Shown: one piece after another, positions 1 through 64,000 of the stretch | Layout: the number at the start of each line of letters is the position of its first letter | Position numbering within the stretch: position 1 is the first letter of the stretch | Assembly: GCA_963719515.1 (NCBI GenBank) | Contig: CAVRCJ010000010.1 | Coordinates: 736,001-800,000 of the forward strand | DNA length: 64,000 nt | Direction: 5' to 3' | DNA from: an uncultured cyanobacterium | GTDB taxonomy: Bacteria; Cyanobacteriota; Cyanobacteriia; CAKZMO01 | Notes under the pieces: model-generated | Database searches by the model: none | What the model was told of the DNA's origin: nothing | Seen by the model: only the letters and a program-made list of their open reading frames with translations | Translations under genes and position numbers: made by a program

Positions 1-35
1 TGATGAAGTATCTCTCTAGCACTGAGGATGGATGA
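1..35 (+). CDS. 3' end of an upstream gene (…MKYLSSTEDG*), possibly the MoxR ATPase that usually precedes SAV_2336-type genes
   Basis: Open frame from the window edge to TGA at 33-35; identity inferred only from context. Confidence 0.25.
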   Translation, partial: MKYLSSTEDG

Positions 36-76
36 GCCGAACGGTAGGACATGATTTGTGTTGAGCGTCCTGGAAG

Positions 77-164
77 CCCCCATCCCTAGCCCTTCCCCCA
101 ATTCTGAGGGAAGGGAACCAGACTCCCCTCTCCCAAGGTTGGGAGAGGGGCCGGGGGTGAGGGC
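77..164. repeat. Cyanobacterial intergenic G/C-rich hairpin repeat
   Basis: CCCCTCTCCCAA-GG-TTGGGAGAGGGG hairpin at 125-150 plus a flanking CCCTTCCC/GGGAAGGG stem. Confidence 0.6.
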
Positions 165-191
165 CTCCGATATGCTAAACATGCACCTGCC

Positions 192-3071
192 ATGTCCTTC
201 CAAAATGCACACCCCAAACCAGCAAGGCCGATGATTGATCAGCTAGTCGCAGCGCTAGGTCAAGATCTGGGTCTGACGAGTAAGGAAATCGCAGACGCGG
301 TTTGGCTTGCGCTGCAGATTGACTCGGCTGGCCTTCCGACCCGTGCTGATGATGGCGGGGCTGCCGAGGTTAAGCCGGAGGGCGATCGCAATCGAGCCGC
401 TGACAGAGATTTCTCGGATTCGGCTTTGGACTCTCGCAGAGACGAGGGACCGAAGGAGCCTAAACCGCCTGAGGCGGAGCTGAGGACGCCTAACCCTGAT
501 GCTGAGGGGCAAGGCGGATTCGGCTCCGACCTGATGATTAAAGTGCCGGATGCGCGATCGCTGCGGGAGCCGCTGGAGCTGGCAAAGTCCTTGAAGCCGC
601 TGCTGCAGAAGGTGACGGCGGGGCTGAGCACAGTGCTGGATGAAGCGGCGACAGTGGAGCGCATTGCTGGGGAAGGCATTTGGATGCCGGTGCTGGAGCC
701 GAATTTGGAGCCTTGGCTGGACTTGGCGCTGGTGGTGGATGACAGTCTTTCGATGCATTTATGGCAGCGGACGATTGCGGAGTTGCAGCGCCTGCTGGGG
801 AACTACGGCGTGTTTCGGGATGTGCGAGTTTGGAGTTTGGCGACGGATGAATTGGGGCAAATTCGGCTGAGGCCGCGATCGGGGGCGAAGGCTGCTCAAA
901 AGAAAACGCTGCATCGACCCAGTGAGCTAGTGGACCCTGGCGGGCGACGGTTGATTTTGATTGCGACGGACTGTGTGTCTGAGATTTGGCATGACGGGAC
1001 GATGCTGCCCGTTTTGAAGCTGTGGGCGGCGAGTGGGCCGATGGCGATTGTGCAAATGCTGCCGGAGTGGCTGTGGGCGCGGACGGCGTTGGGGTTTGCG
1101 TCGGCGGTGAGGCTACATTCGCTGATGCCGGGGGTGCCGAACCAACGTCTAGATTTGCGGGGGCTGTCGCCTTGGGATGAGGTGGATTTGGGGGCGGGGA
1201 TTCGGGTGCCGGTGGTGACGCTGGAGCCGGAGGCATTTTTGGCTTGGGCGAAGGTAGTGAGTTCTAAGCAGGGGGCTTGGTGTCCTGGGTTTATTTTTGA
1301 GCCGGATGTGACGGCGGGTGCTTCGCAGTTTGAGGGGTTGGATTCGGGAGAGTCGGCGGAGCAGCGGGTGCAGCGATTTCGGGCGACGGCGTCGCCGATG
1401 GCGCGGCGGTTAGCGGGGTTGCTGGCGGCGGCTCCGGTGATTAGTTTGCCGATTGTGAGGATTATTCGCGATCGATTGTTGCCGGAGTCGAGGCAGGTGC
1501 ATGTGGCTGAGTTTTTTGGAAGCCAGTTATTAGAACCATTACTCAGAGGTCAATCATCAATAAATCCTGATCTGATAAAGTACAATTTTATTAGTGGTGT
1601 TCGGGAATTTTTAATTGAATCGGTTTCAACTGAAGACGCGCTTGATGTTTTAGAGGAAGTATCTAAATTTGTTTCAGGAAAATTTGGAATTTCGATGAAA
1701 ACATTTACAGCAATCTTAAAGGATCCTTCTCAGGCAGCGAAGCCAGATTTTCTGGAGCAATCATATTCCTTTGCTTATTTGACCACTAAAATTCTTAAGC
1801 AGCTGGGCGGAAAGTACAAAAAATTTGCAAATAAATTAGAGAATGACCATATTATTTTTAACTCTAGATCGCTAGATATTAGTACTAGACCTATTAACAA
1901 CTTACCTCAAGAAAGAGAAAGTAGTGACACTAGTAACACTATAAAGGATTTGCTTTATGAGAAAAACCGACTAGGCTCTTTGATCAGAATGGATTCAGAA
2001 AATATTGGTTTCAAGCTCGAGCGGATTGAAGTCTTTACTTGGCTAGCTGATATTAAGAAATATCAGCTAGCCAAACCGAAGACAGCAGAAAGGTATTTCA
2101 AAGCAGCACTGAAAGATTGGTCTGAAATCATTACTGATGAAAACTTACTTCTAGCTTCACCTCAAAAAATAGTAATGATTTACGTGCGATTGAGAGACTA
2201 TTTATATAAATATACCAACTCTAGGGACAAAGAATATAGGTTCAGAGAAATCTTACATTCCATTGAGCGTATCAACAGTAATTCTAATAAATCGCCCGAG
2301 ATACACCTTATTTTTGCCGATACTTTGCTAAGGCTAGGAGTATTAGAATTAGAGTTAGATCCTTTAGAAAGCTTTATTAAAGTCAGCAAGGCAATTGATG
2401 TATTTGCACAGACATCTATGATTGAAGATACTTCAAATTATAGGGAAAGTTATACTTGGATGTGCGAAGCATATAATGCAAGGCTGAGTTTAAATATTAG
2501 ACGCGAAAACATCAAAGATGCTATGAGGGATTTCGAAACGATTAGAAATGTTTTTCTCCCGATATTTGAACAATATTCGTTTGATTTTTACTTGCTTAGT
2601 AAGATTCAGTCTGCCCACTTCAAAGCCGGTAAACTTCTATTTGACAAGGGTCAACACAATGATGCTAAGCCGATGCTTGAATATGCTTCTTGCTGGGGAA
2701 ATAAAGAAAGCTCTAAGCTTTTAGCAGAAATGCATCGGAAAGGCTTACAGATACAGGAAAATCTTTCACGGGCTCAAGAACTAGAAGCTAAAGCTTCTAG
2801 ACAGGCTATGAAAAAATTTACTGTTCCTGCTCAGTTTGGAATTGTTAAGAGCCAGTTCTATGTATACATTTACGATAGACCAACCGATTACCCTTATAAG
2901 GGCGTTGATGATCAAGCTGAATGGTTAAAACGAAATCGGGGAGGAATAATACAGGATGATGTTCTCGAAGCTTTTAGGAAGCTTCATCAGATAGCTATTG
3001 AAAATAGCGTATCTTTTCCTGATCTAGCTGTGTATGCTTTAGGCAAAGCTTCAAACAAGAAGCAAACTTAA
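192..3071 (+). CDS. SAV_2336-type N-terminal (vWA-like) protein with helical/SEL1-like region and C-terminal DUF2610-like domain
   Basis: Motifs IADAVWLA, LDEAATVERIA, LALVVDDSLSM, RRLILIATDCVS, RFRATASPMARRLAGLLAAAP; C-terminal MKKFTVP…QAEWLKRNRGGII…ENSVSFPDLAVYALG. Confidence 0.8.
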   Translation: MSFQNAHPKPARPMIDQLVAALGQDLGLTSKEIADAVWLALQIDSAGLPTRADDGGAAEVKPEGDRNRAADRDFSDSALDSRRDEGPKEPKPPEAELRTPNPDAEGQGGFGSDLMIKVPDARSLREPLELAKSLKPLLQKVTAGLSTVLDEAATVERIAGEGIWMPVLEPNLEPWLDLALVVDDSLSMHLWQRTIAELQRLLGNYGVFRDVRVWSLATDELGQIRLRPRSGAKAAQKKTLHRPSELVDPGGRRLILIATDCVSEIWHDGTMLPVLKLWAASGPMAIVQMLPEWLWARTALGFASAVRLHSLMPGVPNQRLDLRGLSPWDEVDLGAGIRVPVVTLEPEAFLAWAKVVSSKQGAWCPGFIFEPDVTAGASQFEGLDSGESAEQRVQRFRATASPMARRLAGLLAAAPVISLPIVRIIRDRLLPESRQVHVAEFFGSQLLEPLLRGQSSINPDLIKYNFISGVREFLIESVSTEDALDVLEEVSKFVSGKFGISMKTFTAILKDPSQAAKPDFLEQSYSFAYLTTKILKQLGGKYKKFANKLENDHIIFNSRSLDISTRPINNLPQERESSDTSNTIKDLLYEKNRLGSLIRMDSENIGFKLERIEVFTWLADIKKYQLAKPKTAERYFKAALKDWSEIITDENLLLASPQKIVMIYVRLRDYLYKYTNSRDKEYRFREILHSIERINSNSNKSPEIHLIFADTLLRLGVLELELDPLESFIKVSKAIDVFAQTSMIEDTSNYRESYTWMCEAYNARLSLNIRRENIKDAMRDFETIRNVFLPIFEQYSFDFYLLSKIQSAHFKAGKLLFDKGQHNDAKPMLEYASCWGNKESSKLLAEMHRKGLQIQENLSRAQELEAKASRQAMKKFTVPAQFGIVKSQFYVYIYDRPTDYPYKGVDDQAEWLKRNRGGIIQDDVLEAFRKLHQIAIENSVSFPDLAVYALGKASNKKQT

Positions 3072-3283
3072 AGAGCACAACGGTTTTTGGAGAAATTTTA
3101 AATAATATGGCTGCTCCGTCAAAGTTACAAATTTTTCTCAAAGACCACAATTTTCACCATTGTCGGAACTAATATAGCCTCAATAAAAGCACAGCCCGCC
3201 TAATTAAAGATACTCCATTAAAAACCTCACTCAGCGTCTACCTAAGTTAAGTTCCTCAGCCACTGCTTCACGCACGGCTATAC

Positions 3284-4534
3284 TCAAAGCTGGTGATCTG
3301 CTCCCATACCCGGCTCCGCCTTAGCTTCTTCGCTTAGTACAGCGCGATCGCCCTCCTCCTCCTCCTCACCAATCCTCAAATCCTGAGCACTCCCCACATT
3401 AACGTTATACTTCCCCCGCTGCGTCACATTCTGAACCGTATCCCCCTTCACCAAATCCCGCCCAGCATAATCCCCACCCCCCGTATCAATAGTCGTCACA
3501 TTCCCAAACTGCTGACTAATCACTGCCCCTTCCCCAGCATTCACGATCGCCCCCTGCGCCCCTCTCAAATCAACCTGGTCCCGCCCCACCACAGCCATAT
3601 CCGCGCCTACCGTAAACTCCCCCCTCAAAATCTGCCCCATCACCCGCGCGCTATCCTCAGCCGCCACCTCCCGCACCGCTCCGCTTAAAACCGAAGGCCC
3701 ATCCCCCACATCTAGCTCCCCCTCAACCGGTTTCCTCCGGTGCAGCGCCACAGCCATCGCCCCAACCCCTTTCTGAATCGTCAACTCCGGCTCCTGCAGC
3801 AACCCCAGCGCCTCAAATCGCTGCTTCACCACCCCGCTCACCGCCGCAAACACAGCCTCATACAAATCAAAAATACTGATATACCCCTTGCGGCTCTCAA
3901 TCCCCTTGCCTCGCAACCCGTCCGCCAGCGCCGCCGCAAAATAAGTCAAATCCCCTTTTGGCTCAAAATACGATAGCTGAGTCTCCCGACAGGCCGTAAT
4001 AATCACCCGCCCCTCCCCAGTCCCCAACAGCGCCGACGCCGTCCGCCCCGGCAGGCTCCGCCCCATCGCCTCTGGCTCACTCCCCAACGCCTGCGGTGAA
4101 ATCTCCCCCGAATGGCAAGCATTAAACAGCAAAAACACCCGCTTCGCCTTAATCGCCTGCAGCTTCTCCAGCAGCGATCGCTCCTGCACCCCAGACCCCG
4201 CCACCACTTTCCCCTCACTCATCCGGGTATCGTGGGTCGTCAGATAATACCCATCCTCCCCGTACTCCCCATGCCCGCTGTAAAACAGCAAAAATGTATC
4301 CTCTTCCGTCAGCGCCCCCGCCAGCTCATCCAGCGCCGCCTCAATTGTCTCCCGCGTCGCCTCCCCTTCAGTGAGCAGCCTCACCTGCCCCTTCGGGTAG
4401 CCACAATAGCGAGGATTCCGCAGCACGTCCGCCACCTCCATGGCGTCCTCCACGGTGATGGGCACGTTCATCTCGGGCTGGTGATTGTAGGAGCCGACAC
4501 CAATAACTAGGGCGTGAGCTGTTTCAAAGGGCAT
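3284..4534 (-). CDS. Caspase-family (C14) peptidase with low-complexity G/N/Q/V-rich C-terminal tail
   Basis: ALVIGV, FYSGHG (catalytic His), FNACHSG (catalytic Cys); ATG at 4534 preferred over the track start at 4594. Confidence 0.85.
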   Translation of the reverse strand: MPFETAHALVIGVGSYNHQPEMNVPITVEDAMEVADVLRNPRYCGYPKGQVRLLTEGEATRETIEAALDELAGALTEEDTFLLFYSGHGEYGEDGYYLTTHDTRMSEGKVVAGSGVQERSLLEKLQAIKAKRVFLLFNACHSGEISPQALGSEPEAMGRSLPGRTASALLGTGEGRVIITACRETQLSYFEPKGDLTYFAAALADGLRGKGIESRKGYISIFDLYEAVFAAVSGVVKQRFEALGLLQEPELTIQKGVGAMAVALHRRKPVEGELDVGDGPSVLSGAVREVAAEDSARVMGQILRGEFTVGADMAVVGRDQVDLRGAQGAIVNAGEGAVISQQFGNVTTIDTGGGDYAGRDLVKGDTVQNVTQRGKYNVNVGSAQDLRIGEEEEEGDRAVLSEEAKAEPGMGADHQL

Positions 4535-4576
4535 TGCTATATACCTTGTAACTAATCCGGAATTTCGCCGCTCTAA

Positions 4577-4698
4577 AAGCCCCCCAGCCCCCAATTCTGG
4601 GGGAGCGGGATTTGGAAATTAGGATTTCTAGAAGCTGATGATGTCGAGGAATTTAGGCTTTCTCCGGTTCCCCCAGAATTGGGGGTCAGGGGGCCTTC
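4577..4698. repeat. Inverted pair of CCCCCAATTCTGGGGG hairpin repeats (MITE-like)
   Basis: CCCCCAGCCCCCAATTCTGGGGGAG at ~4581-4605 and its near reverse complement at ~4669-4698; related copy at ~33221-33250. Confidence 0.6.
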
Positions 4699-4769
4699 AA
4701 GACGGTAGATACCACTACGAATTTTGGTCGCTGGTATCAGAATCGTAGGCGCAGAGAGCCTCAACAGCT

Positions 4770-5213
4770 CTACTCCGCCTCCACCGGTTCCGTATACTCA
4801 CAAAAAATATTCAGCCCCACCTTCAGGACATAAAGCACCACCACCGTCGCAATCCCCGAACCAATCGGCAGCGTCGTCAGCTCCACCAAGGTCACGATCG
4901 CCCCCGTCAAAATCGAAGCGCTCCCCGGATTTTTGTTGTAGTCCAAAATCTTCGAGCGAAAGCCCTCATCTCCGCACACCTCCTGCCGCAGCACCTTCAG
5001 CGTCACCTCCCACAGCGACTTATCGCCGGGGCCAAAGATGCCCAAGCTGCCCACCTCCTCTCGCCACAGCTCCTGAAAGCTACTCTCTAAATCGCCATCG
5101 TACTTTTGTAAGGAAGCAATCGCCTCCTGCATACTCGCGGCCTCTGCCACGTCGGAAGTACTGATCAGCTGCTGTGCCCTTTGAATCTCTATTAGAGAGA
5201 GCTGTTTATCCAT
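4770..5213 (-). CDS. Hypothetical protein with hydrophobic C-terminal helices
   Basis: 147-aa ORF from ATG 5213; SLWEVTLKVLRQEVCGDEGFR; hydrophobic C-terminus. Confidence 0.65.
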   Translation of the reverse strand: MDKQLSLIEIQRAQQLISTSDVAEAASMQEAIASLQKYDGDLESSFQELWREEVGSLGIFGPGDKSLWEVTLKVLRQEVCGDEGFRSKILDYNKNPGSASILTGAIVTLVELTTLPIGSGIATVVVLYVLKVGLNIFCEYTEPVEAE

Positions 5214-5647
5214 GGTTGTTGAGAAATTGGAGGATACGAAATTACTCTTGCTGGGTTTTATTACGCTCAACCCAACCTACAGGAGAATCTTTTGTCGGTC
5301 AATCAAGCGTCTTCTCGTTCCGCTCAAGCAGCATCAAATAACGTTTTGTACACAACAGTAAACAATCAAGTACCCCTTACAAAGCAACAAGCGATACAGT
5401 CCACCGCTAAAGCATTTACAAAATCCCCTCTTAGGTCAGCAGCAAACGCTCAATCATTAGCCACAACCCAGCAAGCAGCAAAAGATCCCACTTCAAAACT
5501 CCAAACTTCCCCCAATCACCAAACGCGATCGCCGCCAGACCAACAGAGCTGCCACCTAGAGCTGTCACCCCATTTGGCAATTAACGCTCAGGTCCGATAC
5601 AGTCTGAATGAAGTTGCCCCTCCCCCTTACCGTTACGAGGAGTCGAT

Positions 5648-6220
5648 ATGTCAGGTGACCCTACTTTCGTTCAGCTCAGCTGGGAAGATCCCGTAGCAGG
5701 CTCCCGCGCCGCCACCCTGCGGGCCCCCATTGCCATTGGCCGAGAATCAAGCCAAATGCCCGCCCAGGTGAGCGGTCAAGCGCTGTCTCACCTAGAGCTA
5801 AACCACAAACAGGTTTCCCGCTTCCACGCCCAAATCACTGTCGTCAACCGCCGGCTCTACATCACAGACAAAAGCGCCAACGGCACCTTCCTCAACGGTC
5901 GCCAGGTCAAGCGAGACGGCGAAGCCTTTACCGCCAAAGACACCCTCCGGGTCGGCCCCTTCAAAATCACCGCCTCCGTTTTGCGGGATGGCGAAACAAA
6001 CGCAACAGAGCTCAACCCAGACCGCAGCCACCTAGCCAAGAGTGGGCCGTCAGGCCCCAACGCCGTTATCATTGGCCTAGTGGGGGTGACCATCTTACTG
6101 TTAATGGGGCTGGGGACATGGGCGATCGCTCGTGGCCTGTTAGACCAGGTGCGCCCCGACCCAGAGGAAGAAACGTCATCGATATTAGGGCAGGTGGGGG
6201 TTGACACATCAGCGATTTAG
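5648..6220 (+). CDS. FHA-domain membrane protein
   Basis: IGR…VSRFHA…D-SANGTFLNG FHA motifs; one C-terminal TM helix. Confidence 0.9.
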   Translation: MSGDPTFVQLSWEDPVAGSRAATLRAPIAIGRESSQMPAQVSGQALSHLELNHKQVSRFHAQITVVNRRLYITDKSANGTFLNGRQVKRDGEAFTAKDTLRVGPFKITASVLRDGETNATELNPDRSHLAKSGPSGPNAVIIGLVGVTILLLMGLGTWAIARGLLDQVRPDPEEETSSILGQVGVDTSAI

Positions 6221-7871
6221 ACGCCCTCGACTAAGTTTGCGGTGGGTTGCGCTGGCGCTACTGGCGGCCACGGTGGTGCTATTGCTGGGACAGCTGACCT
6301 GGCCTCAGGCTACCAGCGCCCAGGTCGTAGTAGAAACGGCTCCGGTGGTTGTCGATGGTCGGACGGTGTTCACCATCCGGGGCAGCGGTAACCAATCGGC
6401 AGCGAACCGGGCTCGCCAGATCAACGAGAAGCTCGATGAGCAGGTTAAGCTAGACGATGCCATAACCATTGAGGTGGTCGAGCGCGGCAACTTTGCCTCT
6501 CTCCAAAACGCGGATACCGAAGACTCGCTGGTGACGATAATCCCCAACGACGTGGCTCCAGGCAGCGAGCTTGAAAGCCAGAGCAGCGAGTGGGCCCTGG
6601 AATTACAGCAGGCGCTAAGGCGTAGCCAGCAGGAGCGACAGCCTGCCTATCTGCGTCAGGCCGCCCTCTATAGCCTGGGGCTCATTGCGGGGGCGATCGC
6701 CCTGCAGCTGGGGCTGCGGCTGCTGGGTCAGGTGGTGCTGCGCTATCTCACGGGCTGGTTCGAAACCCAGGGGCGATCGTTCGTAGAGTGGGAGCGACCG
6801 GCAACGCTGTTTTGGCGGCTGGGGCTGCTGGGAATTACGGTTGGTATTTGGCTGACGGTGGCGTTCTACGTCACCGACGTTTTTCCCCAGGTGCGCAACT
6901 GGCGCTACATCATTGGCACCTCCCTCAACGCCGAGGTGATCAACCTTGGGGAAGGCACCTATTCTGCCCTAGAGCTGCTGCTCATCCTGGGGCTCACCGT
7001 TGGCCTGTGGGTGGCCACCAGCGTCATTACCCGCTTCGTGCGCCGCCACGTCCTCGAGCGCGCCCGCATCGAGAAGCGGGTCCAGGACATCCTCAGCGTT
7101 CTAATTCACTATTCCCTGCTGTTTTTGGGGACCATGGTGCTGCTGCAGACCTGGGGCATCGACCTCAGCTCGCTGGCAATTTTGGCGAGCGTCCTGGGTG
7201 TGGGTATTGGTTTTGGCGTCCAAAACATCACCAACAACTTTATTAGCGGCTTCATCATCACCCTCGAATCCCCCATCCAGCTAGGCGACTTCATCAACGT
7301 GGGCGACCTGGTGGGCACCGTGGAAAATATCGGAGCCCGCAGCACAGAAATTCGCACCTTGGACCAGGTGACGATCATCGTTCCCAACTCGCGGTTCTTG
7401 GAAAGCGAGGTGATCAACTGGAGCCACGGCAACCCGGTATCGCGACTGCATGTGCCCGTGAGCGTTGCCTACGGCTCAGACCTCGGCCAGGTGAAAATGG
7501 CGCTGCTAGAAGCCATCCGGCGACACCCCGAAGTGCTGCTGCGGCCTGCGCCTGAGGTGTGGTTTCAGGGCTTTGGGGACAGCGCCCTCGACTTTGAAAT
7601 CATGGTGTGGACGGGAGACCCGCGCAAGCAGTTTCGCGTCAGAAGCGACTTGAACTACGAAATCGAGGCCAGCCTGCGCCGCTACGACATCGAAATCCCC
7701 TTCCCCCAGCGCGACCTCCACCTGCGATCGCCCCAGCTTGACGAGCTGATCCACATGCTGAAGGGTAACCTCGACCCTCGGCCAGATCAGGCCACTCCCC
7801 CCCCTCAAACAGCCCACCTGGACCCAACTAAACCAACAGAACCAACAAAAGCTGTGGACGAGGACCACTGA
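6201..7871 (+). CDS. MscS-family mechanosensitive channel with periplasmic N-terminal domain
   Basis: GIGFGVQNITNNFISG, GTVENIGARSTEIRT, IVPNS, IEIPFPQRDLH. Confidence 0.92.
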   Translation: MTHQRFRRPRLSLRWVALALLAATVVLLLGQLTWPQATSAQVVVETAPVVVDGRTVFTIRGSGNQSAANRARQINEKLDEQVKLDDAITIEVVERGNFASLQNADTEDSLVTIIPNDVAPGSELESQSSEWALELQQALRRSQQERQPAYLRQAALYSLGLIAGAIALQLGLRLLGQVVLRYLTGWFETQGRSFVEWERPATLFWRLGLLGITVGIWLTVAFYVTDVFPQVRNWRYIIGTSLNAEVINLGEGTYSALELLLILGLTVGLWVATSVITRFVRRHVLERARIEKRVQDILSVLIHYSLLFLGTMVLLQTWGIDLSSLAILASVLGVGIGFGVQNITNNFISGFIITLESPIQLGDFINVGDLVGTVENIGARSTEIRTLDQVTIIVPNSRFLESEVINWSHGNPVSRLHVPVSVAYGSDLGQVKMALLEAIRRHPEVLLRPAPEVWFQGFGDSALDFEIMVWTGDPRKQFRVRSDLNYEIEASLRRYDIEIPFPQRDLHLRSPQLDELIHMLKGNLDPRPDQATPPPQTAHLDPTKPTEPTKAVDEDH

Positions 7872-7873
7872 CG

Positions 7874-9778
7874 ATGCTGAACTTTCTTAAAGGCAAATTC
7901 AACCAGCCCGGAAGTTTAGTGCCTTTGGGGGGCCGCTATCAGGTGATGCGTCGCCTGGCGGCGGGCGGCTTTGGCCAAACCTTTCTTGCCCGCGACCTCC
8001 ACCTGCCGGGCCACCCCGTCTGCGTCGTCAAGCAGCTCAAGCCTCGCTTTAGCGACACCGGCAGCTTAGAGACAGCCCGGCGGCTGTTTGACACCGAAGC
8101 GCAGGTGCTCTACGAGCTAGGCCACCACAGCCAGATTCCCCGCCTGATGGCTCACTTCGAGGAAGACCAGGAATTTTACCTGGCCCAGGAGTATGTCGAA
8201 GGGGAGCCCCTCAGCGAGGTGTGGGTGAGCGGACAGACTTGGGAGGCGGGGCGGGTGATGGCCCTGCTGCGGGATATTCTGCGGGTGCTGTCGTTTGTCC
8301 ACGAGAAAAACGTCATTCACCGGGACATCAAGCCCGCCAACCTTCTGTGCCGTCGCCGTGACGGGCAGGTTGTGCTGATAGACTTTGGCGCGGTCAAGCA
8401 GGTGAACACCGCAATTATTGACCCCCAACGGGGGCGCACCAACCTGACGGTGTCCATCGGCACCCAGGGCTACATGCCCAGCGAACAGCTCAGCGGCCAG
8501 CCCCGCTTTAGCAGCGACGTCTACGCCGTGGGTATGGTGGCCGTGCAGGCGCTCACCGGGGTCGCCCCCCATCACCTGACAGAAGACCCGACGACGGGAG
8601 AGGTAGATTGGCGGGCCGCTAATCCCCAGGTGACTCAGGCCCTAGACCCAGGGCTGGCGGACCTGCTTGACCACATGGTCTACTACGATTTTCGCGCCCG
8701 CTACGCCACGGCGGCGGTGGCGCTAGCGGCCCTTGAAGCGCTGCCAGCGGGGCTGCAAAGCAGCATTCCAGAGCGGTGGTATGTGCCAACCGAGCTGCCC
8801 GACACCAGCGTAGAAGACAGCTCCGACGCAGTAGCTCTGCCTGCCGCCGAGTCTTCCCGCGCTAGCAGCCAGCCTACCGAAGTGGTAGGCGATCGCTCCG
8901 ACCTTTCTGAGCCCCTCACCGCCACGACCCTAGCCCCCGGAACGTCAATCTTCACGGCGCGCGTCTGGATATTGGGGGGCTTGGCCGGGCTGGTTGGTTT
9001 GGCCCTGCTGCGGCTGGGGATTGGCCTGATGACGCCCGAGCTTGGAGGCGAAAGGGCAGCTTCTCCAGATTCCTCAACCGCCCTGGATGAGGCCCCGGAA
9101 GCACCTCTGCTAGAGACCACCTCTGAGGGCGATACGGACCCAGAAGACTCCCCCAACCCCGCTGATGATACCCCACCCCCCAGTCCTCAGCCCAACGCCG
9201 CCGAATCGGCAGCGCCCGCAGCTGAGGCAGCAATCGCGCAAGCCAATACCCTGCGTCAGCAGGGGCAGTATCCCCAGGCTTTAGCGGCCTACGAGCAGGC
9301 GATCGCCGCTAGCCCTGACTCTGCTGAGGCCCACTGGGGTCAGTGCTATAGCCTCAACCGCCTGCAGCAGCCCGAGGCCGCGATCGCCGCCTGCGACCGG
9401 GCGCTGGCGCTCAAGCCCGACCACGCCGACGCGCTGTCCAGCAAAGGCTATGCCCTGCAGCTCCAGGGAAAAAACAACGCGGCGCTGGTGCTCTTTGATC
9501 GGGCGGTTGCCAGTGACCCCAGCAACGCCGACGCCTTGACCAATCGCGGCACGGCGCTGCTGCTGCTAGGGCAGTACCAACAGGCGCTGGCGTCGTTTGA
9601 TGAGGCGATCGCGGTGCAGCCCGACATGCCAGAGGCCTGGAGCAATCGGGGCGCGGCGCTTTGGGAGTCGGGCCGGCGAGACGAGGCGGCTGGCTCGGTG
9701 GAAAAGGCGCTGACGCTCAGGCCCGACTATGCTGAGGCCCAACAGCTGCGGCAGGCTATGCGCAATCAGGGGTATTAA
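7874..9778 (+). CDS. Ser/Thr protein kinase with TM helix and C-terminal TPR repeats
   Basis: GGFGQT, VVKQL, HRDIKPAN, DFG, SDVYAVG; TM RVWILGGL…; TPR repeats. Confidence 0.95.
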   Translation: MLNFLKGKFNQPGSLVPLGGRYQVMRRLAAGGFGQTFLARDLHLPGHPVCVVKQLKPRFSDTGSLETARRLFDTEAQVLYELGHHSQIPRLMAHFEEDQEFYLAQEYVEGEPLSEVWVSGQTWEAGRVMALLRDILRVLSFVHEKNVIHRDIKPANLLCRRRDGQVVLIDFGAVKQVNTAIIDPQRGRTNLTVSIGTQGYMPSEQLSGQPRFSSDVYAVGMVAVQALTGVAPHHLTEDPTTGEVDWRAANPQVTQALDPGLADLLDHMVYYDFRARYATAAVALAALEALPAGLQSSIPERWYVPTELPDTSVEDSSDAVALPAAESSRASSQPTEVVGDRSDLSEPLTATTLAPGTSIFTARVWILGGLAGLVGLALLRLGIGLMTPELGGERAASPDSSTALDEAPEAPLLETTSEGDTDPEDSPNPADDTPPPSPQPNAAESAAPAAEAAIAQANTLRQQGQYPQALAAYEQAIAASPDSAEAHWGQCYSLNRLQQPEAAIAACDRALALKPDHADALSSKGYALQLQGKNNAALVLFDRAVASDPSNADALTNRGTALLLLGQYQQALASFDEAIAVQPDMPEAWSNRGAALWESGRRDEAAGSVEKALTLRPDYAEAQQLRQAMRNQGY

Positions 9779-9818
9779 ACAGTAAAAGACGTGGCCTGGC
9801 GGGAGGACAGAGCCACCG

Positions 9819-10541
9819 CTAACGCGATCGCCGCGTATTGAGCGCGTAGCAAAAGCGATCGGCCCGTGAGATGGTCTCGCCGTGAACTATCGGCTGTCCG
9901 CCCTGACCGCAGGCGGTATAGCGGTAAACGATCAGGGGCTGACCGATAGGAACCTCTAGATGCTGGCTGGTTTCGTAGTTTGCGTGGGTGCATTCAATCG
10001 TCGAATCCACCGTTTCAATCAAGACGTTGTGATGCTCCAGCGTCGGGAAGGTCATCTGGTGAGTCAGCGCAGCGGCGAACTGCTCGCCTAGCTCGGGCAA
10101 AATGTAGCTAATATCGATGGCACCGGCCGCGCCATCCATAAAGAACAGCTTTTTTTGCAGATAGACCGTTTGCCCATCGCCGAGCTGGAGGCTAGCTCGA
10201 ACTTCTGGCGGTGCCTCAACTGCTTCAAAAGTCAGGCTGTCAAACGTGAAGCGGATGCCCTGCCGCGCCATATCCTCCGCCAAAAACACCAAGGGGCTAG
10301 ACAGCGAGTAGGCTACCTTTTGCTGCGGCGTCACAAACACGCCCTTACCCTGATGAGAACTCGCTAACCCCTGATTGATCAAGTTGGCGATCGCCTGACG
10401 TACCGTGATTCGGCTGACCTCAAAGGTCTTCATCAGCTGGTGCTCGCTGGGAAGGCGATCGCCCGGCTGATAGTCCCCCGCTTCAATCTGCCCGCGCAGC
10501 TGTTCAGAGATCGCAATATGGAGCGGGGCCGATGTTGTCAT
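9819..10541 (-). CDS. GntR family (HutC/UTRA) transcriptional regulator
   Basis: RLPSEHQL…VSRITVRQAI…QGKGVFV HTH followed by a UTRA-type domain. Confidence 0.93.
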   Translation of the reverse strand: MTTSAPLHIAISEQLRGQIEAGDYQPGDRLPSEHQLMKTFEVSRITVRQAIANLINQGLASSHQGKGVFVTPQQKVAYSLSSPLVFLAEDMARQGIRFTFDSLTFEAVEAPPEVRASLQLGDGQTVYLQKKLFFMDGAAGAIDISYILPELGEQFAAALTHQMTFPTLEHHNVLIETVDSTIECTHANYETSQHLEVPIGQPLIVYRYTACGQGGQPIVHGETISRADRFCYALNTRRSR

Positions 10542-10561
10542 GGGTCAAATTAGCAGCTTTC

Positions 10562-10628
10562 GTATCGCTTGGCACACCCTTGTTATAGCAAGCGCAGGTA
10601 TGCTAACTTCGACTTGTTATGACAAGTC
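10562..10628 (+). promoter_or_regulatory. NtcA-type box, -10 element and two palindromic operators
   Basis: GTA-N8-CAC 10562-10575; TATGCT 10599-10604 (23 nt spacer); CTTGTTATAGCAAG 10579-10592; CTTGTTATGACAAG 10613-10626. Confidence 0.7.
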
Positions 10629-10678
10629 GTCTCGAGCAGGTCTCGAGAGCCCAGTCCCCGCAGCCCCATCTCCAGATC

Positions 10679-11638
10679 ATGCCTATCTCTACCGCTTCCA
10701 CTGCGACTACCTCCGAAAGGCCTGCTCCTGAAGCGACCGTCTCTAGCCCCAATCCCCGGCAGCTGCTATCGCCCGAGGACTTGACCCCGCTCAACGCGCG
10801 CTCCAACTACCGGGGCGGCATTCGACTTTGCGGCCACCTCATGGTTCTCGCCCTCAGCGGCTACCTGTGGGGCCATGCGCCGCTTCGGCTAGCGCTACCG
10901 GCTCTCGCGGTCTACGGCGCTGGCCTGGCCCTGATGTTTTGCGCCATGCATGAATGCTGCCACCGCACTGCCTTTGCCAGCAACTCGCTTAACGATGGGG
11001 CCGCCTGGCTTGCAGGGCTGCTGTCGTTCTATAACAGCACCTTCTACCGGCGCTATCACAAGTGGCACCACCGCTACACCCAGATTCCGGGTAAAGACCC
11101 TGAGCTGGATGACCCCAAACCTGAATCCTGGCTCCAGTATCTCTGGCAGCTTTCCGGTATTCCCTGGTGGATAGGGAAGCTGCGCGGCCACAGCCGGGTG
11201 GCGCTGGGTCAGCTTGAGGGTTGCTATTTCCTTCCCGAAAGTGCCCATAGGGAAGTGATTGCCTCAACGCGGCTGCAGCTCGGCTGCTACGGAGCGGCGA
11301 TCGCCCTTTCAGCGGCGTTAGGACATCCGGGCTTCATCGTCACCTACTGGCTCCTGCCCCTGGCCATCGGTCAGCCCCTGCTGCGGTTCGTGCTGCTGGC
11401 CGAGCACACCGGCTGCACCACCATTGACAACCCCCTCACCAATACCCGCACCACCCTGACGCTCTGGCCCCTGCATTTTCTGATGTGGAATATGCCCTAC
11501 CACGCCGAGCACCACCTCTACCCTTCCATGCCCTTCCACACCCTGCCCCAGGCTCACGCCAAGCTGCGATCGCACTTTGCCCAGGTCGATCAGGGCTATG
11601 TGCATGTGAACCGCACCATCGCGGCGGCATTTGAGTAA
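10679..11638 (+). CDS. Membrane fatty-acid desaturase/hydroxylase superfamily protein (MocD-like)
   Basis: His boxes HECCH, HKWHH, HAEHH; ATG 10679 preferred because ATG 10619 lies inside the operator. Confidence 0.85.
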   Translation: MPISTASTATTSERPAPEATVSSPNPRQLLSPEDLTPLNARSNYRGGIRLCGHLMVLALSGYLWGHAPLRLALPALAVYGAGLALMFCAMHECCHRTAFASNSLNDGAAWLAGLLSFYNSTFYRRYHKWHHRYTQIPGKDPELDDPKPESWLQYLWQLSGIPWWIGKLRGHSRVALGQLEGCYFLPESAHREVIASTRLQLGCYGAAIALSAALGHPGFIVTYWLLPLAIGQPLLRFVLLAEHTGCTTIDNPLTNTRTTLTLWPLHFLMWNMPYHAEHHLYPSMPFHTLPQAHAKLRSHFAQVDQGYVHVNRTIAAAFE

Positions 11639-12649
11639 TGGCTTCCTGCTTCCTCCTCAAGAACTTTACCCTCCAGTGCGGCGTCACGCTGCCGGAGGCC
11701 GAGCTGGTATACGAAACCTACGGTGAGCTGAACGGCGATTGCTCCAACGCCGTGCTCTACCCCACCTCCTACGGCGCGCAGCACAGCGACATCGACTGGC
11801 TCATCCGTCCGGGCGGCATCTTGGACCCCACGCGGTGGTTTGTGATCATTCCCAACATGTTGGGCAACGGGCTGTCCTCCTCGCCCAGCAGCTGCCCGAC
11901 CCTAGCCCAGCCAGACACCTACACCACCCACCTCGACAACGTCACCGCCCAGGAGGCCCTGCTGCAGTCCCTCGGCATCGAGCGGCTGGCGCTGGTCTAT
12001 GGCTGGTCGATGGGGGCGCAGCAGGCCTACCATTGGGGAGCCCTGCATCCCGAGCGGGTAGAGCGCATCGCGGCCCTATGCGGCACCGCCAAAACCACCG
12101 ACCACAACCGCGTTTTCCTGTATAGCCTGCGGGCGGCGCTGACGGGAGACCCGGCCTGGAAAGGCGATCGCTTTGAGGGAGTGCCGGAGCAGGGCTTTCA
12201 CACTTTTGCCATGATCTACGCTAGCTGGGCGGCGTCTCAGTCCTACTATCGGGAGGCCCCTTATTTGCAGTTAGGGTATTCGATCTTTGGAGGACTACCT
12301 ACAGCGGGGCTGGGAGGCAGGCTACCGCAAGCGCGACCCCCACAATTTGCTGGCGATGATCGACACCTGGCTGCGCTGCGACCTGGGGAATAACCCGACT
12401 TACGAGGGGGACTACGCCAAGGCGCTGGGGTCGATTTCAGCAAGGACGCTGGTGATGCCCGCGACGACGGACCTTTACTTCACCCCGGAAGACTGCGAGG
12501 CGGAGGCAAAGCTAATGCCCAATGCCCAGTACCGCCCGATTCCGTCGATTTGGGGCCACCGGGCGGGCAACCCATATCAAAATCCTGAGGATGAAGCGTT
12601 TATTCGAGAGGCGATCGCGGCACTGCTGAGCGACAAGCCAAAGGCTTAG
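11638..12649 (+). CDS. MetX-like alpha/beta hydrolase split by a +1 frameshift near 12283
   Basis: LVYETYGELN, GWSMGAQQA nucleophile elbow; TDLYF and WGHRAG in a second frame (12287-12649). Confidence 0.8.
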
Positions 12650-13248
12650 CCGAAAATATCGGTGACCGTCAAGCCAAAGTTTGGAACGATATCTGAGGCG
12701 ATAGTCGCAGACTGGCCCTCTTGGGTCAACGCTTCGGCTCCGCCGTAAACCGTATCCTCGTATAGGCCGTTCTCCCAGCGGCATTGGGTGATCTGTCTCT
12801 TCTCAGGGTCCACAATCCAGTATTCGGCGATGCTCCGGGCCGCGTATTCGGTGCGCTTGTAGCGGTAGTCTCGATCCCGATTTTTCTGGCCTGGAGACAC
12901 AATCTCGATGACAAGGGCGGGCGGCGGCATGTCGTGGGTGAGGGTGGCCCGCTTGGTGCCCGCTAGGGCTGCTTTTGATTCTTCTGAATGAACCAGCAGG
13001 TCGGGAATGCGGCAGGTGGCGCGGCGTCCGGAGACTTCGATTTCGGTATCTTTGTAGGCCAATAAGGCGAGGGGAACGGACTTTGCCAGCTCAAACAGGA
13101 GACGCTTGGCGATGTCGTTGTTTTCGTCGGATTCGGGCGGCATGTCCACTAAGGTTCCATTCACCAGCTCACAGCGTCTGTCCGCGAAACCGTCAAGGGA
13201 CAGGTACTCGTCTAGGGTGAGGTATGGCTTTAGGACAGGCTGAACCAT
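12646..13248 (-). CDS. Uma2 (DUF820) family endonuclease-like protein
   Basis: ELVNG, RIPDLLV, LVIEIVSPG, KRTEYA, EYWIVDP. Confidence 0.92.
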   Translation of the reverse strand: MVQPVLKPYLTLDEYLSLDGFADRRCELVNGTLVDMPPESDENNDIAKRLLFELAKSVPLALLAYKDTEIEVSGRRATCRIPDLLVHSEESKAALAGTKRATLTHDMPPPALVIEIVSPGQKNRDRDYRYKRTEYAARSIAEYWIVDPEKRQITQCRWENGLYEDTVYGGAEALTQEGQSATIASDIVPNFGLTVTDIFG

Positions 13249-13342
13249 TGTCGGTCGTGGGTGAGACGTGTTTGTCTATGGTAGGCGTTTCTTTCCTCAG
13301 ACGCAGTACGCCAGCACTTAGAAAAAAGCTAATCGAAAAGGG

Positions 13343-13930
13343 CTAATCTTTGAATTGTTCTACTACTAGCGTGAAGCCCGGTAGCACTGCTTCGCCTGAT
13401 AATTCGGTGGGCAGCGATCGCACCTCTTTCACGCTCCCCTGGCGGTAAATTTCGACCTGCTGCTTTTGGGGATTGATCAGCCAGCCCAAGCGAACGCCGC
13501 TATCCATATATTCCTGCATTTTCTCCTGCAGTGTGGTCAGGCTGTCCGTAGGCGACCTCAGCTCGATAACAAAGTCTGGAGCAAGGGGAGGAAATTTTTG
13601 CCGCTGCTCTGGGGTGAGGCGCTGCCAGCGGGATAGCTCTACCCAAGCCACATCGGGGGAGCGATCGCCACCGTTGGGGAGCTTGAATAGCGTGGAAGAG
13701 CTGAAGACTTTGCCCAGCTTGGTGCGGCGGTTCCAAAGGCCTAAATCGATGCCCAATTCGAGTTCTTTGTTTCCGCTTTCGCCGCCAACGGGGGACATAA
13801 AGATTAGGGCTCCTTGGCGATCGCGCTCGATGGCGAGGTCGGGGTTATTGAGGCAGAGCTGGTAGAACTGCGCATCGCTGAGGGGAATGTGGGTGAGGTC
13901 GATTTTGAGGGGGAGGGTGAGAGGAGGCAT
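13343..13930 (-). CDS. Uma2 family endonuclease-like protein
   Basis: RSPDVAW, APDFVIELRSPTD, GVRLGWLINP. Confidence 0.92.
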   Translation of the reverse strand: MPPLTLPLKIDLTHIPLSDAQFYQLCLNNPDLAIERDRQGALIFMSPVGGESGNKELELGIDLGLWNRRTKLGKVFSSSTLFKLPNGGDRSPDVAWVELSRWQRLTPEQRQKFPPLAPDFVIELRSPTDSLTTLQEKMQEYMDSGVRLGWLINPQKQQVEIYRQGSVKEVRSLPTELSGEAVLPGFTLVVEQFKD

Positions 13931-14014
13931 ATGGATAAGCCTATCGCTAGTAAGGGCCTGCACTCGTTGTTATTGTGCGCTATGAACTGGTGAGACTATC
14001 GTCGCGAGGCTACA

Positions 14015-15202
14015 CTAAGGCAGATCATCTTCAAGTTGAATATCGCGCAGAGAATATCGTTTATCTGTAGACGTATTAGAGCTTTCTAAAACCTCTACGA
14101 CAACCTGACGGTTCACCATGGGCCCAATCACATCATCAATTTCGTCTTCAGCATCATAGATTCTTTCATTTTTACCGTTGATGCTTACTTCAATCCAGTC
14201 ACTGTCTAGCTGTAAGCCGCGAAGTATTCCCTTCAACTGAACAACTTTACGAGCAGAGACTTGCTGAAGAGCGATGTCAGGCGCACTTATGAAATTCACC
14301 TCAGGCTTTTTCAAGACTTGCTTAATCACTTTACGAGTATCTGTACTAAGAACGACTGGATAAGGATAAATGTCGTTGCTAGAGTTGATCTTGATTTGAT
14401 CAAATGATTTTCCTGAAGCAGGTGGTGCAAGCTCGCGAGTCAATTTTAGAAACGCTTTTCTATAATCTTCTTGAGGAACCACTTCAGCTAGTTTTCCCTC
14501 AGGATCTTGCGCAGTTGCTCTAACAATCTCAAGAAACTTCTTAGTAATTTGCTCTACACGCAATTCAACATTTTCCATGCCAGCAAAGCCAAGCTGCTTA
14601 AAGTCTTGAGGTTTGCGCACTCGGACTTCAAACTGGTAACTACCAGCAGGAGCCTGGAAGAGCCAAGGATCGCATTGGCTTTTAATGTTTTGGCTAGGGG
14701 CACCGCGAGTCCTGAGAGGCTGCTCTAAAAGAAGTTCCGTCGTCCGATAAAATATATTTTTGATTCGATCAACTTTTTCTAGAATAAGTTCTAATGGAGC
14801 CGCGCCGTATAAAATTTCTCCCCCGCTTACTGAAACTAAAACTTCACCCTCTATGAACTGAATTCCCGACTTGGCACGGGATTCTTCGTAACGAATCATC
14901 TGTAGCATATCTTCTAGCTCATCTATGGCAAAGGGTGCTAAGAGCTCAGTAGCCAACCACTTATGGGCAGCACGCCTTGCTTGAGCAAGCTCTTTAGCCT
15001 TGTAGTAGAGCGAAACGGCGCTAACGGCTGTAATACTTATAGTTCTGGTTTTGCTAGGAGCGAGACTTTCTATCGCATACGTCTCCGCTTCTGCAGCTAA
15101 GCGGTAAAAATCAGCAGCACGATCATGGTCATGACGTGCATTGAGCTCTTCTGCTTGACTCACATATTCTTCGCTCTGAGTATGATGTATTAACCAGCTC
15201 AT
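14015..15202 (-). CDS. Hypothetical protein, AT-rich; helical N-terminus, beta-rich C-terminus
   Basis: 395-aa ORF; start overlaps the upstream stop (ATGA); no HIP1 site seen. Confidence 0.75.
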   Translation of the reverse strand: MSWLIHHTQSEEYVSQAEELNARHDHDRAADFYRLAAEAETYAIESLAPSKTRTISITAVSAVSLYYKAKELAQARRAAHKWLATELLAPFAIDELEDMLQMIRYEESRAKSGIQFIEGEVLVSVSGGEILYGAAPLELILEKVDRIKNIFYRTTELLLEQPLRTRGAPSQNIKSQCDPWLFQAPAGSYQFEVRVRKPQDFKQLGFAGMENVELRVEQITKKFLEIVRATAQDPEGKLAEVVPQEDYRKAFLKLTRELAPPASGKSFDQIKINSSNDIYPYPVVLSTDTRKVIKQVLKKPEVNFISAPDIALQQVSARKVVQLKGILRGLQLDSDWIEVSINGKNERIYDAEDEIDDVIGPMVNRQVVVEVLESSNTSTDKRYSLRDIQLEDDLP

Positions 15203-15762
15203 GATTCTTCATCAACTGTATGAAGTAGTACCAACTGTACACTGAAGCCAACGATAGATACTAAGGCAGGTAGATTACTATTGCCTCTTCTAGCTTGATC
15301 GATCTTGACACGTAGTCGCTTCTTCACCTCTGCCTTATTTGAACTCGTTCCTGAAATTTCTAATCTAAAGCAATTTTCCAAGTCTTCTAAATCTCGGTTG
15401 CTCAAAGCAACGTAATAGTCTGCACCTGTGCCCTTTGACATACGCCGAATAGCAAAAATATTTCTTAGAAGCTCTATTGTTGCAATTGCAAAAGCGCAAG
15501 CTCCAGCTTCTGTCGCATCATCTTTATCCCATGCTGCTTTAATTCTATTATCCGTTGCCTTCCACTCTACCCTTGCTATAGATTCGTCATTATCATCTTC
15601 TAGAGTAAATTCTTTAGGTGAAAGATGATGGCGATCGAGACAAACTCTGGCAGCTTCAAGGTAGCTATTTGCAATAGACTGGGTGAGAGCCTGATGTCGC
15701 TCAGCCATATCCTCTATAGGTAGTAAAGGAAGATCACTATCAGTCAAAATTAACCTCAACAA
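15199..15762 (-). CDS. Hypothetical protein with possible PD-(D/E)xK-like nuclease fold
   Basis: DATEAGA…GTGADYYV…RLEISGT…KIDQ motif order; start codon uncertain. Confidence 0.65.
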   Translation of the reverse strand: MLRLILTDSDLPLLPIEDMAERHQALTQSIANSYLEAARVCLDRHHLSPKEFTLEDDNDESIARVEWKATDNRIKAAWDKDDATEAGACAFAIATIELLRNIFAIRRMSKGTGADYYVALSNRDLEDLENCFRLEISGTSSNKAEVKKRLRVKIDQARRGNSNLPALVSIVGFSVQLVLLHTVDEES

Positions 15763-16158
15763 ATAAGAGCGGTTTTATTCCTTTCTACTAAATCTACCCG
15801 CGTGGCGTAGTGAATGTCCAAAACAATACAACTACGTCTTGGTGCGATCGCCCCCTCACCAAAATTTCCCTTCACCACGGTTGCGATGGTCGAAGACCGG
15901 TCCTCAAGGACCATCGCCCCCCAACTCATGTATTCTCTCACTCAGCGCTCAAACACAGGCGCTCTCCAGAGGTGGTGAAGACACCTCCAGAGAGCTGAGC
16001 CCGCGCGAACTGGACATGGCAGAACGGCGGACCTACAGTTGAGTTTACAGCTCTCCTGGTGGCCCACCCCACTTTGCCTGCCTTCCCCGAAGGCGCACAG
16101 CAAGCGGGGTGTCTTGCTGTTTGGGCGCGTTATAAAACACCACCAGGAGAACAACTCA

Positions 16159-16452
16159 ATGACCCACGAAACGCCCCGCGATTGCCCCGGGGCCAACTCT
16201 GGCAGGCCCGACCCCAGCCAGGAGGCCTTACCCTACCCCTCCACGCCGCTGCCCCCCTCCAGCCAGCAGCCCACAGGCGGCTTTTATCGCCTGCGCATCA
16301 TCGCCACCGGGGTACCCCAAGCCGTGCAAAGCCACGTCAATGCCATGTACCACTTTGGCTACGCGCAGCCCTGGCAGTGGACCGACCCCGTCCCCACCGC
16401 CGACCCCGGCGAAGTGATGCGCGTCCTCACTAAGCAGGTACCTGCGCCTTAG
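16159..16452 (+). CDS. Small hypothetical protein (cyanobacterial-type family)
   Basis: AGGAG SD at 16145; IIATG…VQSHVNAMYHFGYA…WTDPVPT…GEVMRVLT. Confidence 0.7.
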   Translation: MTHETPRDCPGANSGRPDPSQEALPYPSTPLPPSSQQPTGGFYRLRIIATGVPQAVQSHVNAMYHFGYAQPWQWTDPVPTADPGEVMRVLTKQVPAP

Positions 16453-16484
16453 CAGGACGGGTGCATTCGCGCCCAGAGGCCACC

Positions 16485-16519
16485 AAGGCACCGGAGCTTC
16501 CCCATAGCTCCGGTGCCTT
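16485..16519. terminator. 14-bp perfect hairpin, likely terminator
   Basis: AAGGCACCGGAGCT-N7-AGCTCCGGTGCCTT, about 30 nt after the stop at 16452. Confidence 0.55.
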
Positions 16520-16571
16520 AGAATTTGGATAGAACCACTTGAATAGAAACACCGCGAGAGGCAGCGCAACC

Positions 16572-17177
16572 ATGGTCGCTCTTCAAGACTTGTCTGAATG
16601 GCTCAAAGCTGACGACCCCGAAGAGCGCCAGATCATCAGCGGCGTCAGCTGGGAAAGCTACGATACCCTGCTGAGCAGTGGCGATCGCCTCCCTCACCGC
16701 ATTGCCTACCTAGACGGAGTCCTAGAGCTTGTGTCCCCCAGTCGCCGCCACGAGCGCCGAAAAAGCATCATCGGGTCTTTGCTAGAAGACTACTTCAAAG
16801 AAAAGCGAATCCGCTACTTTCCCCTCGGCTCAGCGACGTTTCGCCAGCAGAACCAGCGCGGCGGCGTCGAACCTGACGAGTCTTACTGCTTGGGCACCGA
16901 AAAAGCGCTTCCTGACTTGGCGATTGAGGTCGTCGTCTCCAGCGGCGGCATCGACAAGCTAGAGGTTTATCGGCGGCTAGCGGTCAGCGAAGTCTGGTTT
17001 TTCAAGGGCGATCGCTTTAACGTCTATCGCCTAACCGCAGCAGGATACGAACTCACCGAGAGCAGCCCTCTACTGCCGGACCTAGATCTAGATCTGCTGG
17101 CTCAGTACGTCGTCGCCCCAGACCCGCTTGATGCCGCGATCGCCTTTCGAGACGCCATCCGGGAGGTACAACCATGA
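16572..17177 (+). CDS. Uma2 family endonuclease-like protein
   Basis: SWESY, YLDGVLE, EPDESY, PDLAIEVV, EVWF. Confidence 0.92.
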   Translation: MVALQDLSEWLKADDPEERQIISGVSWESYDTLLSSGDRLPHRIAYLDGVLELVSPSRRHERRKSIIGSLLEDYFKEKRIRYFPLGSATFRQQNQRGGVEPDESYCLGTEKALPDLAIEVVVSSGGIDKLEVYRRLAVSEVWFFKGDRFNVYRLTAAGYELTESSPLLPDLDLDLLAQYVVAPDPLDAAIAFRDAIREVQP

Positions 17178-17788
17178 TTGCACAGCCCAATAGCGCACCC
17201 GTTTCATTTGACGAATTCATTGCCTGGTATCCAGACGCTCCGGCGAACCGCTACGAACTTCGGCGAGGAGCCATCATCGAAATGCCAAAGCCCAAAGGGA
17301 AGCATTCAGAAATTGCGGGCTTTCTCATCAAGGTGCTAAACAACGCGATTGATCAAGCTTCATTGCCTTACGTCATTCCTCGTGAATGCATTATCAAAAT
17401 TTCTCCCGACACGGGCTACGAGCCCGATGTCACCGTAGTCGATCGCCCCGGCTTAGCCGACGAGCCCCGCTGGGACAGTTCATCCATCATCGAGCGCGGA
17501 GAAACGGTGAAGCTAATCGTTGAGGTTGTCTCCACCAACTGGCGCGACGACTACGCCCTCAAAATGTCCGACTACGAGAGCATTGGCGTACAGGAATACT
17601 GGATTGTCGACTACCTCGGCATCGGTGGGCGGCGCTATATCGGCTCCCCCAAACAGCCTACCGTGACGGTTTGTACGCTGGTGAACGGAGAATACGAACT
17701 GCAGCAGTTTCGCAGCGGCGATCGCCTCACTTCCCCCACGTTCCCAGCATTAACGTTGACCACAAACCAGATATCTGACCCAGGGTAG
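17174..17788 (+). CDS. Uma2 family endonuclease-like protein
   Basis: RYELRRG, YEPDV, IVEVVSTNWRDDY, EYWIVDY. Confidence 0.92.
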   Translation: MIAQPNSAPVSFDEFIAWYPDAPANRYELRRGAIIEMPKPKGKHSEIAGFLIKVLNNAIDQASLPYVIPRECIIKISPDTGYEPDVTVVDRPGLADEPRWDSSSIIERGETVKLIVEVVSTNWRDDYALKMSDYESIGVQEYWIVDYLGIGGRRYIGSPKQPTVTVCTLVNGEYELQQFRSGDRLTSPTFPALTLTTNQISDPG

Positions 17789-17802
17789 GATTCTCTAGAG
17801 CG

Positions 17803-19200
17803 CTACCGCCGCAAATGCCAAGCGCGCGGCTGCACAAACGCCCGAATCCCCTCCTGAGATAACGTCGCCCCCATCCCCGAATGCTTGCGTCCCGTCCAGG
17901 GCAGCCGGGGGCTGACGCGATCGCAGCAGTTCCAGTAGGCGCTGCCGGTGTTCAGCGCCCCCAAGATTTTCACGGCCCGCTGGCGATCGCCGCAGTACAC
18001 CGCCGCCGTCAGGCCGTAGTCCGTGTCGTTCATCAGTGCCACTGCCGCCTCATCGTCCTCCACCCGCTGAATGCCAATTACCGGCCCAAAGGTCTCCTCT
18101 CGCATCACCGCCATCTCGTGGGTCACCTCGGTTAGCACCGTCGGCGCAAAGTACCAGCCCGGACGGTCTACGGGTTCGCCGCCGCACCGCAGTGTCGCAC
18201 CCTTGGCGATCGCCTCTTCGACCTGCCGCTCTAAAACCGCGAGCTGTGGCTTACGGCTGAGCGGCCCCAGATAGGTTTGCGAGTCGGCAGGGTCCCCCAG
18301 CTTAAGCCCCTGCACCGCCTGCAGAAACGCCTCCAAAAAGGCGTCGTAGACATCGCTATGGACGTAGATGCGCTCTATGGCGCAGCAAGACTGCCCGTTG
18401 TTGTAAAACGCCCCGTCGGCCAGCCCGGCAGCGGCCTTGGCCACCTCCACATCGTCACAGACGTAGGCCGGGTCCTTGCCCCCTAGCTCTAGCTGGACTC
18501 TCATCATCTGCGAGGCCGCCGCCGCCGCAATTTTCTGGCCCGTCCCGTAGGAGCCGGTGAAGAAAACTCCGTCCAAGGTCTGCTCTAGCAGTGCCGCCCC
18601 CGTGATGCCGGTCCCCACCACAGGAACAAATACGTCTTTGGGTACCCCAGCCTCGTGCAGCAGTGAGGCGATCGCCAGCCCCGTCAAAGTCGCGATCTCC
18701 GAAGGCTTGTAGAGCACGACATTGCCCGTAGCCAGCGCCGGAGCAATTACGTTGATGCCCACAAAGTAGGGGTAGTTCCAGGCGGAGATATTGGCGATCG
18801 CGCCCAGGGGCTCGTAGGTAATGTATTCTTCCAGCGCAGCGGTGCCCGGCAGGGCATCGGACGGCTCGTGATGGGCCAGGGTTGGTGCCAGAACAGCGGC
18901 GGTCTCCTGGAGGAAAAAGTCAATTCGCGCTGGGGTGGCGAGAATCTCGCCTTTGGCCTGGGAGATAGGTTTTCCTGTTTCTGCGGTGAGGGTAGCGGCA
19001 AGCTTATCCGCTCGCTGCACCAACAGGTCTCGAAATTGGGCTAGGCAGGCGAGACGATCTAAGAGCGATCGCGCGGCCCAGTCGGGCTGAGCGGCGTGGG
19101 CAGAGGCGACTTTGGCGGCGACGCTGTCGGCATCATCGGCGGGGACTTCGTCGATTAGGGCTTCGGTGGCGGGATTGATGATGGAAATGGTGTCGGACAT
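17803..19200 (-). CDS. Aldehyde dehydrogenase
   Basis: WNYP, FTGS, LELGGKD, NGQSCCA, EETFGPV. Confidence 0.95.
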   Translation of the reverse strand: MSDTISIINPATEALIDEVPADDADSVAAKVASAHAAQPDWAARSLLDRLACLAQFRDLLVQRADKLAATLTAETGKPISQAKGEILATPARIDFFLQETAAVLAPTLAHHEPSDALPGTAALEEYITYEPLGAIANISAWNYPYFVGINVIAPALATGNVVLYKPSEIATLTGLAIASLLHEAGVPKDVFVPVVGTGITGAALLEQTLDGVFFTGSYGTGQKIAAAAASQMMRVQLELGGKDPAYVCDDVEVAKAAAGLADGAFYNNGQSCCAIERIYVHSDVYDAFLEAFLQAVQGLKLGDPADSQTYLGPLSRKPQLAVLERQVEEAIAKGATLRCGGEPVDRPGWYFAPTVLTEVTHEMAVMREETFGPVIGIQRVEDDEAAVALMNDTDYGLTAAVYCGDRQRAVKILGALNTGSAYWNCCDRVSPRLPWTGRKHSGMGATLSQEGIRAFVQPRAWHLRR

Positions 19201-19253
19201 TATGCAATTCTAGACAGACATACAGACATAGTGGTGATGCAGATCAGCATTGT

Positions 19254-19281
19254 GTAGGGACATAGCGCGCTATGCCTCTAC
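19254..19281. repeat. GTAG-type REP-like palindrome
   Basis: GTAGGGACATAGCGCGCTATGCCTCTAC; related ones at ~5250-5281, ~20869-20895, ~33433-33520 and 36821-36845. Confidence 0.55.
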
Positions 19282-19340
19282 CGGTGCGCTGTGGGTTAGA
19301 CATGGCGTTTGCCGGGGTCACTGGTCGCGTCACGGATTGA

Positions 19341-20540
19341 CTAAGCGGGGACAGCGTCGCGGGACAGGGCATCGCGGTAGATCCGATAAAAGTCCGCCTC
19401 CGTTACGGATCTAGGGTTCGAGGGGTGACAGCCGTCTGCCATCGCCACCGGCACCAGCCGCGCCACAGTTTCCGCCGACACCCCCAATGCTCCCAGCGAT
19501 GTCGGAATCCCGATCGCCTCCGACAGTGCCTCAATCCACTCAACAAACGCCGCCCCGCTGGTCGCTCCCGGCTGAACGACCCGCGCCAGCCGCAAAAATC
19601 GCTCCGGGTCCGCCTCTAAATTGAACCGCATCGCGGCAGGCAGCATCACCCCATTCGCCAATCCATGGTGGGTATCGCACACCGTCGACAGCGCGTGGGC
19701 GCAGGAATGGGTCACCCCCAACCCCTTTTGAAAGGCGATCGCCCCCATCATCGAGGCGTTGAGCATGCCGCTGCGGGCCGCCAGATGCGCTGCGGCCTCT
19801 TCATCACTGAGCGCTTCGCCAGCCCGTCGGGCAAACGCCACGCTGGGCTGCAGATGCTGAGCCACCAAATGAATCCCCTCCAGCGCAATCCCATCGCACA
19901 GCGGATTCACCCCCTTGGCCAAAAACGCCTCCACCAGGTGGGTCAGGGCATCCATCCCCGTCGCCGCCGTAATTTTCGCGGGCAATCCCACCAGTAGCTC
20001 CGGGTCCGCCAGCACCACCTTGGGCAGCAGCTGCGGGTCAAACATAATCTTCTTCGCGTGGGTCACATCGTCGGAAATCACCGTACTGCGCCCCACCTCA
20101 CTCCCCGTCCCCGCCGTGGTGGGAATCGCCACAATAGTCGGTACCGACTGGTCCACCGGCCTTGCGTCAGGTGCCCCGTCTTCGTAGTCGAATAAATGCC
20201 CCGGATGGTTGGCCATCAGAGCGATCGCCTTGGCCACATCCATAGGAGCCCCGCCCCCCACCGCCACAATACCGTCAGCGCTGTGCTCTTTCCAGGCCGC
20301 CAGCCCCGCCTCCACTTGAGAAACCACCGGGTTGCCCCACACGCCGCTAAAGGTTTGTGCTGCCGGTCCAGCGAAGTTGGCGACTTCGGTAAACCAGGGC
20401 AGGGTGGCCACGTCGCGATCGGTGACGATTAGGGGGCGATCGATGCCGAAGCTGTTCAAAGTTTGGGGCAATTCTGCGCGAGCGCCAGGGCCGAAGCGGA
20501 TTTTGGTGGGGAAGCCATAGGTGTGGATTTGAGGAGGCAT
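19341..20540 (-). CDS. Iron-containing alcohol dehydrogenase
   Basis: GGGAPMDVAK, PTTAGTGSE, DALTH, HSCAH, HHGLAN. Confidence 0.95.
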   Translation of the reverse strand: MPPQIHTYGFPTKIRFGPGARAELPQTLNSFGIDRPLIVTDRDVATLPWFTEVANFAGPAAQTFSGVWGNPVVSQVEAGLAAWKEHSADGIVAVGGGAPMDVAKAIALMANHPGHLFDYEDGAPDARPVDQSVPTIVAIPTTAGTGSEVGRSTVISDDVTHAKKIMFDPQLLPKVVLADPELLVGLPAKITAATGMDALTHLVEAFLAKGVNPLCDGIALEGIHLVAQHLQPSVAFARRAGEALSDEEAAAHLAARSGMLNASMMGAIAFQKGLGVTHSCAHALSTVCDTHHGLANGVMLPAAMRFNLEADPERFLRLARVVQPGATSGAAFVEWIEALSEAIGIPTSLGALGVSAETVARLVPVAMADGCHPSNPRSVTEADFYRIYRDALSRDAVPA

Positions 20541-20637
20541 GGATCTCCGATAAGAAGCACATTTGTAAGCGATCGCCGATTAGTCAAAGGTTGCCGACCC
20601 GTGACAGCTCGGACCGATACGAGCCAGATCACTTTTG

Positions 20638-20698
20638 GAGGGGGTCTGGGGGACGCAACCGTCCCCCAGCGGGGGTTTGGGGGCAAGCTGCCCCCAAG
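20638..20698. repeat. Double-hairpin G/C repeat (copy 1 of 3)
   Basis: CTGGGGGACG-CAAC-CGTCCCCCAG followed by TTGGGGGCA-AGC-TGCCCCCAA. Confidence 0.65.
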
Positions 20699-20902
20699 GC
20701 GATCGGTTTTTCATTCAACCGATCTCTCGCAAATGCCGCCAGATTAGTAAGGCCGTTTCATGGCTCGGGAGCATAGGAGCCCACGCCCCTGCCCTGGTTG
20801 TCAATATTGAATTGAACGGCAACATTTCCACAGGTCGAACATCGGGGTGGCGGGGTGTTTGATGGATCGCGGGGCATACGGTCGTACGCCCCTACCGTTG
20901 TT

Positions 20903-22228
20903 CTAAATATTGATATAGTGCGCCATCTCCCAATCCGTCACCCTTGTACTAAACTCCGACCACTCCTGCTCCTTAAACTCCAAAAACGTCTTCGTCCCCA
21001 ACTCCCCCATCATCCCCGTCAGCAAATCATCCTGCTTAAACGCCACCATCGCCTCAAACAGCGACCCTGGCAGCGTCTCCAAGTCCGGAAACTCCACCCC
21101 ACGGGAAAATAAATTTCCGTCGATGGGATCGCCGGGGTCCATTTGCTTCTCCATCCCGTCTAGCCCCGCCGCCAAGATTCCCGCCAGCGTCAAATACATC
21201 GTCGCCGCCCCATCCACCAGCCGACATTCAAACCGCCCCGCCTCCGGAATCCGCAGCATATGGGAGCGATTATTGCCGCCATAGGAGATGTAGCGCGGCG
21301 TCCAGGTGCTGCCCGAGGACGTGGTGCGGGCCTGCAGTCGCCGGTAAGAGTTCACCGTCGGGGCAAACAAGGCAGTCAGCCCCTTGGCGTGGGCCATCAC
21401 CCCCGCCAAAAACTGATAGCCCAGAGGCGACAAGCCCCCCTCATCAGCCCCCTCATCAAAGACATTAGTCTCCCCCTGCCACAGGCTGTTGTGCACATGG
21501 CCGCCGCTGCCCGTAATGTGGCTAAACGGCTTGGGCATAAAGGTGGCCACCAGGCCTCGCTGCTCCGCCAAAGTCTTGACCATGTACTTAAAAAACACGT
21601 GGCGATCGCCCGTGGTGCGCGCATCGGCATAGCCCCAGTTGAGCTCAAACTGGCCGTTGGCGTCCTCGTGGTCGCACTGGTAAGGCTCCCAGCCCAGGTC
21701 TTCCATGTAGCCCACGACCTGAGAGATTAGGTCGAACTGCCGCATCAAGTTGAGCTGGTCGTAGCAGGGCCGCTCGGCGGTGTCGCGATCGTCGGCAACG
21801 ACGTAGCCTGTATCCGTTTGCTTCAGCAAGAAAAACTCGGCCTCCACCCCCGCTTTGTAGGTGTAGCCCAGCCCAGCGCACTGGCTCATCGTCTGATTTA
21901 ATATAGTGCGCGGTGCCGCCGGAAACGGCTCGCCCTCAAAGTACACATCGCTAGCCACCCAGCCCACCGTAGGCTCCCAGGGCAGCTGAATCAGGGAGTC
22001 GGGGTCGGGGATGGCGGCGATTTCGGCGGCTTCGGGACCTAGTCCCAAATTGGAGGCAAAGGCGGCGAAGAAAGCCCCATCTTTTTCCACGGAGGCAATC
22101 TTAGCGGCGGGGACCAACTTGGCGCGAGTGCCGCCGAGCAGGTCTGTATAGGATACCAGGAAAAACTTGAGGCCAAGCTCCTTAGCTTTTTCTTCCAGGC
22201 GGCTCGTCTGCTTTAGAGTTCCAACCAT
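20903..22228 (-). CDS. GlnT-like glutamine synthetase family ligase (probable gamma-glutamylamide synthetase)
   Basis: RAKLVPA, GVEAEFFL, DHEDANGQFELN, FMPKPF, GSGGHVH, NRSHMLRIP, RFECR. Confidence 0.9.
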   Translation of the reverse strand: MVGTLKQTSRLEEKAKELGLKFFLVSYTDLLGGTRAKLVPAAKIASVEKDGAFFAAFASNLGLGPEAAEIAAIPDPDSLIQLPWEPTVGWVASDVYFEGEPFPAAPRTILNQTMSQCAGLGYTYKAGVEAEFFLLKQTDTGYVVADDRDTAERPCYDQLNLMRQFDLISQVVGYMEDLGWEPYQCDHEDANGQFELNWGYADARTTGDRHVFFKYMVKTLAEQRGLVATFMPKPFSHITGSGGHVHNSLWQGETNVFDEGADEGGLSPLGYQFLAGVMAHAKGLTALFAPTVNSYRRLQARTTSSGSTWTPRYISYGGNNRSHMLRIPEAGRFECRLVDGAATMYLTLAGILAAGLDGMEKQMDPGDPIDGNLFSRGVEFPDLETLPGSLFEAMVAFKQDDLLTGMMGELGTKTFLEFKEQEWSEFSTRVTDWEMAHYINI

Positions 22229-22296
22229 AATGTTCTAGCTGTGGCAGTGGTTCCGGGGCGTTGCCCCCAGTAAACCAAGCTTGGGTAGCCCTATTT

Positions 22297-22310
22297 GTAG
22301 CGTCAGCTAC
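22297..22310. promoter_or_regulatory. NtcA box between divergent genes
   Basis: GTA-GCGTCAGC-TAC, perfect GTA-N8-TAC. Confidence 0.7.
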
Positions 22311-22351
22311 GGGTTAACCGCCGAATCAGCCCTTTAATAGGGGCGAGGATT

Positions 22352-23089
22352 TTGAGGGGCGATCGCTTGGATATTCTGGTCATTCAAAGCAGCGAACTCG
22401 ACCCCATTGGACTATTGGGAGAGTTTCTAGAAGCCAAAGGGGCCACCCTTCACCCGTGGCTACCGCTGCAGCAGCCCCAAATTCCTGTGGCCAGCGACTA
22501 CCAAAGCCTAATCGTACTCGGCGGCTCCATGCACGCCGGGGACGACAGCGGCTTTCCCCACCTGCGCCAAGTGGTCGAACTCATCCACCAGTTCCACGCC
22601 GCCCAAAAGCCCATCATGGGCATTTGCCTGGGGGCGCAGCTCATTGCCCGCACCTTTGGGGCCAGAGTCTATCAACACACCGCCCCCGAGCTTGGGTTCA
22701 CCCCCGTCAACATTCACCCCAACGTCACCCAGCCCTGGCTCAAATGCCTACCGCCCCAGCTCCACCTGATGCAGTGGCACTTCGACACCTTCGACCTCCC
22801 CCCCGGCGCAACCCTGCTGATGTCGAACCAAACCTGCCGCCACCAAGCCTACTGCATTGGACCCAACATATACGGCTTTCAGTTTCACCTAGAAGTAACG
22901 CCCGCAATCGTCAAAGACTGGCTAGCCGACAAAAACGATTGGATCGAGACCAACTACCCCAACCTCGACAAAACCGTCCTGCAGCAGTTAAACGACCACT
23001 GGTCCACCTCCACCTGCTTCGCAAATGTCCTAGTAACAGAGTGGATCGCTCTGATCAAACGCTCTGCCTCAGCTAAACCATTGAGCTAA
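22352..23089 (+). CDS. Class I glutamine amidotransferase (probable gamma-glutamyl hydrolase)
   Basis: GICLGAQL, QWHFD, FQFHLE triad motifs. Confidence 0.9.
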   Translation: MRGDRLDILVIQSSELDPIGLLGEFLEAKGATLHPWLPLQQPQIPVASDYQSLIVLGGSMHAGDDSGFPHLRQVVELIHQFHAAQKPIMGICLGAQLIARTFGARVYQHTAPELGFTPVNIHPNVTQPWLKCLPPQLHLMQWHFDTFDLPPGATLLMSNQTCRHQAYCIGPNIYGFQFHLEVTPAIVKDWLADKNDWIETNYPNLDKTVLQQLNDHWSTSTCFANVLVTEWIALIKRSASAKPLS

Positions 23090-23127
23090 ACGAAAACCCA
23101 ACACCCCTGTTACGAAACGCCTTATGC

Positions 23128-23189
23128 AGGGGGCCTCTGGGGGAGGCATCTCGTCCCCCAGACAGGGGGTTTGGGGGCCAAGCCCCCAA
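23128..23189. repeat. Double-hairpin G/C repeat (copy 2 of 3)
   Basis: CTGGGGGAGGCATCTCGTCCCCCAG…TTGGGGGCCAAGCCCCCAA. Confidence 0.65.
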
Positions 23190-23299
23190 GCACAGTTTGC
23201 ATCTTTACCTAAACCATTCGTATCCTCTACCTTCCAAATTTTGCGGTGCGTCGCTGCGCTGACAGCACCCTACATTTGTTCATTCCACCCGCATCAACT

Positions 23300-24661
23300 A
23301 TGTACCCCAATCTCCAACCCCTAACCCCGGAACTCCAATCCCTCCACGACAGCTTAAAAGATCGCGGCGTCAAATACGCCATGGCCAGCTTCGTCGACAT
23401 CCACGGCATGTGCAAAGGCAAAATCGTCCCTCTAACCCACTTCGACCGCATGATCCAGGGCTCCGAGCTATTCACCGGCGCAGCCCTAGACGGCGTCCCT
23501 CAGGAAATCAACGACGACGAAGTGGGCACCATGCCCGACCCCGACAGCGCTACGGTGCTGCCCTGGAACCCCGAAATCGCCTGGTTCGCCAGCGACCTCT
23601 ATCTCCACGAAAAGCCCTTCGATGCCTGCTGCCGCACCATTCTCAAGCGCACGCTCAAGCAGGCCGCCGACATGGGCTACTGCTTCAATCTAGGCATCGA
23701 AACCGAATTCTTTATCTTCAAAGAAACTGAGAATGGCTTTGCCCCCATCAGCGATCGCGACACGCTGCCCAAAGCCGCCTACGCCTTGCCCACCGTCTTA
23801 GACAACTACAAAATATTAGACCGCATCGTCAGCGCCATGAACGACCTGGGCTGGGACGTCTACTCCTTCGACCACGAAGACGCCCAGGGCCAGTTCGAAA
23901 CCGACTTCACCTACTGCGACGCCCTCAAAATGGCGGACCGGCTTACCTTTTTCCGCTTCATGGTCAAAGAGCTAGCCCGCGAGCAGGGCTATTTCGCCAG
24001 CTTCATGCCCAAGCCTTACGCCAACCAAACCGGCAGCGGTGCCCACTACAACATGTCCTTGGCCGACCTAGAAACGGGCAAGAACCTATTCCAGGACAAT
24101 GAAGACTCCTGCGGGCTATCCAAGCTGGGCTACCAATTCATTGCCGGAGTACTGAAACATGCCAAAGCGATCGTGGCGGTGACCTGCCCTACGGTAAACA
24201 GCTACAAGCGGCTGGTGCGTCAGGGCAGCATGTCCGGCTTCACCTGGGCTCCGGTATACGTGTGCTACGGCGGCAACAACCGCACCAACATGCTGCGCAT
24301 CCCCATGGGGGGCGGGCGCGTAGAGTGCCGCGCCGCTGATATTTCCACGAACCTCTACCTCGGCGCGGCGATGATTCTGGCGGCGGGGTTAGAGGGCATC
24401 CGCGAGGGGCTAGACCCTGGCCATCCCCACCGGGAGAACATGTACGAGTATTCCCTGGAAGAGTTAGAGGAGATGGGCATCGATACGCTGCCCCAGACTC
24501 TCGGGGAGGCGATCGCCGACTTTGCCGCTGACCCGCTGAGCGAGGCGGTGATGGGGCCGCTGATGTACCGCACCTATGTAGACTTCAAGACCCAGGAGTG
24601 GCAGGAGTACCACAGCCATGTTTCAGATTGGGAGATTCAGCGCTATCTCAAGTTTTTCTAG
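23300..24661 (+). CDS. Second GlnT-like glutamine synthetase family ligase
   Basis: KGKIVP, GIETEFF, DHEDAQGQFE, FMPKP, NNRTNMLRIP, RVECR. Confidence 0.9.
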   Translation: MYPNLQPLTPELQSLHDSLKDRGVKYAMASFVDIHGMCKGKIVPLTHFDRMIQGSELFTGAALDGVPQEINDDEVGTMPDPDSATVLPWNPEIAWFASDLYLHEKPFDACCRTILKRTLKQAADMGYCFNLGIETEFFIFKETENGFAPISDRDTLPKAAYALPTVLDNYKILDRIVSAMNDLGWDVYSFDHEDAQGQFETDFTYCDALKMADRLTFFRFMVKELAREQGYFASFMPKPYANQTGSGAHYNMSLADLETGKNLFQDNEDSCGLSKLGYQFIAGVLKHAKAIVAVTCPTVNSYKRLVRQGSMSGFTWAPVYVCYGGNNRTNMLRIPMGGGRVECRAADISTNLYLGAAMILAAGLEGIREGLDPGHPHRENMYEYSLEELEEMGIDTLPQTLGEAIADFAADPLSEAVMGPLMYRTYVDFKTQEWQEYHSHVSDWEIQRYLKFF

Positions 24662-24831
24662 GACTTGAGAGCTTAGATACGGGCTGCTTGCTGCGGGCCA
24701 CGCCCTATTGCGTTGGCGCTGCCGCTTAAGGCAACCCGTTTGGCCAGAAGCCTGACCGTGTGTGAGACAGCGCGCGCAAATGTCCTAACAACTCAGGACA
24801 TTTGCTGTAGGACTTCAACTGGCCAAATGCG

Positions 24832-26093
24832 TCATTCCGGTGTCCTCTGGAGTTGCTGTTGGTATAGCCCAACCCATGTCTCTTCCTCCGGAATGCTGCG
24901 ATCGGCATTGCGAACACAGCTTTGCCAAGGTTCAGACGCCCTCGTAGGCTGCCACGCGCCATAAGCTAGCGCCAGCAGACAGTACGCCGCCGCCCGCTCC
25001 CCCTCTAGAATTGCTTGGTCAAGCGCGATCGCCTGCTCCAGCCCCTGCGCCGCCTCCCGGTAATTCCCCTGCTGTAGCCGCGCCCAGCCTAAATTCTTCA
25101 GCAGGTCATAGCTGGCCTCAGCGATGGCGGGGTCGCTCTCCACCAAGGCCAGGTCAATCTGGGCATCGGTCTTCACCAGCAGCGAAGCTGCTTTTGCCGC
25201 CTCATCGTTCAAAATATGCAGCCGCGCCAAGTTATTGTGGGCGTTCAACCACACTACCTGCGACACGTCTTCGCGATCCGCTTCCACCACATACTGGTAC
25301 TGGGCGATCGCTTTGTCTTCCTGGTCCAAGTCTTCGTACGCCAGCCCCAGATTGAAGTGAGCCTCAGTGTAGTCGGGCTGCAGCGCTAGCGCCGTCTGAA
25401 AAGCCCTCACCGCGCTGTCGAGTTGGCGGGTCTCGAAATTCTGCTGACCCCACGTGTTGTACCAAGTGGATATCAACAGCAGCGATGCGTGGATGCCCGC
25501 CACTAGCAAAAACAGTCCTCCTGAGGCAAAGCTATTCCACTTGGGCCACTCCGCCTTAGCAAGATTGCGGCCCTCTAAAAACTGTTCCCAGCCTTCTCTC
25601 CCCGAAGCGGTTAGCGCCCCTTTCCCAGCCACGAGGGTAAGGAGCGCTTGAACGACGATAGGAAATGTGCCGGTGGTGGCAATGCCCTGCGCCGCGAAAC
25701 GAGACGCCGCATTTAAGACGAGGCTAGCGGAAGCGGCAAGAAAAATGATAGATAGGCTGTTCCAAACCCAATTGAGCCTAGCAGGTGGTTGGGGTGGCGC
25801 TGGCCACCCCAACCACCTGCCTCAGGAGGAAAATCGCTTCGCCAGTGAGCTTCTAGGGCCTTGAGCTTAGCTTCACTTGCCTTAACGCGCTGATCCGCGC
25901 CGTCCAGCTGCACCAAATCGCGCCCGGAAATTACTGCTGAGGCTGCCAGGATTTCCTGTAGGCGATCGCGGACGACAAGCGCGTCTAGCAGCTGCGCTTG
26001 GGAGGGCTGGGGAACTGCTTCTATAGTGGCGATCGCTTTTTCGTAGCGCGCTAGAAGCTGAGAGAGAGAATCGCTTTTAGAAGGGTGCTGCAT
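24832..26093 (-). pseudogene. Membrane TPR protein frameshifted at ~25810
   Basis: N-terminus MQHPSK…LVVRDRLQ…HWRSDFPPEA in one frame, then WPAPP…LNWVWNSLS…TPR in the next; total length is 3n+2. Confidence 0.7.
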
Positions 26094-26191
26094 CGGATAA
26101 AACCGCAGGCAGAGACTATTCTCTAAGAATAGGCGCAAAAAAGGGGCGCGGTATACTACGCCCCTCACGTCACTATAAAACGTCACTGTTG

Positions 26192-26612
26192 CTAGCGAAA
26201 CCGCCTTGTCTTGCCGCCCTGGCGTCGGCGCGGTCTTGAGCGGCGCGCCGCACCGATCGCCAGTCAGGCCCAGCAGCATAGCGGGGATGGTCTGAGTACG
26301 GGACGACATGCGCTGCGTCTGGGCCTCCGCTGGCGCAATAGGGCGAGTCGGCTGACGGAATTCTGCCGATACCAGCGACAGCAGCCCCACCGTAATCAGC
26401 ATGCTCAAGCTGTTGAGGGACTTGTCTATCTTGGGCACGTTGTGATGCGTCGCGTAGGTTCTCGTAAGGAACCAAATAAAGAGAGCCACAGAGGCAATAA
26501 GGGCGATGGTGTTGAGAACAGGGGTATGGGCAAAGGTGTAAATCGCCCCCTCCGTCGGTCCCTCCAGGACGCCATTGAATTCATCAATGGTTTCAAATGG
26601 ACTAGCAGCCAT
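26192..26612 (-). CDS. Small membrane protein downstream of amt; apparent +1 frameshift near 26258
   Basis: MAASPFET…GAIYTFA, hydrophobic segments; removing one base gives …GIGAARRSRPRRR…FR*. Confidence 0.55.
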
Positions 26613-26699
26613 GTATCAATCTCCTTAAACGATATAGATACCTTTTGGGTTGAGTGAGGGATACAGGCACTGCCATATCCCTATTCATGAACTAGCAGG

Positions 26700-28091
26700 C
26701 TATTTGACGGCGACATGAGGCGCAGAGCCAGGAACTGTAGTGACATCGCCGGAGTCAGCCATGATGGCGTACTCAGGGTAGCCCTGCATCCGAAAGTCAG
26801 CGATATCGAGACCGATGATTTCCTCCTCCTCAGGAACCCGCAGCATGTTGAGCTTCTTGAGCACAAAGCTGACGCCGTACCCTGGGATGAAGCCCAGAAG
26901 GATAGTACAAACCAAAGTGCCCACAAGCTGGCCAACAAAGCCCGTTAGGGGAATGCCTTCCCCTTGGGGATAGCCTGTCGCCATCACACCGACTGCCATT
27001 GCGCCGATTACGCCGCAGTAGCCATGGACCGCAAACGCGCCTACCGCATCATCAATACCCGCTTTTTCAATGGCGCTACCGACAAAGGGCATGGTGTAAG
27101 CGCCGATGAAGGCAATTAGGATGACGATGGGGGGGCTGTACAGATCTAGGCCAGCGCCCACGGAGATGATGCCCGCTAGACCGCCCGAAATCGTAAAGAA
27201 GGGATCGGCCTTGGAGCCCATATAAGCGCCGACAATACCTGCCGTGAGGGCCAGAGTCGTGTTGACGCCGACAGACGCCAGGGTCATGGGCGTGCCGTAG
27301 ATGGTGGTTTCGCTCGTTTGACCCGGCGTGAAGATGACGCAACCCGCCAAAAAGGCATAGAAACCTACGAAAATCAGCATCAGGCCCACCATCGTCAGCG
27401 GCAAATTGTGGGGCAAAATTGCTCTGGGGTTGCCGTTTTCGTCAAACTTGCCAATGCGAGGCCCGAGGTTGATCAGCACGCCCAGGGCAAAGAAGCCAGA
27501 CACGCCGTGCAGCACAGCAGAGCAGCCAAAGTCGTGGTAGCCAAACTCGGTTAGGAACCAGCCGTAGGGATTCCAGCCCCAGGCGGCGGCCACAACCCAG
27601 GTAAAAGAGCCTAAGATGATAGCCAAAATGCCGTAAGCGCCGACCTTAATGCGCTCAATCACCGCACCCGAAAGGATGGAGGCGGTCGTCATCGCAAAGA
27701 GGGCGAACGCAAACCAGAACACGCCGGTTAGGTTGTCGGCAATGTTGGGACCTAGGGCCGGCGACCAAGGGTAAGAAGCCTGCACCAGTCCTAAGACCTC
27801 ACCCACAGTGCCTTCAGCATCGGGACTGGTCCAAGGTCCGACAACGCCTCCCGTGAGCGGAAACAGCGGAAAGGCGTTGTACACCCACCAGCCGAAGAAG
27901 AAGAAGGTGAGGCCGACTAATGATAATGTCAGCAGGTTCTTCACCATAGTGGCGAGAACGTTCTTTGAGCGGGAGGCCCCGCCTTCGTAGGCCAAAAAGC
28001 CCACGTGAATCAAAAGCATAAATACAGAGGCCCAATAGTAATAGGACTCTGCGACAAAGGTCGCCAGAAACTCTTGCGATTCAGGAGACAT
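26700..28091 (-). CDS. amt: Ammonium/amine transporter (Amt family)
   Basis: ILSGAVIER, YHDFGCSAVLH, LGPRIGKF, IDDAVGAFAVHG. Confidence 0.93.
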   Translation of the reverse strand: MSPESQEFLATFVAESYYYWASVFMLLIHVGFLAYEGGASRSKNVLATMVKNLLTLSLVGLTFFFFGWWVYNAFPLFPLTGGVVGPWTSPDAEGTVGEVLGLVQASYPWSPALGPNIADNLTGVFWFAFALFAMTTASILSGAVIERIKVGAYGILAIILGSFTWVVAAAWGWNPYGWFLTEFGYHDFGCSAVLHGVSGFFALGVLINLGPRIGKFDENGNPRAILPHNLPLTMVGLMLIFVGFYAFLAGCVIFTPGQTSETTIYGTPMTLASVGVNTTLALTAGIVGAYMGSKADPFFTISGGLAGIISVGAGLDLYSPPIVILIAFIGAYTMPFVGSAIEKAGIDDAVGAFAVHGYCGVIGAMAVGVMATGYPQGEGIPLTGFVGQLVGTLVCTILLGFIPGYGVSFVLKKLNMLRVPEEEEIIGLDIADFRMQGYPEYAIMADSGDVTTVPGSAPHVAVK

Positions 28092-28438
28092 AGGACAAAC
28101 CTCTCCTCGGTTTTGATGATGATCAGAAGACAGAAACTTGACGGCAATCAATAGTGCGAAGTCTTTGAAGGACTATGCTTCAGAGCGACTTACTCTACAG
28201 CTTCCTTCAGACAAACTTACAGGCTGTAGGTCAGCGCAGCACCATTCGAACTGAAGCCAAGCCTGCAAAAACTGAAATGTCTTTGTAGTAGCCTTGATGC
28301 TGCCGCTAAACTGCTTTAGAGAGGCCTAAAGCAGGCTTTCAGACTGAGGTATTGTCACCATTTCTTGATGGACAACTCTCTATCTCAAATGGATGCGCTT
28401 GTAGCTTAAACACAGCTTGCCTGACTATCGCTATAGAC

Positions 28439-28495
28439 AGTTGTTGTACCAAGAGTTTGCAACTCAACAGCGCTAGCGACTGTGCCAACAGCTAC
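28439..28495 (-). promoter_or_regulatory. Possible NtcA box and degenerate operator upstream of amt
   Basis: Minus-strand GTA-N8-CAC at 28482-28495; GTTGTTGTACCAAG 28440-28453 (3 mismatches to CTTGTTATAACAAG). Confidence 0.4.
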
Positions 28496-28613
28496 CAAAT
28501 AAGAACTTCCTGAAACAGAATATTGGAGCTAATGCGGCCAAGCCAACAGGCAAGACGGTTCGGGAACGCTCAGAGTTCTATTGCTGAATTGTGAAACTCT
28601 AAAGTAAGGCGAG

Positions 28614-29117
28614 CTAGGCGGATAGGGCGTCCAGTAACGTCAGAACCTTATCGGCATCGCTACGGGGAAGGTGCACCTCCAAAGTGGGTCTGCCGCCGAC
28701 TGTATGCCGCCACAGGAGCACTGCAACGCCCTCTATTTGAGCCGGGGCCGCGCAGTTGGCGGGCAGATCAAGTCGGTGGGGCGGGCGCACCGTGGCGCAG
28801 TCCCGCAGCGTCGGGAATAGCTCATCCGGCAGGGCGATCGCCCGCATCCAGTCCAGCTGCTTCACCCAGACGCTAGCCTCTAGAGATTCCACAATCTGCG
28901 CCAGCGGCCCCGAATAGCCCAGGCGAAAATTGCGATCGCACAGCCGCAGCACTGAGCAAGGTGCGCCCTGAAGCGTGGTCTCCAAAGACTGGAACGGGGC
29001 CAGCTGGTCCACCGCCTCGCCAAACAGCGCTCGCGCTGCGGAAAGTCCGTCTCGCCCCGCCATGTCCCAAGAAGCCATGCTGACTGCCCTTACTGAACTG
29101 ACTGCCTCTGTTGTCAT
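28614..29117 (-). CDS. Small protein resembling sarcosine oxidase gamma / GcvT N-terminal fold
   Basis: WDMAGRDG…CSVLRLCDRNFRL…AQIEGVAVLLWR; directly follows the GcvT-domain gene. Confidence 0.5.
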   Translation of the reverse strand: MTTEAVSSVRAVSMASWDMAGRDGLSAARALFGEAVDQLAPFQSLETTLQGAPCSVLRLCDRNFRLGYSGPLAQIVESLEASVWVKQLDWMRAIALPDELFPTLRDCATVRPPHRLDLPANCAAPAQIEGVAVLLWRHTVGGRPTLEVHLPRSDADKVLTLLDALSA

Positions 29118-29122
29118 CGCCT

Positions 29123-31030
29123 TTACCCCCTAGCCCGGCTTTTAGTGGGGTCATAGGCCGCCAGCGGCCCCACGGTGGCCGTCGCGCGCCGCTTCAGCCC
29201 GTCCAGCAGGCCCACTTCGACTACAGTTCCGGCTTCGGCATACTCCGGCATTACCTGCGCCAGAGCGATGCTGCGTCCCAGACCGGGAGAGAAAGTGGCG
29301 CTGGTCACCTGCCCGACACGCCAGCGCTCCCCGGCAGCATAAACCGGCTGGCCGTGAGCGGCGACCTCGTTGCCCGCTAGAACCAGGCCCACCCCGACCC
29401 TGGGCGGATGAAGCCGAATTGCCTCTAGCGCAGCCTTACCCACAAAGTCAGGCTTCTTTAGGGCTACCGTCCAGCCAATTCCGGCCTGATACGGAGAGGT
29501 GAGGTCGTCAAACTCGGCCCCCGAGGCCAGCAGCCCCGCCTCAATCCGCGCCCGGTCTAAGGCCTGCATTCCCAAGGGCAATAGCCCAAAGGGCTGCCCC
29601 GCCGCCATCAGCCTGTCCCACAGCGCCGGGCCATACTTAGGATGGACAAACAGCTCGTAGCCCAGCTCCCCGGTATAGCCCGTGCGCGATACCAGCACCG
29701 GCAAACCGGCGTTGGCCTCTCGAGACCGAGCTAGCCCGCAGGGAAAGCTTATCGCCGCCGAAGTGAACCGGAAGTAGCGCAGCTCATCCAGTTGGGTGAC
29801 GGTGCTGTCGCTGTAAAACCGAAGTAGCGGCCCCAGAATCTCTCGGGAGGCGGGGCCTTGAAGGGCTAAGTTATGGATGCGATCGCTGGCCACTAGAATT
29901 GTGGCCTCCCAGCCGTAGCGCTGAGCCAGCTGCTCTAGCCAGCTCCCGTCGGTGTCGCAGTTGCCCACATAGCGGTAGTGGGTGGGGCCGAAGCAAAACA
30001 CCAGCCCATCGTCAATGATGCCGCCGTGGGGGCTAAGCAGGCAGCCGTAGGCCGACTGGCCGGGCACCAGCTTTTCGACGTTGCGGGAGAAGGCGTACTG
30101 GAGCAGCGCTAAAGCGTCGGGCCCCAGCACCTCGAACTTCCGCAGGGCGGAAAGGTCCATCAGCGCCGCTCGCTGCCGCAGCGCCCAGTACTCGGCCTGG
30201 TCGCCCTGGTGGGCGAAGCTGTTGGGCACCCAGAAGCCGTTATATTCCGTCAGGTCGTCCGTGAGCTGGCGAATAGAGGGGGTGAAGGCGCTGTCTTGGG
30301 TGAGCCGCAGCGGTAGGTCGGCAGCGGCGCGTCGTCCGATGGCTCGCTCAAAAGTTTGGCTAGCGGCGTAGATTCGCACGTGGATGGGGGTGGGGTGCCA
30401 GCCGTTGGCGGGGTCGATGTCGTCAGGGCAGGCGGAGCTGGCGCACAGCAGATCTTGATGGGCTTGAAGTAGCACAAAGTCGCCGGGGCGGGACCAAGAT
30501 TCGTCTGCAGTGACGGCACCTTGACAGTCAACCTCGGTGTTAAAGAAGAAGTTGATGGCGGCCCAGCCGGGCCGGGGCGCGATGCCGTGGGGAGCCAGCA
30601 CTCGGTTGAAGTTATCGCTGCAGCTAGGGTGGCCGGGGTAGCCCGCGTCTTCGTAGTAGCGAGACGTGCAGGCCAGCAGGAAACTATCGTGGCGATCGCA
30701 GGTAGATTGAATCACCTCCACCAGGGGCGCGAAAGTCTTAGAGAAATACTTGCCCTGCAGCCCCGCCGCAGGGTTGGCAAGGCCGTTCAAAGTGCGGGTG
30801 ACGGTGCCGTCGATTTCTTCGCGGTAGTCTTCGCCGCTGAAGGCCAGGAAGTCGGAGCATTGGGAGCCCTCTACGTCGATAATCTGAACGTATTGTCCGG
30901 CGGTTACCTCGTAGGCGATCGCGGTTCCGGGGGCGATGCGGTATTCGGCGACGACGGTTCCCAGCCGCGGCGGAATGTCGTTAGGGTGGCGGATATTTGC
31001 CGGGGCGGACGGGGCCGATGTAGAAACCAT
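29123..31030 (-). CDS. DUF1989 + GcvT-domain protein (TMAO demethylase Tdm-like)
   Basis: QIIDVEGSQCSDF, HDSFLLACT…YYEDAGYPGH-SCSDNFN, SSACPDDIDPANGW; MDLSALRKFEV, SRTGYTGELGYE. Confidence 0.85.
   Translation of the reverse strand: MVSTSAPSAPANIRHPNDIPPRLGTVVAEYRIAPGTAIAYEVTAGQYVQIIDVEGSQCSDFLAFSGEDYREEIDGTVTRTLNGLANPAAGLQGKYFSKTFAPLVEVIQSTCDRHDSFLLACTSRYYEDAGYPGHPSCSDNFNRVLAPHGIAPRPGWAAINFFFNTEVDCQGAVTADESWSRPGDFVLLQAHQDLLCASSACPDDIDPANGWHPTPIHVRIYAASQTFERAIGRRAAADLPLRLTQDSAFTPSIRQLTDDLTEYNGFWVPNSFAHQGDQAEYWALRQRAALMDLSALRKFEVLGPDALALLQYAFSRNVEKLVPGQSAYGCLLSPHGGIIDDGLVFCFGPTHYRYVGNCDTDGSWLEQLAQRYGWEATILVASDRIHNLALQGPASREILGPLLRFYSDSTVTQLDELRYFRFTSAAISFPCGLARSREANAGLPVLVSRTGYTGELGYELFVHPKYGPALWDRLMAAGQPFGLLPLGMQALDRARIEAGLLASGAEFDDLTSPYQAGIGWTVALKKPDFVGKAALEAIRLHPPRVGVGLVLAGNEVAAHGQPVYAAGERWRVGQVTSATFSPGLGRSIALAQVMPEYAEAGTVVEVGLLDGLKRRATATVGPLAAYDPTKSRARG
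29712..29750 (+). mobile_element. 39-bp in-frame insertion splitting a HIP1 site (SDR5-like)
   Basis: GCG|TTGGCCTCTCGAGACCGAGCTAGCCCGCAGGGAAAGCTT|ATCGC. Confidence 0.75.
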
Positions 31031-31158
31031 AGGATGGGTCCGGAAAACGTCAATTTCATGAGCAGATCGATGGCGTCATCGTATCGGTCGGTGCGGCGCA
31101 AAAGTTCAGTGGCATCCGTTGTATCAACCATTGATGATTGGCTTCGCAACCCAACGAA

Positions 31159-33087
31159 TCAATGACAGGCCCCATGTTTACCCGGCGACGGCGGCACATC
31201 ATTCGCCGGATTCTCATCAAAGAAATTCAGCGGCTTCAGCATAAACCCAATGGTCGACACCGGCATCACCGGCCAGTCTTCCGCCCTAGGCGAATGGCTG
31301 TGGGCAAAGGTGTACCACACCACCAGGTCCGTGTCTTCAACAGAGCGATCGCCCTGGGTCCACTGGGGCAGCCCTGCCTCGCCGGGGTGCTGGTTGGGGT
31401 AAGGGCCAGCGGGAAAAGATTCATCGGGGTGGTAGGGGGTCACCCAAAGATGCTTCGACATATAGCGCGCCCGCTTGCTCACCCCGGCATCGGGATGGGC
31501 CAGGGGCAAGGTGTTCTCCCCCGGCATCAGCTTGTAGGCCGTAGGGTAGCCCATGGCGTTGGTCTTGTCGGGGTTGATGATTTTCCAGTAGCGCCCCTTC
31601 CAGGGGTCGATGGTGCGCTGGGCGGCTAGCTCGGTGGGCAGCAGGGTGGACTGGGCGTAAAAGGCGTTGCCGTAGGGGTTGTTCTCCTCATCTTCCGGCA
31701 CAATGTCTACCTCGTAGACGGAGTTGTGCGGCCCGTCAACGGCCATATCGAGCCGCACGTTGAAGATGTGCTGGTGGATGGGGGCGTTGAGCTGCGGGGC
31801 CACCAGGGTACCGTATTTAGGCACCTCTCCCGGCATGGCGGCGGCGGTGCTGACGATGCCGGTGAGCTTCACCTGATACTCAATGGTGCCGTCTTGGTAG
31901 AAGTACCAATAGAAGGCATATTCGTAGTTGCCCACCGTGGCGACGAAGGAAACCACCAAGCGGCGCGATCGCCTCACCTCAGTTTCCTCCGTGCGCCAGT
32001 CCACATGCTTCCAGAGAATGCCGAAGTCCTCCTCATGCAGGCAGACGGCGTTTTCGATGCTGGCTACGTCGCCTTTGGAGGTGGCCAAAAAGGCGTCGAA
32101 GTAGTGAATTTCGCCCAGACAGTCGCAGCCTAGCGTTAAGGAGTTGGCCAGCGAGCCGACGCCGTACTCCCCCACGTCAAAGGCATTTTTGCGGTAGTGG
32201 TGAGACCGGGGGTCGCCGTAGGGCACGGTCATTTCAGCCAGAGAAGCCCGGTAAATTACGGGACGCTCCTCCCCTTGGTCATTGTAGGTGATGGTATAGA
32301 GCACCAGCCCTTCTCTGGGGGTAAAGGCGACTCTCATCTTCCACTTTTGCCAGCTGATTTCGTGGCCGTTGACCGTAAAGCTCGGCCCTTCCGGCTGCAC
32401 AATTTCTAGGGGCTTGATGTCCTGGCGGTAGTTCTTGACGTATTCGGTAGAGTAGTTGCCGTCTTTGGGCGGCAGGGGCACCACGCCGTGGTCCTCCACG
32501 CGCACCAGCTCCATTTTGTTGAGGTCCACTACCGGAATCACCCCTTCAATGGGACGGGCGTAGCCGTTGTCGGTGGGGTTAGCCCTCACCCAGCACAGGG
32601 CCCGCGAGAGCCTTACGCCTTTCTCGTCTGCGATGCCGTAGTTGCCCGCCGACCAGGAGTCTACCATCACTAGACTGGGGTCAGTAATGCCGCGCTTAGC
32701 GATCGCCGCCTGAAAGTCGGGGTCTGCCTTAACGGCCTCTTCGCACGCCAAGAATTCATCCAGCATGATGGGGGGCTGCACGCCCGGAATGTGCTCCCAG
32801 CGGGTGACGGTGCGGCTGGCTAGGTCTATATCGGCTTCGTAGGTTTTGGCCGTGCTGCTGTCCAGGAGAATGAGGAAAGCTGACCGCTTCACGGCATCAC
32901 CCGGCGTAAAGGCGAGTACAGCGTCTTTAGCGGGTTCTTTGAGGGTGACGGTGGCGAAGCGGAAGCTGCCGCCGAGGGGTTTGGCCTCGCGGAGAGCGGC
33001 GACGGCGGTTTCGATTTCCGCTGGGGTTAGGGGATCTAGAGGGTGGGCGATCGTTTGGGTTTGGACTCGTTCTTGAGCAATAGTCAT
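31159..33087 (-). CDS. Copper-containing primary amine oxidase (TPQ)
   Basis: HPLDPLT, AFDVGEYG, TVGNYEY (TPQ Tyr), HQH, HSPRAEDWPVMP. Confidence 0.96.
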   Translation of the reverse strand: MTIAQERVQTQTIAHPLDPLTPAEIETAVAALREAKPLGGSFRFATVTLKEPAKDAVLAFTPGDAVKRSAFLILLDSSTAKTYEADIDLASRTVTRWEHIPGVQPPIMLDEFLACEEAVKADPDFQAAIAKRGITDPSLVMVDSWSAGNYGIADEKGVRLSRALCWVRANPTDNGYARPIEGVIPVVDLNKMELVRVEDHGVVPLPPKDGNYSTEYVKNYRQDIKPLEIVQPEGPSFTVNGHEISWQKWKMRVAFTPREGLVLYTITYNDQGEERPVIYRASLAEMTVPYGDPRSHHYRKNAFDVGEYGVGSLANSLTLGCDCLGEIHYFDAFLATSKGDVASIENAVCLHEEDFGILWKHVDWRTEETEVRRSRRLVVSFVATVGNYEYAFYWYFYQDGTIEYQVKLTGIVSTAAAMPGEVPKYGTLVAPQLNAPIHQHIFNVRLDMAVDGPHNSVYEVDIVPEDEENNPYGNAFYAQSTLLPTELAAQRTIDPWKGRYWKIINPDKTNAMGYPTAYKLMPGENTLPLAHPDAGVSKRARYMSKHLWVTPYHPDESFPAGPYPNQHPGEAGLPQWTQGDRSVEDTDLVVWYTFAHSHSPRAEDWPVMPVSTIGFMLKPLNFFDENPANDVPPSPGKHGACH

Positions 33088-33130
33088 GGGTAGAGTTCTT
33101 TAGACTTCTTGGGCAGTGGTTAAAGGGCTG

Positions 33131-33520
33131 AAGGCCCCCTCCGCCGCTAGTTCTGGGGGGCTAGGCTATGCGTTTGAAGCGATCGCTGTCATTGATTTTG
33201 AGAAGATCTAGCGTCACTAGCTCCCCCAAGAATTGGGGGCTGGGGGGCCTTTTCAAGGGGTAGAACATTCAGAGAATCACAAGGCATAAATTTTAGTGAC
33301 CAGTAACGCACCGACTGGGGTTGATGGAACCTGGCTGCTTGGGGGCCTATCCCCCAAACCCCCTTGGCTGGGGGACGAGTTGCCTCCCTCAGCGGCCTCC
33401 TACAAACGGCGGTGTCTGTGAGACGGTTTAAATGTAGGGTGGGTTGATGAGGGAAGCCCACCCTTTCTCGCAGGCGCATCGGTTTCAGTAGGGTGGATTA
33501 ACGTAAGGGAGCCTACCCTT
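33131..33520. repeat. Cluster of intergenic hairpin repeats (three families, including copy 3 of the double-hairpin repeat)
   Basis: CCCCCAAGAATTGGGGG ~33223; inverted copy of the 23128 repeat at ~33339-33400; GTAGGGTGG…CCC palindromes at ~33433-33520. Confidence 0.6.
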
Positions 33521-33539
33521 TATTGCGATCGCGTCACGC

Positions 33540-34973
33540 TTACGTCACGCTTACGGCCAGCGGCTTAGCTGCCTCAACCGTCAATTCCTCATCACCGAGC
33601 TCAGACAACAGCTGCTCCGCCAGCTTACGCTTGCCCTCAGCATCCAGCTTCTTCACCTCGTTGTGCAGCACCCGCTCATTCACCGACTGATTCCAGTAGT
33701 CTAGGACATCAAACCCCAGCAGCGCCGACTTGCCCACAAACTGCCGCAGCACTTCGTTTGTCGGCCCCATTACCCAGCCTGCTTTGCCGTCCCGCAGGTA
33801 GCGCTCCACCTCCATATCTTTCTTAAAGCCCGAGCCGCCGCAGGCGTGGAGCATCTTGTCGCAGACGTGGGCCACGTTCTTGGCCGCCGCAAACTTGATC
33901 TGCCAATACCAATGCAGGTAGGCCGAGCGCGGTAGGGCCGTCAAATCATCATGAATGGTCCAGTCACAGTCTTTTGTGAGCTGGTCCATCAGCTGCCCCA
34001 TCGAAAAGGTGTACATGCGGCAGGCGCTGGTGTCTATTACCCCTTCGCCAAAGTAGTCCTGAATAGTGGGGTAGTCGGCCACCCGCATCCCTACGTCAGC
34101 GTGTTTTTTGCGGGTGACGTGCTTTTTGGCGATATCCATCGCGCCTAGAGCAATGCCGTTCCAGCAGGCAGAGGAGCACAGCAGGAAAAACGGATCGACA
34201 ATCTCATCGTTGGAGGCGACGCCGTCGCCCTTGGTGCCCACCATCCGCTGCGTGGGAATATCTACCCCATCCACCAGCAGCGTCCCCGACTGGTTGCCCC
34301 GCAGGCCCATGGCGTCCCACTTGTGGGGCTCGGCCTGCACCTCGTCGCGATAGATCAAAAAGCAGGACAAATCAGAAAAGTCCCCGGCAAAGTCGGGGCT
34401 GCTAGTCTGCACAATATACCAATCGGCAAAACCCGCCGAGGTGGTCCAGGAGGCCCGCTTCGAGACGCGCCAGCCGTCGTCAGTAGCTTCGGCTTTGGAG
34501 GAAACGGGGTACCAAAAGTGGGAGCCGGTTTCGGGGTCGGAGTAGGACAGGGTGCCAATGAAGACGTCTTGGTCTAGCCGCCTCAGCAGCTCCTGAATCT
34601 CTGGGTTCTGATGCGCCCGAAACAGGGCGGCGGCGACGGCCCCGAGGTGCATGGTGTAACACATGGCCGTGCTGGGGCAGCCGTAGCGGGCGATAGTTTC
34701 TACGACCATGGCGGCACAAACGTGGTTTTCCCCCAGACCGCCCCACGTCTTAGGAACAAGCAGCCCCAGCAGCCCTAAGGACGCCAGCGCCTCAAAGTTT
34801 TCGCGCGGGTAGATGAGGTTGCGGTCTGAGGCGATCGCATTGGGCCGCAGTACGGTGGCGCATAGGTCAATCAGCTGCTGTTGGAGCTGCTGCTGCTCGG
34901 GGGTGAGCAACCACTGGGGGTCAAAGTCGTCGCTGAGGCCGGTGAAAGGTTCGCCGTTCCAGGTTTTTGCCAT
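33540..34973 (-). CDS. Acyl-CoA dehydrogenase family flavoprotein
   Basis: SYSDPETGSH, WDAMGLRGNQS, HACGGSGF, ERYLRDG. Confidence 0.9.
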   Translation of the reverse strand: MAKTWNGEPFTGLSDDFDPQWLLTPEQQQLQQQLIDLCATVLRPNAIASDRNLIYPRENFEALASLGLLGLLVPKTWGGLGENHVCAAMVVETIARYGCPSTAMCYTMHLGAVAAALFRAHQNPEIQELLRRLDQDVFIGTLSYSDPETGSHFWYPVSSKAEATDDGWRVSKRASWTTSAGFADWYIVQTSSPDFAGDFSDLSCFLIYRDEVQAEPHKWDAMGLRGNQSGTLLVDGVDIPTQRMVGTKGDGVASNDEIVDPFFLLCSSACWNGIALGAMDIAKKHVTRKKHADVGMRVADYPTIQDYFGEGVIDTSACRMYTFSMGQLMDQLTKDCDWTIHDDLTALPRSAYLHWYWQIKFAAAKNVAHVCDKMLHACGGSGFKKDMEVERYLRDGKAGWVMGPTNEVLRQFVGKSALLGFDVLDYWNQSVNERVLHNEVKKLDAEGKRKLAEQLLSELGDEELTVEAAKPLAVSVT

Positions 34974-35012
34974 GGGTTAAATCATTAATTGGGGTGGAAA
35001 TATAGGGGCAAA

Positions 35013-35909
35013 TCAGGCGGCGATCGCCGATTTTGCCAGCGGGTCAGCGCAGTAGTCGGCTAGGAAAGGCGTCCGGTAGCCGTCCTCCTGCCACAGGATC
35101 GGGAAAAAGCTCTCATCCATCGCCGTGTCCCCCACCCGCTTGTAGCGGCCATAGATGTAGCCCGCCGGGTTCGTCGGGTGAAATCGCGCCACCGACGGCA
35201 GCGTATGCAGGCCAATGCTGTGGAAGCAACCCTCAGTGCGCGTTGTTGGACATAGCCCGTGCCAGGTCCGTCCGTGGTGGAAGGCGCAGCCCCCCGCCGG
35301 AACATCTACCACCACCACCTCAGGTTCCGCGACCCCGGCCTGCTCAGCCGCTTGCAGCATCGCCCAGCGGTAGTCTTTAGTGGGCGCGTGGAACTCTCCC
35401 GCCACGTCGATTAGCGGCCATTTGTGGGATCCCTTCGCATAAATCAGCGTCCCGTCTGCCGCCGTTGCGTTGTCCAGCGCTACCCAGCAGGTCATCATCG
35501 CGGCGGGGTCGAGGTAGTCCACATAGGCCCCGTCCTGATGCATGGCGATCGCCTTCGCTTGGGGGGGCTTTACCCAAAGGCTGTCCTGCCCGATGCGCGC
35601 GCCGCTCCACCCTGCAAGGGCAGCCGTCAAGCGGCCAATTTCGGAGGAGAGCACCAGGCTGGCCACCGTGCGATCGCTCTTCCAGCCGTTGCAGATTTCT
35701 CGGGTGACGTCGGGGAGGCTCAGGCCAGGCCGCCAGTGCCACTCGTCGGGGTAAACGCCGGTCTCGAAGTCGCCATGAAACATGGGTCCCAGGCGGCTAG
35801 CGAGCTGCTGGGCAAACTCTGAAGGTAGGAAATTCTCTACGATCAAAAATCCGTCAGTTTGAAACTGGTGGATTTGTTCTCTAGATAGGGTTATGGGCTG
35901 GTAGTCCAT
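35013..35909 (-). CDS. Phytanoyl-CoA dioxygenase (PhyH) family Fe/2OG oxygenase
   Basis: FQTDGFL, MHQD, TCWVALD, GSHKW, HGRTWHG. Confidence 0.92.
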   Translation of the reverse strand: MDYQPITLSREQIHQFQTDGFLIVENFLPSEFAQQLASRLGPMFHGDFETGVYPDEWHWRPGLSLPDVTREICNGWKSDRTVASLVLSSEIGRLTAALAGWSGARIGQDSLWVKPPQAKAIAMHQDGAYVDYLDPAAMMTCWVALDNATAADGTLIYAKGSHKWPLIDVAGEFHAPTKDYRWAMLQAAEQAGVAEPEVVVVDVPAGGCAFHHGRTWHGLCPTTRTEGCFHSIGLHTLPSVARFHPTNPAGYIYGRYKRVGDTAMDESFFPILWQEDGYRTPFLADYCADPLAKSAIAA

Positions 35910-35990
35910 GCAGAAAACGCCTTACCGAAAGGGAGTTTGATAGGGGCTGGCTAGATAGACCAGTTGACAAACTCAGCTTGTCCATCTCTA

Positions 35991-36037
35991 CTTGTCATAA
36001 TAAGTTCGCGCCTCAAACAAACAGTAGCCCCGACTAC
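35991..36037 (-). promoter_or_regulatory. NtcA box, -10 element and overlapping operator
   Basis: GTA-GCCCCGAC-TAC 36024-36037; minus-strand TATTAT at 35997-36002 (21 nt spacer); CTTGTCATAATAAG 35991-36004. Confidence 0.7.
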
Positions 36038-36076
36038 CGTTGTAAAACTCCGTCATAAAACTGAACCTGGCTTACC

Positions 36077-36809
36077 ATGACCCAATCTTCCACCATCCCT
36101 GCCCTGCCGCTCGTTCAATCCGGCCACCTCCATATCGCCGCCAGCGATTTCGACGCGCGCCCCATGAGCTACGTCTCTGACAGCACTCGCAGCGGTTATG
36201 AGCCTGAGCTAGCCCGCATTCTGTGCGATCGCCTCGGACTCGCCCCCACCTGGCACAATTTGCCGATGGAGGAGTTTTACACCTGCTTTGAGACAGGCCG
36301 CTACGACGCGGTGTGGTTTAACCAGGCCGTTACCCCGGAACGCCAGCAGAAAGGTCGCGTTTACCCAGCCTTACGGCCTGTTTGATGAGGCCGTATTGGT
36401 TCAGCAGGGCAGCGGCATCGCCTCCCCAGAAGATCTGCGCGGCAAGCGGGTGGGCGGACTAGCCGACAGCACCAATATCGCTCTGGTGGAGGGCTTTCCA
36501 GAGGCGATCGCCGTCCCGTACCCCGGCAGCGATAAGGTGCTGCCCGAGATGCTGGAAGCGCTGCGCAAGGGGGAGATTGACGCCCTGATTGACGACGAGC
36601 TGGTGCTGGTGGTGGCTGCGGAGGAAGACCCAACCCTACAGCTGGCGTTCACGCTGCCGACCCGAGTACCCTTCGCTATTGCGGTTTCCCCCGATAAGCC
36701 AGAACTGCTGGCAGCGCTAAATGGGGCGATCGCTGAGATGCTGGCAGACGGTGCCCTGCAGCAGCTGTGGAGCAAGTGGATTCCCTGGAAACCATTTCCG
36801 CTTGAATAG
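36077..36809 (+). CDS. Family 3 (amino acid-type) solute-binding protein split by a +1 frameshift at ~36352
   Basis: SGYEPELAR…VTPERQQK then VAFTQPY…DLRGKRVG…KGEIDA in the next frame; no signal peptide seen. Confidence 0.75.
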
Positions 36810-36875
36810 TAGTCCTATCTGTAGGGTGGGCATTGCCTACCCTACGCAGCTCGAATAGAGTATTTGGTCCATAAG

Positions 36876-36908
36876 GTAATCCGCGATACAAACTCGTCAT
36901 AACGAGTT
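36876..36908 (+). promoter_or_regulatory. NtcA box immediately followed by palindromic operator
   Basis: GTA-ATCCGCGA-TAC 36876-36889; AACTCGTCATAACGAGTT 36891-36908. Confidence 0.75.
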
Positions 36909-36950
36909 CGCTTTACTGGGGCCAACGTTTCAACCACTGGAGCCCGAGCA

Positions 36951-38462
36951 ATGACTGGAGTGATAGCCCGAGCAGCAACAGCCGATCCCAGCACGACGGA
37001 TCTCCATGCCTACGTCAATGCAGAAGGGCGGAGCGACTTAGTTGCCCAGGTGCGATCCAAAATCCGCGAGCTGGGCATTCAGTACATCTACTACCAATTC
37101 GTCTCGGTGACCGGGCGCATCGTCGGCAAGGGCATTCCCGCCGACCATTGGGAGACCACGGCAGAAAACGGCTTTCAGCTGGTCTACGGCGCAACGGTGA
37201 ATCTAGCCATCAATCGCCACCGCAACTACATGGGCTACGGGCCAGAGGCGGCAGAGCTGGTGGCCATCCCGGACCCGGAAACCTTTTGCCAGCTGCCCTG
37301 GGACAAGCGCGTGGCGCGGGTCTACTGCGTCTGCTTTCGCAACCGCGAGGAAGTGGAGGAGGCTGGGGCGTTTCTCACCGCCGACTGCCGGGGTAACCTG
37401 AAGCGCATCCACGCTGACTTTCAGGCCACCCACGGTTTGCATCTGCGCCACGGCTGCGAGCCGGAGATGATGTGGCTCAAGAAAGGGCCGGACGGTAAGC
37501 CTAACGGCGGTGTTACCAAGCCCAACTGCTACCACATCGACCAGTTTGAAGAGCTGCGCCCTGTCTTCCTACGGGTGATTGAGTACAGCCGCGCTATGGG
37601 CCTGGACATGATTCAGGGGGATCATGAAGATGCGCCGGGTCAGCTCGAGCTGAACTTCATGTATGACGATGCCCTGCGCACCTGCGATCGCCTCACCACC
37701 TACCGGCAGATCTGCGCCCAGGTAGCCCGCGAGTTCGATCTGATTGCCTGCTTCATGTCCAAGCCGTTCTTGGGAGTGTCGGCCTCAGGCTGTCACCACA
37801 ACCTGTCGCTTTGGGACGGCGGCAGCGACAAAGCAAACACCTTTGATCTTGAAACCCTACCGGGAATGGAGGAGAATTTCACCTACCGCAAGGGCGGAGA
37901 AAACACCTTCATGCCCGTGGAGGGAGAATCTCGTCGCATTCCGGGGCCGGTGGGCCTCAAGTGCATTGGCGGCGTGATTGAGCATTTAGGAGCCTTGACG
38001 GCGATCGGCTGCTCCACGGTGAACTCCTACCGCCGTCTGTGGGATGCGGGCTTTTGGGCTCCGGTTTATTCCGACTGGGGCTACCAAAATCGCACCTGCG
38101 GGCTGCGGGTATCCGCGCCGGGGCGGTTTGAGTATCGGGCGGTAGATTCGATGGTGAACCCCTACCTGATGGCGGGGGCGCTGCTGAAGGCCTTTGACGA
38201 TGGCCTCACCCGAAATCTCGACCCCGGCGAGCCGGAGCAGCGCAACATCTATGAGGCAATGGAAACCGGCAAGCAGGTGACGAAACTGCCCATGTGCCTG
38301 GGAGAAGCGGTAGACCGGCTCGCAGAAGATGAGGTGATCAAGTCGGCAATGCCGGGGGATATGCACCGGCTTTACGACGAGTATAAGCGGGATGAGTGGG
38401 AGCGCTTTTTGGCGACCACCAGCAACTGGGACAGTGAGGAGTACATGGACTGCCTGCCGTAG
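36951..38462 (+). CDS. Third, divergent glutamine synthetase-like ligase
   Basis: GRIVGKG, GCEPEMMW, DHEDAPGQLELN, FMSKPF, ASGCHHN, QNRTCGLRV, RFEYR. Confidence 0.9.
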   Translation: MTGVIARAATADPSTTDLHAYVNAEGRSDLVAQVRSKIRELGIQYIYYQFVSVTGRIVGKGIPADHWETTAENGFQLVYGATVNLAINRHRNYMGYGPEAAELVAIPDPETFCQLPWDKRVARVYCVCFRNREEVEEAGAFLTADCRGNLKRIHADFQATHGLHLRHGCEPEMMWLKKGPDGKPNGGVTKPNCYHIDQFEELRPVFLRVIEYSRAMGLDMIQGDHEDAPGQLELNFMYDDALRTCDRLTTYRQICAQVAREFDLIACFMSKPFLGVSASGCHHNLSLWDGGSDKANTFDLETLPGMEENFTYRKGGENTFMPVEGESRRIPGPVGLKCIGGVIEHLGALTAIGCSTVNSYRRLWDAGFWAPVYSDWGYQNRTCGLRVSAPGRFEYRAVDSMVNPYLMAGALLKAFDDGLTRNLDPGEPEQRNIYEAMETGKQVTKLPMCLGEAVDRLAEDEVIKSAMPGDMHRLYDEYKRDEWERFLATTSNWDSEEYMDCLP

Positions 38463-38557
38463 CCTAAACGCCCAACCCTAGACGCCTGCCTCTAACCGCC
38501 CAATATAGCCTGCACGCCTGCAGCCACCTGAGAAACAATCAATTGGAAAAGTCTTCG

Positions 38558-39961
38558 ATGATAACAACTAAATTTGACGTCAGATCCCACGGACTGCGCT
38601 TGGTCAGCGCTAGCAGTCTGGTGCTGGGAATCTTGGCCCCCTCACCCAAGGCGATCGCGGTAGAGTGCGGCCCTTCCCCAGAATCGCCCCAGTCTCATAT
38701 GCTGCCAGTCAATGCCGACACCGTGCATTGGGGATACTTCAGTCAGACTTTAGACCCGCAGCTGGTGATTCACTCCGGCGATACGGTGACGGTAGACACC
38801 TTGACCCACCACGCCAATGACGCCCCAGAGCTGATGGTGACCGGCGATCTAGGGGCAGAGAGCGTCTACGCCTGGACGGAAGACTTCAAGGGCGTCGATC
38901 GTCGGGGGGCGGGATCGGTAGACCCAGAGGTGTATGAAAACGGGGCTGGACAAGGCTTCGGGGTGCATATTCTCACCGGGCCGATTTACGTCTGTGGGGC
39001 TGAGCCTGGCGACGTCATCGAAGTGGAAATTCTTGAGGTGACGCCCCGTCCCAGCGCTAATCCAGAGTATGACGGACGCACCTTTGGCAGTAATGCAGCC
39101 GCCTGGTGGGGGTTTCACTATAGCGACCTCATCGAAGAGCCCAGCGATCGCGAAGTCATCACGATTTACGAACTCGACGCCACGGGAGAGCAGGACTACG
39201 CTACCGCTCTATTCAACTTCCAGTGGACTCCGCAAACCGATCCGTTTGGCGTGGTTCACCCCACCATCGATTACCCTGGTGTACCGGTGGACCCCGAGAC
39301 CGTGACCCGGAATTACGATGTGCTGGAAGGTATTGAAGTGCCGGTTCGACCGCACTTTGGCGTCATTGGCCTCGCCCCTAGTGAAGCTGACATTGTAGAT
39401 TCCGTGCCGCCTAGCTACTTTGGCGGTAATATTGACAACTGGCGCATTGGCGCTGGCGCCACGATGTACTACCCCGTAGCGGTCGCTGGTGGACTGCTGT
39501 CCCTAGGGGATCCCCATGCTGCCCAAGGGGATTCAGAGCTAGCGGGCACCGCCATCGAGACCTCCCTGACGGGAACGATTCGGGTCCATGTCCATCGCCA
39601 AGACGAGCTGCCCGGTACGGTGCTAGAAGGCCTTTACTATCCCCTGCTGGAAACAGAAACTGAGTATGTGGTCCACGGGTTTAGCTACGCCAACTACCTG
39701 GAAGAATTAGGGGAAACGGCGCAGCAAGACATCTACAATAACTCCTCCATCGATGAGGCAATGCGGGACGCCTTCCGCAAGCTGCGCCATTTTCTCATGA
39801 CGACTCAGGGGCTCAGTGAGGATGAGGCGATTACGCTGATGTCCGTGGCCGCTGACTTTGGCATTACGCAGGTGGTGGACGGCAACTGGGGCGTCCACGG
39901 CATTCTCGAAAAAGAGGTGCTTGTGCCTTCGCCTGAAGCGCTGCCGGATGCGACGGAGTAA
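38558..39961 (+). CDS. Acetamidase/formamidase family protein with apparent signal peptide
   Basis: TVHWGYF, HILTGPIYV, GGNIDN, GDPHAAQGDSE; N-terminal hydrophobic stretch ending in AIA. Confidence 0.88.
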   Translation: MITTKFDVRSHGLRLVSASSLVLGILAPSPKAIAVECGPSPESPQSHMLPVNADTVHWGYFSQTLDPQLVIHSGDTVTVDTLTHHANDAPELMVTGDLGAESVYAWTEDFKGVDRRGAGSVDPEVYENGAGQGFGVHILTGPIYVCGAEPGDVIEVEILEVTPRPSANPEYDGRTFGSNAAAWWGFHYSDLIEEPSDREVITIYELDATGEQDYATALFNFQWTPQTDPFGVVHPTIDYPGVPVDPETVTRNYDVLEGIEVPVRPHFGVIGLAPSEADIVDSVPPSYFGGNIDNWRIGAGATMYYPVAVAGGLLSLGDPHAAQGDSELAGTAIETSLTGTIRVHVHRQDELPGTVLEGLYYPLLETETEYVVHGFSYANYLEELGETAQQDIYNNSSIDEAMRDAFRKLRHFLMTTQGLSEDEAITLMSVAADFGITQVVDGNWGVHGILEKEVLVPSPEALPDATE

Positions 39962-40009
39962 TCAGGCTGGCAACAAAAGACGGCGGTAGGGTCTTGAGAT
40001 TCCAAAGGA

Positions 40010-40810
40010 TCAGTCCGTAACCGCCGTCACCACCTCATGAAAACCATCCCCCTCAGAGGCCTGCGTCACCGCGCGGGGATGATGGGATAGCCGGGACCAG
40101 TAATGCTCGATGTTGGCCACCCCCACCGAGCGCGGGAACTGCGAGGGATTAAATAAGCTCTCGTCGTTGGGGCTATCGCCGACGGTCAGCACCGAGTCGC
40201 GCTCTAGATGCGGGTAGGTTTCCCGCAGTACCCAAGCCACTGCGTTCGCCTTAGTTTGGTCTAACGCCGACAGGTGGCACTGCACCGTACTGTAGGTAAA
40301 TCCCCAGCCCGCCGCCCGGCAGCGATCGCCTATCAGCTGCAGTTCCTCTGCCGTCAAGCCCGCCACGTCAAACGTCCAGTCCGTCAACCGAAATGCGTTG
40401 TCCGTGGACTCTTTTATCTGCGGAACGTCGCTCTTGAGGCTTTCAAACAACTGCCTGAGCGCCTGCCGATGGGCGACTAGGTTTGCCAACAGCACAGGGT
40501 CTAGAAGCTGATAGTCCCCGTCACGGGAGCAGAATACGCCGCCGTTCTCCGCGATCGCCCCCGCCACGGGAAAGTAGTGGGCGAAAGCGCTCACCCAGCC
40601 TGCCGAGCGCCCCGTCACCAAAATCACCTCAACGTCGGCCTGCTGCAGGCGCGTCAAATCCTGCAGCAGCTGCGGGGTCATCTGTCCGTCCCGCGTCAGG
40701 GTGCCATCGACATCAGTGGCGATTAGGCGAATGGCGCTCAGGTCTTGGCTTGATAGGGGCTGAGGTAGAGGCATGAGGTTACGGGAAACAGCGTTATCGG
40801 GCAGCGTCAT
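40010..40810 (-). CDS. HAD-superfamily hydrolase (IIB-like)
   Basis: TDVDGTLT, VTGRS, IAENGG, GDSPND; start uncertain. Confidence 0.9.
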   Translation of the reverse strand: MTLPDNAVSRNLMPLPQPLSSQDLSAIRLIATDVDGTLTRDGQMTPQLLQDLTRLQQADVEVILVTGRSAGWVSAFAHYFPVAGAIAENGGVFCSRDGDYQLLDPVLLANLVAHRQALRQLFESLKSDVPQIKESTDNAFRLTDWTFDVAGLTAEELQLIGDRCRAAGWGFTYSTVQCHLSALDQTKANAVAWVLRETYPHLERDSVLTVGDSPNDESLFNPSQFPRSVGVANIEHYWSRLSHHPRAVTQASEGDGFHEVVTAVTD

Positions 40811-41004
40811 AGGAAAAGTGTATAGGCTGAGAGTCACAGCGTTGCGTAGGAGCCGTGCACTGAGGCTCTATGCTCTGTGCAATGTATGCAATGCCCAGAC
40901 TGTCATAGCGGCTGCAGGGTTTGGGCGGAGCGCTGATAGCAATTATGGCAATTGTCTCGGTCATCAAGGCAGAAACGGGATGGGGATGGACTTGGCGAGG
41001 CCGA

Positions 41005-42306
41005 TCACGTGAATACTCCCGACGTTCTTCCTGCGGAAGCGCTTTGCGAACATCCTACGGATAGAGCGCGGGCTTCATCGGTCACCCGATGAGTTTCCTG
41101 CTTCTGGGCCAGTTGGCTAGATATGGCTTCCCACATCCCCGCTACCTCGACTCCACAGGCAATTTGAATACCCGAAATTCCACGGGCGTTGATGACTTGA
41201 GCAGCGGCAATATCTCTCGGCTTGAGCGACCCACATTCATGACACCGATGAACGCGATCGCCCAACGATTTTTTGACCACAGCGCCGCAGTCTGGGCACT
41301 CCTGAGAAGTACCATAAGCGTCAACCTTGCCGTAATAGACGCCGCGCTTGAAGCACACCCACGGCAAGACCTGGTTTATGAACTGCCCCAAGCCAGCATC
41401 AAGAGTGTGTTTACCCAGCATCCCTTTCGCCATGATGCGAAAGTCAAGGTCTTCTACGAAGATGATCTGGGCCTGGTCACACAGCTTGTGGGCCAGCTTG
41501 AATTGCCAGTCAAGGCGGCAAGCTGCTATCTGCTCATGTACCCGTCCAATTCTTCCAATCAGCTTGGCGCGGTTATTCGAGCGCCGCTGCTTATTCTTCA
41601 GTCTGCGTTGCAGCAATTTAAGCTTGCGTTGCAGCTCACCAAAAAAGCGCGGGCGCTCTACCTGCAAGCCGTTGGAAGTGGACAGGAAATACTCGAGCCC
41701 GACGTCAATGCCGATGCTATGCCCAGCGGGAACGACATCAGGCACATTGACATCGGCTTGAATGCATAGGGTAGCGTACCACCCTGAATGCTTTTTGATT
41801 ATGCGCACCGTCTTTACTTTGAATCCATCAGGGATAGGGCGGTGCAGAACGATGCCCATCGTGCCCAGCTTAGGCAACTTGATTTGGCTACCCGTCACCG
41901 GGTTTTCCTTGAACTGCGGAAAGAGGAACGAGCGGTACTGCCCAAACTTCTTGAAGCGCGGGAAACCGTGGCCTCTCTCCTTCCTCGCAGCAAATGCTGC
42001 CTCTACCCTGCGAATAGGCTCTTGAAGCACCTGAGACTGCACGTCCTTCAGGTGAGGAAATATCTTCTTAGCCGCAGTCAGCGCATTTTGCTGTTTGTAG
42101 TAGTCAGGATATGGCGCGTCCGCCGCAATGATGTACTCCGATTGAAGCGAGCAGGCATTAGCCGCACAGCTTCTCGACTTTATCCAATCCTTGCGTTTGC
42201 GCAGCGCATAGTTGTAGACGCCACGACAGGTCTCAAGCCAACAGACCATACGGGCTTCCTGCTCAACAGACGGATAAATTCTGTAGGAGTAGTTCAAGGT
42301 CAACAC
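41005..42306 (-). CDS. tnpB: RNA-guided endonuclease TnpB
   Basis: YRIYP HTH, GFPRFKK, RuvC GIDVG / VEDL / RDIAAA, zinc finger CPDC…CHEC. Confidence 0.95.
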   Translation of the reverse strand: MLTLNYSYRIYPSVEQEARMVCWLETCRGVYNYALRKRKDWIKSRSCAANACSLQSEYIIAADAPYPDYYKQQNALTAAKKIFPHLKDVQSQVLQEPIRRVEAAFAARKERGHGFPRFKKFGQYRSFLFPQFKENPVTGSQIKLPKLGTMGIVLHRPIPDGFKVKTVRIIKKHSGWYATLCIQADVNVPDVVPAGHSIGIDVGLEYFLSTSNGLQVERPRFFGELQRKLKLLQRRLKNKQRRSNNRAKLIGRIGRVHEQIAACRLDWQFKLAHKLCDQAQIIFVEDLDFRIMAKGMLGKHTLDAGLGQFINQVLPWVCFKRGVYYGKVDAYGTSQECPDCGAVVKKSLGDRVHRCHECGSLKPRDIAAAQVINARGISGIQIACGVEVAGMWEAISSQLAQKQETHRVTDEARALSVGCSQSASAGRTSGVFT

Positions 42307-42431
42307 ACTTCGATTATAGCATCCTTAAGGAGTAGTGCGCCGCTCCTTAATTGTTCGCCTGAGGCTCACGCGCTTTTCATCCCGACGCTGATGCTGCGCA
42401 TACAGCGCGGGACTTCCCGTCTAATAGTTAA
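41009..42431 (-). mobile_element. IS200/IS605-family TnpB-only (IS1341-type) element
   Basis: Left-end hairpin GAAGTCCCGCGCTG…CAGCGTCGGGA (~42370-42420); right end …GTCGGGAGTATTCAC; no tnpA. Confidence 0.85.
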
Positions 42432-42564
42432 AGTCCATATGCGGCGCTAATTGAATGTGATGGCCGATTACTCTTCAACCGTCTCCATCAGTTTCATCAA
42501 CATCTCAAAAGGGCAGACGCGCTTTGACGGCTGCGGTGACAAAAACGAACGCAATTGGCCTCGT

Positions 42565-42795
42565 CTAGGTGCAACCTATCGCTGCAGCGGGGCGATCGCT
42601 CAGGGCCTCCGCGAGAGTCAGGGCTTCTTGATAGCAGCAGGATGCATTCTGGACTTGACCCAAATTCCAATAGCAATTCCCCAGAAGCTGGAACATCTGC
42701 TGCTCACCCCAAAAATCTCCGAGCACGGTCCACAGCGATAGCGCTGATTCTAGGTAGGGCTCTGACATCGCTATCAGTTTTTTGCATAAGATCAC
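42565..42795 (-). pseudogene. TPR-protein fragment
   Basis: LLGNCYWNLGQVQNASCCYQEALTLAEALSDR TPR-like segment in a short ORF. Confidence 0.45.
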
Positions 42796-42818
42796 TGCTG
42801 ACCTACTGCAATGGGAAG

Positions 42819-42873
42819 TGGAAGATAGGAGATTCTTTGGCGTAGCCTTTCCGTAAGGAAATACTCCTGACCT
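42819..42873 (-). repeat. Degenerate copy of the tRNA 3' end interrupted by an SDR-like insert
   Basis: TGGAAGATAGGAGATTC[27 nt]ACTCCTGACCT versus tRNA TGGAGAATAGGAGATTCGAACTCCTGACCT. Confidence 0.65.
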
Positions 42874-42887
42874 GGTATGGTGCGGGA

Positions 42888-42960
42888 TGGAGAATAGGAG
42901 ATTCGAACTCCTGACCTCTGCGGTGCGATCGCAGCACTCTACCAGCTGAGCTAATTCCCC
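42888..42960 (-). tRNA. tRNA-Ala (anticodon CGC)
   Basis: GGGGAATTAGCTCAGCTGGTAGAGTGCTGCGATCGCACCGCAGAGGTCAGGAGTTCGAATCTCCTATTCTCCA; cloverleaf with G3-U70 pair. Confidence 0.95.
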
Positions 42961-43200
42961 ACGCTATACAGGCGATCTTACCGCAGTCTCTGCGATGCGA
43001 CCGACCTTCGGTAACCCTTCGGGAACGCAGCACTCTACCAGCTGAGCTAATTCCCCACGCTATACAGGCGATCTTACCGCAGTCTCTGCGATGCGACCGA
43101 CCTTCGGTAACCCTTCGGGAACGCAGCACTCTACCAGCTGAGCTAATTCCCCATGCTATACAAGCGATCTTACCGCAGTCTCTGCGATGCGACCGACCTT
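42930..43200. repeat. Three tandem 79-bp copies (96-bp period) of the tRNA 5' half plus upstream DNA
   Basis: Units 42930-43008, 43026-43104, 43122-43200; identical 17-bp linkers CGGTAACCCTTCGGGAA. Confidence 0.92.
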
Positions 43201-43230
43201 TGACTAGCCCCTTATTAACGGATTCGACGT

Positions 43231-45132
43231 CTAAGGCTGGTTCTTCGAGGCTCCTCGCCGCCGAAGCTTGAAAAACCCCAAAGACAAAAAGCTAGGCGGA
43301 AACACCATCAGCAGCGGCAGACTCTTCGACAAATTTTCAAAAGTCGAGGCATAGCGCTGCTGGTACTTAGGCTTGCGGGGCTTCGCCAGAGTTGAGGCCA
43401 CCACCTGCTCAAAGGGCACCGCCCCCATGCGCAGCCAGGTTTTCAAGCTGGGCGGCAAATCCTGCACTAGCCGCGTCCGAACGCTATTCGTAGACCAAGA
43501 CTGCACATAGCCTGCAGAGAGAAATGGGCTGTAGAGGTCTGCTTCCGAGGTTTGCTGTTTGATAAACGAAAGGCTGAGACTGCGCACTAGGTTTCGCAGC
43601 GGCTCGGTCTCGCTCCAGCGTCGCTCCCTCAAAAAGCTGCTTTGGGCGAGAGCGTGGTTGAGGTTGCGGGGGTCACCCATGCTCAGGTGGGTCGCGCCAA
43701 TTGCAGTGACCAAATAGCGAGACTCAGACTGCAGCATTGTATAGGGCAGCAGCTGCTGAGAGACGGCGGGGGTAACGGGGTCTTCGCTCGCCGATAGCAC
43801 CAGCGTTGGTACTTTGACCTTCGCCAGCCCACTCTCCCCGAAGATGCGGCCCATCAGAGGGTTGAGGGCAATCACTTGGGTAATCCGCTCGTCGTAGACG
43901 GCAGGAATATCCTTGGGCAAATCCAACGCGCTGCACTGCAGCCAATCCCCTGGGGAGAGGCCCAGGAGACTGCGGCCCTGACAAAACTCAGTAAGGCCCT
44001 CTAAGTCTAGGGTGGCGCCAGCCAGGGCTAAGGCCGTGTAGCCCCCCAAGGAATGGCCAATGACCGTCACCTGCTCCGTATTAATTTGACGGTGTAGCAG
44101 CGTGGAGTATTTATTGAGCCGCGTCAGTTCGTCTAGTAGAAAGCTAACGTCTCGCGGGCGCTCTACAAATTCTTGCACCGGCAGCAGGTCATTCAAACCC
44201 CCTTCACCCAGATCCCCGACAGCTACACGAGAAAGCCAGGTAATGCTGCTGCCAGGGTGCTCCAGCGCCGCCACCGTCAGCCCGTGGGAAGCCAAATGCT
44301 GAGCCAAGTAGCTGAGAAATCGGCGGTCAGCCCCAAAGCCGTGGGAGATAATCACCAAAGGACCGTTGCGTTGACGACTCCAATACAGATCCACCGGGAT
44401 GGAGCGACTCCGATCGCGATCGCGAAAGGTGAGGGACTGCTGTCGTACTTGGGCGTACCCGGCTTCGGAAGGGTCGAAAGGAATAGCTAGAGCGGGGGCC
44501 TCCACCGTCAGCTCTTTTTCTAGTAACCCATTGAGGGCATGGCTTTGCCAGTGGGGGATATTGAGCTGCGACGCTAGGGCGATCGCCGCCGTGACGCTCA
44601 CGGTGACGTCGCGCTCGGGGTAGGTCTTGAGAAGCGTCAGTAAATTGAGCCCCTGCGTGTGAGTGATCGTTTGGTGAAACGCCGACTCGATTTCCTCGGG
44701 AGTACTATCGGGCAGCGCCATCAGCAGCCCCTCCATGAGCTGCTGCCCTGAAGCAGAATTGAGGAGGTCTTCTGTGAGAGTTTCGCTAGCGCTGGGGTTG
44801 AGGAGTACCGAGGAGGTAAGGGCGAGGCGCAGGCTCTCGGTGAGCAAGGGGCGATAGAGCATCAAGGAGGGAGAGACGGTGCCGCTGTAGGCGAACTTCT
44901 CCAGGTCAGCAACGTTCACCGACTGCTCAACTGGCCCTAAGCGAAGGTGAAGCCGCTCGGCTGCGATCGCCGGAGAAGATCCTGCGAAGCTACCGATAGC
45001 GGCGACAGCTAGTCCCCAGGCGATCGCAGGGGGGCAGCGGGCGGCGTTAAATTGAGCGCAGGCCCGAGCCCAGTGGCCTCGGACAAACGGGGCAAAATCA
45101 AAAGAGGTCGATGGCACGGCAATAGGCTGCAT
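43231..45132 (-). CDS. DUF1400-containing alpha/beta hydrolase
   Basis: AAERLHL…VADLEKFA, ISHGFG, GHSLGG. Confidence 0.88.
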   Translation of the reverse strand: MQPIAVPSTSFDFAPFVRGHWARACAQFNAARCPPAIAWGLAVAAIGSFAGSSPAIAAERLHLRLGPVEQSVNVADLEKFAYSGTVSPSLMLYRPLLTESLRLALTSSVLLNPSASETLTEDLLNSASGQQLMEGLLMALPDSTPEEIESAFHQTITHTQGLNLLTLLKTYPERDVTVSVTAAIALASQLNIPHWQSHALNGLLEKELTVEAPALAIPFDPSEAGYAQVRQQSLTFRDRDRSRSIPVDLYWSRQRNGPLVIISHGFGADRRFLSYLAQHLASHGLTVAALEHPGSSITWLSRVAVGDLGEGGLNDLLPVQEFVERPRDVSFLLDELTRLNKYSTLLHRQINTEQVTVIGHSLGGYTALALAGATLDLEGLTEFCQGRSLLGLSPGDWLQCSALDLPKDIPAVYDERITQVIALNPLMGRIFGESGLAKVKVPTLVLSASEDPVTPAVSQQLLPYTMLQSESRYLVTAIGATHLSMGDPRNLNHALAQSSFLRERRWSETEPLRNLVRSLSLSFIKQQTSEADLYSPFLSAGYVQSWSTNSVRTRLVQDLPPSLKTWLRMGAVPFEQVVASTLAKPRKPKYQQRYASTFENLSKSLPLLMVFPPSFLSLGFFKLRRRGASKNQP

Positions 45133-45428
45133 CAGCTAGAAGGCTGGCTGAGGGCATTTTGTGACAAAGTCCGGCTCAGCTCAGGGGGGTTACGGCAACC
45201 TCCACGTCTCTATTCATCCGCCGCACTTAGGCGTCAACGACTTTACCAAAACTAAAGATTTGAGACACCAAATTTTGAACGCTGGTAACAGCATCGATGA
45301 GGAGTCTTAAACGCCGCATCCCTTCCCCTAAGCTATCGCACCCGTTGAGGGAATTGAGCTTAGATGAAGACATCTAGACATTTGGCCTATGGCTCGTCCA
45401 CCGCCTTGAAAATTAAAGCGGGAGAGCC

Positions 45429-46268
45429 TTAAGGAGAGATTCGCCGGTAGCGGGCCTGAACCAGCATGTGAATCCCGTAAGCAAGCATGCCAAACGCGAT
45501 AATGCCCATTAACACAGCGCCAAAGGGTTGCTGCTGTATAGCCTGCATCGCTCCTGCCGTCGTCTTGGCCTGACTCGCATCAGACGAGCGCGCCGCTTGG
45601 GCGAAGAAGTATCCGACAATAACTGAAACGATTCCCTTGCAGATCAGACCGAACCGACCAATGCGGACAGCCCAGGTTTGTTCGGTCTGGCTCATCTCAG
45701 CAAGCTTGAGCTTTTTGCGAAACTTGATTTTGACGCCCCGATAGATACAGTAAAAGCCGTAGGCCGCCGCGCCGGCAGCGACCAGCCCGACTAGCCAGCG
45801 GCCAAAGGGCTGGGAAAGCAAGGTCGCAGTTTGCTCGCCAGACCCACCGCCAGACCCGCTGCCGCTAGAAGACGACCCGCCGCCAAACACAATGCGAAAT
45901 GCGGCGAAGGCCAAGCTGCCGTAGATGAGGCCGCTGACAGCGTAGGACAGGCGACGGACGATGTTTTTGGCACCGTCTTCGTCGTGCTCAGGGTCGTAAA
46001 TCGCGGCCACAAAACGCCAAACCACATAGCCTACCAGCCCGACTGCAACCAAAAAGAGAAGTATTTTCCCGAAGGGCTGATTGGCAATGGTCTGAAATGC
46101 GCCTTTCGAGCCGGTGACTTTACCACCCCAGTTAAAGGCGGCTTGAATAGCCAGTATTCCTACCAGGGCATAGATAACGCCCTTAGCTGCGTACCCGAAG
46201 CGAGCCAGAGCCTCGATCCATTCGGACGTGTCGTCAGGGCTAGCGGACCTAAATGATCGATTACTCAT
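45429..46268 (-). CDS. DUF1206 membrane protein
   Basis: ARFGYAAKGVIY; three QPFG repeats. Confidence 0.88.
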   Translation of the reverse strand: MSNRSFRSASPDDTSEWIEALARFGYAAKGVIYALVGILAIQAAFNWGGKVTGSKGAFQTIANQPFGKILLFLVAVGLVGYVVWRFVAAIYDPEHDEDGAKNIVRRLSYAVSGLIYGSLAFAAFRIVFGGGSSSSGSGSGGGSGEQTATLLSQPFGRWLVGLVAAGAAAYGFYCIYRGVKIKFRKKLKLAEMSQTEQTWAVRIGRFGLICKGIVSVIVGYFFAQAARSSDASQAKTTAGAMQAIQQQPFGAVLMGIIAFGMLAYGIHMLVQARYRRISP

Positions 46269-46391
46269 GATTACCTTAAAGGGTGAATCCCTCACGGAAT
46301 TGAACATCCGGTGGGTTACGGGGGGTCACCCTATTTAAGATTTAGTTCCCGTAACTTTTCATCTATCCGTTGTTAGAAGGAGCAAATGTTC

Positions 46392-46811
46392 TTAGTCCTC
46401 GTCCTCATCTTCGTCCTCGTCTTCCTCACCCTCGACGCGATCGCGGTATTCATCCGCCGTCAGGCCGTCATCAAGTTCTGAGGGATCGGTGATCTTCACT
46501 TTCACCATCCATCCAGCTTCGTAGGCATCGTCAGACAAACGCTCTGGCGCTTCGATCAGAGCATCGTTGCGCTCTACAACGGCTCCGCTTACCGGTGAAA
46601 CCAGGTCTTCCACTGCTTTCACCGACTCTACCGTGCCAAAAGTCTCGCCCTTGCCGACGGCATCGCCCACCTCGGGAAGCTCTAAAAAAACGATATCCCC
46701 CAGCTCATCTATCGCAAAGGCGGAGATGCCCAGGGTGACCACGTCTCCCACAAGTTCTGCATATTCATGGGAGTCAAAATAGGTCAAGTGGTCAGGGTAG
46801 TCTAGGGCCAT
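46392..46811 (-). CDS. gcvH: Glycine cleavage system H protein
   Basis: SHEY, GISAFA, VESVKAV lipoyl Lys. Confidence 0.96.
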   Translation of the reverse strand: MALDYPDHLTYFDSHEYAELVGDVVTLGISAFAIDELGDIVFLELPEVGDAVGKGETFGTVESVKAVEDLVSPVSGAVVERNDALIEAPERLSDDAYEAGWMVKVKITDPSELDDGLTADEYRDRVEGEEDEDEDEDED

Positions 46812-46954
46812 GGTTTACCTCAAATCACCATCAACGAAAGGGTACGCGGAAATCACCTGTCACCCTCTACTCATAACTTCAAACTTGCCAGGACACAAGT
46901 GGAACGTAAACCGCTTCAATCTGGCTGCACCGGCTCTTGAGTCAAGCAACAGGG

Positions 46955-48031
46955 CTAGCGTCGCCGGTAAAAGGGCCGCTTCACAACCTTAGCGGGGTAA
47001 GCTGTGCCGCGAATATCCACCTCAAGGGTCTGTCCCGGCTTGGCCAGCGGCGTTTTTACGTAGGCCAAAGCCACTGGATAGCCCAGAGTGGGCGCGAGGG
47101 TGCCGCTCGTTATGGTACCCACCGAATCTCCCTGATGCTGCACGCCGTAGTCATGCCGCGCTATATTCCGGCCTTCCATCTGCAGCCCCACAAGCTTTCG
47201 CTCTAGCCCATAAACCTGTTGCTCTAGCACCGATCGCCCTATAAAGTCTCCTTTGCGCTCCAGGTGGACGAGCCAGCCCAAGCCTGCTTCTAGAGGGGTG
47301 GTCGTTTCGTCGATGTCTTGGCCGTAAAGCGCCATCGCCGCCTCTAGCCGCAGGGTGTCCCGCGCCCCGAGGCCACAGGGGCTGACGCCCGCCTCCATCA
47401 GCGATCGCCATAGGCCACTTGCCGCTTCCGGGGCCACCATAATCTCGAAGCCATCTTCTCCGGTATAGCCCGTCCGAGCGATAAAGGCGGGCTGTCCGCA
47501 CAGCGTAATTTCGGCATGCTGAAAGCGCCCTAGTTCAGAGAGGACATGGGCGGTCAGCGGCTGAAGCTTGCTTTCAGCTTCGGGCCCCTGGAGCGCTAGC
47601 AGCGCCTGCCCCGAAAGGTTTTCCACCTGCTGCTCGTCGCCGAGGTGCTGCTGTAGCCAGTCCAAATCTTTCGCGGTCGTGGCGGCGTTGGCGATAATTA
47701 TCGCCTGCTCTTGTCCCCTGTCGTCTGCCTGCCGGTAAATAATCAGATCGTCTAAGATACCTGCTGTCTCGTTGAGCAGTACGGTGTACTGAGCACCGCC
47801 GGGGGCTAGGTCGCTCAAGTCAGTAGGCACGAGGGTTTGGAGGGCAGCGAAAAGCTGGGAGCCCTGGAGGCGAAACGTTCCCATATGGGAAATGTCAAAC
47901 AGCCCGGCCCGCTGACGCACTGCTGCGTGCTCTGCGCGGATGCCCTCGAACTGAACGGGCATCTCCCAGCCTGCGAACGGCGTCAGCCGAGCTTGACGGT
48001 GGTAGAGAGAATGGAGAGGGGTATATTGCAT
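46955..48031 (-). CDS. gcvT: Glycine cleavage system T protein
   Basis: FAGWEMPVQF, LFDISHMG, RTGYTGEDGFE, GLGARDTLRLEA. Confidence 0.96.
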   Translation of the reverse strand: MQYTPLHSLYHRQARLTPFAGWEMPVQFEGIRAEHAAVRQRAGLFDISHMGTFRLQGSQLFAALQTLVPTDLSDLAPGGAQYTVLLNETAGILDDLIIYRQADDRGQEQAIIIANAATTAKDLDWLQQHLGDEQQVENLSGQALLALQGPEAESKLQPLTAHVLSELGRFQHAEITLCGQPAFIARTGYTGEDGFEIMVAPEAASGLWRSLMEAGVSPCGLGARDTLRLEAAMALYGQDIDETTTPLEAGLGWLVHLERKGDFIGRSVLEQQVYGLERKLVGLQMEGRNIARHDYGVQHQGDSVGTITSGTLAPTLGYPVALAYVKTPLAKPGQTLEVDIRGTAYPAKVVKRPFYRRR

Positions 48032-48219
48032 ATTGTGCTGATTTTTTGTGCCAATCTGAGCGGCCGATGGGCAGAGTTACTCGTGAGTGTCCATCCTAAA
48101 GGAACTTGAGGGGTGGATTTGCTACTGTATATTGAGCTACGATCGCGCATTGCTTGGGACGGGCCTTCGGTCTCCCAGCTGGGGCTTGCTATTTGAACGA
48201 GCAGAAAGGAATTCGGCCT

Positions 48220-50073
48220 GTGAACTATCGAATGCTGATATCAAGTGGACTGGGGATACTAGGGGCGCTTTTGATGTCGGCCCCGGCCCTAGCGGCGCGT
48301 CTGGAATTTTGGCGCTTTGATGTGTCAGAAAACCAGCTTACATTTACAACTGACGAAACCGTTCGGCCTCGGGCGCAGATGCTGCGAAATCCGACCCGAA
48401 TCTTAATTGACCTACCAGGAACCACCCTAGTCGATACGGAACGGCTGTCTCAGGCGGTGGGTAGCGCTGTGCGCAATGTCCGCGTCGATCAGCTCGACCC
48501 CCAGGTGACCCGGCTCACCATTGAGTACGGCGCAGGCTACCAGGTCGATCCACAACAGGTGCGGGTTCAGGGCGTAACGCCCACCCAGTGGCGGGTGAGA
48601 CTCCCTGAGGCTCAGCTCGTCGGCTCATCGTCCCCTCAGCCTCCGGCACGTCCTCCGGCATCGCGGCCTTCCGCCGTTCCCCCCGCGCCCCAACCCTCAC
48701 CCGTTGCCCAGCAGCCGACCCCACCTCCCGCCACCGGGGCCACCCAGATCACCGAGCTGGTGGTCACCCCCGACGGCTTTTTCCTACGCACTCAGGGGCC
48801 AGCGCCCGAAATCACGGCTCGGAAGCGCCGTCGCCGCCGTCGCCGCGATCGCCGCCGTCTGGTGTTCACGATTGAGAACGCTGCGCTCTCTCCAGAGCTG
48901 CTCGGCGAGCGGACCTTAGATCGCTACGGCGTCGAGACGATTGAATTTGAGCAGGACGACGAGACCCCGTCTAATGTGACAATGACCCTCAACTTTGAGG
49001 AGGACAATCAAACGTGGCGGGCCAGCGCTAGCAACCTAGGGGGCATCGTGCTGATTCCCACGAGGGGAGTAGACGGCCCGGCGGCCCCGATCACGCCCCC
49101 TGTGGCAGAGTCTACGGACCCCACGGTGGTATCGGGGCTACGGCTCGACAGCAGCGGACTTGCCGTTGTGGCCAACCGGCCCCTCCAAGGGGCGATCGCC
49201 GGATGGGAGCGCAGCAGCGTCGACTACCGCATTATCATCCCCGATGCCCGTCTCGACCCCAACGCGGTGACGCAGCTGCCGCCCAACCCTCTATTTGCCC
49301 GCGCTGAGCTGCAGCAGGATGGAAGCCAAGTGATTGTCTCCTTGTTGCCCGCTCTTGGTACCCAGCTCCAGACCATTCAGCCCGTCGACCAGGGTCTGCA
49401 GGTGGGCTTTGAGTCTTCTCGGGCCGTGGCGCTGCCGCCCAACTCTGGGGCACCCCCGACGTCTCAGCCGCTTCCCCCCTTGTCTCAGCCGCTTCCCCCT
49501 ATCTCGCTCCCCCAGATTCCCAATGGTCGCATCGTGGTTGTCATCGACCCTGGCCACGGTGGGTTCGACCCCGGAGCCGTCGGCATTGGAGGTTTGCAGG
49601 AGAAGAATATCGTCTTGCCGGTTTCCATTCAGGTGGCCCAAATTTTGGAACAGCAGGGCGTCAGCACTATCATGACGCGCCGGGACGACCGGGAGATTGA
49701 TTTAGAGCCACGGGTTCAAATTGCCGAGCGGGCCAATGCTACGCTATTTGTGAGCATTCACGCCAACGCGATTAGCCTGAGCCGCCCCGACGTCAACGGT
49801 ATCGAGACTTACTACACCTCTGGCGAAGGGCAGCGATTTGCCCAAGTGATTCACCGCAATCTTCTCCAGGCCACCGGGGGCCCTGACCGAGGAGTGCGTC
49901 AGGCGCGATTTTACGTTTTGCGCAACACCTCCATGCCAGCGGTGCTCGTTGAGACGGGGTTTGTCACCGGAGCGCAAGATGCCCCTCGGCTAGCCGACCC
50001 GGCCTATCAAACCCGCCTTGCCCAAGGAATCGCAAACGGCATTCTGCAATATATCCAACAAAATTTCCGATGA
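48220..50073 (+). CDS. amiC: N-acetylmuramoyl-L-alanine amidase (AMIN + Amidase_3)
   Basis: NPTRILIDLP; IDPGHGG, FVSIHAN, PAVLVETGF; start uncertain. Confidence 0.9.
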   Translation: MNYRMLISSGLGILGALLMSAPALAARLEFWRFDVSENQLTFTTDETVRPRAQMLRNPTRILIDLPGTTLVDTERLSQAVGSAVRNVRVDQLDPQVTRLTIEYGAGYQVDPQQVRVQGVTPTQWRVRLPEAQLVGSSSPQPPARPPASRPSAVPPAPQPSPVAQQPTPPPATGATQITELVVTPDGFFLRTQGPAPEITARKRRRRRRRDRRRLVFTIENAALSPELLGERTLDRYGVETIEFEQDDETPSNVTMTLNFEEDNQTWRASASNLGGIVLIPTRGVDGPAAPITPPVAESTDPTVVSGLRLDSSGLAVVANRPLQGAIAGWERSSVDYRIIIPDARLDPNAVTQLPPNPLFARAELQQDGSQVIVSLLPALGTQLQTIQPVDQGLQVGFESSRAVALPPNSGAPPTSQPLPPLSQPLPPISLPQIPNGRIVVVIDPGHGGFDPGAVGIGGLQEKNIVLPVSIQVAQILEQQGVSTIMTRRDDREIDLEPRVQIAERANATLFVSIHANAISLSRPDVNGIETYYTSGEGQRFAQVIHRNLLQATGGPDRGVRQARFYVLRNTSMPAVLVETGFVTGAQDAPRLADPAYQTRLAQGIANGILQYIQQNFR

Positions 50074-50894
50074 CCTATACCTCCAAAGCTGCCAGTAATG
50101 CCAGTGCCGCCAGCCCCAGCGAGCAGGAATGGTGGGTGCAGCGCTGGGTCGACTTGCTCAACGCCTACCGCTTTAAAAAGCGCTTAGAGCGAGGCCGACT
50201 CTACGCTCGCGAAGGCAATATCCTCAGCATGGAGTTTCGGGGCTCGAAGGTGCATGCGGTGGTTCAAGGAACCGCGCCAGAACCCTACGAGTTGACGATC
50301 TCCATTGAGTCGTTTAGTCAAGACGACTGGCGCTACGTGGTCAACTCTATGGCGCAAAAGGCGGTGTATTCGGCCAAGCTGCTGGCGGGCACTATGCCAG
50401 ACGACATCGAGGGGGTTTTCACCAGCAACGGTCTCAGCCTATTTCCTTTTTCCCTATCGGACGTGCGATCGCGCTGCAGCTGCCCCGATCCTAAAAATCC
50501 CTGCAAACACATTGCGGCGGTGTACTACCAGCTCGGAGATAGCTTTCGCGAAGATCCCTTTATTTTGTTCCAGCTGAGGGGACGCACCAAACACGAAATT
50601 TTGCAGGCGCTGCGGGAAAAGCGCAGCGGACCGACGACAGCTCAAGCCAAAACTGCTATCGAGGAGAAAGACGCTAGCCGCCTCGATTTGACCCAATATT
50701 GGGCCTACGGGGAAACCTTAGACCCCTCTTTGGTGGTCATTACGCCAGCGAGCGGGCAAACGGTGCTGGATGTGCTGGGCAAGCTCCCCCTCTCTTCTAA
50801 CGATGCTCAAACGGTGCGTCAGCACCTAGATACGCTCTATCAGGCCGTGTCTCAGACCGCCATGATGGAAGCGCTGGGCGGCGGTAATCGATAG
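50070..50894 (+). CDS. SWIM zinc finger protein
   Basis: RLERGRLYAR, CSCPD…PCKHIAAV. Confidence 0.9.
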   Translation: MTYTSKAASNASAASPSEQEWWVQRWVDLLNAYRFKKRLERGRLYAREGNILSMEFRGSKVHAVVQGTAPEPYELTISIESFSQDDWRYVVNSMAQKAVYSAKLLAGTMPDDIEGVFTSNGLSLFPFSLSDVRSRCSCPDPKNPCKHIAAVYYQLGDSFREDPFILFQLRGRTKHEILQALREKRSGPTTAQAKTAIEEKDASRLDLTQYWAYGETLDPSLVVITPASGQTVLDVLGKLPLSSNDAQTVRQHLDTLYQAVSQTAMMEALGGGNR

Positions 50895-50907
50895 CAGCTC
50901 AGGCTTC

Positions 50908-51210
50908 CTACAGCCCCCGCATCGCCATAGTCAGTAGCCCTTGCTGCCCCAGCAAAAGCTCTCGCAGCAGGCTGACAACGCCAGCCCAGATGATGGGGGT
51001 AATGTCGACTCCGCCTATGGGAGAGATAACCTTGCGTAAGGGCACAAGAAACGGCTCTGTGGGCCAAGCTACCAGATTAAAGGGGAGCTTGTTCAAATCC
51101 GCTTCGGGGTACCAGGTCAAGATGGTGCGCAGGATGAAGAGCAGCGTCATTAGGGCGAGCACTACCCCCAACGCTCCAGCGGCAATGGGAAGAAACGAGT
51201 AAGATGACAT
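50908..51210 (-). CDS. YggT family membrane protein
   Basis: LTWYP, PTEPFL, GGVDITPII. Confidence 0.9.
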   Translation of the reverse strand: MSSYSFLPIAAGALGVVLALMTLLFILRTILTWYPEADLNKLPFNLVAWPTEPFLVPLRKVISPIGGVDITPIIWAGVVSLLRELLLGQQGLLTMAMRGL

Positions 51211-51433
51211 AACCTATGGTTGGGAAACACAAAGGTTATTTTAGCTAATTCGTGAAGGTCCCGCGATGAGCGTCGAGAGCATTCACCGCCGATCCCAATG
51301 CTCAGCCCAATGAGTAAGGGCACAGAGCTTTCCGCCGGCTTAGGGCGAATGTGGCCTGGGCTTCTCAAGAGACAGCTGAAACGGTACTATGATTAGGATT
51401 CACGTAAACTTTTAATTCTGGAGTTGGAGCCGT

Positions 51434-51553
51434 ATGACCCCGTCTTTGGCAAACTTCCTCTACAGCCTCTTGGCCGGCGCCATTATTCTGGTGATCCCCG
51501 CCACAATCGCGCTGCTCTTCATCAGCCAAAAAGATAAAGTTAAGCGCCAGTAG
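51434..51553 (+). CDS. psbX: Photosystem II reaction centre protein X (not in ORF track)
   Basis: [39 protein letters not shown]. Confidence 0.93.
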
Positions 51554-51779
51554 GTGCTGAGTGCGCCTAATCGTAGGTCAGCAGCATCTTTACAATCGCA
51601 ACCCTATCGGCTTGACTGCTTCAATGTCGACGGCTTTCGATAGACATAATTAGCGTCAGAGGTGCAAATCTTTCCCGCTGGGCTTGGAGTTCTATCTCCA
51701 GACTCGTTACTATAGACGTACGTCATCACGTCGGCACGAGTTAGGTCGGCATAGTCCAAACTGGCAGAATGGAGAAGCC

Positions 51780-52769
51780 ATGATCAATATCGGGGGAGGT
51801 CCCGCGTTTATTCTTGGGGTTGCGATGATTTTGGCTGGGGTAGCGCTGTATGCCATGCGCTCGCTGCGGCCAGAGCTATCGCGAGATCACGATATTTTCT
51901 TTGCTGCGATCGCGCTAACAAGCGGAGCCATTTTGATGTGGCAAGGCTGGCGCCTCGACCCATTTTTGTTTTTGGGCTATCTCTGTGCAGCCGGATCGGC
52001 AGCTTTCTTCGGGGTCGAGAATATTCGACTACGGGGCATTACGACCGAGCAGGCCAAGCGCAATACGCCTATCACTGACAAAGGCCGTGCAGTGAGCCGG
52101 CAGTACGACTACGAGCCTCAAGATTACGACTACGACCAGGACGACTATCGACCTGAGCGAGGGTTGCCGTCTCGGGAAGACCGCGCTGAGCGTCAAATTC
52201 GGGCGACCCGCGATGGTCGTCAGGGCTATGGGGGAGACGAGCGTCGCCGCCTGCGTCGTCGCGATGAGGCTCCCCGCAGCGCTTCCTACGACGATGAGCG
52301 CTACGCCAGCGCTCGATATGCTCCCGACAGCCGAGGGCGCGATCGCTACGACGATGAGCGCTACGCGCCGGTAGACGATGTACCGCCGTCCCGCAAGCGA
52401 CGCCTGCCCCGTACCGGTCGCGGCGCTGAGCGACCGGCAGTCCGAGACGATTGGGACACTCCTGACGCTGCAGCGCGCTCGGGCCAAGGTCCTGTGTTGA
52501 CGTCTCGTCCCCCGGCTCCCTCTCGCGACTTCGACGACATCCCGCCTTTGCCAAAAGTCGATCGCGATGGTTCGGGTCAGGGCCCTTCCAAACGGACCGG
52601 CTTAGAGGGACGGCGGCCTCTAAACGTCAAGCCCGCCCCTACAGGCTACGGCACTCCCTATAGCGACGATCCTCCAGCTTCGTCAGACTACGCCGACTAC
52701 CGCCCCATCGACGATGACCATCCCGCTGATGTCGAAGACGACAACAGCGATTACCAGCAGCCGTACTAA
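51780..52769 (+). CDS. ycf66: Ycf66 family protein
   Basis: RPELSRDHDIFF…QGWRLDP…ENIRLRG; follows psbX. Confidence 0.88.
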   Translation: MINIGGGPAFILGVAMILAGVALYAMRSLRPELSRDHDIFFAAIALTSGAILMWQGWRLDPFLFLGYLCAAGSAAFFGVENIRLRGITTEQAKRNTPITDKGRAVSRQYDYEPQDYDYDQDDYRPERGLPSREDRAERQIRATRDGRQGYGGDERRRLRRRDEAPRSASYDDERYASARYAPDSRGRDRYDDERYAPVDDVPPSRKRRLPRTGRGAERPAVRDDWDTPDAAARSGQGPVLTSRPPAPSRDFDDIPPLPKVDRDGSGQGPSKRTGLEGRRPLNVKPAPTGYGTPYSDDPPASSDYADYRPIDDDHPADVEDDNSDYQQPY

Positions 52770-52773
52770 GCCG

Positions 52774-53442
52774 ATGCGGCCCGCTATCCTATTTGATCTA
52801 GATGGTACGCTGACGAACACCGATCCGATTCACTATGCCGTCTGGAAGGATAGTCTTCAGCCCTACGACATCGCCCTCAATCGCTCTTTTTACGAGGCTA
52901 AGTTTAGCGGGCGACTGAACGTAGATATCATTGGGGATATTTTGCCTCAGCTTTCGGCAGAGGAAGGAAGGCAGCTTAGCGACCGCAAAGAGTCCTCGTT
53001 TCGGGATCGGGCGGCAGATGAGCTAGTGCCCTTGGCGGGGTTGCTCGATTTGCTGCACTGGACTGAGGAAAACGGCGTTCGTCGGGGTATTGTCACCAAT
53101 GCGCCAGCAGCCAACGCCAACTTTACAATCGAGGCGCTAGGTCTACGCGCTTGGTTTCCAGAAGTTGTCATTAGCGAGCGGCTCAAAGCGGGCAAGCCCC
53201 ACCCCCTTCCCTACCTCACAGGGCTGGCTCGCCTCGGCGTGACCGCAGCGGAAACCCTTGTCTTTGAAGACTCGGTCTCGGGCGTGCGGTCGGCTGTAGG
53301 CGCGGGCATTTTCACCGTAGGCATTACCTCCACCCATGGATCAGGCGCGCTCAAAGACGCCGGAGCCCAGCAAACTATCTCTGATTTTGCCGACGCTGCA
53401 CTTACCGCGACGCTTGCCAACCTAACCTCCGGTAGGTTATGA
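52774..53442 (+). CDS. HAD family phosphatase
   Basis: FDLDGTL, KPHPLPY, FEDSVSG. Confidence 0.92.
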   Translation: MRPAILFDLDGTLTNTDPIHYAVWKDSLQPYDIALNRSFYEAKFSGRLNVDIIGDILPQLSAEEGRQLSDRKESSFRDRAADELVPLAGLLDLLHWTEENGVRRGIVTNAPAANANFTIEALGLRAWFPEVVISERLKAGKPHPLPYLTGLARLGVTAAETLVFEDSVSGVRSAVGAGIFTVGITSTHGSGALKDAGAQQTISDFADAALTATLANLTSGRL

Positions 53443-53472
53443 CAGAGGCGCGCTGCCTCTGTCTTTTGACGG

Positions 53473-54099
53473 GTGAACAATCGGCAGAGCTATGGCCGAA
53501 TCAGTACAACTTTAGTGATCACCCTGGCTATGACTTTAATGCGTCGAGCAGGAGCTGCTTTGCTCTCCGTAGGAGCCGTTTTGCTAATGGGCGATCGCGT
53601 TCATGCGCAAGAGCGGCAGGGCTGCTTTATGGTCAATCCGTTCAACCAGCTGATTGACCTGACAGAAATTTGTCCCGTACAGACCTCGGACAGCGTCAGT
53701 GAAGCCGTGGGTGAGCCGACCCTGGGCACCGGAGACATCCAGGTCACCCTGCGCTGGAGCTCAACAGACGACTTGGATTTGGCGGTGATTGATCCTAGCG
53801 GTAACGAAGTCAATTTTCTCAACCCCAGCATTCCATCTGGGGGACAGCTGGACGTTGACGCCAACGCAGGCTGCCTTGGAAGCCTAACTCAAACTCCGGT
53901 GGAAAACGTGTTTTGGCCCCCAAGCGAGGCCCCTGCTGGCAACTACAGCATCGCGGTGAGGCTATTCGAGCGCTGCGGCTCTAGCGCAGAGGCAATTCCG
54001 TTTGAGGCCACGCTACTCGTACAGGGGGCATCCGAATCGCTTTCCGGTAGCGTCAGCGATGCGAATCCTATCGCAGAATTCTCTTTCTCGGTTCCTTAG
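53473..54099 (+). CDS. Exported YfaP/DUF2135-like protein
   Basis: VTLRW…DLDLAVIDP…GGQLDVD…ENVFWP; start uncertain. Confidence 0.75.
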   Translation: MNNRQSYGRISTTLVITLAMTLMRRAGAALLSVGAVLLMGDRVHAQERQGCFMVNPFNQLIDLTEICPVQTSDSVSEAVGEPTLGTGDIQVTLRWSSTDDLDLAVIDPSGNEVNFLNPSIPSGGQLDVDANAGCLGSLTQTPVENVFWPPSEAPAGNYSIAVRLFERCGSSAEAIPFEATLLVQGASESLSGSVSDANPIAEFSFSVP

Positions 54100-54259
54100 G
54101 GGAAGGCCAACAGAACAGTGCACTGAATTTATAGGGTCTAGCCGATTGACCCGCTCGAAGAAACATGGCGATCGCTGTCAAATAAGTGGCATCCCGTGTA
54201 TCTTTAGTTTAATGATGTAACTTTGCTAGTAATTTCAAACTGAACTTGGGGATCTGTCC

Positions 54260-55162
54260 ATGCGCCAGGCACAACTTATTTCCATCGCAGCTGTCGCTGT
54301 CCTTGGGCTAGCGGGCTGTGATTCCTTGCGAGGAGGGGGTTCCGGGGGGCAAGACGATGGTGACGATGTCGACGTTACGGTTCAGGTCGAAGGCGACGAG
54401 GTGGCAGAGGGTGAGATAGAAGGTGAGGTGAACCCAGACGGCACGTCAGCCGACGGCGAATCGACCGAAGTTGGCAATCTCTCTAGCGATCCAAATGCCG
54501 AAGGCGATGCGCCGGTCGGGGCCGTTCCCTTAGATCTGATCACTTCTACCAATCCTAATACTCGAGCGCAGCAGGTTCAGCGCGATCGCCCCGATCCCTT
54601 CGGGCTTCTGCCCGCAACGCCGACGGTTGAGATTCCCGTCGCGGCTGCCCCAGCAGAGCGCGCTCGGCCCCAGACTTCTGGTTCTGCCGCTGGTAGCACC
54701 CCAGGGGGAAGTGGCTCAAGCACGCAAGCGCGGGCAGGCTCCGGCGCAAGCGGCAGCTCCAGCAGCGGTTCCAGCAGCGCTACCAGATCCAGCAGCGCGG
54801 CGAGTGGCTCTGGTAGCGCTTCAGATGACTCCGGCAGCGCTTCGGCGGCTCCGGCGATTCCACTCCCGCCCCCGACCACAATAGCCCGAGCCGTCGAGGT
54901 GTCTGGCGTCGTACAGATCGGCTCGGTCCCCTACGCCATTGTGCGAGCGCCCAATGAGCCGACAAGCCGCTACGTTCGGGCAGGGCAAAGTTTGTCGAAC
55001 GGCACGGTGTTGGTCAAGCGAATTGATAGTTCTCCGGGGCTAGAGCCCGTGGTGGTGCTAGAGCAAAACGGGGTTGAGGTTGTCCGCAATATAGACGGCG
55101 GTAGCGTTCCCTCTGACGATACGACCGAGACGGCGAGCACAGCGGACGCCTCGCTCAGCTAA
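54260..55162 (+). CDS. Lipoprotein with Ser-rich linker and PilP-like C-terminal beta domain
   Basis: Lipobox LAGC; RPDPF; VSGVVQIG…AIVRAP…RYVRAG. Confidence 0.65.
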   Translation: MRQAQLISIAAVAVLGLAGCDSLRGGGSGGQDDGDDVDVTVQVEGDEVAEGEIEGEVNPDGTSADGESTEVGNLSSDPNAEGDAPVGAVPLDLITSTNPNTRAQQVQRDRPDPFGLLPATPTVEIPVAAAPAERARPQTSGSAAGSTPGGSGSSTQARAGSGASGSSSSGSSSATRSSSAASGSGSASDDSGSASAAPAIPLPPPTTIARAVEVSGVVQIGSVPYAIVRAPNEPTSRYVRAGQSLSNGTVLVKRIDSSPGLEPVVVLEQNGVEVVRNIDGGSVPSDDTTETASTADASLS

Positions 55163-55171
55163 ATCGCTGTT

Positions 55172-55567
55172 TTAGCGACTAGACGGGAAGCCCCGCGCTC
55201 TACCCGTCAGGGTGAGCGTCGGGATGAGAGTCGCGCTAGCCGAAGTGCGCCCGCAAAATGATGCACAGCGGATAGTGCGCTCAGCGCTGAGGCTAGCAGT
55301 TGGTATGATAGAGATAGCAAGGTGATACACCCCGCAAAGAGTGTGACGGGCCCGTAGGCGAAAGCTGCAAGTCACCCGTTCCTCAGTTTGCAAATGTATC
55401 TGCGACACATAGTGCGTATCCTCCCTCGCGGAGATGAAAATTCAAAACTCTGCCGTGGGGCATCAGGCGGAGTATAAACCTATCTCAGGATATGTCTCGG
55501 CAATAGCTGGGAGTCACTGAGGAAGCCCGCGCTGTACAGCTTGCTGTCAGCGTCGGGAGGATGTCAC
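55172..55567 (+). mobile_element. Non-autonomous IS200/IS605-type element (PATE-like) with no ORF
   Basis: Left end TAGACGGGAAGCCCCGCGCT…AGCGTCGGGATGA; right end GAAGCCCGCGCTG…AGCGTCGGGAGGATGTCAC; both match the ends of the TnpB element. Confidence 0.8.
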
Positions 55568-55652
55568 AGGCCCGACAGGATGTCGGTGACAAAACTGGGC
55601 AGGGCGTCTTTGACCGCTTCGGACTGCTGCCTGTACCTAAGCTGTAGCGCCC

Positions 55653-56495
55653 GTGCCTGAACTCCCTGAAGTCGAAACCGTTTGCCGTGGACTCAATCGA
55701 GTTACCCTCCAACAGGCTGTTGTTGGGGGAGAGGTTTTGCTACCCCGAAGTATTGCTTATCCGAACGCCGCCGACTTTGTGCCGAGCCTAATGGGCTGCT
55801 GCTTTACCCAGTGGCAGCGGCGCGGAAAGTACTTGTTAGTCGGCCTTATGAAGGATGATGCTTCCGCGGGATGGCTAGGGGCACATTTGCGGATGACAGG
55901 TCAGCTTTTGTGGGTAGACCCTGAGGAAGCCCTGACGTCTCACTGCCGCGTCCGGATACTGTTCGCCTCGGGCCGAGAGCTTCGGTTTGTCGACCAGCGA
56001 ACCTTTGGGCAGATGTGGCGAGTGCCTGCCCAACAGAATCCACAGGAGGTGATCACGGCGCTACAGCGTCTCGGACCAGAACCCCTATCCAGCGAGTTTT
56101 CCCCGAGCTACCTCAAGGCGGCGCTAAAGAGTCGGCGGCGGCCCGTGAAGTCGGCGCTGCTTGACCAAAAACTGATCGCAGGCATCGGCAATATTTATGC
56201 CGACGAGGCGCTGTTTTTGAGCCACATCCGACCAACAACAGGGTGCGATCGCCTCACGTCCAAACAGTTTGCCCAACTGCACCAGCAGATCGTTACCGTG
56301 TTGACCCGCAGCATAGAGGCGGGAGGGACAACTTTCAGCGATTTTCGCGACGTCCACGGCGTCAACGGCAACTATGGTCAAATCGCTTGGGTTTACGGGC
56401 GGGAAGGAGAAAAGTGCCGTCTGTGTAGCGACCCTATTCAACGCCTCAAGCTGGTGGGACGTTCCACCTTTTTTTGCGCTCGCTGTCAGGCGTGA
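55653..56495 (+). CDS. mutM: Formamidopyrimidine-DNA glycosylase
   Basis: MPELPEVE, RRGKYL, HLRMTG, GIGNIYADE, C4 zinc finger. Confidence 0.97.
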   Translation: MPELPEVETVCRGLNRVTLQQAVVGGEVLLPRSIAYPNAADFVPSLMGCCFTQWQRRGKYLLVGLMKDDASAGWLGAHLRMTGQLLWVDPEEALTSHCRVRILFASGRELRFVDQRTFGQMWRVPAQQNPQEVITALQRLGPEPLSSEFSPSYLKAALKSRRRPVKSALLDQKLIAGIGNIYADEALFLSHIRPTTGCDRLTSKQFAQLHQQIVTVLTRSIEAGGTTFSDFRDVHGVNGNYGQIAWVYGREGEKCRLCSDPIQRLKLVGRSTFFCARCQA

Positions 56496-56606
56496 TCCTG
56501 CTGACAAGAGTGGTTACCCAGTCCGGGGTAGCTCGCCGCGATCGCGCGCCGTAAAATGTCAGCAGGTCCAACACATTCCCTTTTAACGTTTCTATGAGTA
56601 CCTTCC

Positions 56607-56957
56607 ATGAGTGACACCGGCGACACTATTTTCGGCAAAATCATCCGCCGGGAGATTCCGGCAGACATTGTTTACGAGGATGACCTAGCTCTGGCGTTCA
56701 GGGACATCGCTCCCCAAGCGCCAACCCATATTCTAGTAATTCCTAAAAAGCCGTTGCCCAGCCTGGCCGACGCGACCCCCGAAGACCACGCTTTGATGGG
56801 GCATCTGCTGCTGACGGCTCAGCGCGTTGCCTCGGAGGCCGGCTTGGCCAATGGCTACCGCGTGGTAATCAATACTGCGGCTGACGGGGGGCAAACCGTA
56901 GACCACCTCCATCTTCACGTTTTGGGGGGGCGATCGCTGAGCTGGCCCCCTGGTTGA
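56607..56957 (+). CDS. HIT family nucleotide-binding protein
   Basis: [23 protein letters not shown]. Confidence 0.95.
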
Positions 56958-56985
56958 TAGGCCAGCAGGCTTTGCTCACCCAGAC

Positions 56986-57468
56986 TTAGATCGGGGAATT
57001 GATCAGGCCTGGATGGTCTTTAGGGCGAGGGCCAGGGGCAGGCCAGTCGAAGCGGCAGTCTTCCGGCTTGATGGGCAGATCGTTGATGCTGGCTTCGCGC
57101 CGCCGCATGAGGCCAGCCTCGTCAAACTCCCAGTTTTCATTGCCGTAGGCCCGGTACCACTGACCCGCATCGTCATGCCACTCGTACTGAAACCGCACGG
57201 CGATGCGGTTTTCGCTAAAGGCCCACATCTCTTTCACCAAGCGGTAGTCCAGCTCTTTGTCCCACTTGCGCCGTAGAAACGCTCTGATGGTCTCTCGGCC
57301 TTGAAAGACCTCGGCTCGGTTGCGCCAGTGGCTGTCTTCGGTGTAGGCCAGGGCAACCCGGTCGGGGTCACGGCTGTTCCAGGCGTCTTCCGCCATGCGG
57401 ACTTTGGCGATCGCAATGTCGCGGTCGAAGGGGGGAACTAATGCTGCCACGGTTTGAGTCTCCTGCAA
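56986..57468 (-). CDS. DUF1348 (NTF2/SnoaL-like) protein
   Basis: [29 protein letters not shown]. Confidence 0.9.
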
Positions 57469-57547
57469 CGTTTGGAAAATCGGTTAGACAAAAGGAAAGG
57501 CCGTCAACAGTGCGTCAACAGCCCAAACAACCCAGGTTCAAATCTGA

Positions 57548-58204
57548 TTAGCCTAAGACAACGCCGGATAGGAAGGCGGCGCCGATGCCCGCTAGGGCGA
57601 AGCCTGCAAAGCGGAGGCTGAGGGCGTGCTTACCGGAGGTCAAACGGCTAGCTATCTGGTAAGTCCCGAGGGCGATCGCCAGCTGAACCGCCGCGAAGCC
57701 CAGTAGATAGGCCAGCAGGGGCGTCATTTCAGCGCCGACCACGGCTTCTCCATAGGCGTAGCCGTGGAATACCCCGGCAAGGGCGGCCAGTGCCGCGACG
57801 ACGCTTGTTTGAGGCCGATTCTTCAGCGCTAGGATGCCGCCAAACAGCAGCACCGAGGCCGAAATCGTAAGCTCAGGGGCGGGTAAATTCGTTCCTATCA
57901 GATGCAGCCCGGTGCCGGCGAGGGAAGCTAGCACAAATCCAATGGGAATCGCTAGTCCTCTACCCACCGCCGCCGCTAGCAGCCCAGAGGCAACCACAAA
58001 CGCCAGGTGGTCTAGCCCAATGACGGGATGTCCCATCCCCGACAGGAAACCCTCTATCGCGCTAGAGGGCGTCTGACCGCCAAAGGGGTGGTGCGCTAGG
58101 GCGGGGGTGGCAAACAGAAGTCCAGCGGCGGCAACTAGGCCAACGCCGCCAACGCGGGCAGCCATCGGTCCTAGCTTTTGATCAGTCAATCGCAAACGTA
58201 ACAT
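57548..58204 (-). CDS. HupE/UreJ family metal permease
   Basis: ALAHH, HPVIGLDH, FHGYAYG. Confidence 0.9.
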   Translation of the reverse strand: MLRLRLTDQKLGPMAARVGGVGLVAAAGLLFATPALAHHPFGGQTPSSAIEGFLSGMGHPVIGLDHLAFVVASGLLAAAVGRGLAIPIGFVLASLAGTGLHLIGTNLPAPELTISASVLLFGGILALKNRPQTSVVAALAALAGVFHGYAYGEAVVGAEMTPLLAYLLGFAAVQLAIALGTYQIASRLTSGKHALSLRFAGFALAGIGAAFLSGVVLG

Positions 58205-58253
58205 GGGCGTCCTCTCAGCAGATGAATGGAAACAGCGATTCGGTCCTTGTGGA

Positions 58254-58694
58254 TTACCACTTCTTATAGGGCAAGAATTTACCACACATAATGATCTTGA
58301 CGCGATCGCCTTTGGGATCTTCCTCTCGCTCCACGTCGACAGAGAAGTCGATGGCGCTCATAATGCCGTCGCCAAATTTCTCGTGGACGACGGCTTTGAT
58401 GGGCATGCCATAGACCTGCATGATTTCGTAGAAGCGGTAGATCAGCGGGTCGGTAGGGATGACGGGGTCCAAGGAGCCCTTCATGGGGCACTCGGTGAGC
58501 GGCTCGATTAGCGAGGCATCCGCGCCGATGGCTTCGACGATTTTGGTGGCTTCTTCCTGTGAGGCACTGGCCTGGCGGTAGACGACGGAGGCAATCCAGA
58601 CTTCGTCGCAGCCCACTTTGGCTTCGAGGTCGGCAAAGGTAACTCCGGCGGCTTTCTTAGCGGCTAGGAGCTTTTCGGTGACGTCTGATGGCAT
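58254..58694 (-). CDS. cynS: Cyanase
   Basis: [30 protein letters not shown]. Confidence 0.97.
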
Positions 58695-58773
58695 AGGTTT
58701 AATCCTCACTTTTGATGGTCTAGATTCGATAAAACTTGTGTGCAGGAACACGACTGCTGTCGAGTTGAGCGGA

Positions 58774-58824
58774 GGGATCCCCCACCGCCCCCCTTAATAA
58801 GGGGGGTGCCGGAGGCGGGGGGAT
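58774..58824. repeat. Intergenic G/C hairpin repeat
   Basis: CCCCCCTT-AAT-AAGGGGGG nested in ATCCCCC…GGGGGAT. Confidence 0.55.
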
Positions 58825-58874
58825 TACAAGACGGACAAGGAATAATTCACAGAATCGTATAGGTCCCGCGACGA

Positions 58875-59756
58875 TCACCCCCGCCCAACGCGAGCCGCCT
58901 CCACCGCCCTCGTCTCCCGGAACAGGTGACTCTCCATCTCCGCCCTCAGCCCGTCATAGGCCGGGTGCTGCTTAATGCTCTCGCGATCGCGGGGTCTGGG
59001 GAAAGGCACCTCTAGGATTTCATCCACCCGCGCCGCCGGTCCCCGGGTCATCATCACGATCCGGTCCGACAGCAGCAGGGCCTCGTCGATGCTGTGGGTA
59101 ATCATGATTACGGTTTTGCGCTGCTGTTCCCAGATGCGCTCGATTTCCTCCTGCAGAAATCCCCGGGTCAGGGCGTCCAGCGCCCCAAAGGGCTCATCCA
59201 TCAGCAAGATCTGCGGGTCGATGGCCAGGGCGCGGGCAATGCCCACCCGCTGCCGCATGCCGCCAGATAGCTCGTGGGGGTGCTTGCGCTCGGCCCCTTC
59301 TAGGCCCACCAGCTGGATATTTTCCTTAATCAGCCGCTTCATGCCCTTGCCTGACAGCTTGGGGTGCACCGTCTCCACCGCAAAGCGGATATTTTCCTCT
59401 ACCGTCATCCAGGGCATGAGAGCATAGTTTTGAAACACCATGCCCCGATCAGGGCCAGGGCCGGTGATGGGAGTGCCGTTGAACAGAATTTCGCCGCTGG
59501 TGATGGGCATCAGCCCCGCGACCATGCTCAGCAGCGTCGACTTACCGCAGCCCGAAGGACCAATAATGGTCACAAAGGTGTTGGGCTCGATCTCCATACT
59601 GATGTCTTCGATGGCGGTGAAGTCGCGGCTCGACTTGCCGGAGAGCTTATCTAAAAAGCCACGCTTACCGGTGAAGGTTTTCGTCACGCTGCGGATGGAG
59701 AGCTGAGACGATGGGTTTTGCTCAAAGGCTTGGTCAGTGGAAGTGACGCCATTCAT
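58875..59756 (-). CDS. cynD: Cyanate/nitrate-type ABC transporter ATP-binding protein
   Basis: GPSGCGKST, LSGGMRQR, MDEPF; adjacent to cynS; ATG 59756. Confidence 0.85.
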   Translation of the reverse strand: MNGVTSTDQAFEQNPSSQLSIRSVTKTFTGKRGFLDKLSGKSSRDFTAIEDISMEIEPNTFVTIIGPSGCGKSTLLSMVAGLMPITSGEILFNGTPITGPGPDRGMVFQNYALMPWMTVEENIRFAVETVHPKLSGKGMKRLIKENIQLVGLEGAERKHPHELSGGMRQRVGIARALAIDPQILLMDEPFGALDALTRGFLQEEIERIWEQQRKTVIMITHSIDEALLLSDRIVMMTRGPAARVDEILEVPFPRPRDRESIKQHPAYDGLRAEMESHLFRETRAVEAARVGRG

Positions 59757-59767
59757 GGATGCTAAAT

Positions 59768-60601
59768 TCACGAGTTCCGACCAAACGCAACAACTTTTTC
59801 CAACACGGCAAAGAGGGTGTCTAAAATCAGTCCAACTAGACCAATGATGAAGATTGCCACCAGAATATTGGGGACAGAGAGGTTGTTCCACTCGTTCCAA
59901 ATAAAGTAGCCTAACCCCGTACCCAGAAGCATTTCCGCCGCCACAATCACCAGCCAGGCAATGCCCATGCTGATGCGCAGGCCCGACACGATACTGGGCA
60001 GGGCAGCCGGGATAATTACCTTGAAGATAGTGCGCAGGCGAGAGGCTCCTAAGGTGTTGGCGACATCTAGGTAGTCCTTGTCCACATTGGCCACGCCGAA
60101 GGCGGTGTTGATCAAAGTGGGCCAAATACTAGAGATGAAGATGATAAATACCCCGGTTTGCTCTGAGTCCCGCAGGATGTACAGACCTAACGGGAGCCAC
60201 GCCAGGGGAGAAACCGGCTTCAGCAGCTGGATATAGGGGTTGAACCCTTTCCGGGCAACGGGGGACATGCCGATCAAAATACCGAGGGGAACCGCTACGA
60301 CTGAGGCCAAGATGTAGCCGATCGCCACCCGCCGCAGACTAATCAACAGATTCCAGCCAATGCCCAAGTCGTTGGGACCGTTGTCGAAAAAGGGATGGGT
60401 AATCCACCACCAAAACTCCTTGAGGGTTTCGCTAGCGGTGGGCATCCCCTTGGAGAACCAGCCTGAGCGGGCCCCAATCTCCCAAAATCCCAAGAAGAGG
60501 ACCAGCGATAGGACGAATAGCCCAGCGGCCTTAACGTTTTCGTTGAGCCAGGGAGACTCGCCCTTTTCTTTGGTTAGCGGCGCTGCGCTTGTGACTGCCA
60601 T
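59768..60601 (-). CDS. cynB: Cyanate/nitrate-type ABC permease
   Basis: GPNDLGIG, PVSPLAWLP, WLVIVAAEM. Confidence 0.85.
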   Translation of the reverse strand: MAVTSAAPLTKEKGESPWLNENVKAAGLFVLSLVLFLGFWEIGARSGWFSKGMPTASETLKEFWWWITHPFFDNGPNDLGIGWNLLISLRRVAIGYILASVVAVPLGILIGMSPVARKGFNPYIQLLKPVSPLAWLPLGLYILRDSEQTGVFIIFISSIWPTLINTAFGVANVDKDYLDVANTLGASRLRTIFKVIIPAALPSIVSGLRISMGIAWLVIVAAEMLLGTGLGYFIWNEWNNLSVPNILVAIFIIGLVGLILDTLFAVLEKVVAFGRNS

Positions 60602-60610
60602 ATTGACTCC

Positions 60611-62260
60611 CTACACGCCGTACTCTTCAATTTGCTTATCGACATACTCGCCCGGCGTCTCGGGGTCGAAGGTGTCAAATTTGAGGTCTTCGCTGCGGTA
60701 GATCTCGTCGGGCGGGGTTTGGCCCAGCTCTTCGGCTAGCTCGCGGGCGATGTCCGTCAAGAAGATCTCTTGCCCCACCTCGTCGTAGCCCTTCTCGGGA
60801 ATAATCTCCTCTGACTTGCCGTCCCCCTGCAGGTCCCAGCGGACGAGCTGCGAGGAAATCCAGTTGGCGAAGCTCTGCCAGGGGTAGGGGTCGAAGTCGA
60901 TGCGGTCAGGCACCTCTAAGGTGTTGCCCTGGCCGTCGTCGAAGTTGCCGGTGAGCACCGCTTCTACGACTTCCACAGGCTGGTTCAAAAAGGCCCGCTC
61001 GGAGATCGCCTTGGCAATCTCGGGTCGGTTAGCCGGGTCGCGGGCGTAGCCTGCCGCCTCGATGATGGACTTGTTCAGCGCCCTAAAGGTGTTGGGGTTG
61101 TCGCTGATCCACTGGTCGCTGGCGGCAAAGGCGCAGCAGGGGTGTCCTGGCCACAGTTCCTTGGTAATTAGGTGGATAAAGCCTTCGCCTTCGTACACGG
61201 CTCGCTGGTTGAAGGGGTCGGGCATCAGGTAGGCGTCGATGTCTCCGGCGACCATCTGAGCGATACTGTCCGGCGGCGGCACGGGACGAATCTGCACGTC
61301 CACGTCGGGGTCCAGGCCGCCTGTCGCTAGGTAGTAGCGCAGCAGCAGGTTGTGCATGGAGTAGGGGAAGGGCACGCCCATGACAAAGCCCTTGAAGTCG
61401 GCGGGCCCGTTCACCTTACCCTTGTGGCGGTTGGCGACGGTGATCGCCTGGCCGTTGATGTTTTCGATACTGGCCAGCTTGACGCCAAAGGCGGCAGAAC
61501 CCAGGCCTAGGGTCATGGCGATGGGCATGGGGGCGAGCATATGGTAGGCGTCCAGCTCCCCAGCGATCGCCGAATCTCGCACCGCGCCCCAGCTGGGCAT
61601 CTTCACCACCTCGGCGTTGAAGCCGTACTTTTTGTAGAAGCCCAAAGGCTCAGACATAATGATCGGCGTAGCGCAGGTGATGGGAATAAAGCCAATCCGC
61701 AGGTCGGTTTTCTCTAGATCCCCGGTGGAAACCGGGTCGCCGCCCACCTCCGCCGCCGGGTCTTCGCTACCGCCGCCGCAGCTTGCCAAGCTCACCAGCG
61801 CCGCCCCTACCGCTAGGTTACGCAGAAACTCACGCCGGGTGTGCTGGCCGTTGCGGATGGAGTCGGCAAAGAACAGACCGGCCTGGGGTCCAAAGGAGGC
61901 GGCAAAGGCGTTCTCCAACCCGCCTGCCTGCTTACAGAGGTCTAAAATCAGCTTCTCGCGCTTGGGGCTGCCCCGGCCCACGGTTTTGAGGAACAGCGCC
62001 TTGCGCAGCTCATAGGTGTTGACGGTGTCGGCGGCGCGCAGCTGGTTGTCCTTGTACAGCCCCATCTTCACCAAGTCATCCACCATGTCCACCGGGTCTT
62101 GGGGCATGGTCTGCATGAACTCCCAGTGGTCGCGGGTGAAGTGGGTGCCACCACAGATGACGCACTTGAGCTGCAGGTCGGAAAGCTCACCGCGATCGCA
62201 GTCGAGATTCTCCCACCGCTGCGCTGACTTGGCCGTAAAATCTGTTGCTGTAAAAACCAT
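60611..62260 (-). CDS. cynA: CmpA/NrtA-family substrate-binding protein (cyanate) with N-terminal extension
   Basis: GFIPITCATP, YSMHNLLLRYYLA, HPCC, RIDFDPYPW; internal TRREFL…LASC signal. Confidence 0.85.
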   Translation of the reverse strand: MVFTATDFTAKSAQRWENLDCDRGELSDLQLKCVICGGTHFTRDHWEFMQTMPQDPVDMVDDLVKMGLYKDNQLRAADTVNTYELRKALFLKTVGRGSPKREKLILDLCKQAGGLENAFAASFGPQAGLFFADSIRNGQHTRREFLRNLAVGAALVSLASCGGGSEDPAAEVGGDPVSTGDLEKTDLRIGFIPITCATPIIMSEPLGFYKKYGFNAEVVKMPSWGAVRDSAIAGELDAYHMLAPMPIAMTLGLGSAAFGVKLASIENINGQAITVANRHKGKVNGPADFKGFVMGVPFPYSMHNLLLRYYLATGGLDPDVDVQIRPVPPPDSIAQMVAGDIDAYLMPDPFNQRAVYEGEGFIHLITKELWPGHPCCAFAASDQWISDNPNTFRALNKSIIEAAGYARDPANRPEIAKAISERAFLNQPVEVVEAVLTGNFDDGQGNTLEVPDRIDFDPYPWQSFANWISSQLVRWDLQGDGKSEEIIPEKGYDEVGQEIFLTDIARELAEELGQTPPDEIYRSEDLKFDTFDPETPGEYVDKQIEEYGV

Positions 62261-62537
62261 AGTTTCTGTTACCTGTAGCAAGTGTCCTGATGCCTGTAGG
62301 ACATCTGCGCGTCCTATCGCCTACGTAATCTAAATGCTCTAAATCTATAAATGTTGGTCTAAGCGGTAGCACCAACGCAATCGGCCCGCTGTGCAAGCCT
62401 GACTCTGCCGATAGCCTTCGAGCTAGTAAGCGTATTGCTCTGTAAGTTACCAAAGATCAGAGAATGCTGCATTGGATCATTTTTAGAATCTGAATGGGAC
62501 TTTCTTTGGCAGTTGTTTTTTCGGGCAAAATCGAGGG

Positions 62538-63341
62538 CTAATTCGTTAACTTTGCTACAGATTCCTGCCGCCACGCCTGGGGAGAGACGCCGTGGAACTT
62601 ACGAAACTGCCGCGTAAAGTATCCAGCGTCGGTGTAGCCCGAGGACTCGGCCACCTGCCGGATGCTCTGGGCCGTCTCAATCAGTAGGCTTCTCGCCTGA
62701 GCCATGCGCCGCTCAATAATCCAGCGCTTCACGGTGCAGCCCGTGTGGGCCTGCACCAGGCTGGTGAGGTAGGCCGGAGAATAGCCTGCGTCCTGGGCCA
62801 CGTCGCTGAGATGGATAGGCTGGCGGTAGTGGCTTTCGATGAAGCGGAACACGGTGGCTAACTTGGGACAGTCTGGGAAAATGGCGCTGGGCTGGGGCGG
62901 CTTAGCTCGTTTGTCATTTCTCTCGGGGCGGCTGGCGATCGCCCCCGGCCCGTGGTAAAAGCGAGAGAGCTCTTCCCGGCGCTTCAGCCGGACGCTGATG
63001 GTGGTCAAGAACTGCTCTATCGTGCAGGGCTTAGTGAGGTAGTCATCGGCCCCCAATTCCATACCCCGCCGCAAATCCGCCATGGTCACCTTGGCGGTCA
63101 AGAAAATCAGCGGAATCGCCGCCGTGGTTGGGGAGCGGCGCAGCGCCGAGAGCACCGAGTAGCCATCGATGTCGGGCATCATAATGTCGCAGACTACCAG
63201 GTCAGGGCGCTGGGATTGGGCGATCGCCACCCCTTCACCGCCGTTGCTGGCCCCTAAAGCCTGAAAGCCCTCAAGCTTTAGGCACTTCAGGAAGATACTG
63301 CGGGTTTGAGCCTCATCTTCGATGACTAAGACTGTCTTCAT
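62538..63341 (-). CDS. Response regulator, REC + AraC HTH
   Basis: VIEDE, CDIMMP, FLTAK, TKP; YSPAYL…GYTDAGYFTRQF. Confidence 0.92.
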   Translation of the reverse strand: MKTVLVIEDEAQTRSIFLKCLKLEGFQALGASNGGEGVAIAQSQRPDLVVCDIMMPDIDGYSVLSALRRSPTTAAIPLIFLTAKVTMADLRRGMELGADDYLTKPCTIEQFLTTISVRLKRREELSRFYHGPGAIASRPERNDKRAKPPQPSAIFPDCPKLATVFRFIESHYRQPIHLSDVAQDAGYSPAYLTSLVQAHTGCTVKRWIIERRMAQARSLLIETAQSIRQVAESSGYTDAGYFTRQFRKFHGVSPQAWRQESVAKLTN

Positions 63342-63542
63342 GGGATAGAGAACTGCTGCAAAGTTGGGGGATTGGGATTAGGGATGGGGGCTGAATTGTA
63401 AGCGGGACGATGATAGGCGTTTTGTTTGGTCAAATAGGGACTATCCTGGCGACTTAGCCCTGCCTCTCTACCTTTAGTAGTTGCTAAAGGGTATTTTTGT
63501 GGTGTAGTTCAATACTGTTTCTGTAGTCTATAGGCGCAGCGA

Positions 63543-64000
63543 ATGGCGCACAGCCCAGCCCCATCACAGTCGCCCGACCAAGCCCTAGAACAGCTGCGGC
63601 GGCAGCACCAGCTCATTCTCAACGCCGTTGGGGAAGGGGTCTACGGGTTAGACCTTGAGGGCAACGTCACCTTCGTCAACCCGGCGGCGGCGGCGATGAT
63701 CGACTGGCCGATGGACGAGCTGATTGGCAAGTCCATGCACAAAGTGCTGCACCATTCCCACGACGACAGCACCCCCTACCCCCGAGAGGACTGCCCCATT
63801 TACGCGGCGTTTCAGGACGGCAGTGTACGCCGGGTGACGGACGAAGTGTTTTGGCGCAAGGACGGCACTAGCTTTCCGGTGGAGTATATCAGCACACCGA
63901 TGCACGACGAGGTGGGACAGCTGATTGGCGCGGTGGTCACCTTTCGGGATATCACTCAGCGGCGCTGGGCCGAGCGGGTGCGGCAGCGGGCCAACGAAGA
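63543..64000 (+). CDS. PAS-domain sensor protein (probable histidine kinase), truncated at window end
   Basis: MAHSPAP…LILNAVGEGVYGLD…FVNPAA…HHSH…CPIYAAFQDG…EVFWRKDG…FRDIT; not in ORF track. Confidence 0.85.
   Translation, partial: MAHSPAPSQSPDQALEQLRRQHQLILNAVGEGVYGLDLEGNVTFVNPAAAAMIDWPMDELIGKSMHKVLHHSHDDSTPYPREDCPIYAAFQDGSVRRVTDEVFWRKDGTSFPVEYISTPMHDEVGQLIGAVVTFRDITQRRWAERVRQRANE

Follow-up and report, generated by a model that had tools for sequence, protein, structure and literature searches.

The region studied here, part of a window of 64,000 nucleotides (the whole stretch of DNA analysed) from a filamentous cyanobacterium, is a composite without unity as a single 30-kb set, and the balance of the evidence inclines us to regard it as a methylated-amine nitrogen-scavenging island around a conserved cyanobacterial operon pair. 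An earlier sequence-only reading had described one organic-amine system of about 30 kb; Pfam and NCBIfam profile searches, by which the gene classes were assigned, found all of the gene classes it listed in their places, but locus comparison confined the conserved unit to about 13 kb (25.7–38.5 kb of the window), the other modules being rare near the gene for a trimethylamine N-oxide (TMAO)-demethylase-like protein (Tdm) at 67 loci. In this core, genes for a glutamine synthetase (GS)-like ligase (GS3) and a solute-binding-protein (SBP)-like protein are divergent from those for a PhyH dioxygenase, an acyl-CoA dehydrogenase (ACAD)-like flavoprotein, a copper amine oxidase (CuAO), a short Tdm, a SoxG-like protein and an Amt transporter. 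The order was seen again across the 67 cyanobacterial loci, from dozens of species and several families, so that the gene grouping exceeds chance, and since Tdm identities among the compared loci range from 64% to 87%, the synteny is not an artefact of near-identical genomes. In the 23 loci whose flanks extend 8 kb or more in each direction, SBP was present in 15, GS3 in 15, PhyH in 14, CuAO in 14, ACAD in 13 and Amt in 16, and CuAO lay upstream of Tdm in 24 of 48 loci. The co-conservation that a synteny search was expected to reveal thus held for the core across many cyanobacteria and failed for the 30-kb set.

The short Tdm protein (29123..31030, minus strand) carries DUF1989, GCV_T and GCV_T_C domains (Pfam) and scored 814 bits against NF053776 over profile positions 152–762 of 763, the cut-off of 1100 not being reached. 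It differs from Tdm homologs in lacking the N-terminal DUF1989-like domain, which PMC12560246 reports as ubiquitous among them. It resembles the proteobacterial Tdm proteins of Roseovarius nubinhibens ISM, Roseibium, Pseudomonas tumuqii and two proteobacterial MAGs (L092–L096), with 46–51% identity in the best tblastn segments and 48–51% in alignment over the whole shared length. In this alignment D60, C121, H134, C137, C201 and D204, the Zn/Fe-site residues according to PMC12560246, are invariant and identically spaced.

The neighbouring 167-aa open reading frame (28614..29117, minus strand) has no Pfam or NCBIfam family match. Its AlphaFold model (mean pLDDT 93.7) matches the GcvT fold of 1yx2 (TMq 0.76) as well as 1vrq_C and 2gag_C, both gamma subunits of sarcosine oxidase (TMq 0.67, TMt 0.58–0.60), which makes the label 'SoxG-like', already used in the earlier reading, valid at the fold level. 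The family of this small GcvT-fold protein is itself small (52 members at E<=0.001 in a set of 1.84 billion representatives), and its gene stands directly downstream of Tdm at 57 of 60 loci. The SoxG-like protein is predicted to bind the short Tdm: the modelled complex scored 0.76, with 0.00 for the best control, at least 98% of contacts agreed between runs and the partner pLDDT was at least 86. As calibration, 116 of 157 solved complexes attained that score, as did 2 of 215 mismatched pairs; these counts hold only roughly here because our own alignments were supplied for modelling.

Copper amine oxidases act on primary amines. The CuAO of the core (31159..33087, minus strand; PF01179, 568 bits) exceeded the cut-off of NF008559 (984 against 651), contains the NYE (TPQ) and HQH motifs and has no signal peptide. 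Among structures it is nearest to Arthrobacter AGAO (532 bits), with yeast methylamine oxidase 1A2V (436 bits) also among the closest, and the greater proximity to a phenylethylamine oxidase leaves methylamine as just one substrate option. The adjacent ACAD-fold flavoprotein (33540..34973, minus strand) matches the ACAD N, M and C domains weakly, and its best NCBIfam match, the Rv1679 family, reached 211 against a cut-off of 600. At the position of the catalytic Glu of MCAD it reads VMGPTNEV rather than the YEG motif, and it is unlikely to be a classical acyl-CoA dehydrogenase. A core variant carries trimethylamine monooxygenase (Tmm) in place of the ACAD-like and CuAO genes. Tmm occurs in 7 of the 67 loci, and the two Tmm genes scanned, from the type-B loci of G031 and G012, passed the cut-off of 675 with 798 and 794 bits; Tmm was not found in the studied genome. 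The ACAD-like gene and Tmm are never together (none of 7 Tmm loci, none of 27 ACAD loci), and Tmm and ACAD/CuAO are mutually exclusive over the 67 loci, with no overlaps. The PhyH-family Fe(II)/2-oxoglutarate dioxygenase (35013..35909, minus strand; PF05721, 74 bits) has the HxD motif and distal His residues, and is present in 26 of 67 loci, in clusters of both types.

The divergent Amt-family transporter (26700..28151, minus strand; PF00909, 216 bits) stayed under the cut-off of TIGR00836 (217 against 343). It is 46–49% identical to the tdm-adjacent Amt of Pseudomonas (L092) and of a Rhodobacteraceae MAG (L095), as against 26–33% to the other Amt paralogs of its own genome, and follows the SoxG-like gene at 29 of 49 loci, making it a candidate methylammonium/ammonium permease. 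Downstream of it lies a gene (25713..26612, minus strand) whose product has no Pfam or NCBIfam family match; its N-terminal ~140 aa, which include hydrophobic stretches, match the 146–153-aa ORF 3′ of Amt at other loci, making this part a conserved partner of the transporter gene. The SBP_bac_3-fold protein (36077..36809, plus strand) gave Pfam matches on two adjacent frames, its gene being split in the assembly by one additional base near 36347–36349; all three metagenome contigs covering these positions are without that base, and the population therefore probably carries an intact gene. Because no signal peptide was found, the protein is probably cytoplasmic, and its orthologs begin right at the mature domain.

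The proposal that the genes are amine- and nitrogen-related is supported. Predicted NtcA-type sites are found repeatedly ahead of Amt and GS3. GTAN8TAC-type sites number 12 in the window against 4.6 expected, a count reached in none of 100 shuffles, and the background density is one per 5439 bp. The site upstream of Amt (28482..28495, minus strand) is near-consensus, GTA-N8-CAC with one mismatch, and each of the 31 other loci has an exact GTAN8TAC at the corresponding position; any cyanobacterial amt would, however, be expected to have an NtcA site before it, which counts against the weight of this one. The site upstream of GS3 (36876..36889) is conserved (15 of 19 other loci), that in the divergent PhyH/SBP promoter region (36024..36037) partly so (9 of 21), and that between ACAD-like and CuAO (33503..33516) is not conserved elsewhere (2 of 22); a further site lies in the divergent GS1/GATase intergenic region (22297..22310).

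Three GS-like ligases are encoded in the region. GS1 (20903..22228, minus strand) and GS2 (23246..24661, plus strand) are GmaS-like, scoring 568.9 and 560.6 against TIGR03105 (cut-off 469.6), and in sequence they are closest to solved gamma-glutamylmethylamide synthetases, namely Rhodovulum GmaS (RhGmaS; 7CQL, 521 bits) for GS1 and the 'glutamate--methylamine ligase' 9QUR (397 bits) for GS2. GS1 residues D186, E195, R321, W309 and A55 align with D177, E186, R312, W300 and A48' of RhGmaS, so that it has five of the five residues that are GmaS-diagnostic according to PMC7948447. Among related genomes, 11 of 13 with Tdm have a GS1 ortholog, versus 4 of 28 that lack Tdm, these genomes being kin and not independent. 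In GS2 the Glu-flap position is occupied by Trp and the Asp50' position by Thr. GS3 (36951..38462, plus strand; PF00120, 254 bits) is divergent, with an insertion of ~25 residues; it scored 294.7 against TIGR03105, under the same cut-off, and ~176 bits to both GS and GmaS structures. The catalytic Asp, Glu and Arg are retained in GS3, whereas its Glu-flap and Asp50' positions hold Trp and Tyr, respectively; the gene is present in 24 of 67 loci, in clusters of both types. Between GS1 and GS2, a class I GATase-like protein (22352..23089, plus strand; PF00117, with a weak Peptidase_C26 match) scored 167 against NF005458, under its cut-off of 250, and is a candidate gamma-glutamyl-amide hydrolase. 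An N-methylglutamate pathway is not evident, the GCV_T matches of the genome being only Tdm, GcvT and a YgfZ-like protein, and the fate of gamma-glutamylmethylamide is therefore left without explanation in our reading.

Given these features, the best reading, which we favour with some reserve, is a nitrogen-regulated system that scavenges TMAO, dimethylamine and methylamine. The sequence-only reading had called the substrates unknown; the orthology of Tdm, GmaS and Amt to proteobacterial methylated-amine clusters, together with Tmm in relatives, points to TMAO, trimethylamine (TMA), dimethylamine and methylamine. TMAO would be cleaved to dimethylamine and formaldehyde by a two-subunit demethylase of short Tdm and the SoxG-like subunit, which the model places over the Zn/Fe site. 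In relatives Tmm would convert TMA to TMAO, and in the Tmm-free studied genome the ACAD-fold flavoprotein may fill an equivalent oxidative role. Dimethylamine and methylamine could be oxidised by the PhyH dioxygenase and the cytoplasmic CuAO, the latter presumably turning methylamine into ammonium, formaldehyde and H2O2, and GS3, GS1 and GS2 may also capture them as gamma-glutamyl amides. Amt would bring in methylammonium or ammonium, with NtcA probably governing Amt and GS3 at least. The GATase, Fe-type alcohol dehydrogenase (Fe-ADH), aldehyde dehydrogenase (ALDH), FA-desaturase-like, MetX-like, GntR and formamidase proteins belong to accessory modules less firmly tied to the core, which may serve gamma-glutamyl amide hydrolysis, aldehydes and amides. 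Our literature searches found no published description of this gene combination in cyanobacteria, in agreement with the earlier statement; methylated-amine nitrogen use has so far been described mainly for non-photosynthetic bacteria.

It is possible, though we think it rather unlikely, that the core acts not on free TMAO or methylamines but on another N-methylated or N-oxidised compound, such as an N-methylated amino acid or osmolyte, with the cytoplasmic SBP-like protein, PhyH, a FA-desaturase-like hydroxylase and GS3 setting the substrate and the Tdm-like protein removing its methyl group. The missing N-terminal domain and missed equivalog cut-off of Tdm would fit this, as would the similarity of the SBP_bac_3-fold protein to proteins that bind polar amino acids and ectoine, the weak matches of PhyH to ectoine hydroxylase and methylphosphonate hydroxylase, and the absence of a TMAO-type transporter from the cluster. 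The membrane di-iron FA_desaturase-family protein (10619..11638, plus strand; PF00487, 139.6 bits), with three His boxes (HECCH, HKWHH and HAEHH), is a candidate hydroxylase whose best NCBIfam match, a weak one, is arginine hydroxylase; in G012 its gene follows Tmm and GS3 in the same direction. Relatives also have a MOSC-domain gene (N-O reductase family) and additional modules of one GS-like and two PhyH genes, which would fit as well. Nevertheless, the same-operon Tmm orthologs above the equivalog cut-off, the proteobacterial likeness of Tdm with all metal-site residues kept, and the co-occurring GmaS-like ligases and tdm-associated Amt type favour the methylated amines.

Less probable still is a single 30-kb multi-substrate unit for Puu-like gamma-glutamylation of polyamines, ethanolamine and other primary amines. 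In its favour, three GS-like ligases are grouped with a class I GATase, an ALDH and an ADH, a CuAO is active on primary amines, and both the pair of ALDH (17803..19200, minus strand; PF00171, 447 bits) and Fe-ADH (19341..20540, minus strand; PF00465, PF25137), beside Amt at L089 and L097, and the GATase next to GS2 at L089 adjoin Tdm clusters elsewhere. However, against the gamma-glutamylputrescine synthetase model (cut-off 650) the three ligases scored 255.5, 260.7 and 221.1 bits, and the PuuC model gave 229 against 850, so that of the Puu/GmaS logic earlier invoked the GmaS part stands, GS1 and GS2 being far nearer GmaS, and the Puu part is a weaker analogy. The ALDH reached no NCBIfam equivalog cut-off (best SSADH, 380.6 against 521), nor did the Fe-ADH in its best matches, 4-hydroxybutyrate DH, lactaldehyde reductase and choline DH GbsB. 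Within 10 kb of Tdm at the 67 loci, GntR and FA-desaturase-like genes each occur 5 times, ALDH, Fe-ADH and GS2 twice, GS1 and GATase once and FmdA never, and the same-genus genome G003 is without the entire 12.4–28.6 kb segment. The modules of GS1/GS2, GATase, ADH/ALDH and formamidase join the core more loosely and are specific to individual genomes; the FmdA/AmdA-family amidase (38543..39961, plus strand; PF03069, 105.7 bits; 64 against a cut-off of 500 for formamidase NF045496), with 0/67 related loci, is one such addition. The set is also broken by about 5 kb (12646–17788) that holds four Uma2 genes along with unknown ORFs in a stretch of low GC content (44%).

Chance juxtaposition of unrelated neighbours without a common function is highly improbable: the multiple strands and transcription units, the Uma2 insertions, an IS605-type TnpB gene just past the right end and two frameshifted genes would suit it, but the recurring core order, the mutual exclusivity of Tmm and ACAD/CuAO and the conserved NtcA-type sites speak against it, and one frameshift is contradicted by all three metagenome contigs. 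The second frameshift, near 12275–12282, concerns the MetX-like alpha/beta hydrolase (11638..12628, plus strand; called as 11638–12393; NF005757, 297 bits, profile positions 9–223 of 339), relative to the intact 334-aa G003 ortholog, which aligns to the window in two frames. The GntR/UTRA regulator of the HutC/PhnF type (9819..10541, minus strand; Pfam GntR and UTRA, all NCBIfam matches under cut-off) is divergent from the FA-desaturase-like gene, and in G003 it directly adjoins the SoxG-like gene.

All gene classes named in the sequence-only reading of the region 9819..39961 were confirmed in place by Pfam and NCBIfam searches. That reading had joined them into a single ~30-kb organic-amine catabolism system; gene counts in related loci, together with a genome of the same genus (G003) that lacks the 12.4-28.6 kb segment, instead resolve the region into a conserved core of ~13 kb and accessory modules. 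In the arrangement found in the window (type A), the genes for an SBP_bac_3-like protein (SBP, 36077-36809) and for GS3, the third of three glutamine synthetase (GS)-like ligases (36951-38462), lie on the forward strand, divergent from a reverse-strand series running from PhyH to Amt in the order PhyH (35013-35909), an acyl-CoA dehydrogenase (ACAD)-like protein (33540-34973), Cu amine oxidase (CuAO, 31159-33087), a Tdm-like DUF1989+GCV_T protein (29123-31030), a 167-aa ORF (28614-29117), Amt (26700-28151) and a small membrane ORF. In the second arrangement (type B), PhyH is divergent from SBP, the Tdm-like gene, the 167-aa ORF, an FMO gene and GS3, with FA_desaturase-like and MetX-like genes after GS3 in G012. 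Both FMOs that were scanned, those of G031 and G012, exceed the NCBIfam equivalog cut-off for trimethylamine monooxygenase (Tmm; 675 bits), scoring 798 and 794 bits.

The window proteins were run by tblastn against 67 cyanobacterial loci carrying the Tdm-like gene, many of which end at contig ends. Near this gene were found the 167-aa ORF (59 loci), Amt (39), CuAO (32), the ACAD-like gene (27), PhyH (26), SBP (25), GS3 (24) and Tmm (7). The remaining genes were rare, namely FA_desaturase-like and GntR (5 each), MetX-like, ALDH, Fe-ADH and GS2 (2 each), GS1 and GATase (1 each) and FmdA (0), counts that the 10-kb flanks underestimate because some of the rare genes sit 5-11 kb from Tdm in the window. 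The 167-aa ORF lies directly downstream of Tdm in 57 of the 60 loci with room for it. It is followed by Amt in 29 of 49 loci and by Tmm in 5 of 49, and the gene upstream of Tdm is CuAO in 24 of 48 loci and SBP in 6 of 48. Among all 67 loci, Tmm never occurs together with the ACAD-like gene or CuAO.

The accessory part begins with a GntR/UTRA regulator gene (9819-10541, reverse strand; Pfam/NCBIfam), an FA_desaturase-like gene with three His boxes (10619-11638, forward) and a MetX-like alpha/beta hydrolase gene (from 11638, forward), the last broken in the assembly near 12275-12282, where the intact 334-aa ortholog of G003 aligns in two frames. It continues on the reverse strand with ALDH (17803-19200), Fe-ADH (19341-20540) and the ligase GS1 (20903-22228), then on the forward strand with a class I GATase (22352-23089) and the ligase GS2 (23246-24661), and ends before Amt with a TPR protein and a 299-aa ORF of no known family (24832-26612, reverse). 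In G003, the GntR module directly abuts the 167-aa ORF, and the segment missing there comprises the Uma2 genes, ALDH, ADH, GS1, GATase, GS2 and Amt. The CuAO gene of G003 is present as two ORFs of 131 and 496 aa (L009:6164-8094). Beyond GS3, the window holds an FmdA/AmdA-like amidase gene (38543-39961, forward).

Full-length orthologs of the Tdm-like protein, with best segments 64-87% identical, were found in 66 cyanobacterial species loci, and the 67th (L098) carries a fragment only. The closest public loci belong to MAGs labelled Elainellaceae (87% and 84% identity). Carrier records are named Nodosilinea, Phormidesmis, Leptolyngbya, Stenomitos, Shackletoniella, Kaiparowitsia, Leptothoe, Halomicronema, Halothece and Hydrococcus, and the cluster is conserved under labels that include Elainellaceae, the first four of these names, Leptothoe and Halothece. 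Cultured carriers include Nodosilinea nodulosa PCC 7104, Leptothoe sp. PORK10 BA2, Stenomitos frigidus ULC18 and Leptolyngbya sp. FACHB-60. The trait is rare across the phylum and common near this genome: 13 of the 41 relatives carry the gene, compared with 4 of 401 genomes drawn evenly from the phylum. Orthologs of GS1, at 67% identity or more, were found in 11 of the 13 Tdm-positive and 4 of the 28 Tdm-negative related genomes, which, as kin, are not independent of one another.

The Tdm-like protein contains the Pfam domains PF09347 (residues 31-195), PF01571 (255-521) and PF08669 (547-627), and it aligns end to end, at 48-51% identity, with proteobacterial Tdms from Roseovarius nubinhibens ISM, Roseibium, Pseudomonas tumuqii and one proteobacterial MAG; by tblastn, best segments are 46-51% identical to proteobacterial Tdm. 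In this alignment, the five cyanobacterial sequences lack ~165 N-terminal residues carried by the four proteobacterial Tdms. The match to the Tdm model NF053776 accordingly covers positions 152-762 of 763, with 814 bits, below the equivalog cut-off of 1100. In a published study of Tdm, a third, DUF1989-like domain is assigned to the N-terminal ~150 residues and called 'ubiquitous' among homologs; the study gives the metal site of the Methylocella silvestris enzyme as the Zn ligands C263, C279 and C343 and the Fe-site or bridging residues H276, D346 and D198 (PMC12560246). The residues C121, H134, C137, C201, D204 and D60 are invariant in the Tdm-like alignment with identical spacing (13, 3, 64, 3); the numbering was transferred by spacing, the M. 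silvestris sequence itself being outside the alignment. The cyanobacterial protein thus shares with M. silvestris Tdm the DUF1989+GCV_T architecture and equivalents of all six metal-site residues, but differs from it in lacking the first ~150-165 residues, the third domain, and in having a small neighbour gene at 57 of 60 loci.

The neighbour, the 167-aa protein, belongs to a very small family, with 52 members at E<=0.001 in a set of 1.84 billion representatives. Its structural model (pLDDT 93.7) matches GcvT (TMq 0.76) and, over nearly its full length, the sarcosine oxidase gamma subunits 1vrq_C and 2gag_C (TMt 0.58-0.60). No Pfam or NCBIfam family was matched at E<=1, so that it falls outside the SoxG sequence family; one ortholog gave a single match at E=0.014, to the GCV_T part of the NCBIfam Tdm model. 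The earlier description as SoxG-like therefore holds at the level of the GcvT/SoxG fold of the model only. That the ORF might be the split-off N-terminal domain of Tdm is ruled out by this fold, which is not that of DUF1989.

A complex of the Tdm-like and 167-aa proteins was predicted with a score of 0.76, against 0.00 for the best control. In the calibration, which is approximate because our own alignments were supplied, 116 of 157 solved complexes scored this high, as did 2 of 215 mismatched pairs. Across runs, at least 98% of contacts agree, and the 167-aa partner keeps a pLDDT of at least 86. The confident contacts on the Tdm side (residues 123, 127-135, 204-207 and 211-212) are loops of the DUF1989 domain that carry the metal ligands, not parts of the GCV_T domain; the predictor was thus probably not reproducing a memorised SoxA-SoxG pair, and the result supports binding of the Tdm-like protein by the 167-aa protein. 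Like the gamma subunit of heterotetrameric sarcosine oxidase (SoxG) and the small subunit of N-methylglutamate dehydrogenase, the latter is a small stand-alone GcvT-fold protein, and its gene adjoins that of a GCV_T-domain C1-releasing enzyme. Unlike SoxG, its predicted partner is Tdm rather than a flavoprotein oxidase or SoxA-type subunit.

Two of the three ligases belong to the GmaS family by score and closest solved relatives. GS1 scores 568.9 against the GmaS model TIGR03105 (cut-off 469.6), with Rhodovulum GmaS (7CQL, 521 bits) as the closest structure, and GS2 scores 560.6, with the 'glutamate--methylamine ligase' 9QUR (397 bits). GS3 falls short of membership, with 294.7 and nearly equal matches to GS and GmaS structures (~176 bits). 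In GmaS, the catalytic residues are reported as Asp177, Glu186 and Arg312, with Trp300 in place of the Glu of the GS Glu-flap and Ala48' in place of Asp50' (PMC7948447). All five have equivalents in GS1 (D186, E195, R321, W309 and A55). GS2 and GS3, the latter with an insertion, retain the three catalytic residues as well as the flap Trp, and the Glu-flap/Asp50' pair reads Trp/Ala in GS1, Trp/Thr in GS2 and Trp/Tyr in GS3, so that the Asp and Glu serving ammonium in glutamine synthetase are absent from all three. In a search for the housekeeping GS, all three scored below the GlnA cut-off. No canonical type I GlnA above the TIGR00653 cut-off was found in this 100%-complete genome; besides the three ligases, the GS-type gene found was a full-length type III GlnN (C5:172045-174216).

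Membership in the Puu pathway, whose gamma-glutamylation logic had been noted from sequence alone, was not borne out, with 255.5, 260.7 and 221.1 for the three ligases against PuuA (NF045547, cut-off 650) and 229.3 for the ALDH against PuuC (NF007352, cut-off 850). In gamma-glutamylation, of which the Ipu and aniline pathways are examples, an amine is ligated and the gamma-glutamyl amide is then oxidised. The region resembles the Puu (putrescine), Ipu (isopropylamine) and aniline/naphthylamine pathways in combining a GS-like ligase, a class I GATase-type hydrolase and oxidising enzymes; however, its ligases are well below the PuuA-type cut-off, and PhyH-type dioxygenases take the place of P450 or Rieske enzymes as oxidising partners. 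Glutamylation of naphthylamine is one further example of the pathway type (PMC11335346).

The CuAO scores 984 against NF008559 (cut-off 651) with a PF01179-type catalytic domain. It has no signal peptide and contains the motifs NYE and HQH, the TPQ precursor motif and the HxH copper ligands, respectively. Its closest structure is Arthrobacter AGAO (532 bits), followed by yeast methylamine oxidase (436 bits). In its motifs and missing signal peptide it is like the Arthrobacter-type cytoplasmic CuAOs (AGAO and methylamine oxidases), but it stands in a Tdm context. The ACAD-like protein scores weakly against true ACADs and, aligned by eye, has VMGPTNEV in place of the YEG motif. The catalytic Glu of ACADs lies at the MCAD-type YEG motif or the IVD-type position, and by this alignment the protein may lack the residue. 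ESM Atlas places it only in generic 'short-chain ACAD' and 'dibenzothiophene monooxygenase' (DszC-like) clusters, which is a lead. PhyH retains the HxD...H set. The SBP-like protein and its orthologs begin directly at the mature domain, so that it is probably cytoplasmic. Its gene is split in the assembly by one extra base at 36347-36349, and all three covering metagenome contigs are without this base, indicating an assembly error or a rare variant. The stretch occurs in four runs, all DNA contigs from a single study, and no RNA data set containing it was listed. The Amt is a divergent member of its family, scoring 217 where the cut-off is 343, and is 46-49% identical to the tdm-adjacent Amt of Pseudomonas (L092) and of a Rhodobacteraceae MAG (L095) versus 26-33% to the other Amt paralogs of this genome.

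The NtcA-type motif GTAN8TAC occurs 12 times in the window versus 4.6 expected, and none of 100 shuffles contained 12 or more. Four sites are intergenic within the island (22297, 33503, 36024 and 36876). Among orthologous loci, an exact site lies between the 167-aa ORF and Amt in 31 of 31, between SBP and GS3 in 15 of 19, between the divergent PhyH and SBP in 9 of 21, between the ACAD-like gene and CuAO in 2 of 22, and between CuAO and Tdm in 0 of 28, on a background of one site per 5439 bp. In the window itself, the site upstream of Amt (28482-28495) carries one mismatch. This distribution fits a predicted control by NtcA of at least Amt and GS3, and the cluster is probably NtcA-controlled; finding an NtcA site upstream of amt is, taken by itself, unsurprising.

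Among the closest known systems is the Tmm-Tdm-GmaS pathway of marine Roseobacter, SAR11 and Methylocella, which leads from trimethylamine (TMA) via TMAO and dimethylamine (DMA) to monomethylamine (MMA) and gamma-glutamylmethylamide. Both homologies and gene linkage are observed directly. As judged by sequence comparison, the Tdm with its metal-site residues, the GmaS-like ligases, the tdm-adjacent Amt subtype and the Tmm of cyanobacterial relatives are orthologous to components of the proteobacterial methylated-amine cluster. The cyanobacterium differs in its short Tdm with a separate SoxG-like protein, in having no Tmm in its genome, in having no SoxA/MgdC-like subunit of N-methylglutamate dehydrogenase (the three GCV_T-type matches of the genome are Tdm, GcvT and a YgfZ-like protein), and in its photoautotrophic lifestyle, together with the predicted regulation by NtcA. 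By tblastn, the five proteobacterial loci contain none of the extra components PhyH, ACAD-like protein, CuAO, cytoplasmic SBP-like protein and GS3. The frame specific to cyanobacteria consists of the SoxG-like partner, PhyH, the ACAD-like gene with CuAO or else Tmm, GS3 and the cytoplasmic SBP-like gene. In another cyanobacterial genome (G026, C74:226471-237202), two GmaS-like genes lie less than 10 kb from a gene for a ~980-aa SoxA-like GCV_T protein, which suggests a complete N-methylglutamate-type pathway there.

The island is moderately likely to serve nitrogen-regulated scavenging of TMAO, DMA and MMA. The main alternative, that the enzymes act on some other, related substrate of N-methyl or N-oxide type, is considered rather unlikely; against it stand the invariant metal site and the GmaS-like ligases, and in its favour the score of the Tdm-like protein below the Tdm equivalog cut-off. 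Reading the island as methylated-amine scavenging, we infer its substrates, the order of the steps, the entry of TMAO into the cell and what PhyH, the ACAD-like protein, GS3 and the SBP-like protein each contribute.

A complete route from methylated amines to glutamine can be proposed tentatively, its full form being doubtful; it would involve a two-subunit TMAO demethylase and a ligate-then-demethylate path, both new. The stand-alone SoxG-like protein would replace the N-terminal pseudo-DUF1989 domain and cap the Zn/Fe site of Tdm, and might pass formaldehyde to folate. Divergent GS-like ligases (GS3, and a fourth type in relatives) would join DMA or MMA to glutamate, after which PhyH-family Fe/2OG dioxygenases could strip the N-methyl groups as formaldehyde to yield glutamine directly, without the N-methylglutamate pathway. 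Such a path would fit the recurrent pairs of GS-like and PhyH genes, the GS-like+PhyH+PhyH modules of relatives, and the genome having no SoxA/MgdC-like N-methylglutamate dehydrogenase subunit.

In these relatives, a recurrent extra module downstream of Amt encodes DUF6885, the fourth-type GS-like ligase and one or two PhyH proteins (L049:14542-19172, L097:17548-21784 and L085:12370-15426). A MOSC-domain gene adjoins GS3 at three loci (L049:1564-2349, L097:14490-15332 and L089:14044-14829), with Tmm on the other side of the MOSC gene in L097 and L089. The MOSC family contains N-hydroxy- and N-oxide-reducing enzymes, and the MOSC gene and the DUF6885/GS-like/PhyH/PhyH modules are in keeping with reactions at N-O and N-methyl groups of gamma-glutamyl amides. 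No orthologs of MOSC, DUF6885 or the fourth ligase were found in the present genome by tblastn, the fourth-type query giving only 25-28% matches to GS1-GS3.

TMAO, TMA, DMA and MMA are common nitrogen-containing products of osmolyte breakdown, and the pathways by which they are catabolised were established in heterotrophs. If the scavenging reading is true, oxygenic phototrophs of mats, crusts and sediments could tap methylated-amine nitrogen directly. The short enzyme would then be a natural 'split' variant of Tdm, which is testable and bears on the roles of the extra domains of Tdm, and PhyH, the ACAD-like protein, GS3 and the cytoplasmic SBP-like protein would be candidates for missing steps from DMA to MMA and in gamma-glutamylmethylamide processing. 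A full-text literature search, covering few subscription journals, returned no description of a Tmm/Tdm/GmaS cluster in cyanobacteria, in agreement with the novelty first supposed. GmaS homologs from 'Cyanophyceae' are already included in a published alignment, according to its figure legend (PMC7948447), and microalgae are described, in a statement of one study, as usually unable to metabolise methylated amines (PMC7574528).

Several features of the surrounding sequence were also recorded. The stretch 12646-17788, with four Uma2-family genes flanking a low-GC (44%) pair of unclassified ORFs of 395 and 187 aa, looks like an inserted islet. The Uma2 gene at 12646-13248, the one scanned against PADLOC, matches the candidate defence family PDC-S03. 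Neither the two low-GC ORFs, at 14015-15762, nor the 299-aa ORF gave a Pfam or PADLOC match, and the low-GC pair had no NCBIfam match either. The 299-aa ORF, which follows Amt, has roughly double the length of its 146-153-aa orthologs and shares 100 bp with the start of the TPR gene; it may reflect another frameshift or a mis-called start. To the right of the island lie a HAD-IIB phosphatase gene (40010-40837) and an IS605-type OrfB/TnpB gene (41005-42306), and glycine-cleavage H and T protein genes follow at 46392-48031, 6 kb from the island, where they may serve C1/folate handling of released formaldehyde or be present by coincidence. A cyanate-utilisation set at 57548-62281, with cyanate lyase (58254-58751), an ABC ATPase (58875-60125) and an NMT1_2-type binding protein (60611-62281) beside a HupE/UreJ protein (57548-58285), makes the wider window rich in alternative-nitrogen genes.

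Follow-up and report, generated by a model that had tools for sequence, protein, structure and literature searches.

The palindrome CTTGTTATAACAAG is probably (at roughly 0.7) the operator of the GntR-type regulator encoded at 9819-10541 of the window, the whole 64,000-nucleotide stretch of DNA analysed here, and would define an NtcA-activated, GntR-repressed regulon that operates as an AND gate. Computation shows that the operator sites exist, are unique in the genome, are conserved and are phyletically linked to the regulator, and that they are associated with a conserved promoter skeleton. From these observations we infer GntR binding, NtcA binding, repression, an inducer and a substrate.

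The regulator and its candidate operators

Domain profiles place the regulator in the HutC subfamily, its PF00392 GntR (68.8 bits) and PF07702 UTRA (69.4 bits) domains both scoring above cut-off in a profile search. The protein scored below the equivalog cut-offs for PhnF, HutC and TreR, and its nearest solved structure is YvoA/NagR (2wv0, E 2.2e-24). The palindromes and boxes claimed in the initial annotation were all found at their coordinates; the palindromes are listed here with the regulator gene.

9819..10541, minus strand: HutC-subfamily GntR regulator gene, 240 aa
10579-10592, no strand: candidate operator O1, CTTGTTATAGCAAG, on the gntR-proximal side, occupying the box-to--10 spacer
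10613-10626, no strand: candidate operator O2, CTTGTTATGACAAG, 34 bp from O1, spanning the predicted desaturase-like transcript start
35991-36004, no strand: candidate operator O3, CTTGTCATAATAAG, in the divergent PhyH/SBP intergenic region
36893-36906, no strand: candidate operator O4, CTCGTCATAACGAG, occupying the box-to--10 spacer
28440-28453, minus-strand reading CTTGGTACAACAAC (28453-28440): weak operator-like palindrome GTTGTTGTACCAAG, upstream of the Amt-family gene

The pattern CTYGTYATRRYRAG gave six strand-matches at four places in the window, against a mean of 0.04 in dinucleotide-preserving shuffles (n=100), none of which reached six. Throughout the 5,280,051-bp genome, it occurs only at 10579, 10613, 35991 and 36893, all intergenic and in three regions. 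Because this pattern was derived post hoc, more weight attaches to the fact that it recurs at orthologous positions in other genomes. The cross-genome consensus CTTGTYATRACAAG was found with 0-1 mismatch at four genome places, three in the window and one within a 525-aa ORF, with two mismatches at 22 places, among them 36893, and with three at 205 places, 60 of which lie in crudely defined intergenic DNA. The weak site claimed at 28440 is present, but with three mismatches to CTTGTYATRACAAG it does not on its own rise above chance.

Conservation of the operators and linkage to gntR

A site with at most two mismatches to CTTGTTATAACAAG lies directly upstream of gntR (within about 200 bp) in 24 of 28 cyanobacterial orthologous loci, the orthologues sharing 50-78% identity and belonging to several orders, and a desaturase-like gene diverges from gntR in 22 of the 28. 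Across orders, the site usually occurs as a pair, separated by 33-39 bp, that faces a conserved desaturase-like/MetX-like operon; the spacing is 34 bp in this genome (G000) and in G003, G004, G014 and G009. The exact motif was present in 10 of 41 related genomes, corresponding to 10/17 with a GntR homologue (E<=1e-30) and 0/24 without, while a reversed-pattern control matched in four genomes; the related genomes are kin, so such counts overstate independence. According to passages of PMC4494728, HutC-subfamily sites have GT-N4-AC spacing and may be doubled in a divergon, as is the case here, whereas the operator centre differs (TATA/CATA versus the published MTAK). Together with the locus and genome counts, this form suggests that the adjoining GntR uses the palindrome as its operator, as first proposed.

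In intergenic alignments of 42-66% mean column identity, the operators appear as invariant islands. O1 is kept in 5/5 aligned sequences, its left half being invariant, O2 is nearly invariant, and O3 is invariant in 4/4 aligned genomes, the PhyH/SBP divergon having an operator in 7/7 genomes examined. The motif conservation that the initial annotation had set as a check was found in relatives at all three operator-bearing promoters. In G003, which belongs to the same genus, the PhyH operon, the SBP gene and the GS-like gene adjoin the gntR divergon with the same sites, which, with the conserved islands, supports the proposal that the distant operons form part of one regulon.

Binding of the palindrome by a different transcription factor, its adjacency to gntR being a coincidence of gene order, might be envisaged given the seven GntR-like candidates that a first pass gave in G000 and the two or three homologues of some relatives. 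Yet a single GntR-like match was found in G000 at E<=1e-30, and the site is of the HutC-type GT-N4-AC form, directly precedes this gntR family across several orders and is absent from all related genomes devoid of a GntR homologue, making this reading very unlikely. Far harder to sustain is the idea that the palindromes are non-regulatory, as chance AT-rich palindromes, remnants of small repeat elements or transcript hairpins. The pattern was defined post hoc, and its shuffle expectation scaled to the genome is about three occurrences; however, the four occurrences are confined to three promoters in a 26-kb stretch, orthologous positions are conserved while their flanks have diverged, the arms are only 5 bp long, the sites lie upstream of genes, and terminator-like features were not found in the three regions. 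Contradicted by genome uniqueness, the alignments, and the gntR locus and genome counts, this explanation is extremely unlikely.

Organization of the operator-bearing regions

The divergent region between gntR and the desaturase-like gene comprises the following features.

10562-10575, plus strand: NtcA-like box GTATCGCTTGGCAC, GTA-N8-CAC, 3 nt upstream of O1
10599-10604, plus strand: hand-called candidate -10 TATGCT of the desaturase-like operon, 23 nt after the box
10605-10600, minus strand: hand-called candidate -10 TAGCAT of gntR, overlapping TATGCT
10679..11638, plus strand: membrane di-iron FA_desaturase-family protein (PF00487, 139.6 bits)
11638..12649, plus strand: MetX-like alpha/beta hydrolase (PRK07581, 297 bits, profile positions 9-223 of 339 only)

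The likely start of the desaturase-like gene is the ATG at 10679, a longer ORF from 10619 beginning within O2, and its product weakly matches the GntB arginine hydroxylase model (54.8 bits). The MetX-like gene is frameshifted near 12285 in this assembly, where ORF 12287-12649 matches the intact G009 protein (337 aa) over residues 223-337 with 81% identity. The box claimed beside O1 is present, but alignment indicated that it is conserved in none of the four closest relatives, G003 (ATA..CAC), G004 (56-nt insertion), G009 and G014. Among 23 anchored orthologous promoters, GT-N10-AC occurs at the same offset from O1 in 11 and a strict box with a 2-nt gap in two more; a TAN3T hexamer follows O1 by 4-6 nt in 19/23 anchored rows.

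The second region separates a gene cluster from a divergent SBP-like gene.

28614..35909, minus strand: six-gene same-strand cluster, from the PhyH-family dioxygenase to a 167-aa ORF
35013-35909, minus strand: PhyH-family dioxygenase
33540-34973, minus strand: acyl-CoA-dehydrogenase-like flavoprotein
31159-33087, minus strand: copper primary-amine oxidase
29123-31030, minus strand: DUF1989+GcvT TMAO-demethylase-like protein
Within the cluster, minus strand: two further ORFs, one of 96 aa between flavoprotein and amine oxidase, one of 167 aa listed last
35964..35992, plus strand: candidate SBP-gene promoter TTGACA-N17-TCTACT, its second hexamer overlapping O3
36002-35997, minus strand: candidate -10 TATTAT of the PhyH operon, inside O3
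36024-36037, no strand: NtcA box GTAGCCCCGACTAC, preceding the minus-strand TATTAT by 21 nt
36077..36809, plus strand: SBP_bac_3 family protein, frameshifted (ORFs 36077-36385 and 36288-36809)

The six genes, whose order is identical in G003, are probably co-transcribed, judging from strand and order. The hexamers and 17-nt spacing of the SBP promoter are kept in 4/4 aligned genomes. The 36024 box, separated from O3 by 19 nt, is strict in G000, G003 and G004 and one letter off in G014, G007, G011 and G032, and its counterparts in the genomes compared are always SBP-proximal, with 17-19 nt between box and operator. The SBP gene is in one frame in G003, and metagenome contigs are one base shorter at 36347 or 36349; with two regulon genes (MetX-like and SBP) frameshifted in this assembly, the system may be partly in decay in this genome.

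The third region, ahead of the GS-like and amidase genes, is given with two further sites bearing NtcA-type boxes.

36876-36889, plus strand: NtcA box GTAATCCGCGATAC, strict in 3/3 aligned genomes and also in G032
36912-36917, plus strand: TTTACT, candidate -10, 22 nt after the box, invariant in the alignment
36951-38462, plus strand: GS-like (gamma-glutamyl-amine-synthetase-like) gene, by profile matches
38543-39961, plus strand: FmdA/AmdA-family amidase gene, by profile matches
26700-28151: Amt-family transporter gene, upstream region 28440..28495 on the minus strand
28482-28495: Amt upstream box GTGCCAACAGCTAC, minus-strand GTA-N8-CAC, reading GTAGCTGTTGGCAC (28495-28482)
22269..22338, both directions: predicted bidirectional NtcA-type promoter with no operator, box GTAGCGTCAGCTAC at 22297-22310

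The box-to-operator gap is 3 nt at both 10562/10579 and 36876/36893, and the box-O4 layout of 36876-36906 is repeated in G003, G014 and G032. Promoters of GS-like genes have a common skeleton, box-AAA-N14-N5-TTTACT, whose N14 segment corresponds to the operator in some genomes, others having unrelated sequence there. Ahead of the GS3c-type gene, a strict box is followed by AAA, operator, N5 and TTTACT in 4/4 cases (G000, G003, G014 and G032). GS3a-type promoters have the strict box, N22 and TTTACT in 7/7; the operator lies in the spacer in three (G009, L088 and G032), just upstream of the box in one (L065), and is absent from the three of G000, G004 and G011. Box and TTTACT are therefore conserved independently of the operator, in agreement with the earlier proposal that the boxes are promoter parts at an NtcA-type distance. 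The composite of box, 3 nt and operator recurs in G011 ahead of a copper amine oxidase gene and in G032 ahead of the Amt-family orthologue, the latter having a strict box and AAA followed by an operator with one mismatch. The corresponding order in this genome is box GTAGCTGTTGGCAC, N22, CAAACT and the weak CTTGGTACAACAAC. Box GTAGCGTCAGCTAC has TTTAAT 22 nt rightward, facing GATase and GS-like genes, and TTTACT 22 nt leftward, facing GS-like, Fe-ADH and ALDH genes.

NtcA-type boxes and promoter geometry

The genome encodes NtcA (387.7 bits against a cut-off of 244.95), for which passages of PMC11850224 give the box consensus and a class II position at -41.5. In the window, 12 GTA-N8-TAC boxes were counted, compared with 4.65 +/- 1.92 in shuffles (max 9). 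A consensus scan identified a sigma-70-type promoter in none of the three operator regions, which is in keeping with activator-dependent promoters but leaves all -10 elements given here as calls made by hand. The A normally found at position 2 is missing from TTTACT and TCTACT; in the latter case, this explains why the scan missed TTGACA-N17-TCTACT.

A rather unlikely alternative accepts the GntR operators but not the NtcA sites: the adjoining boxes could have arisen by chance, bind another member of the CRP/FNR family or serve as auxiliary GntR half-sites, and the inducer alone would then control the regulon. GTA-N8-TAC is mostly chance-like in crude intergenic DNA of the genome (0.168 per kb versus 0.107-0.148 for spacing/order controls), and TAN3T is not enriched 21-23 nt past intergenic boxes genome-wide (21/332 versus 16/268, 15/294, 17/212 and 16/522 in controls), so that most such boxes are chance occurrences; among the other box-plus-hexamer matches with a downstream ORF, 1/6 lies ahead of a gene with an obvious link to nitrogen (cytosine-deaminase family). 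There are also five further CRP/FNR-like matches in the genome, weaker extra boxes 7-12 nt from the centre are described for GntR-family sites in passages of PMC4494728, the conserved '..AC aaa' beside O1 looks like the ACAA of an operator half-site, and the closest relatives do not conserve the 10562 box. In contrast, the box lies exactly 22 nt from TTTACT in the operator-free GS3a-type promoters, where it cannot be a GntR accessory site, and conservation extends to the 5' GTA, which lies 22-24 nt away from the operator centre. Box offsets at 42 operator sites cluster at exactly +/-17, far beyond chance, with 14 loose boxes within +/-45 nt versus about 3.1 expected and 5 strict ones versus about 1.1 (expectations being arithmetic from box densities), and the regulated genes have nitrogen-scavenging functions.

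Proposed regulon

In the NtcA-activated, GntR-repressed regulon, the repressor would act on four operators in three intergenic regions of this genome: O1 and O2 between gntR and the divergent membrane di-iron hydroxylase-like/MetX-like hydrolase operon, O3 between the PhyH/flavoprotein/copper amine oxidase/TMAO-demethylase-like operon and the SBP-like gene, and O4 ahead of the GS-like and amidase genes. The promoters would lack a -35, having instead a GTA-N8-TAC box that precedes the -10 by 21-23 nt, the geometry of NtcA class II activation, and the operator would either fill the spacer exactly (box, 3 nt, operator, 5-6 nt, -10) or cover the -10 and transcription start, with starts predicted at about 10611, 35990, 35999 and 36924. 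Transcription would require active NtcA, hence nitrogen limitation signalled via high 2-oxoglutarate, as well as release of GntR from the DNA, presumably once its UTRA domain binds a pathway intermediate; these two requirements would constitute the AND gate.

The claim that the scattered genes belong to one pathway is only partly borne out, as the 16 kb between the operons carries no operator in this genome. The additional regulon members in relatives are a BCCT transporter, a Rieske oxygenase, a sarcosine-oxidase-alpha-like protein and an Amt-family transporter, as well as GS-like/GATase/Fe-ADH/ALDH genes. Together with these additional members, the regulated genes suggest that the cell obtains nitrogen by scavenging amines, whether methylated, quaternary or of other kinds. 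If the model is true, these amine-breakdown genes would have a built-in switch, responding when the cell is nitrogen-starved and the substrate is present.

Genes and regulator of the predicted regulon

The predicted regulon and the genes lying within it are as follows.

9819-10541, minus strand: gntR, HutC-type regulator gene
10579 (O1) and 10613 (O2): palindromes in the divergon between gntR and the desaturase-like gene
Probable start 10679, divergent from gntR: FA_desaturase-family membrane protein
11638-12649, with the desaturase-like gene and divergent from gntR: MetX-like hydrolase
12.6-28.2 kb: four Uma2 genes, ALDH, Fe-ADH, two GS-like genes, GATase, Amt-family transporter
Second region, minus-strand cluster: PhyH dioxygenase, acyl-CoA-dehydrogenase-like flavoprotein, small ORF, copper primary-amine oxidase, DUF1989+GcvT protein, small ORF
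35991 (O3): palindrome in the PhyH/SBP divergon
Other side of the second intergenic region, plus strand: SBP_bac_3 gene
36893 (O4): palindrome before a GS-like gene
Behind the third intergenic region: this GS-like gene and an FmdA-family amidase gene

The product of gntR combines an N-terminal GntR winged helix-turn-helix (PF00392, 68.8 bits against a cut-off of 27, residues 11-70) with a C-terminal UTRA domain of the chorismate-lyase fold (PF07702, 69.4 bits against 23.8, residues 94-230), which places it in the HutC subfamily. Similarity to the closest solved structure, YvoA/NagR (2wv0), extends over the full length (E 2.2e-24). Since the protein scores below every NCBIfam equivalog cut-off, it is none of the named regulators, with PhnF (TIGR02325, 108 against 156.8), HutC proper, the histidine utilisation repressor (TIGR02018, 104.6 against 220), and TreR (TIGR02404, 89.2 against 211.95) all rejected. 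Judged by score, the predicted regulon is a new one of the HutC subfamily, distinct from those of HutC, PhnF, TreR or NagR.

Several members of the gene set call for comment. The DUF1989+GcvT protein reached 814 bits with the TMAO demethylase model NF053776 (cut-off 1100; profile positions 152-762 of 763) and is therefore named Tdm-like rather than regarded as a true Tdm. Searches of a protein atlas with the desaturase-like protein returned solely 'fatty acid desaturase' clusters, with no clue to its substrate. The MetX-like gene is frameshifted near 12285 in this assembly, the ORF at 12287-12649 being 81% identical to residues 223-337 of an intact 337-aa protein in the related genome G009. 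A +1 frameshift also divides the SBP_bac_3 gene into ORFs 36077-36385 and 36288-36809, which overlap at 36288-36385. This gene is a single frame in the related genome G003, and low-depth metagenome contigs from three coded runs have one base fewer at 36347 or 36349, which would join both ORFs; the frameshift is thus either strain-specific or an assembly error. A frameshift is also suggested for the copper amine oxidase gene of G003 (contig C43, locus positions 6167-8094), where tblastn gave two pieces that overlap, covering residues 1-495 and 479-642.

Other features of the neighborhood include the four Uma2-family (PF05685) genes clustered at 12646-17788, a segment absent from the compact G003 locus, and a TnpB/OrfB_IS605-like gene at 41005-42306. 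Canonical glycine-cleavage gcvT and gcvH genes occur at 46392-48031, 8 kb downstream of the regulon, with no operator found nearby. Searches of the source genome, which is rated 100% complete, revealed no type-I glutamine synthetase over the TIGR00653 cut-off; the sole matches were the three GS-like genes of the window and a 735-aa GlnN-like ORF (contig C5, around 173011-173622).

A palindrome that travels with gntR

The initial annotation had listed five palindromes with adjacent boxes, and every element was found at its coordinate. A degenerate pattern covering the four strong palindromes occurs at 4 places in the window, compared with a shuffle mean of 0.04, and the whole 5.28-Mb genome holds the same 4 and no others. 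When the source genome was scored by mismatches to CTTGTYATRACAAG, a consensus derived from other genomes, four places genome-wide had 0-1 mismatch, three of them inside the window. The site at 36893 belongs to the 22 genome places with 2 mismatches, and the weak element at 28440 to the 205 with 3 (60 of them in crude intergenic DNA). The four strong sites are thus real, and the fifth cannot stand alone. Seven of the 12 other crude-intergenic sites with 2 mismatches were inspected as possible further regulon members. Their neighbors (response regulator; Lrp/SBP_bac_5; phasin/FKBP; MFS; MbnP/TnpB; SbtA/TnpB; asd/trigger factor) were judged unrelated, and no extension of the regulon in this genome is therefore claimed.

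A GntR homologue (E<=1e-30) is encoded by 17 of the 41 related genomes. Four of them (G003, G004, G014, and G009; 61-78% identity) have two sites just upstream of gntR whose spacing is exactly 34 bp, as in the window. The conservation in orthologous promoters expected from the initial annotation was borne out by a wider scan, with a site of at most 2 mismatches within ~200 bp upstream of gntR in 24 of 28 cyanobacterial loci (50-78% identity; three of them repeat stretches of the related genomes). By record title, these loci belong to Elainellaceae, Phormidesmidales, Leptolyngbyaceae, Waterburya, Pleurocapsa, Xenococcaceae, Spirulina, Kaiparowitsia, Gloeobacterales, and others, with Leptolyngbya sp. 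AN02str and Pleurocapsa sp. CCALA 161 as cultured carriers. The divergent desaturase-like gene is present in 22 of the 28, mostly followed by the MetX-like gene. Across loci, the consensus is a perfect palindrome, CTTGTTATAACAAG, and paired sites are 33-39 bp apart. The exact motif was detected in 10 of the 41 relatives, all among the 17 with a GntR homologue and none among the 24 without (one-sided Fisher p ~2e-5, the genomes being kin and not independent); a control with the reversed pattern matched in 4 genomes.

The operator has the form ttGT-TATA-ACaa, with the GT-N4-AC spacing and a TATA or CATA center compared with the published MTAK. A GT-N4-AC form and double sites at constant distance in the regulator divergon are features of the HutC subfamily, as described in a comparative study (PMC4494728). 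Altogether, the palindrome is very probably the operator of the adjacent GntR.

Other occurrences of the motif were recorded. Matches inside ORFs or beside transposases (G004 C590 and C718, G014 C453, G028 C333) were taken as chance, and one on contig C427 of G014 lies between a methyltransferase gene and cupredoxin/amine-oxidase genes. In G009 (contig C34, locus position 9873), the operator-like CTTGCCATAATAAG, with 2 mismatches, precedes ureA, the gene of a ureABC cluster, by 96 nt at a distance of 4 kb from the gntR divergon, and urease may be part of the predicted regulon in this genome.

Distant operons and variable regulon content

In the initial annotation, a single GntR was predicted to repress operons 25 kb apart, and genome comparisons agree with this prediction. 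In G003, the MetX-like and desaturase-like genes, two sites, gntR, the cluster from PhyH to the small ORF, a site, SBP, a further site, and the GS-like gene are contiguous in this order, so that the 25-kb separation in the window reflects rearrangement and inserted genes. Alignments of all three intergenic regions display the sites as invariant islands, and the operator of the PhyH/SBP divergon occurs in 7/7 genomes examined (G000, the source genome, and G003, G004, G014, G007, G011, and G032).

In more distant relatives, the operator accompanies additional genes: copper amine oxidase in G011, a 960-aa sarcosine-oxidase-alpha-like protein in G007 and G011, a Rieske oxygenase paired with a BCCT transporter in G024, and the Amt-family orthologue in G032. 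The amt site is weak in the window and in G004; its G032 counterpart has a strict box, AAA, and an operator with 1 mismatch. In G009, G032, and the loci L065 and L088, the operator is also present at the GS-like/Fe-ADH/ALDH and GATase/GS-like set. This gene content suggests a regulon for the catabolism of methylated, quaternary, or other amines.

At the PhyH/SBP operator of G003 (10886-10924 of its locus) there is a 16-nt tandem duplication, with TTCTACTTGTCATAAT present twice, which keeps TTGACA-N17-TCTACT on one side and a 19-nt operator-to-box gap on the other. In G004 (contig C697), a 56-nt insertion with internal inverted repeats, which may be a small mobile element, separates a box remnant from the operator on the gntR side.

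NtcA-type boxes and promoter layout

NtcA is encoded in the genome (TIGR03697, 387.7 bits, over cut-off; contig C3, 167089-167664), and the window contains 12 copies of GTA-N8-TAC, compared with an expectation of 4.65. This box is strict at 36876, 36024, and 22297, and one letter off at 10562 and 28482. At O4, the GS-like promoter reads GTAATCCGCGATAC-AAA-operator-TTCGC-TTTACT; G003 and G014 show no change in its box, operator, or TTTACT, and G032 has the same layout. Promoters of another GS-like class, GS3a, consist of a strict box, AAA, N14, N5, and TTTACTGG in G000, G004, G009, G011, L088, and G032. The operator makes up the N14 in G009, L088, and G032; G000, G004, and G011 have an unrelated sequence there, and in L065 the operator is placed 2 nt upstream of the box instead. 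Because box and hexamer are kept with or without the operator, they appear to be independent elements of the promoter. The idea of the box as an auxiliary half-site for GntR is disfavored, since the box is kept in the three genomes in which the spacer is unrelated to the operator. When 42 operator sites were compared, the offsets of their boxes concentrated at exactly +/-17.

The reading of the box as an NtcA site can also be assessed from its distance to the hexamer, 21-23 nt for TATTAT (PhyH), TATGCT (desaturase-like), and TTTACT (GS-like). The -10 of NtcA-activated promoters follows a TAN3T rule; TTTACT and TCTACT have no A at position 2. Taking the NtcA box consensus and class II position of -41.5 (PMC11850224), the spacing of box and hexamer in these predicted promoters fits the NtcA class II distance. 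Operator and box of the PhyH/SBP divergon are 17-19 nt apart, and it is invariably the SBP gene that the box is nearer to (strict in 3 genomes, one letter off in 4); towards PhyH the window has box, N21, and TATTAT within the operator. A TTGACA at 35964 could make the whole region an ordinary sigma-70 promoter; it was retained for the SBP direction only. For the desaturase-like promoter, 23 loci were anchored on O1: GT-N10-AC was observed at a 3-nt gap in 11 rows and a strict box at a 2-nt gap in 2 more, and TAN3T follows O1 by 4-6 nt in 19/23. The desaturase-like promoter box (10562) is absent from the closest relatives.

Several results speak against this reading. Consensus promoter and terminator scans of the three intergenic regions called no canonical promoter or terminator. 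Genome-wide, TAN3T is not enriched after GTA-N8-TAC, and the genes behind other box-plus-hexamer (T.TA.T) matches are mostly uninformative and mostly not nitrogen genes. Also counted against it are the missing A at position 2 of TTTACT and TCTACT, the frameshifts in two regulon genes, and the weak amt site of the window. The GS-like and GATase genes diverge from a region (22269-22338) with the single box 22297, which is followed 22 nt to the right by TTTAAT and 22 nt to the left by TTTACT; this resembles an NtcA-type promoter working in both directions, from whose spacer the operator was lost or was always absent. Another strict box, GTAAGGGAGCCTAC, is located at 33503-33516, within the 60 nt that separate the flavoprotein gene from a 96-aa ORF, and a -10 set 22 nt beyond it would hit the start codon of this ORF. 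On balance, a role for NtcA is probable.

A predicted AND gate

In the likeliest mechanism, NtcA with 2-oxoglutarate would activate promoters that lack a -35, and GntR dimers bound at O1-O4 would block RNA polymerase, either by filling the spacer between NtcA and the -10 or by covering the -10 and the start. A pathway intermediate bound by the UTRA domain would release GntR, and gntR would be autoregulated via O1 and O2, with a TAGCAT hexamer between them on the minus strand. Transcripts in the window are predicted to start at about 10611, 35999, and 36924 on the plus strand and at about 35990 on the minus strand. We estimate the probability of this combined GntR-operator and NtcA model at about 0.7.

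A broader reading is more tentative, with odds slightly short of even. The 14-bp HutC-type operator may be an exchangeable cassette which, in several cyanobacterial orders, fills the 22-bp box-to--10 spacer exactly 3 bp from the box, in what would be a hitherto undescribed promoter class, and hard-wires the logic 'nitrogen-starved AND amine present', so that its gain or loss would switch operons between NtcA-only and NtcA-plus-GntR control. The regulon might then represent an unrecognised use of methylated or quaternary amines as nitrogen sources, with TMAO-demethylase-like, GS-like, copper amine oxidase, BCCT/Rieske, and sarcosine-oxidase-like parts and a conserved core of membrane di-iron hydroxylase and MetX-like enzyme.

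Comparison with known systems

Catabolic control by an activator and a repressor is known from Pseudomonas hut (HutC with nitrogen/carbon activators) and from lac (CAP with LacI), and the predicted logic resembles these switches in joining a global nutritional activator to the release of a pathway-specific repressor. It differs in using NtcA rather than NtrC/CbrB or CAP, and in an operator nested in the activator-to--10 spacer as an exchangeable 14-bp cassette that varies between orthologous promoters. The regulator shares its GntR winged helix and UTRA build with YvoA/NagR, DasR (dre sites), HutC, PhnF, and TreR. Its predicted operators share with those of HutC-subfamily repressors the palindrome with GT and AC 4 nt apart and the double sites in the divergon, but differ in the center (TATA/CATA here, MTAK in the published consensus NyGTMTAKACNy), according to PMC4494728, whose analysis included just one cyanobacterial HutC-type factor. 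The predicted targets, amine-catabolic genes in cyanobacteria, are a further difference. The predicted promoters resemble NtcA class II promoters, with a GTA-N8-TAC box (consensus in PMC11850224), no -35, and a candidate -10 ~22 nt downstream; here, however, a predicted repressor operator occupies the 22-nt spacer at a set distance of 3 nt from the box, and the GS-like promoters have TTTACT, not TAN3T.

In Streptomyces coelicolor, GlnA4 and the repressor EpuRI belong to a gamma-glutamylation route for ethanolamine and polyamines, with a cluster comprising gamma-glutamyl-amine synthetase, dehydrogenase, aldehyde dehydrogenase, amidotransferase-like hydrolase, transporter, and divergent repressor, with the amine as inducer and ammonium as a repressing signal (PMC6529630). 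At 17803-24661 of the window, the GS-like/Fe-ADH/ALDH and GATase/GS-like genes match this composition, but belong to another phylum and have an NtcA-type box without an operator. PlmA, a GntR-family protein, is tied to the cyanobacterial nitrogen network (PMC5083789) and described as forming its own subfamily, found in cyanobacteria only (PMC4494728). The GntR considered here carries UTRA and is therefore assigned to the HutC subfamily, not that of PlmA.

Implications

Most descriptions of NtcA have it working by itself or together with co-activators and, to our knowledge, HutC-type regulators are almost unstudied in cyanobacteria. In the literature searched (subscription journals outside its scope), no description was found of a GntR/NtcA composite promoter, of this regulator or operator, or of fixed operator nesting in NtcA promoters with gain and loss between lineages. 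If the model is true, a conserved repressor operator inside NtcA promoters would join the global nitrogen signal to substrate sensing, and cyanobacterial engineering would gain a compact, ready-made AND-gate promoter part. Poorly annotated genes, encoding the desaturase-like hydroxylase, MetX-like hydrolase, PhyH, flavoprotein, Tdm-like, and GS-like proteins, would be linked to one testable function, the scavenging of organic amines for nitrogen, by a predicted regulon that varies traceably between lineages.
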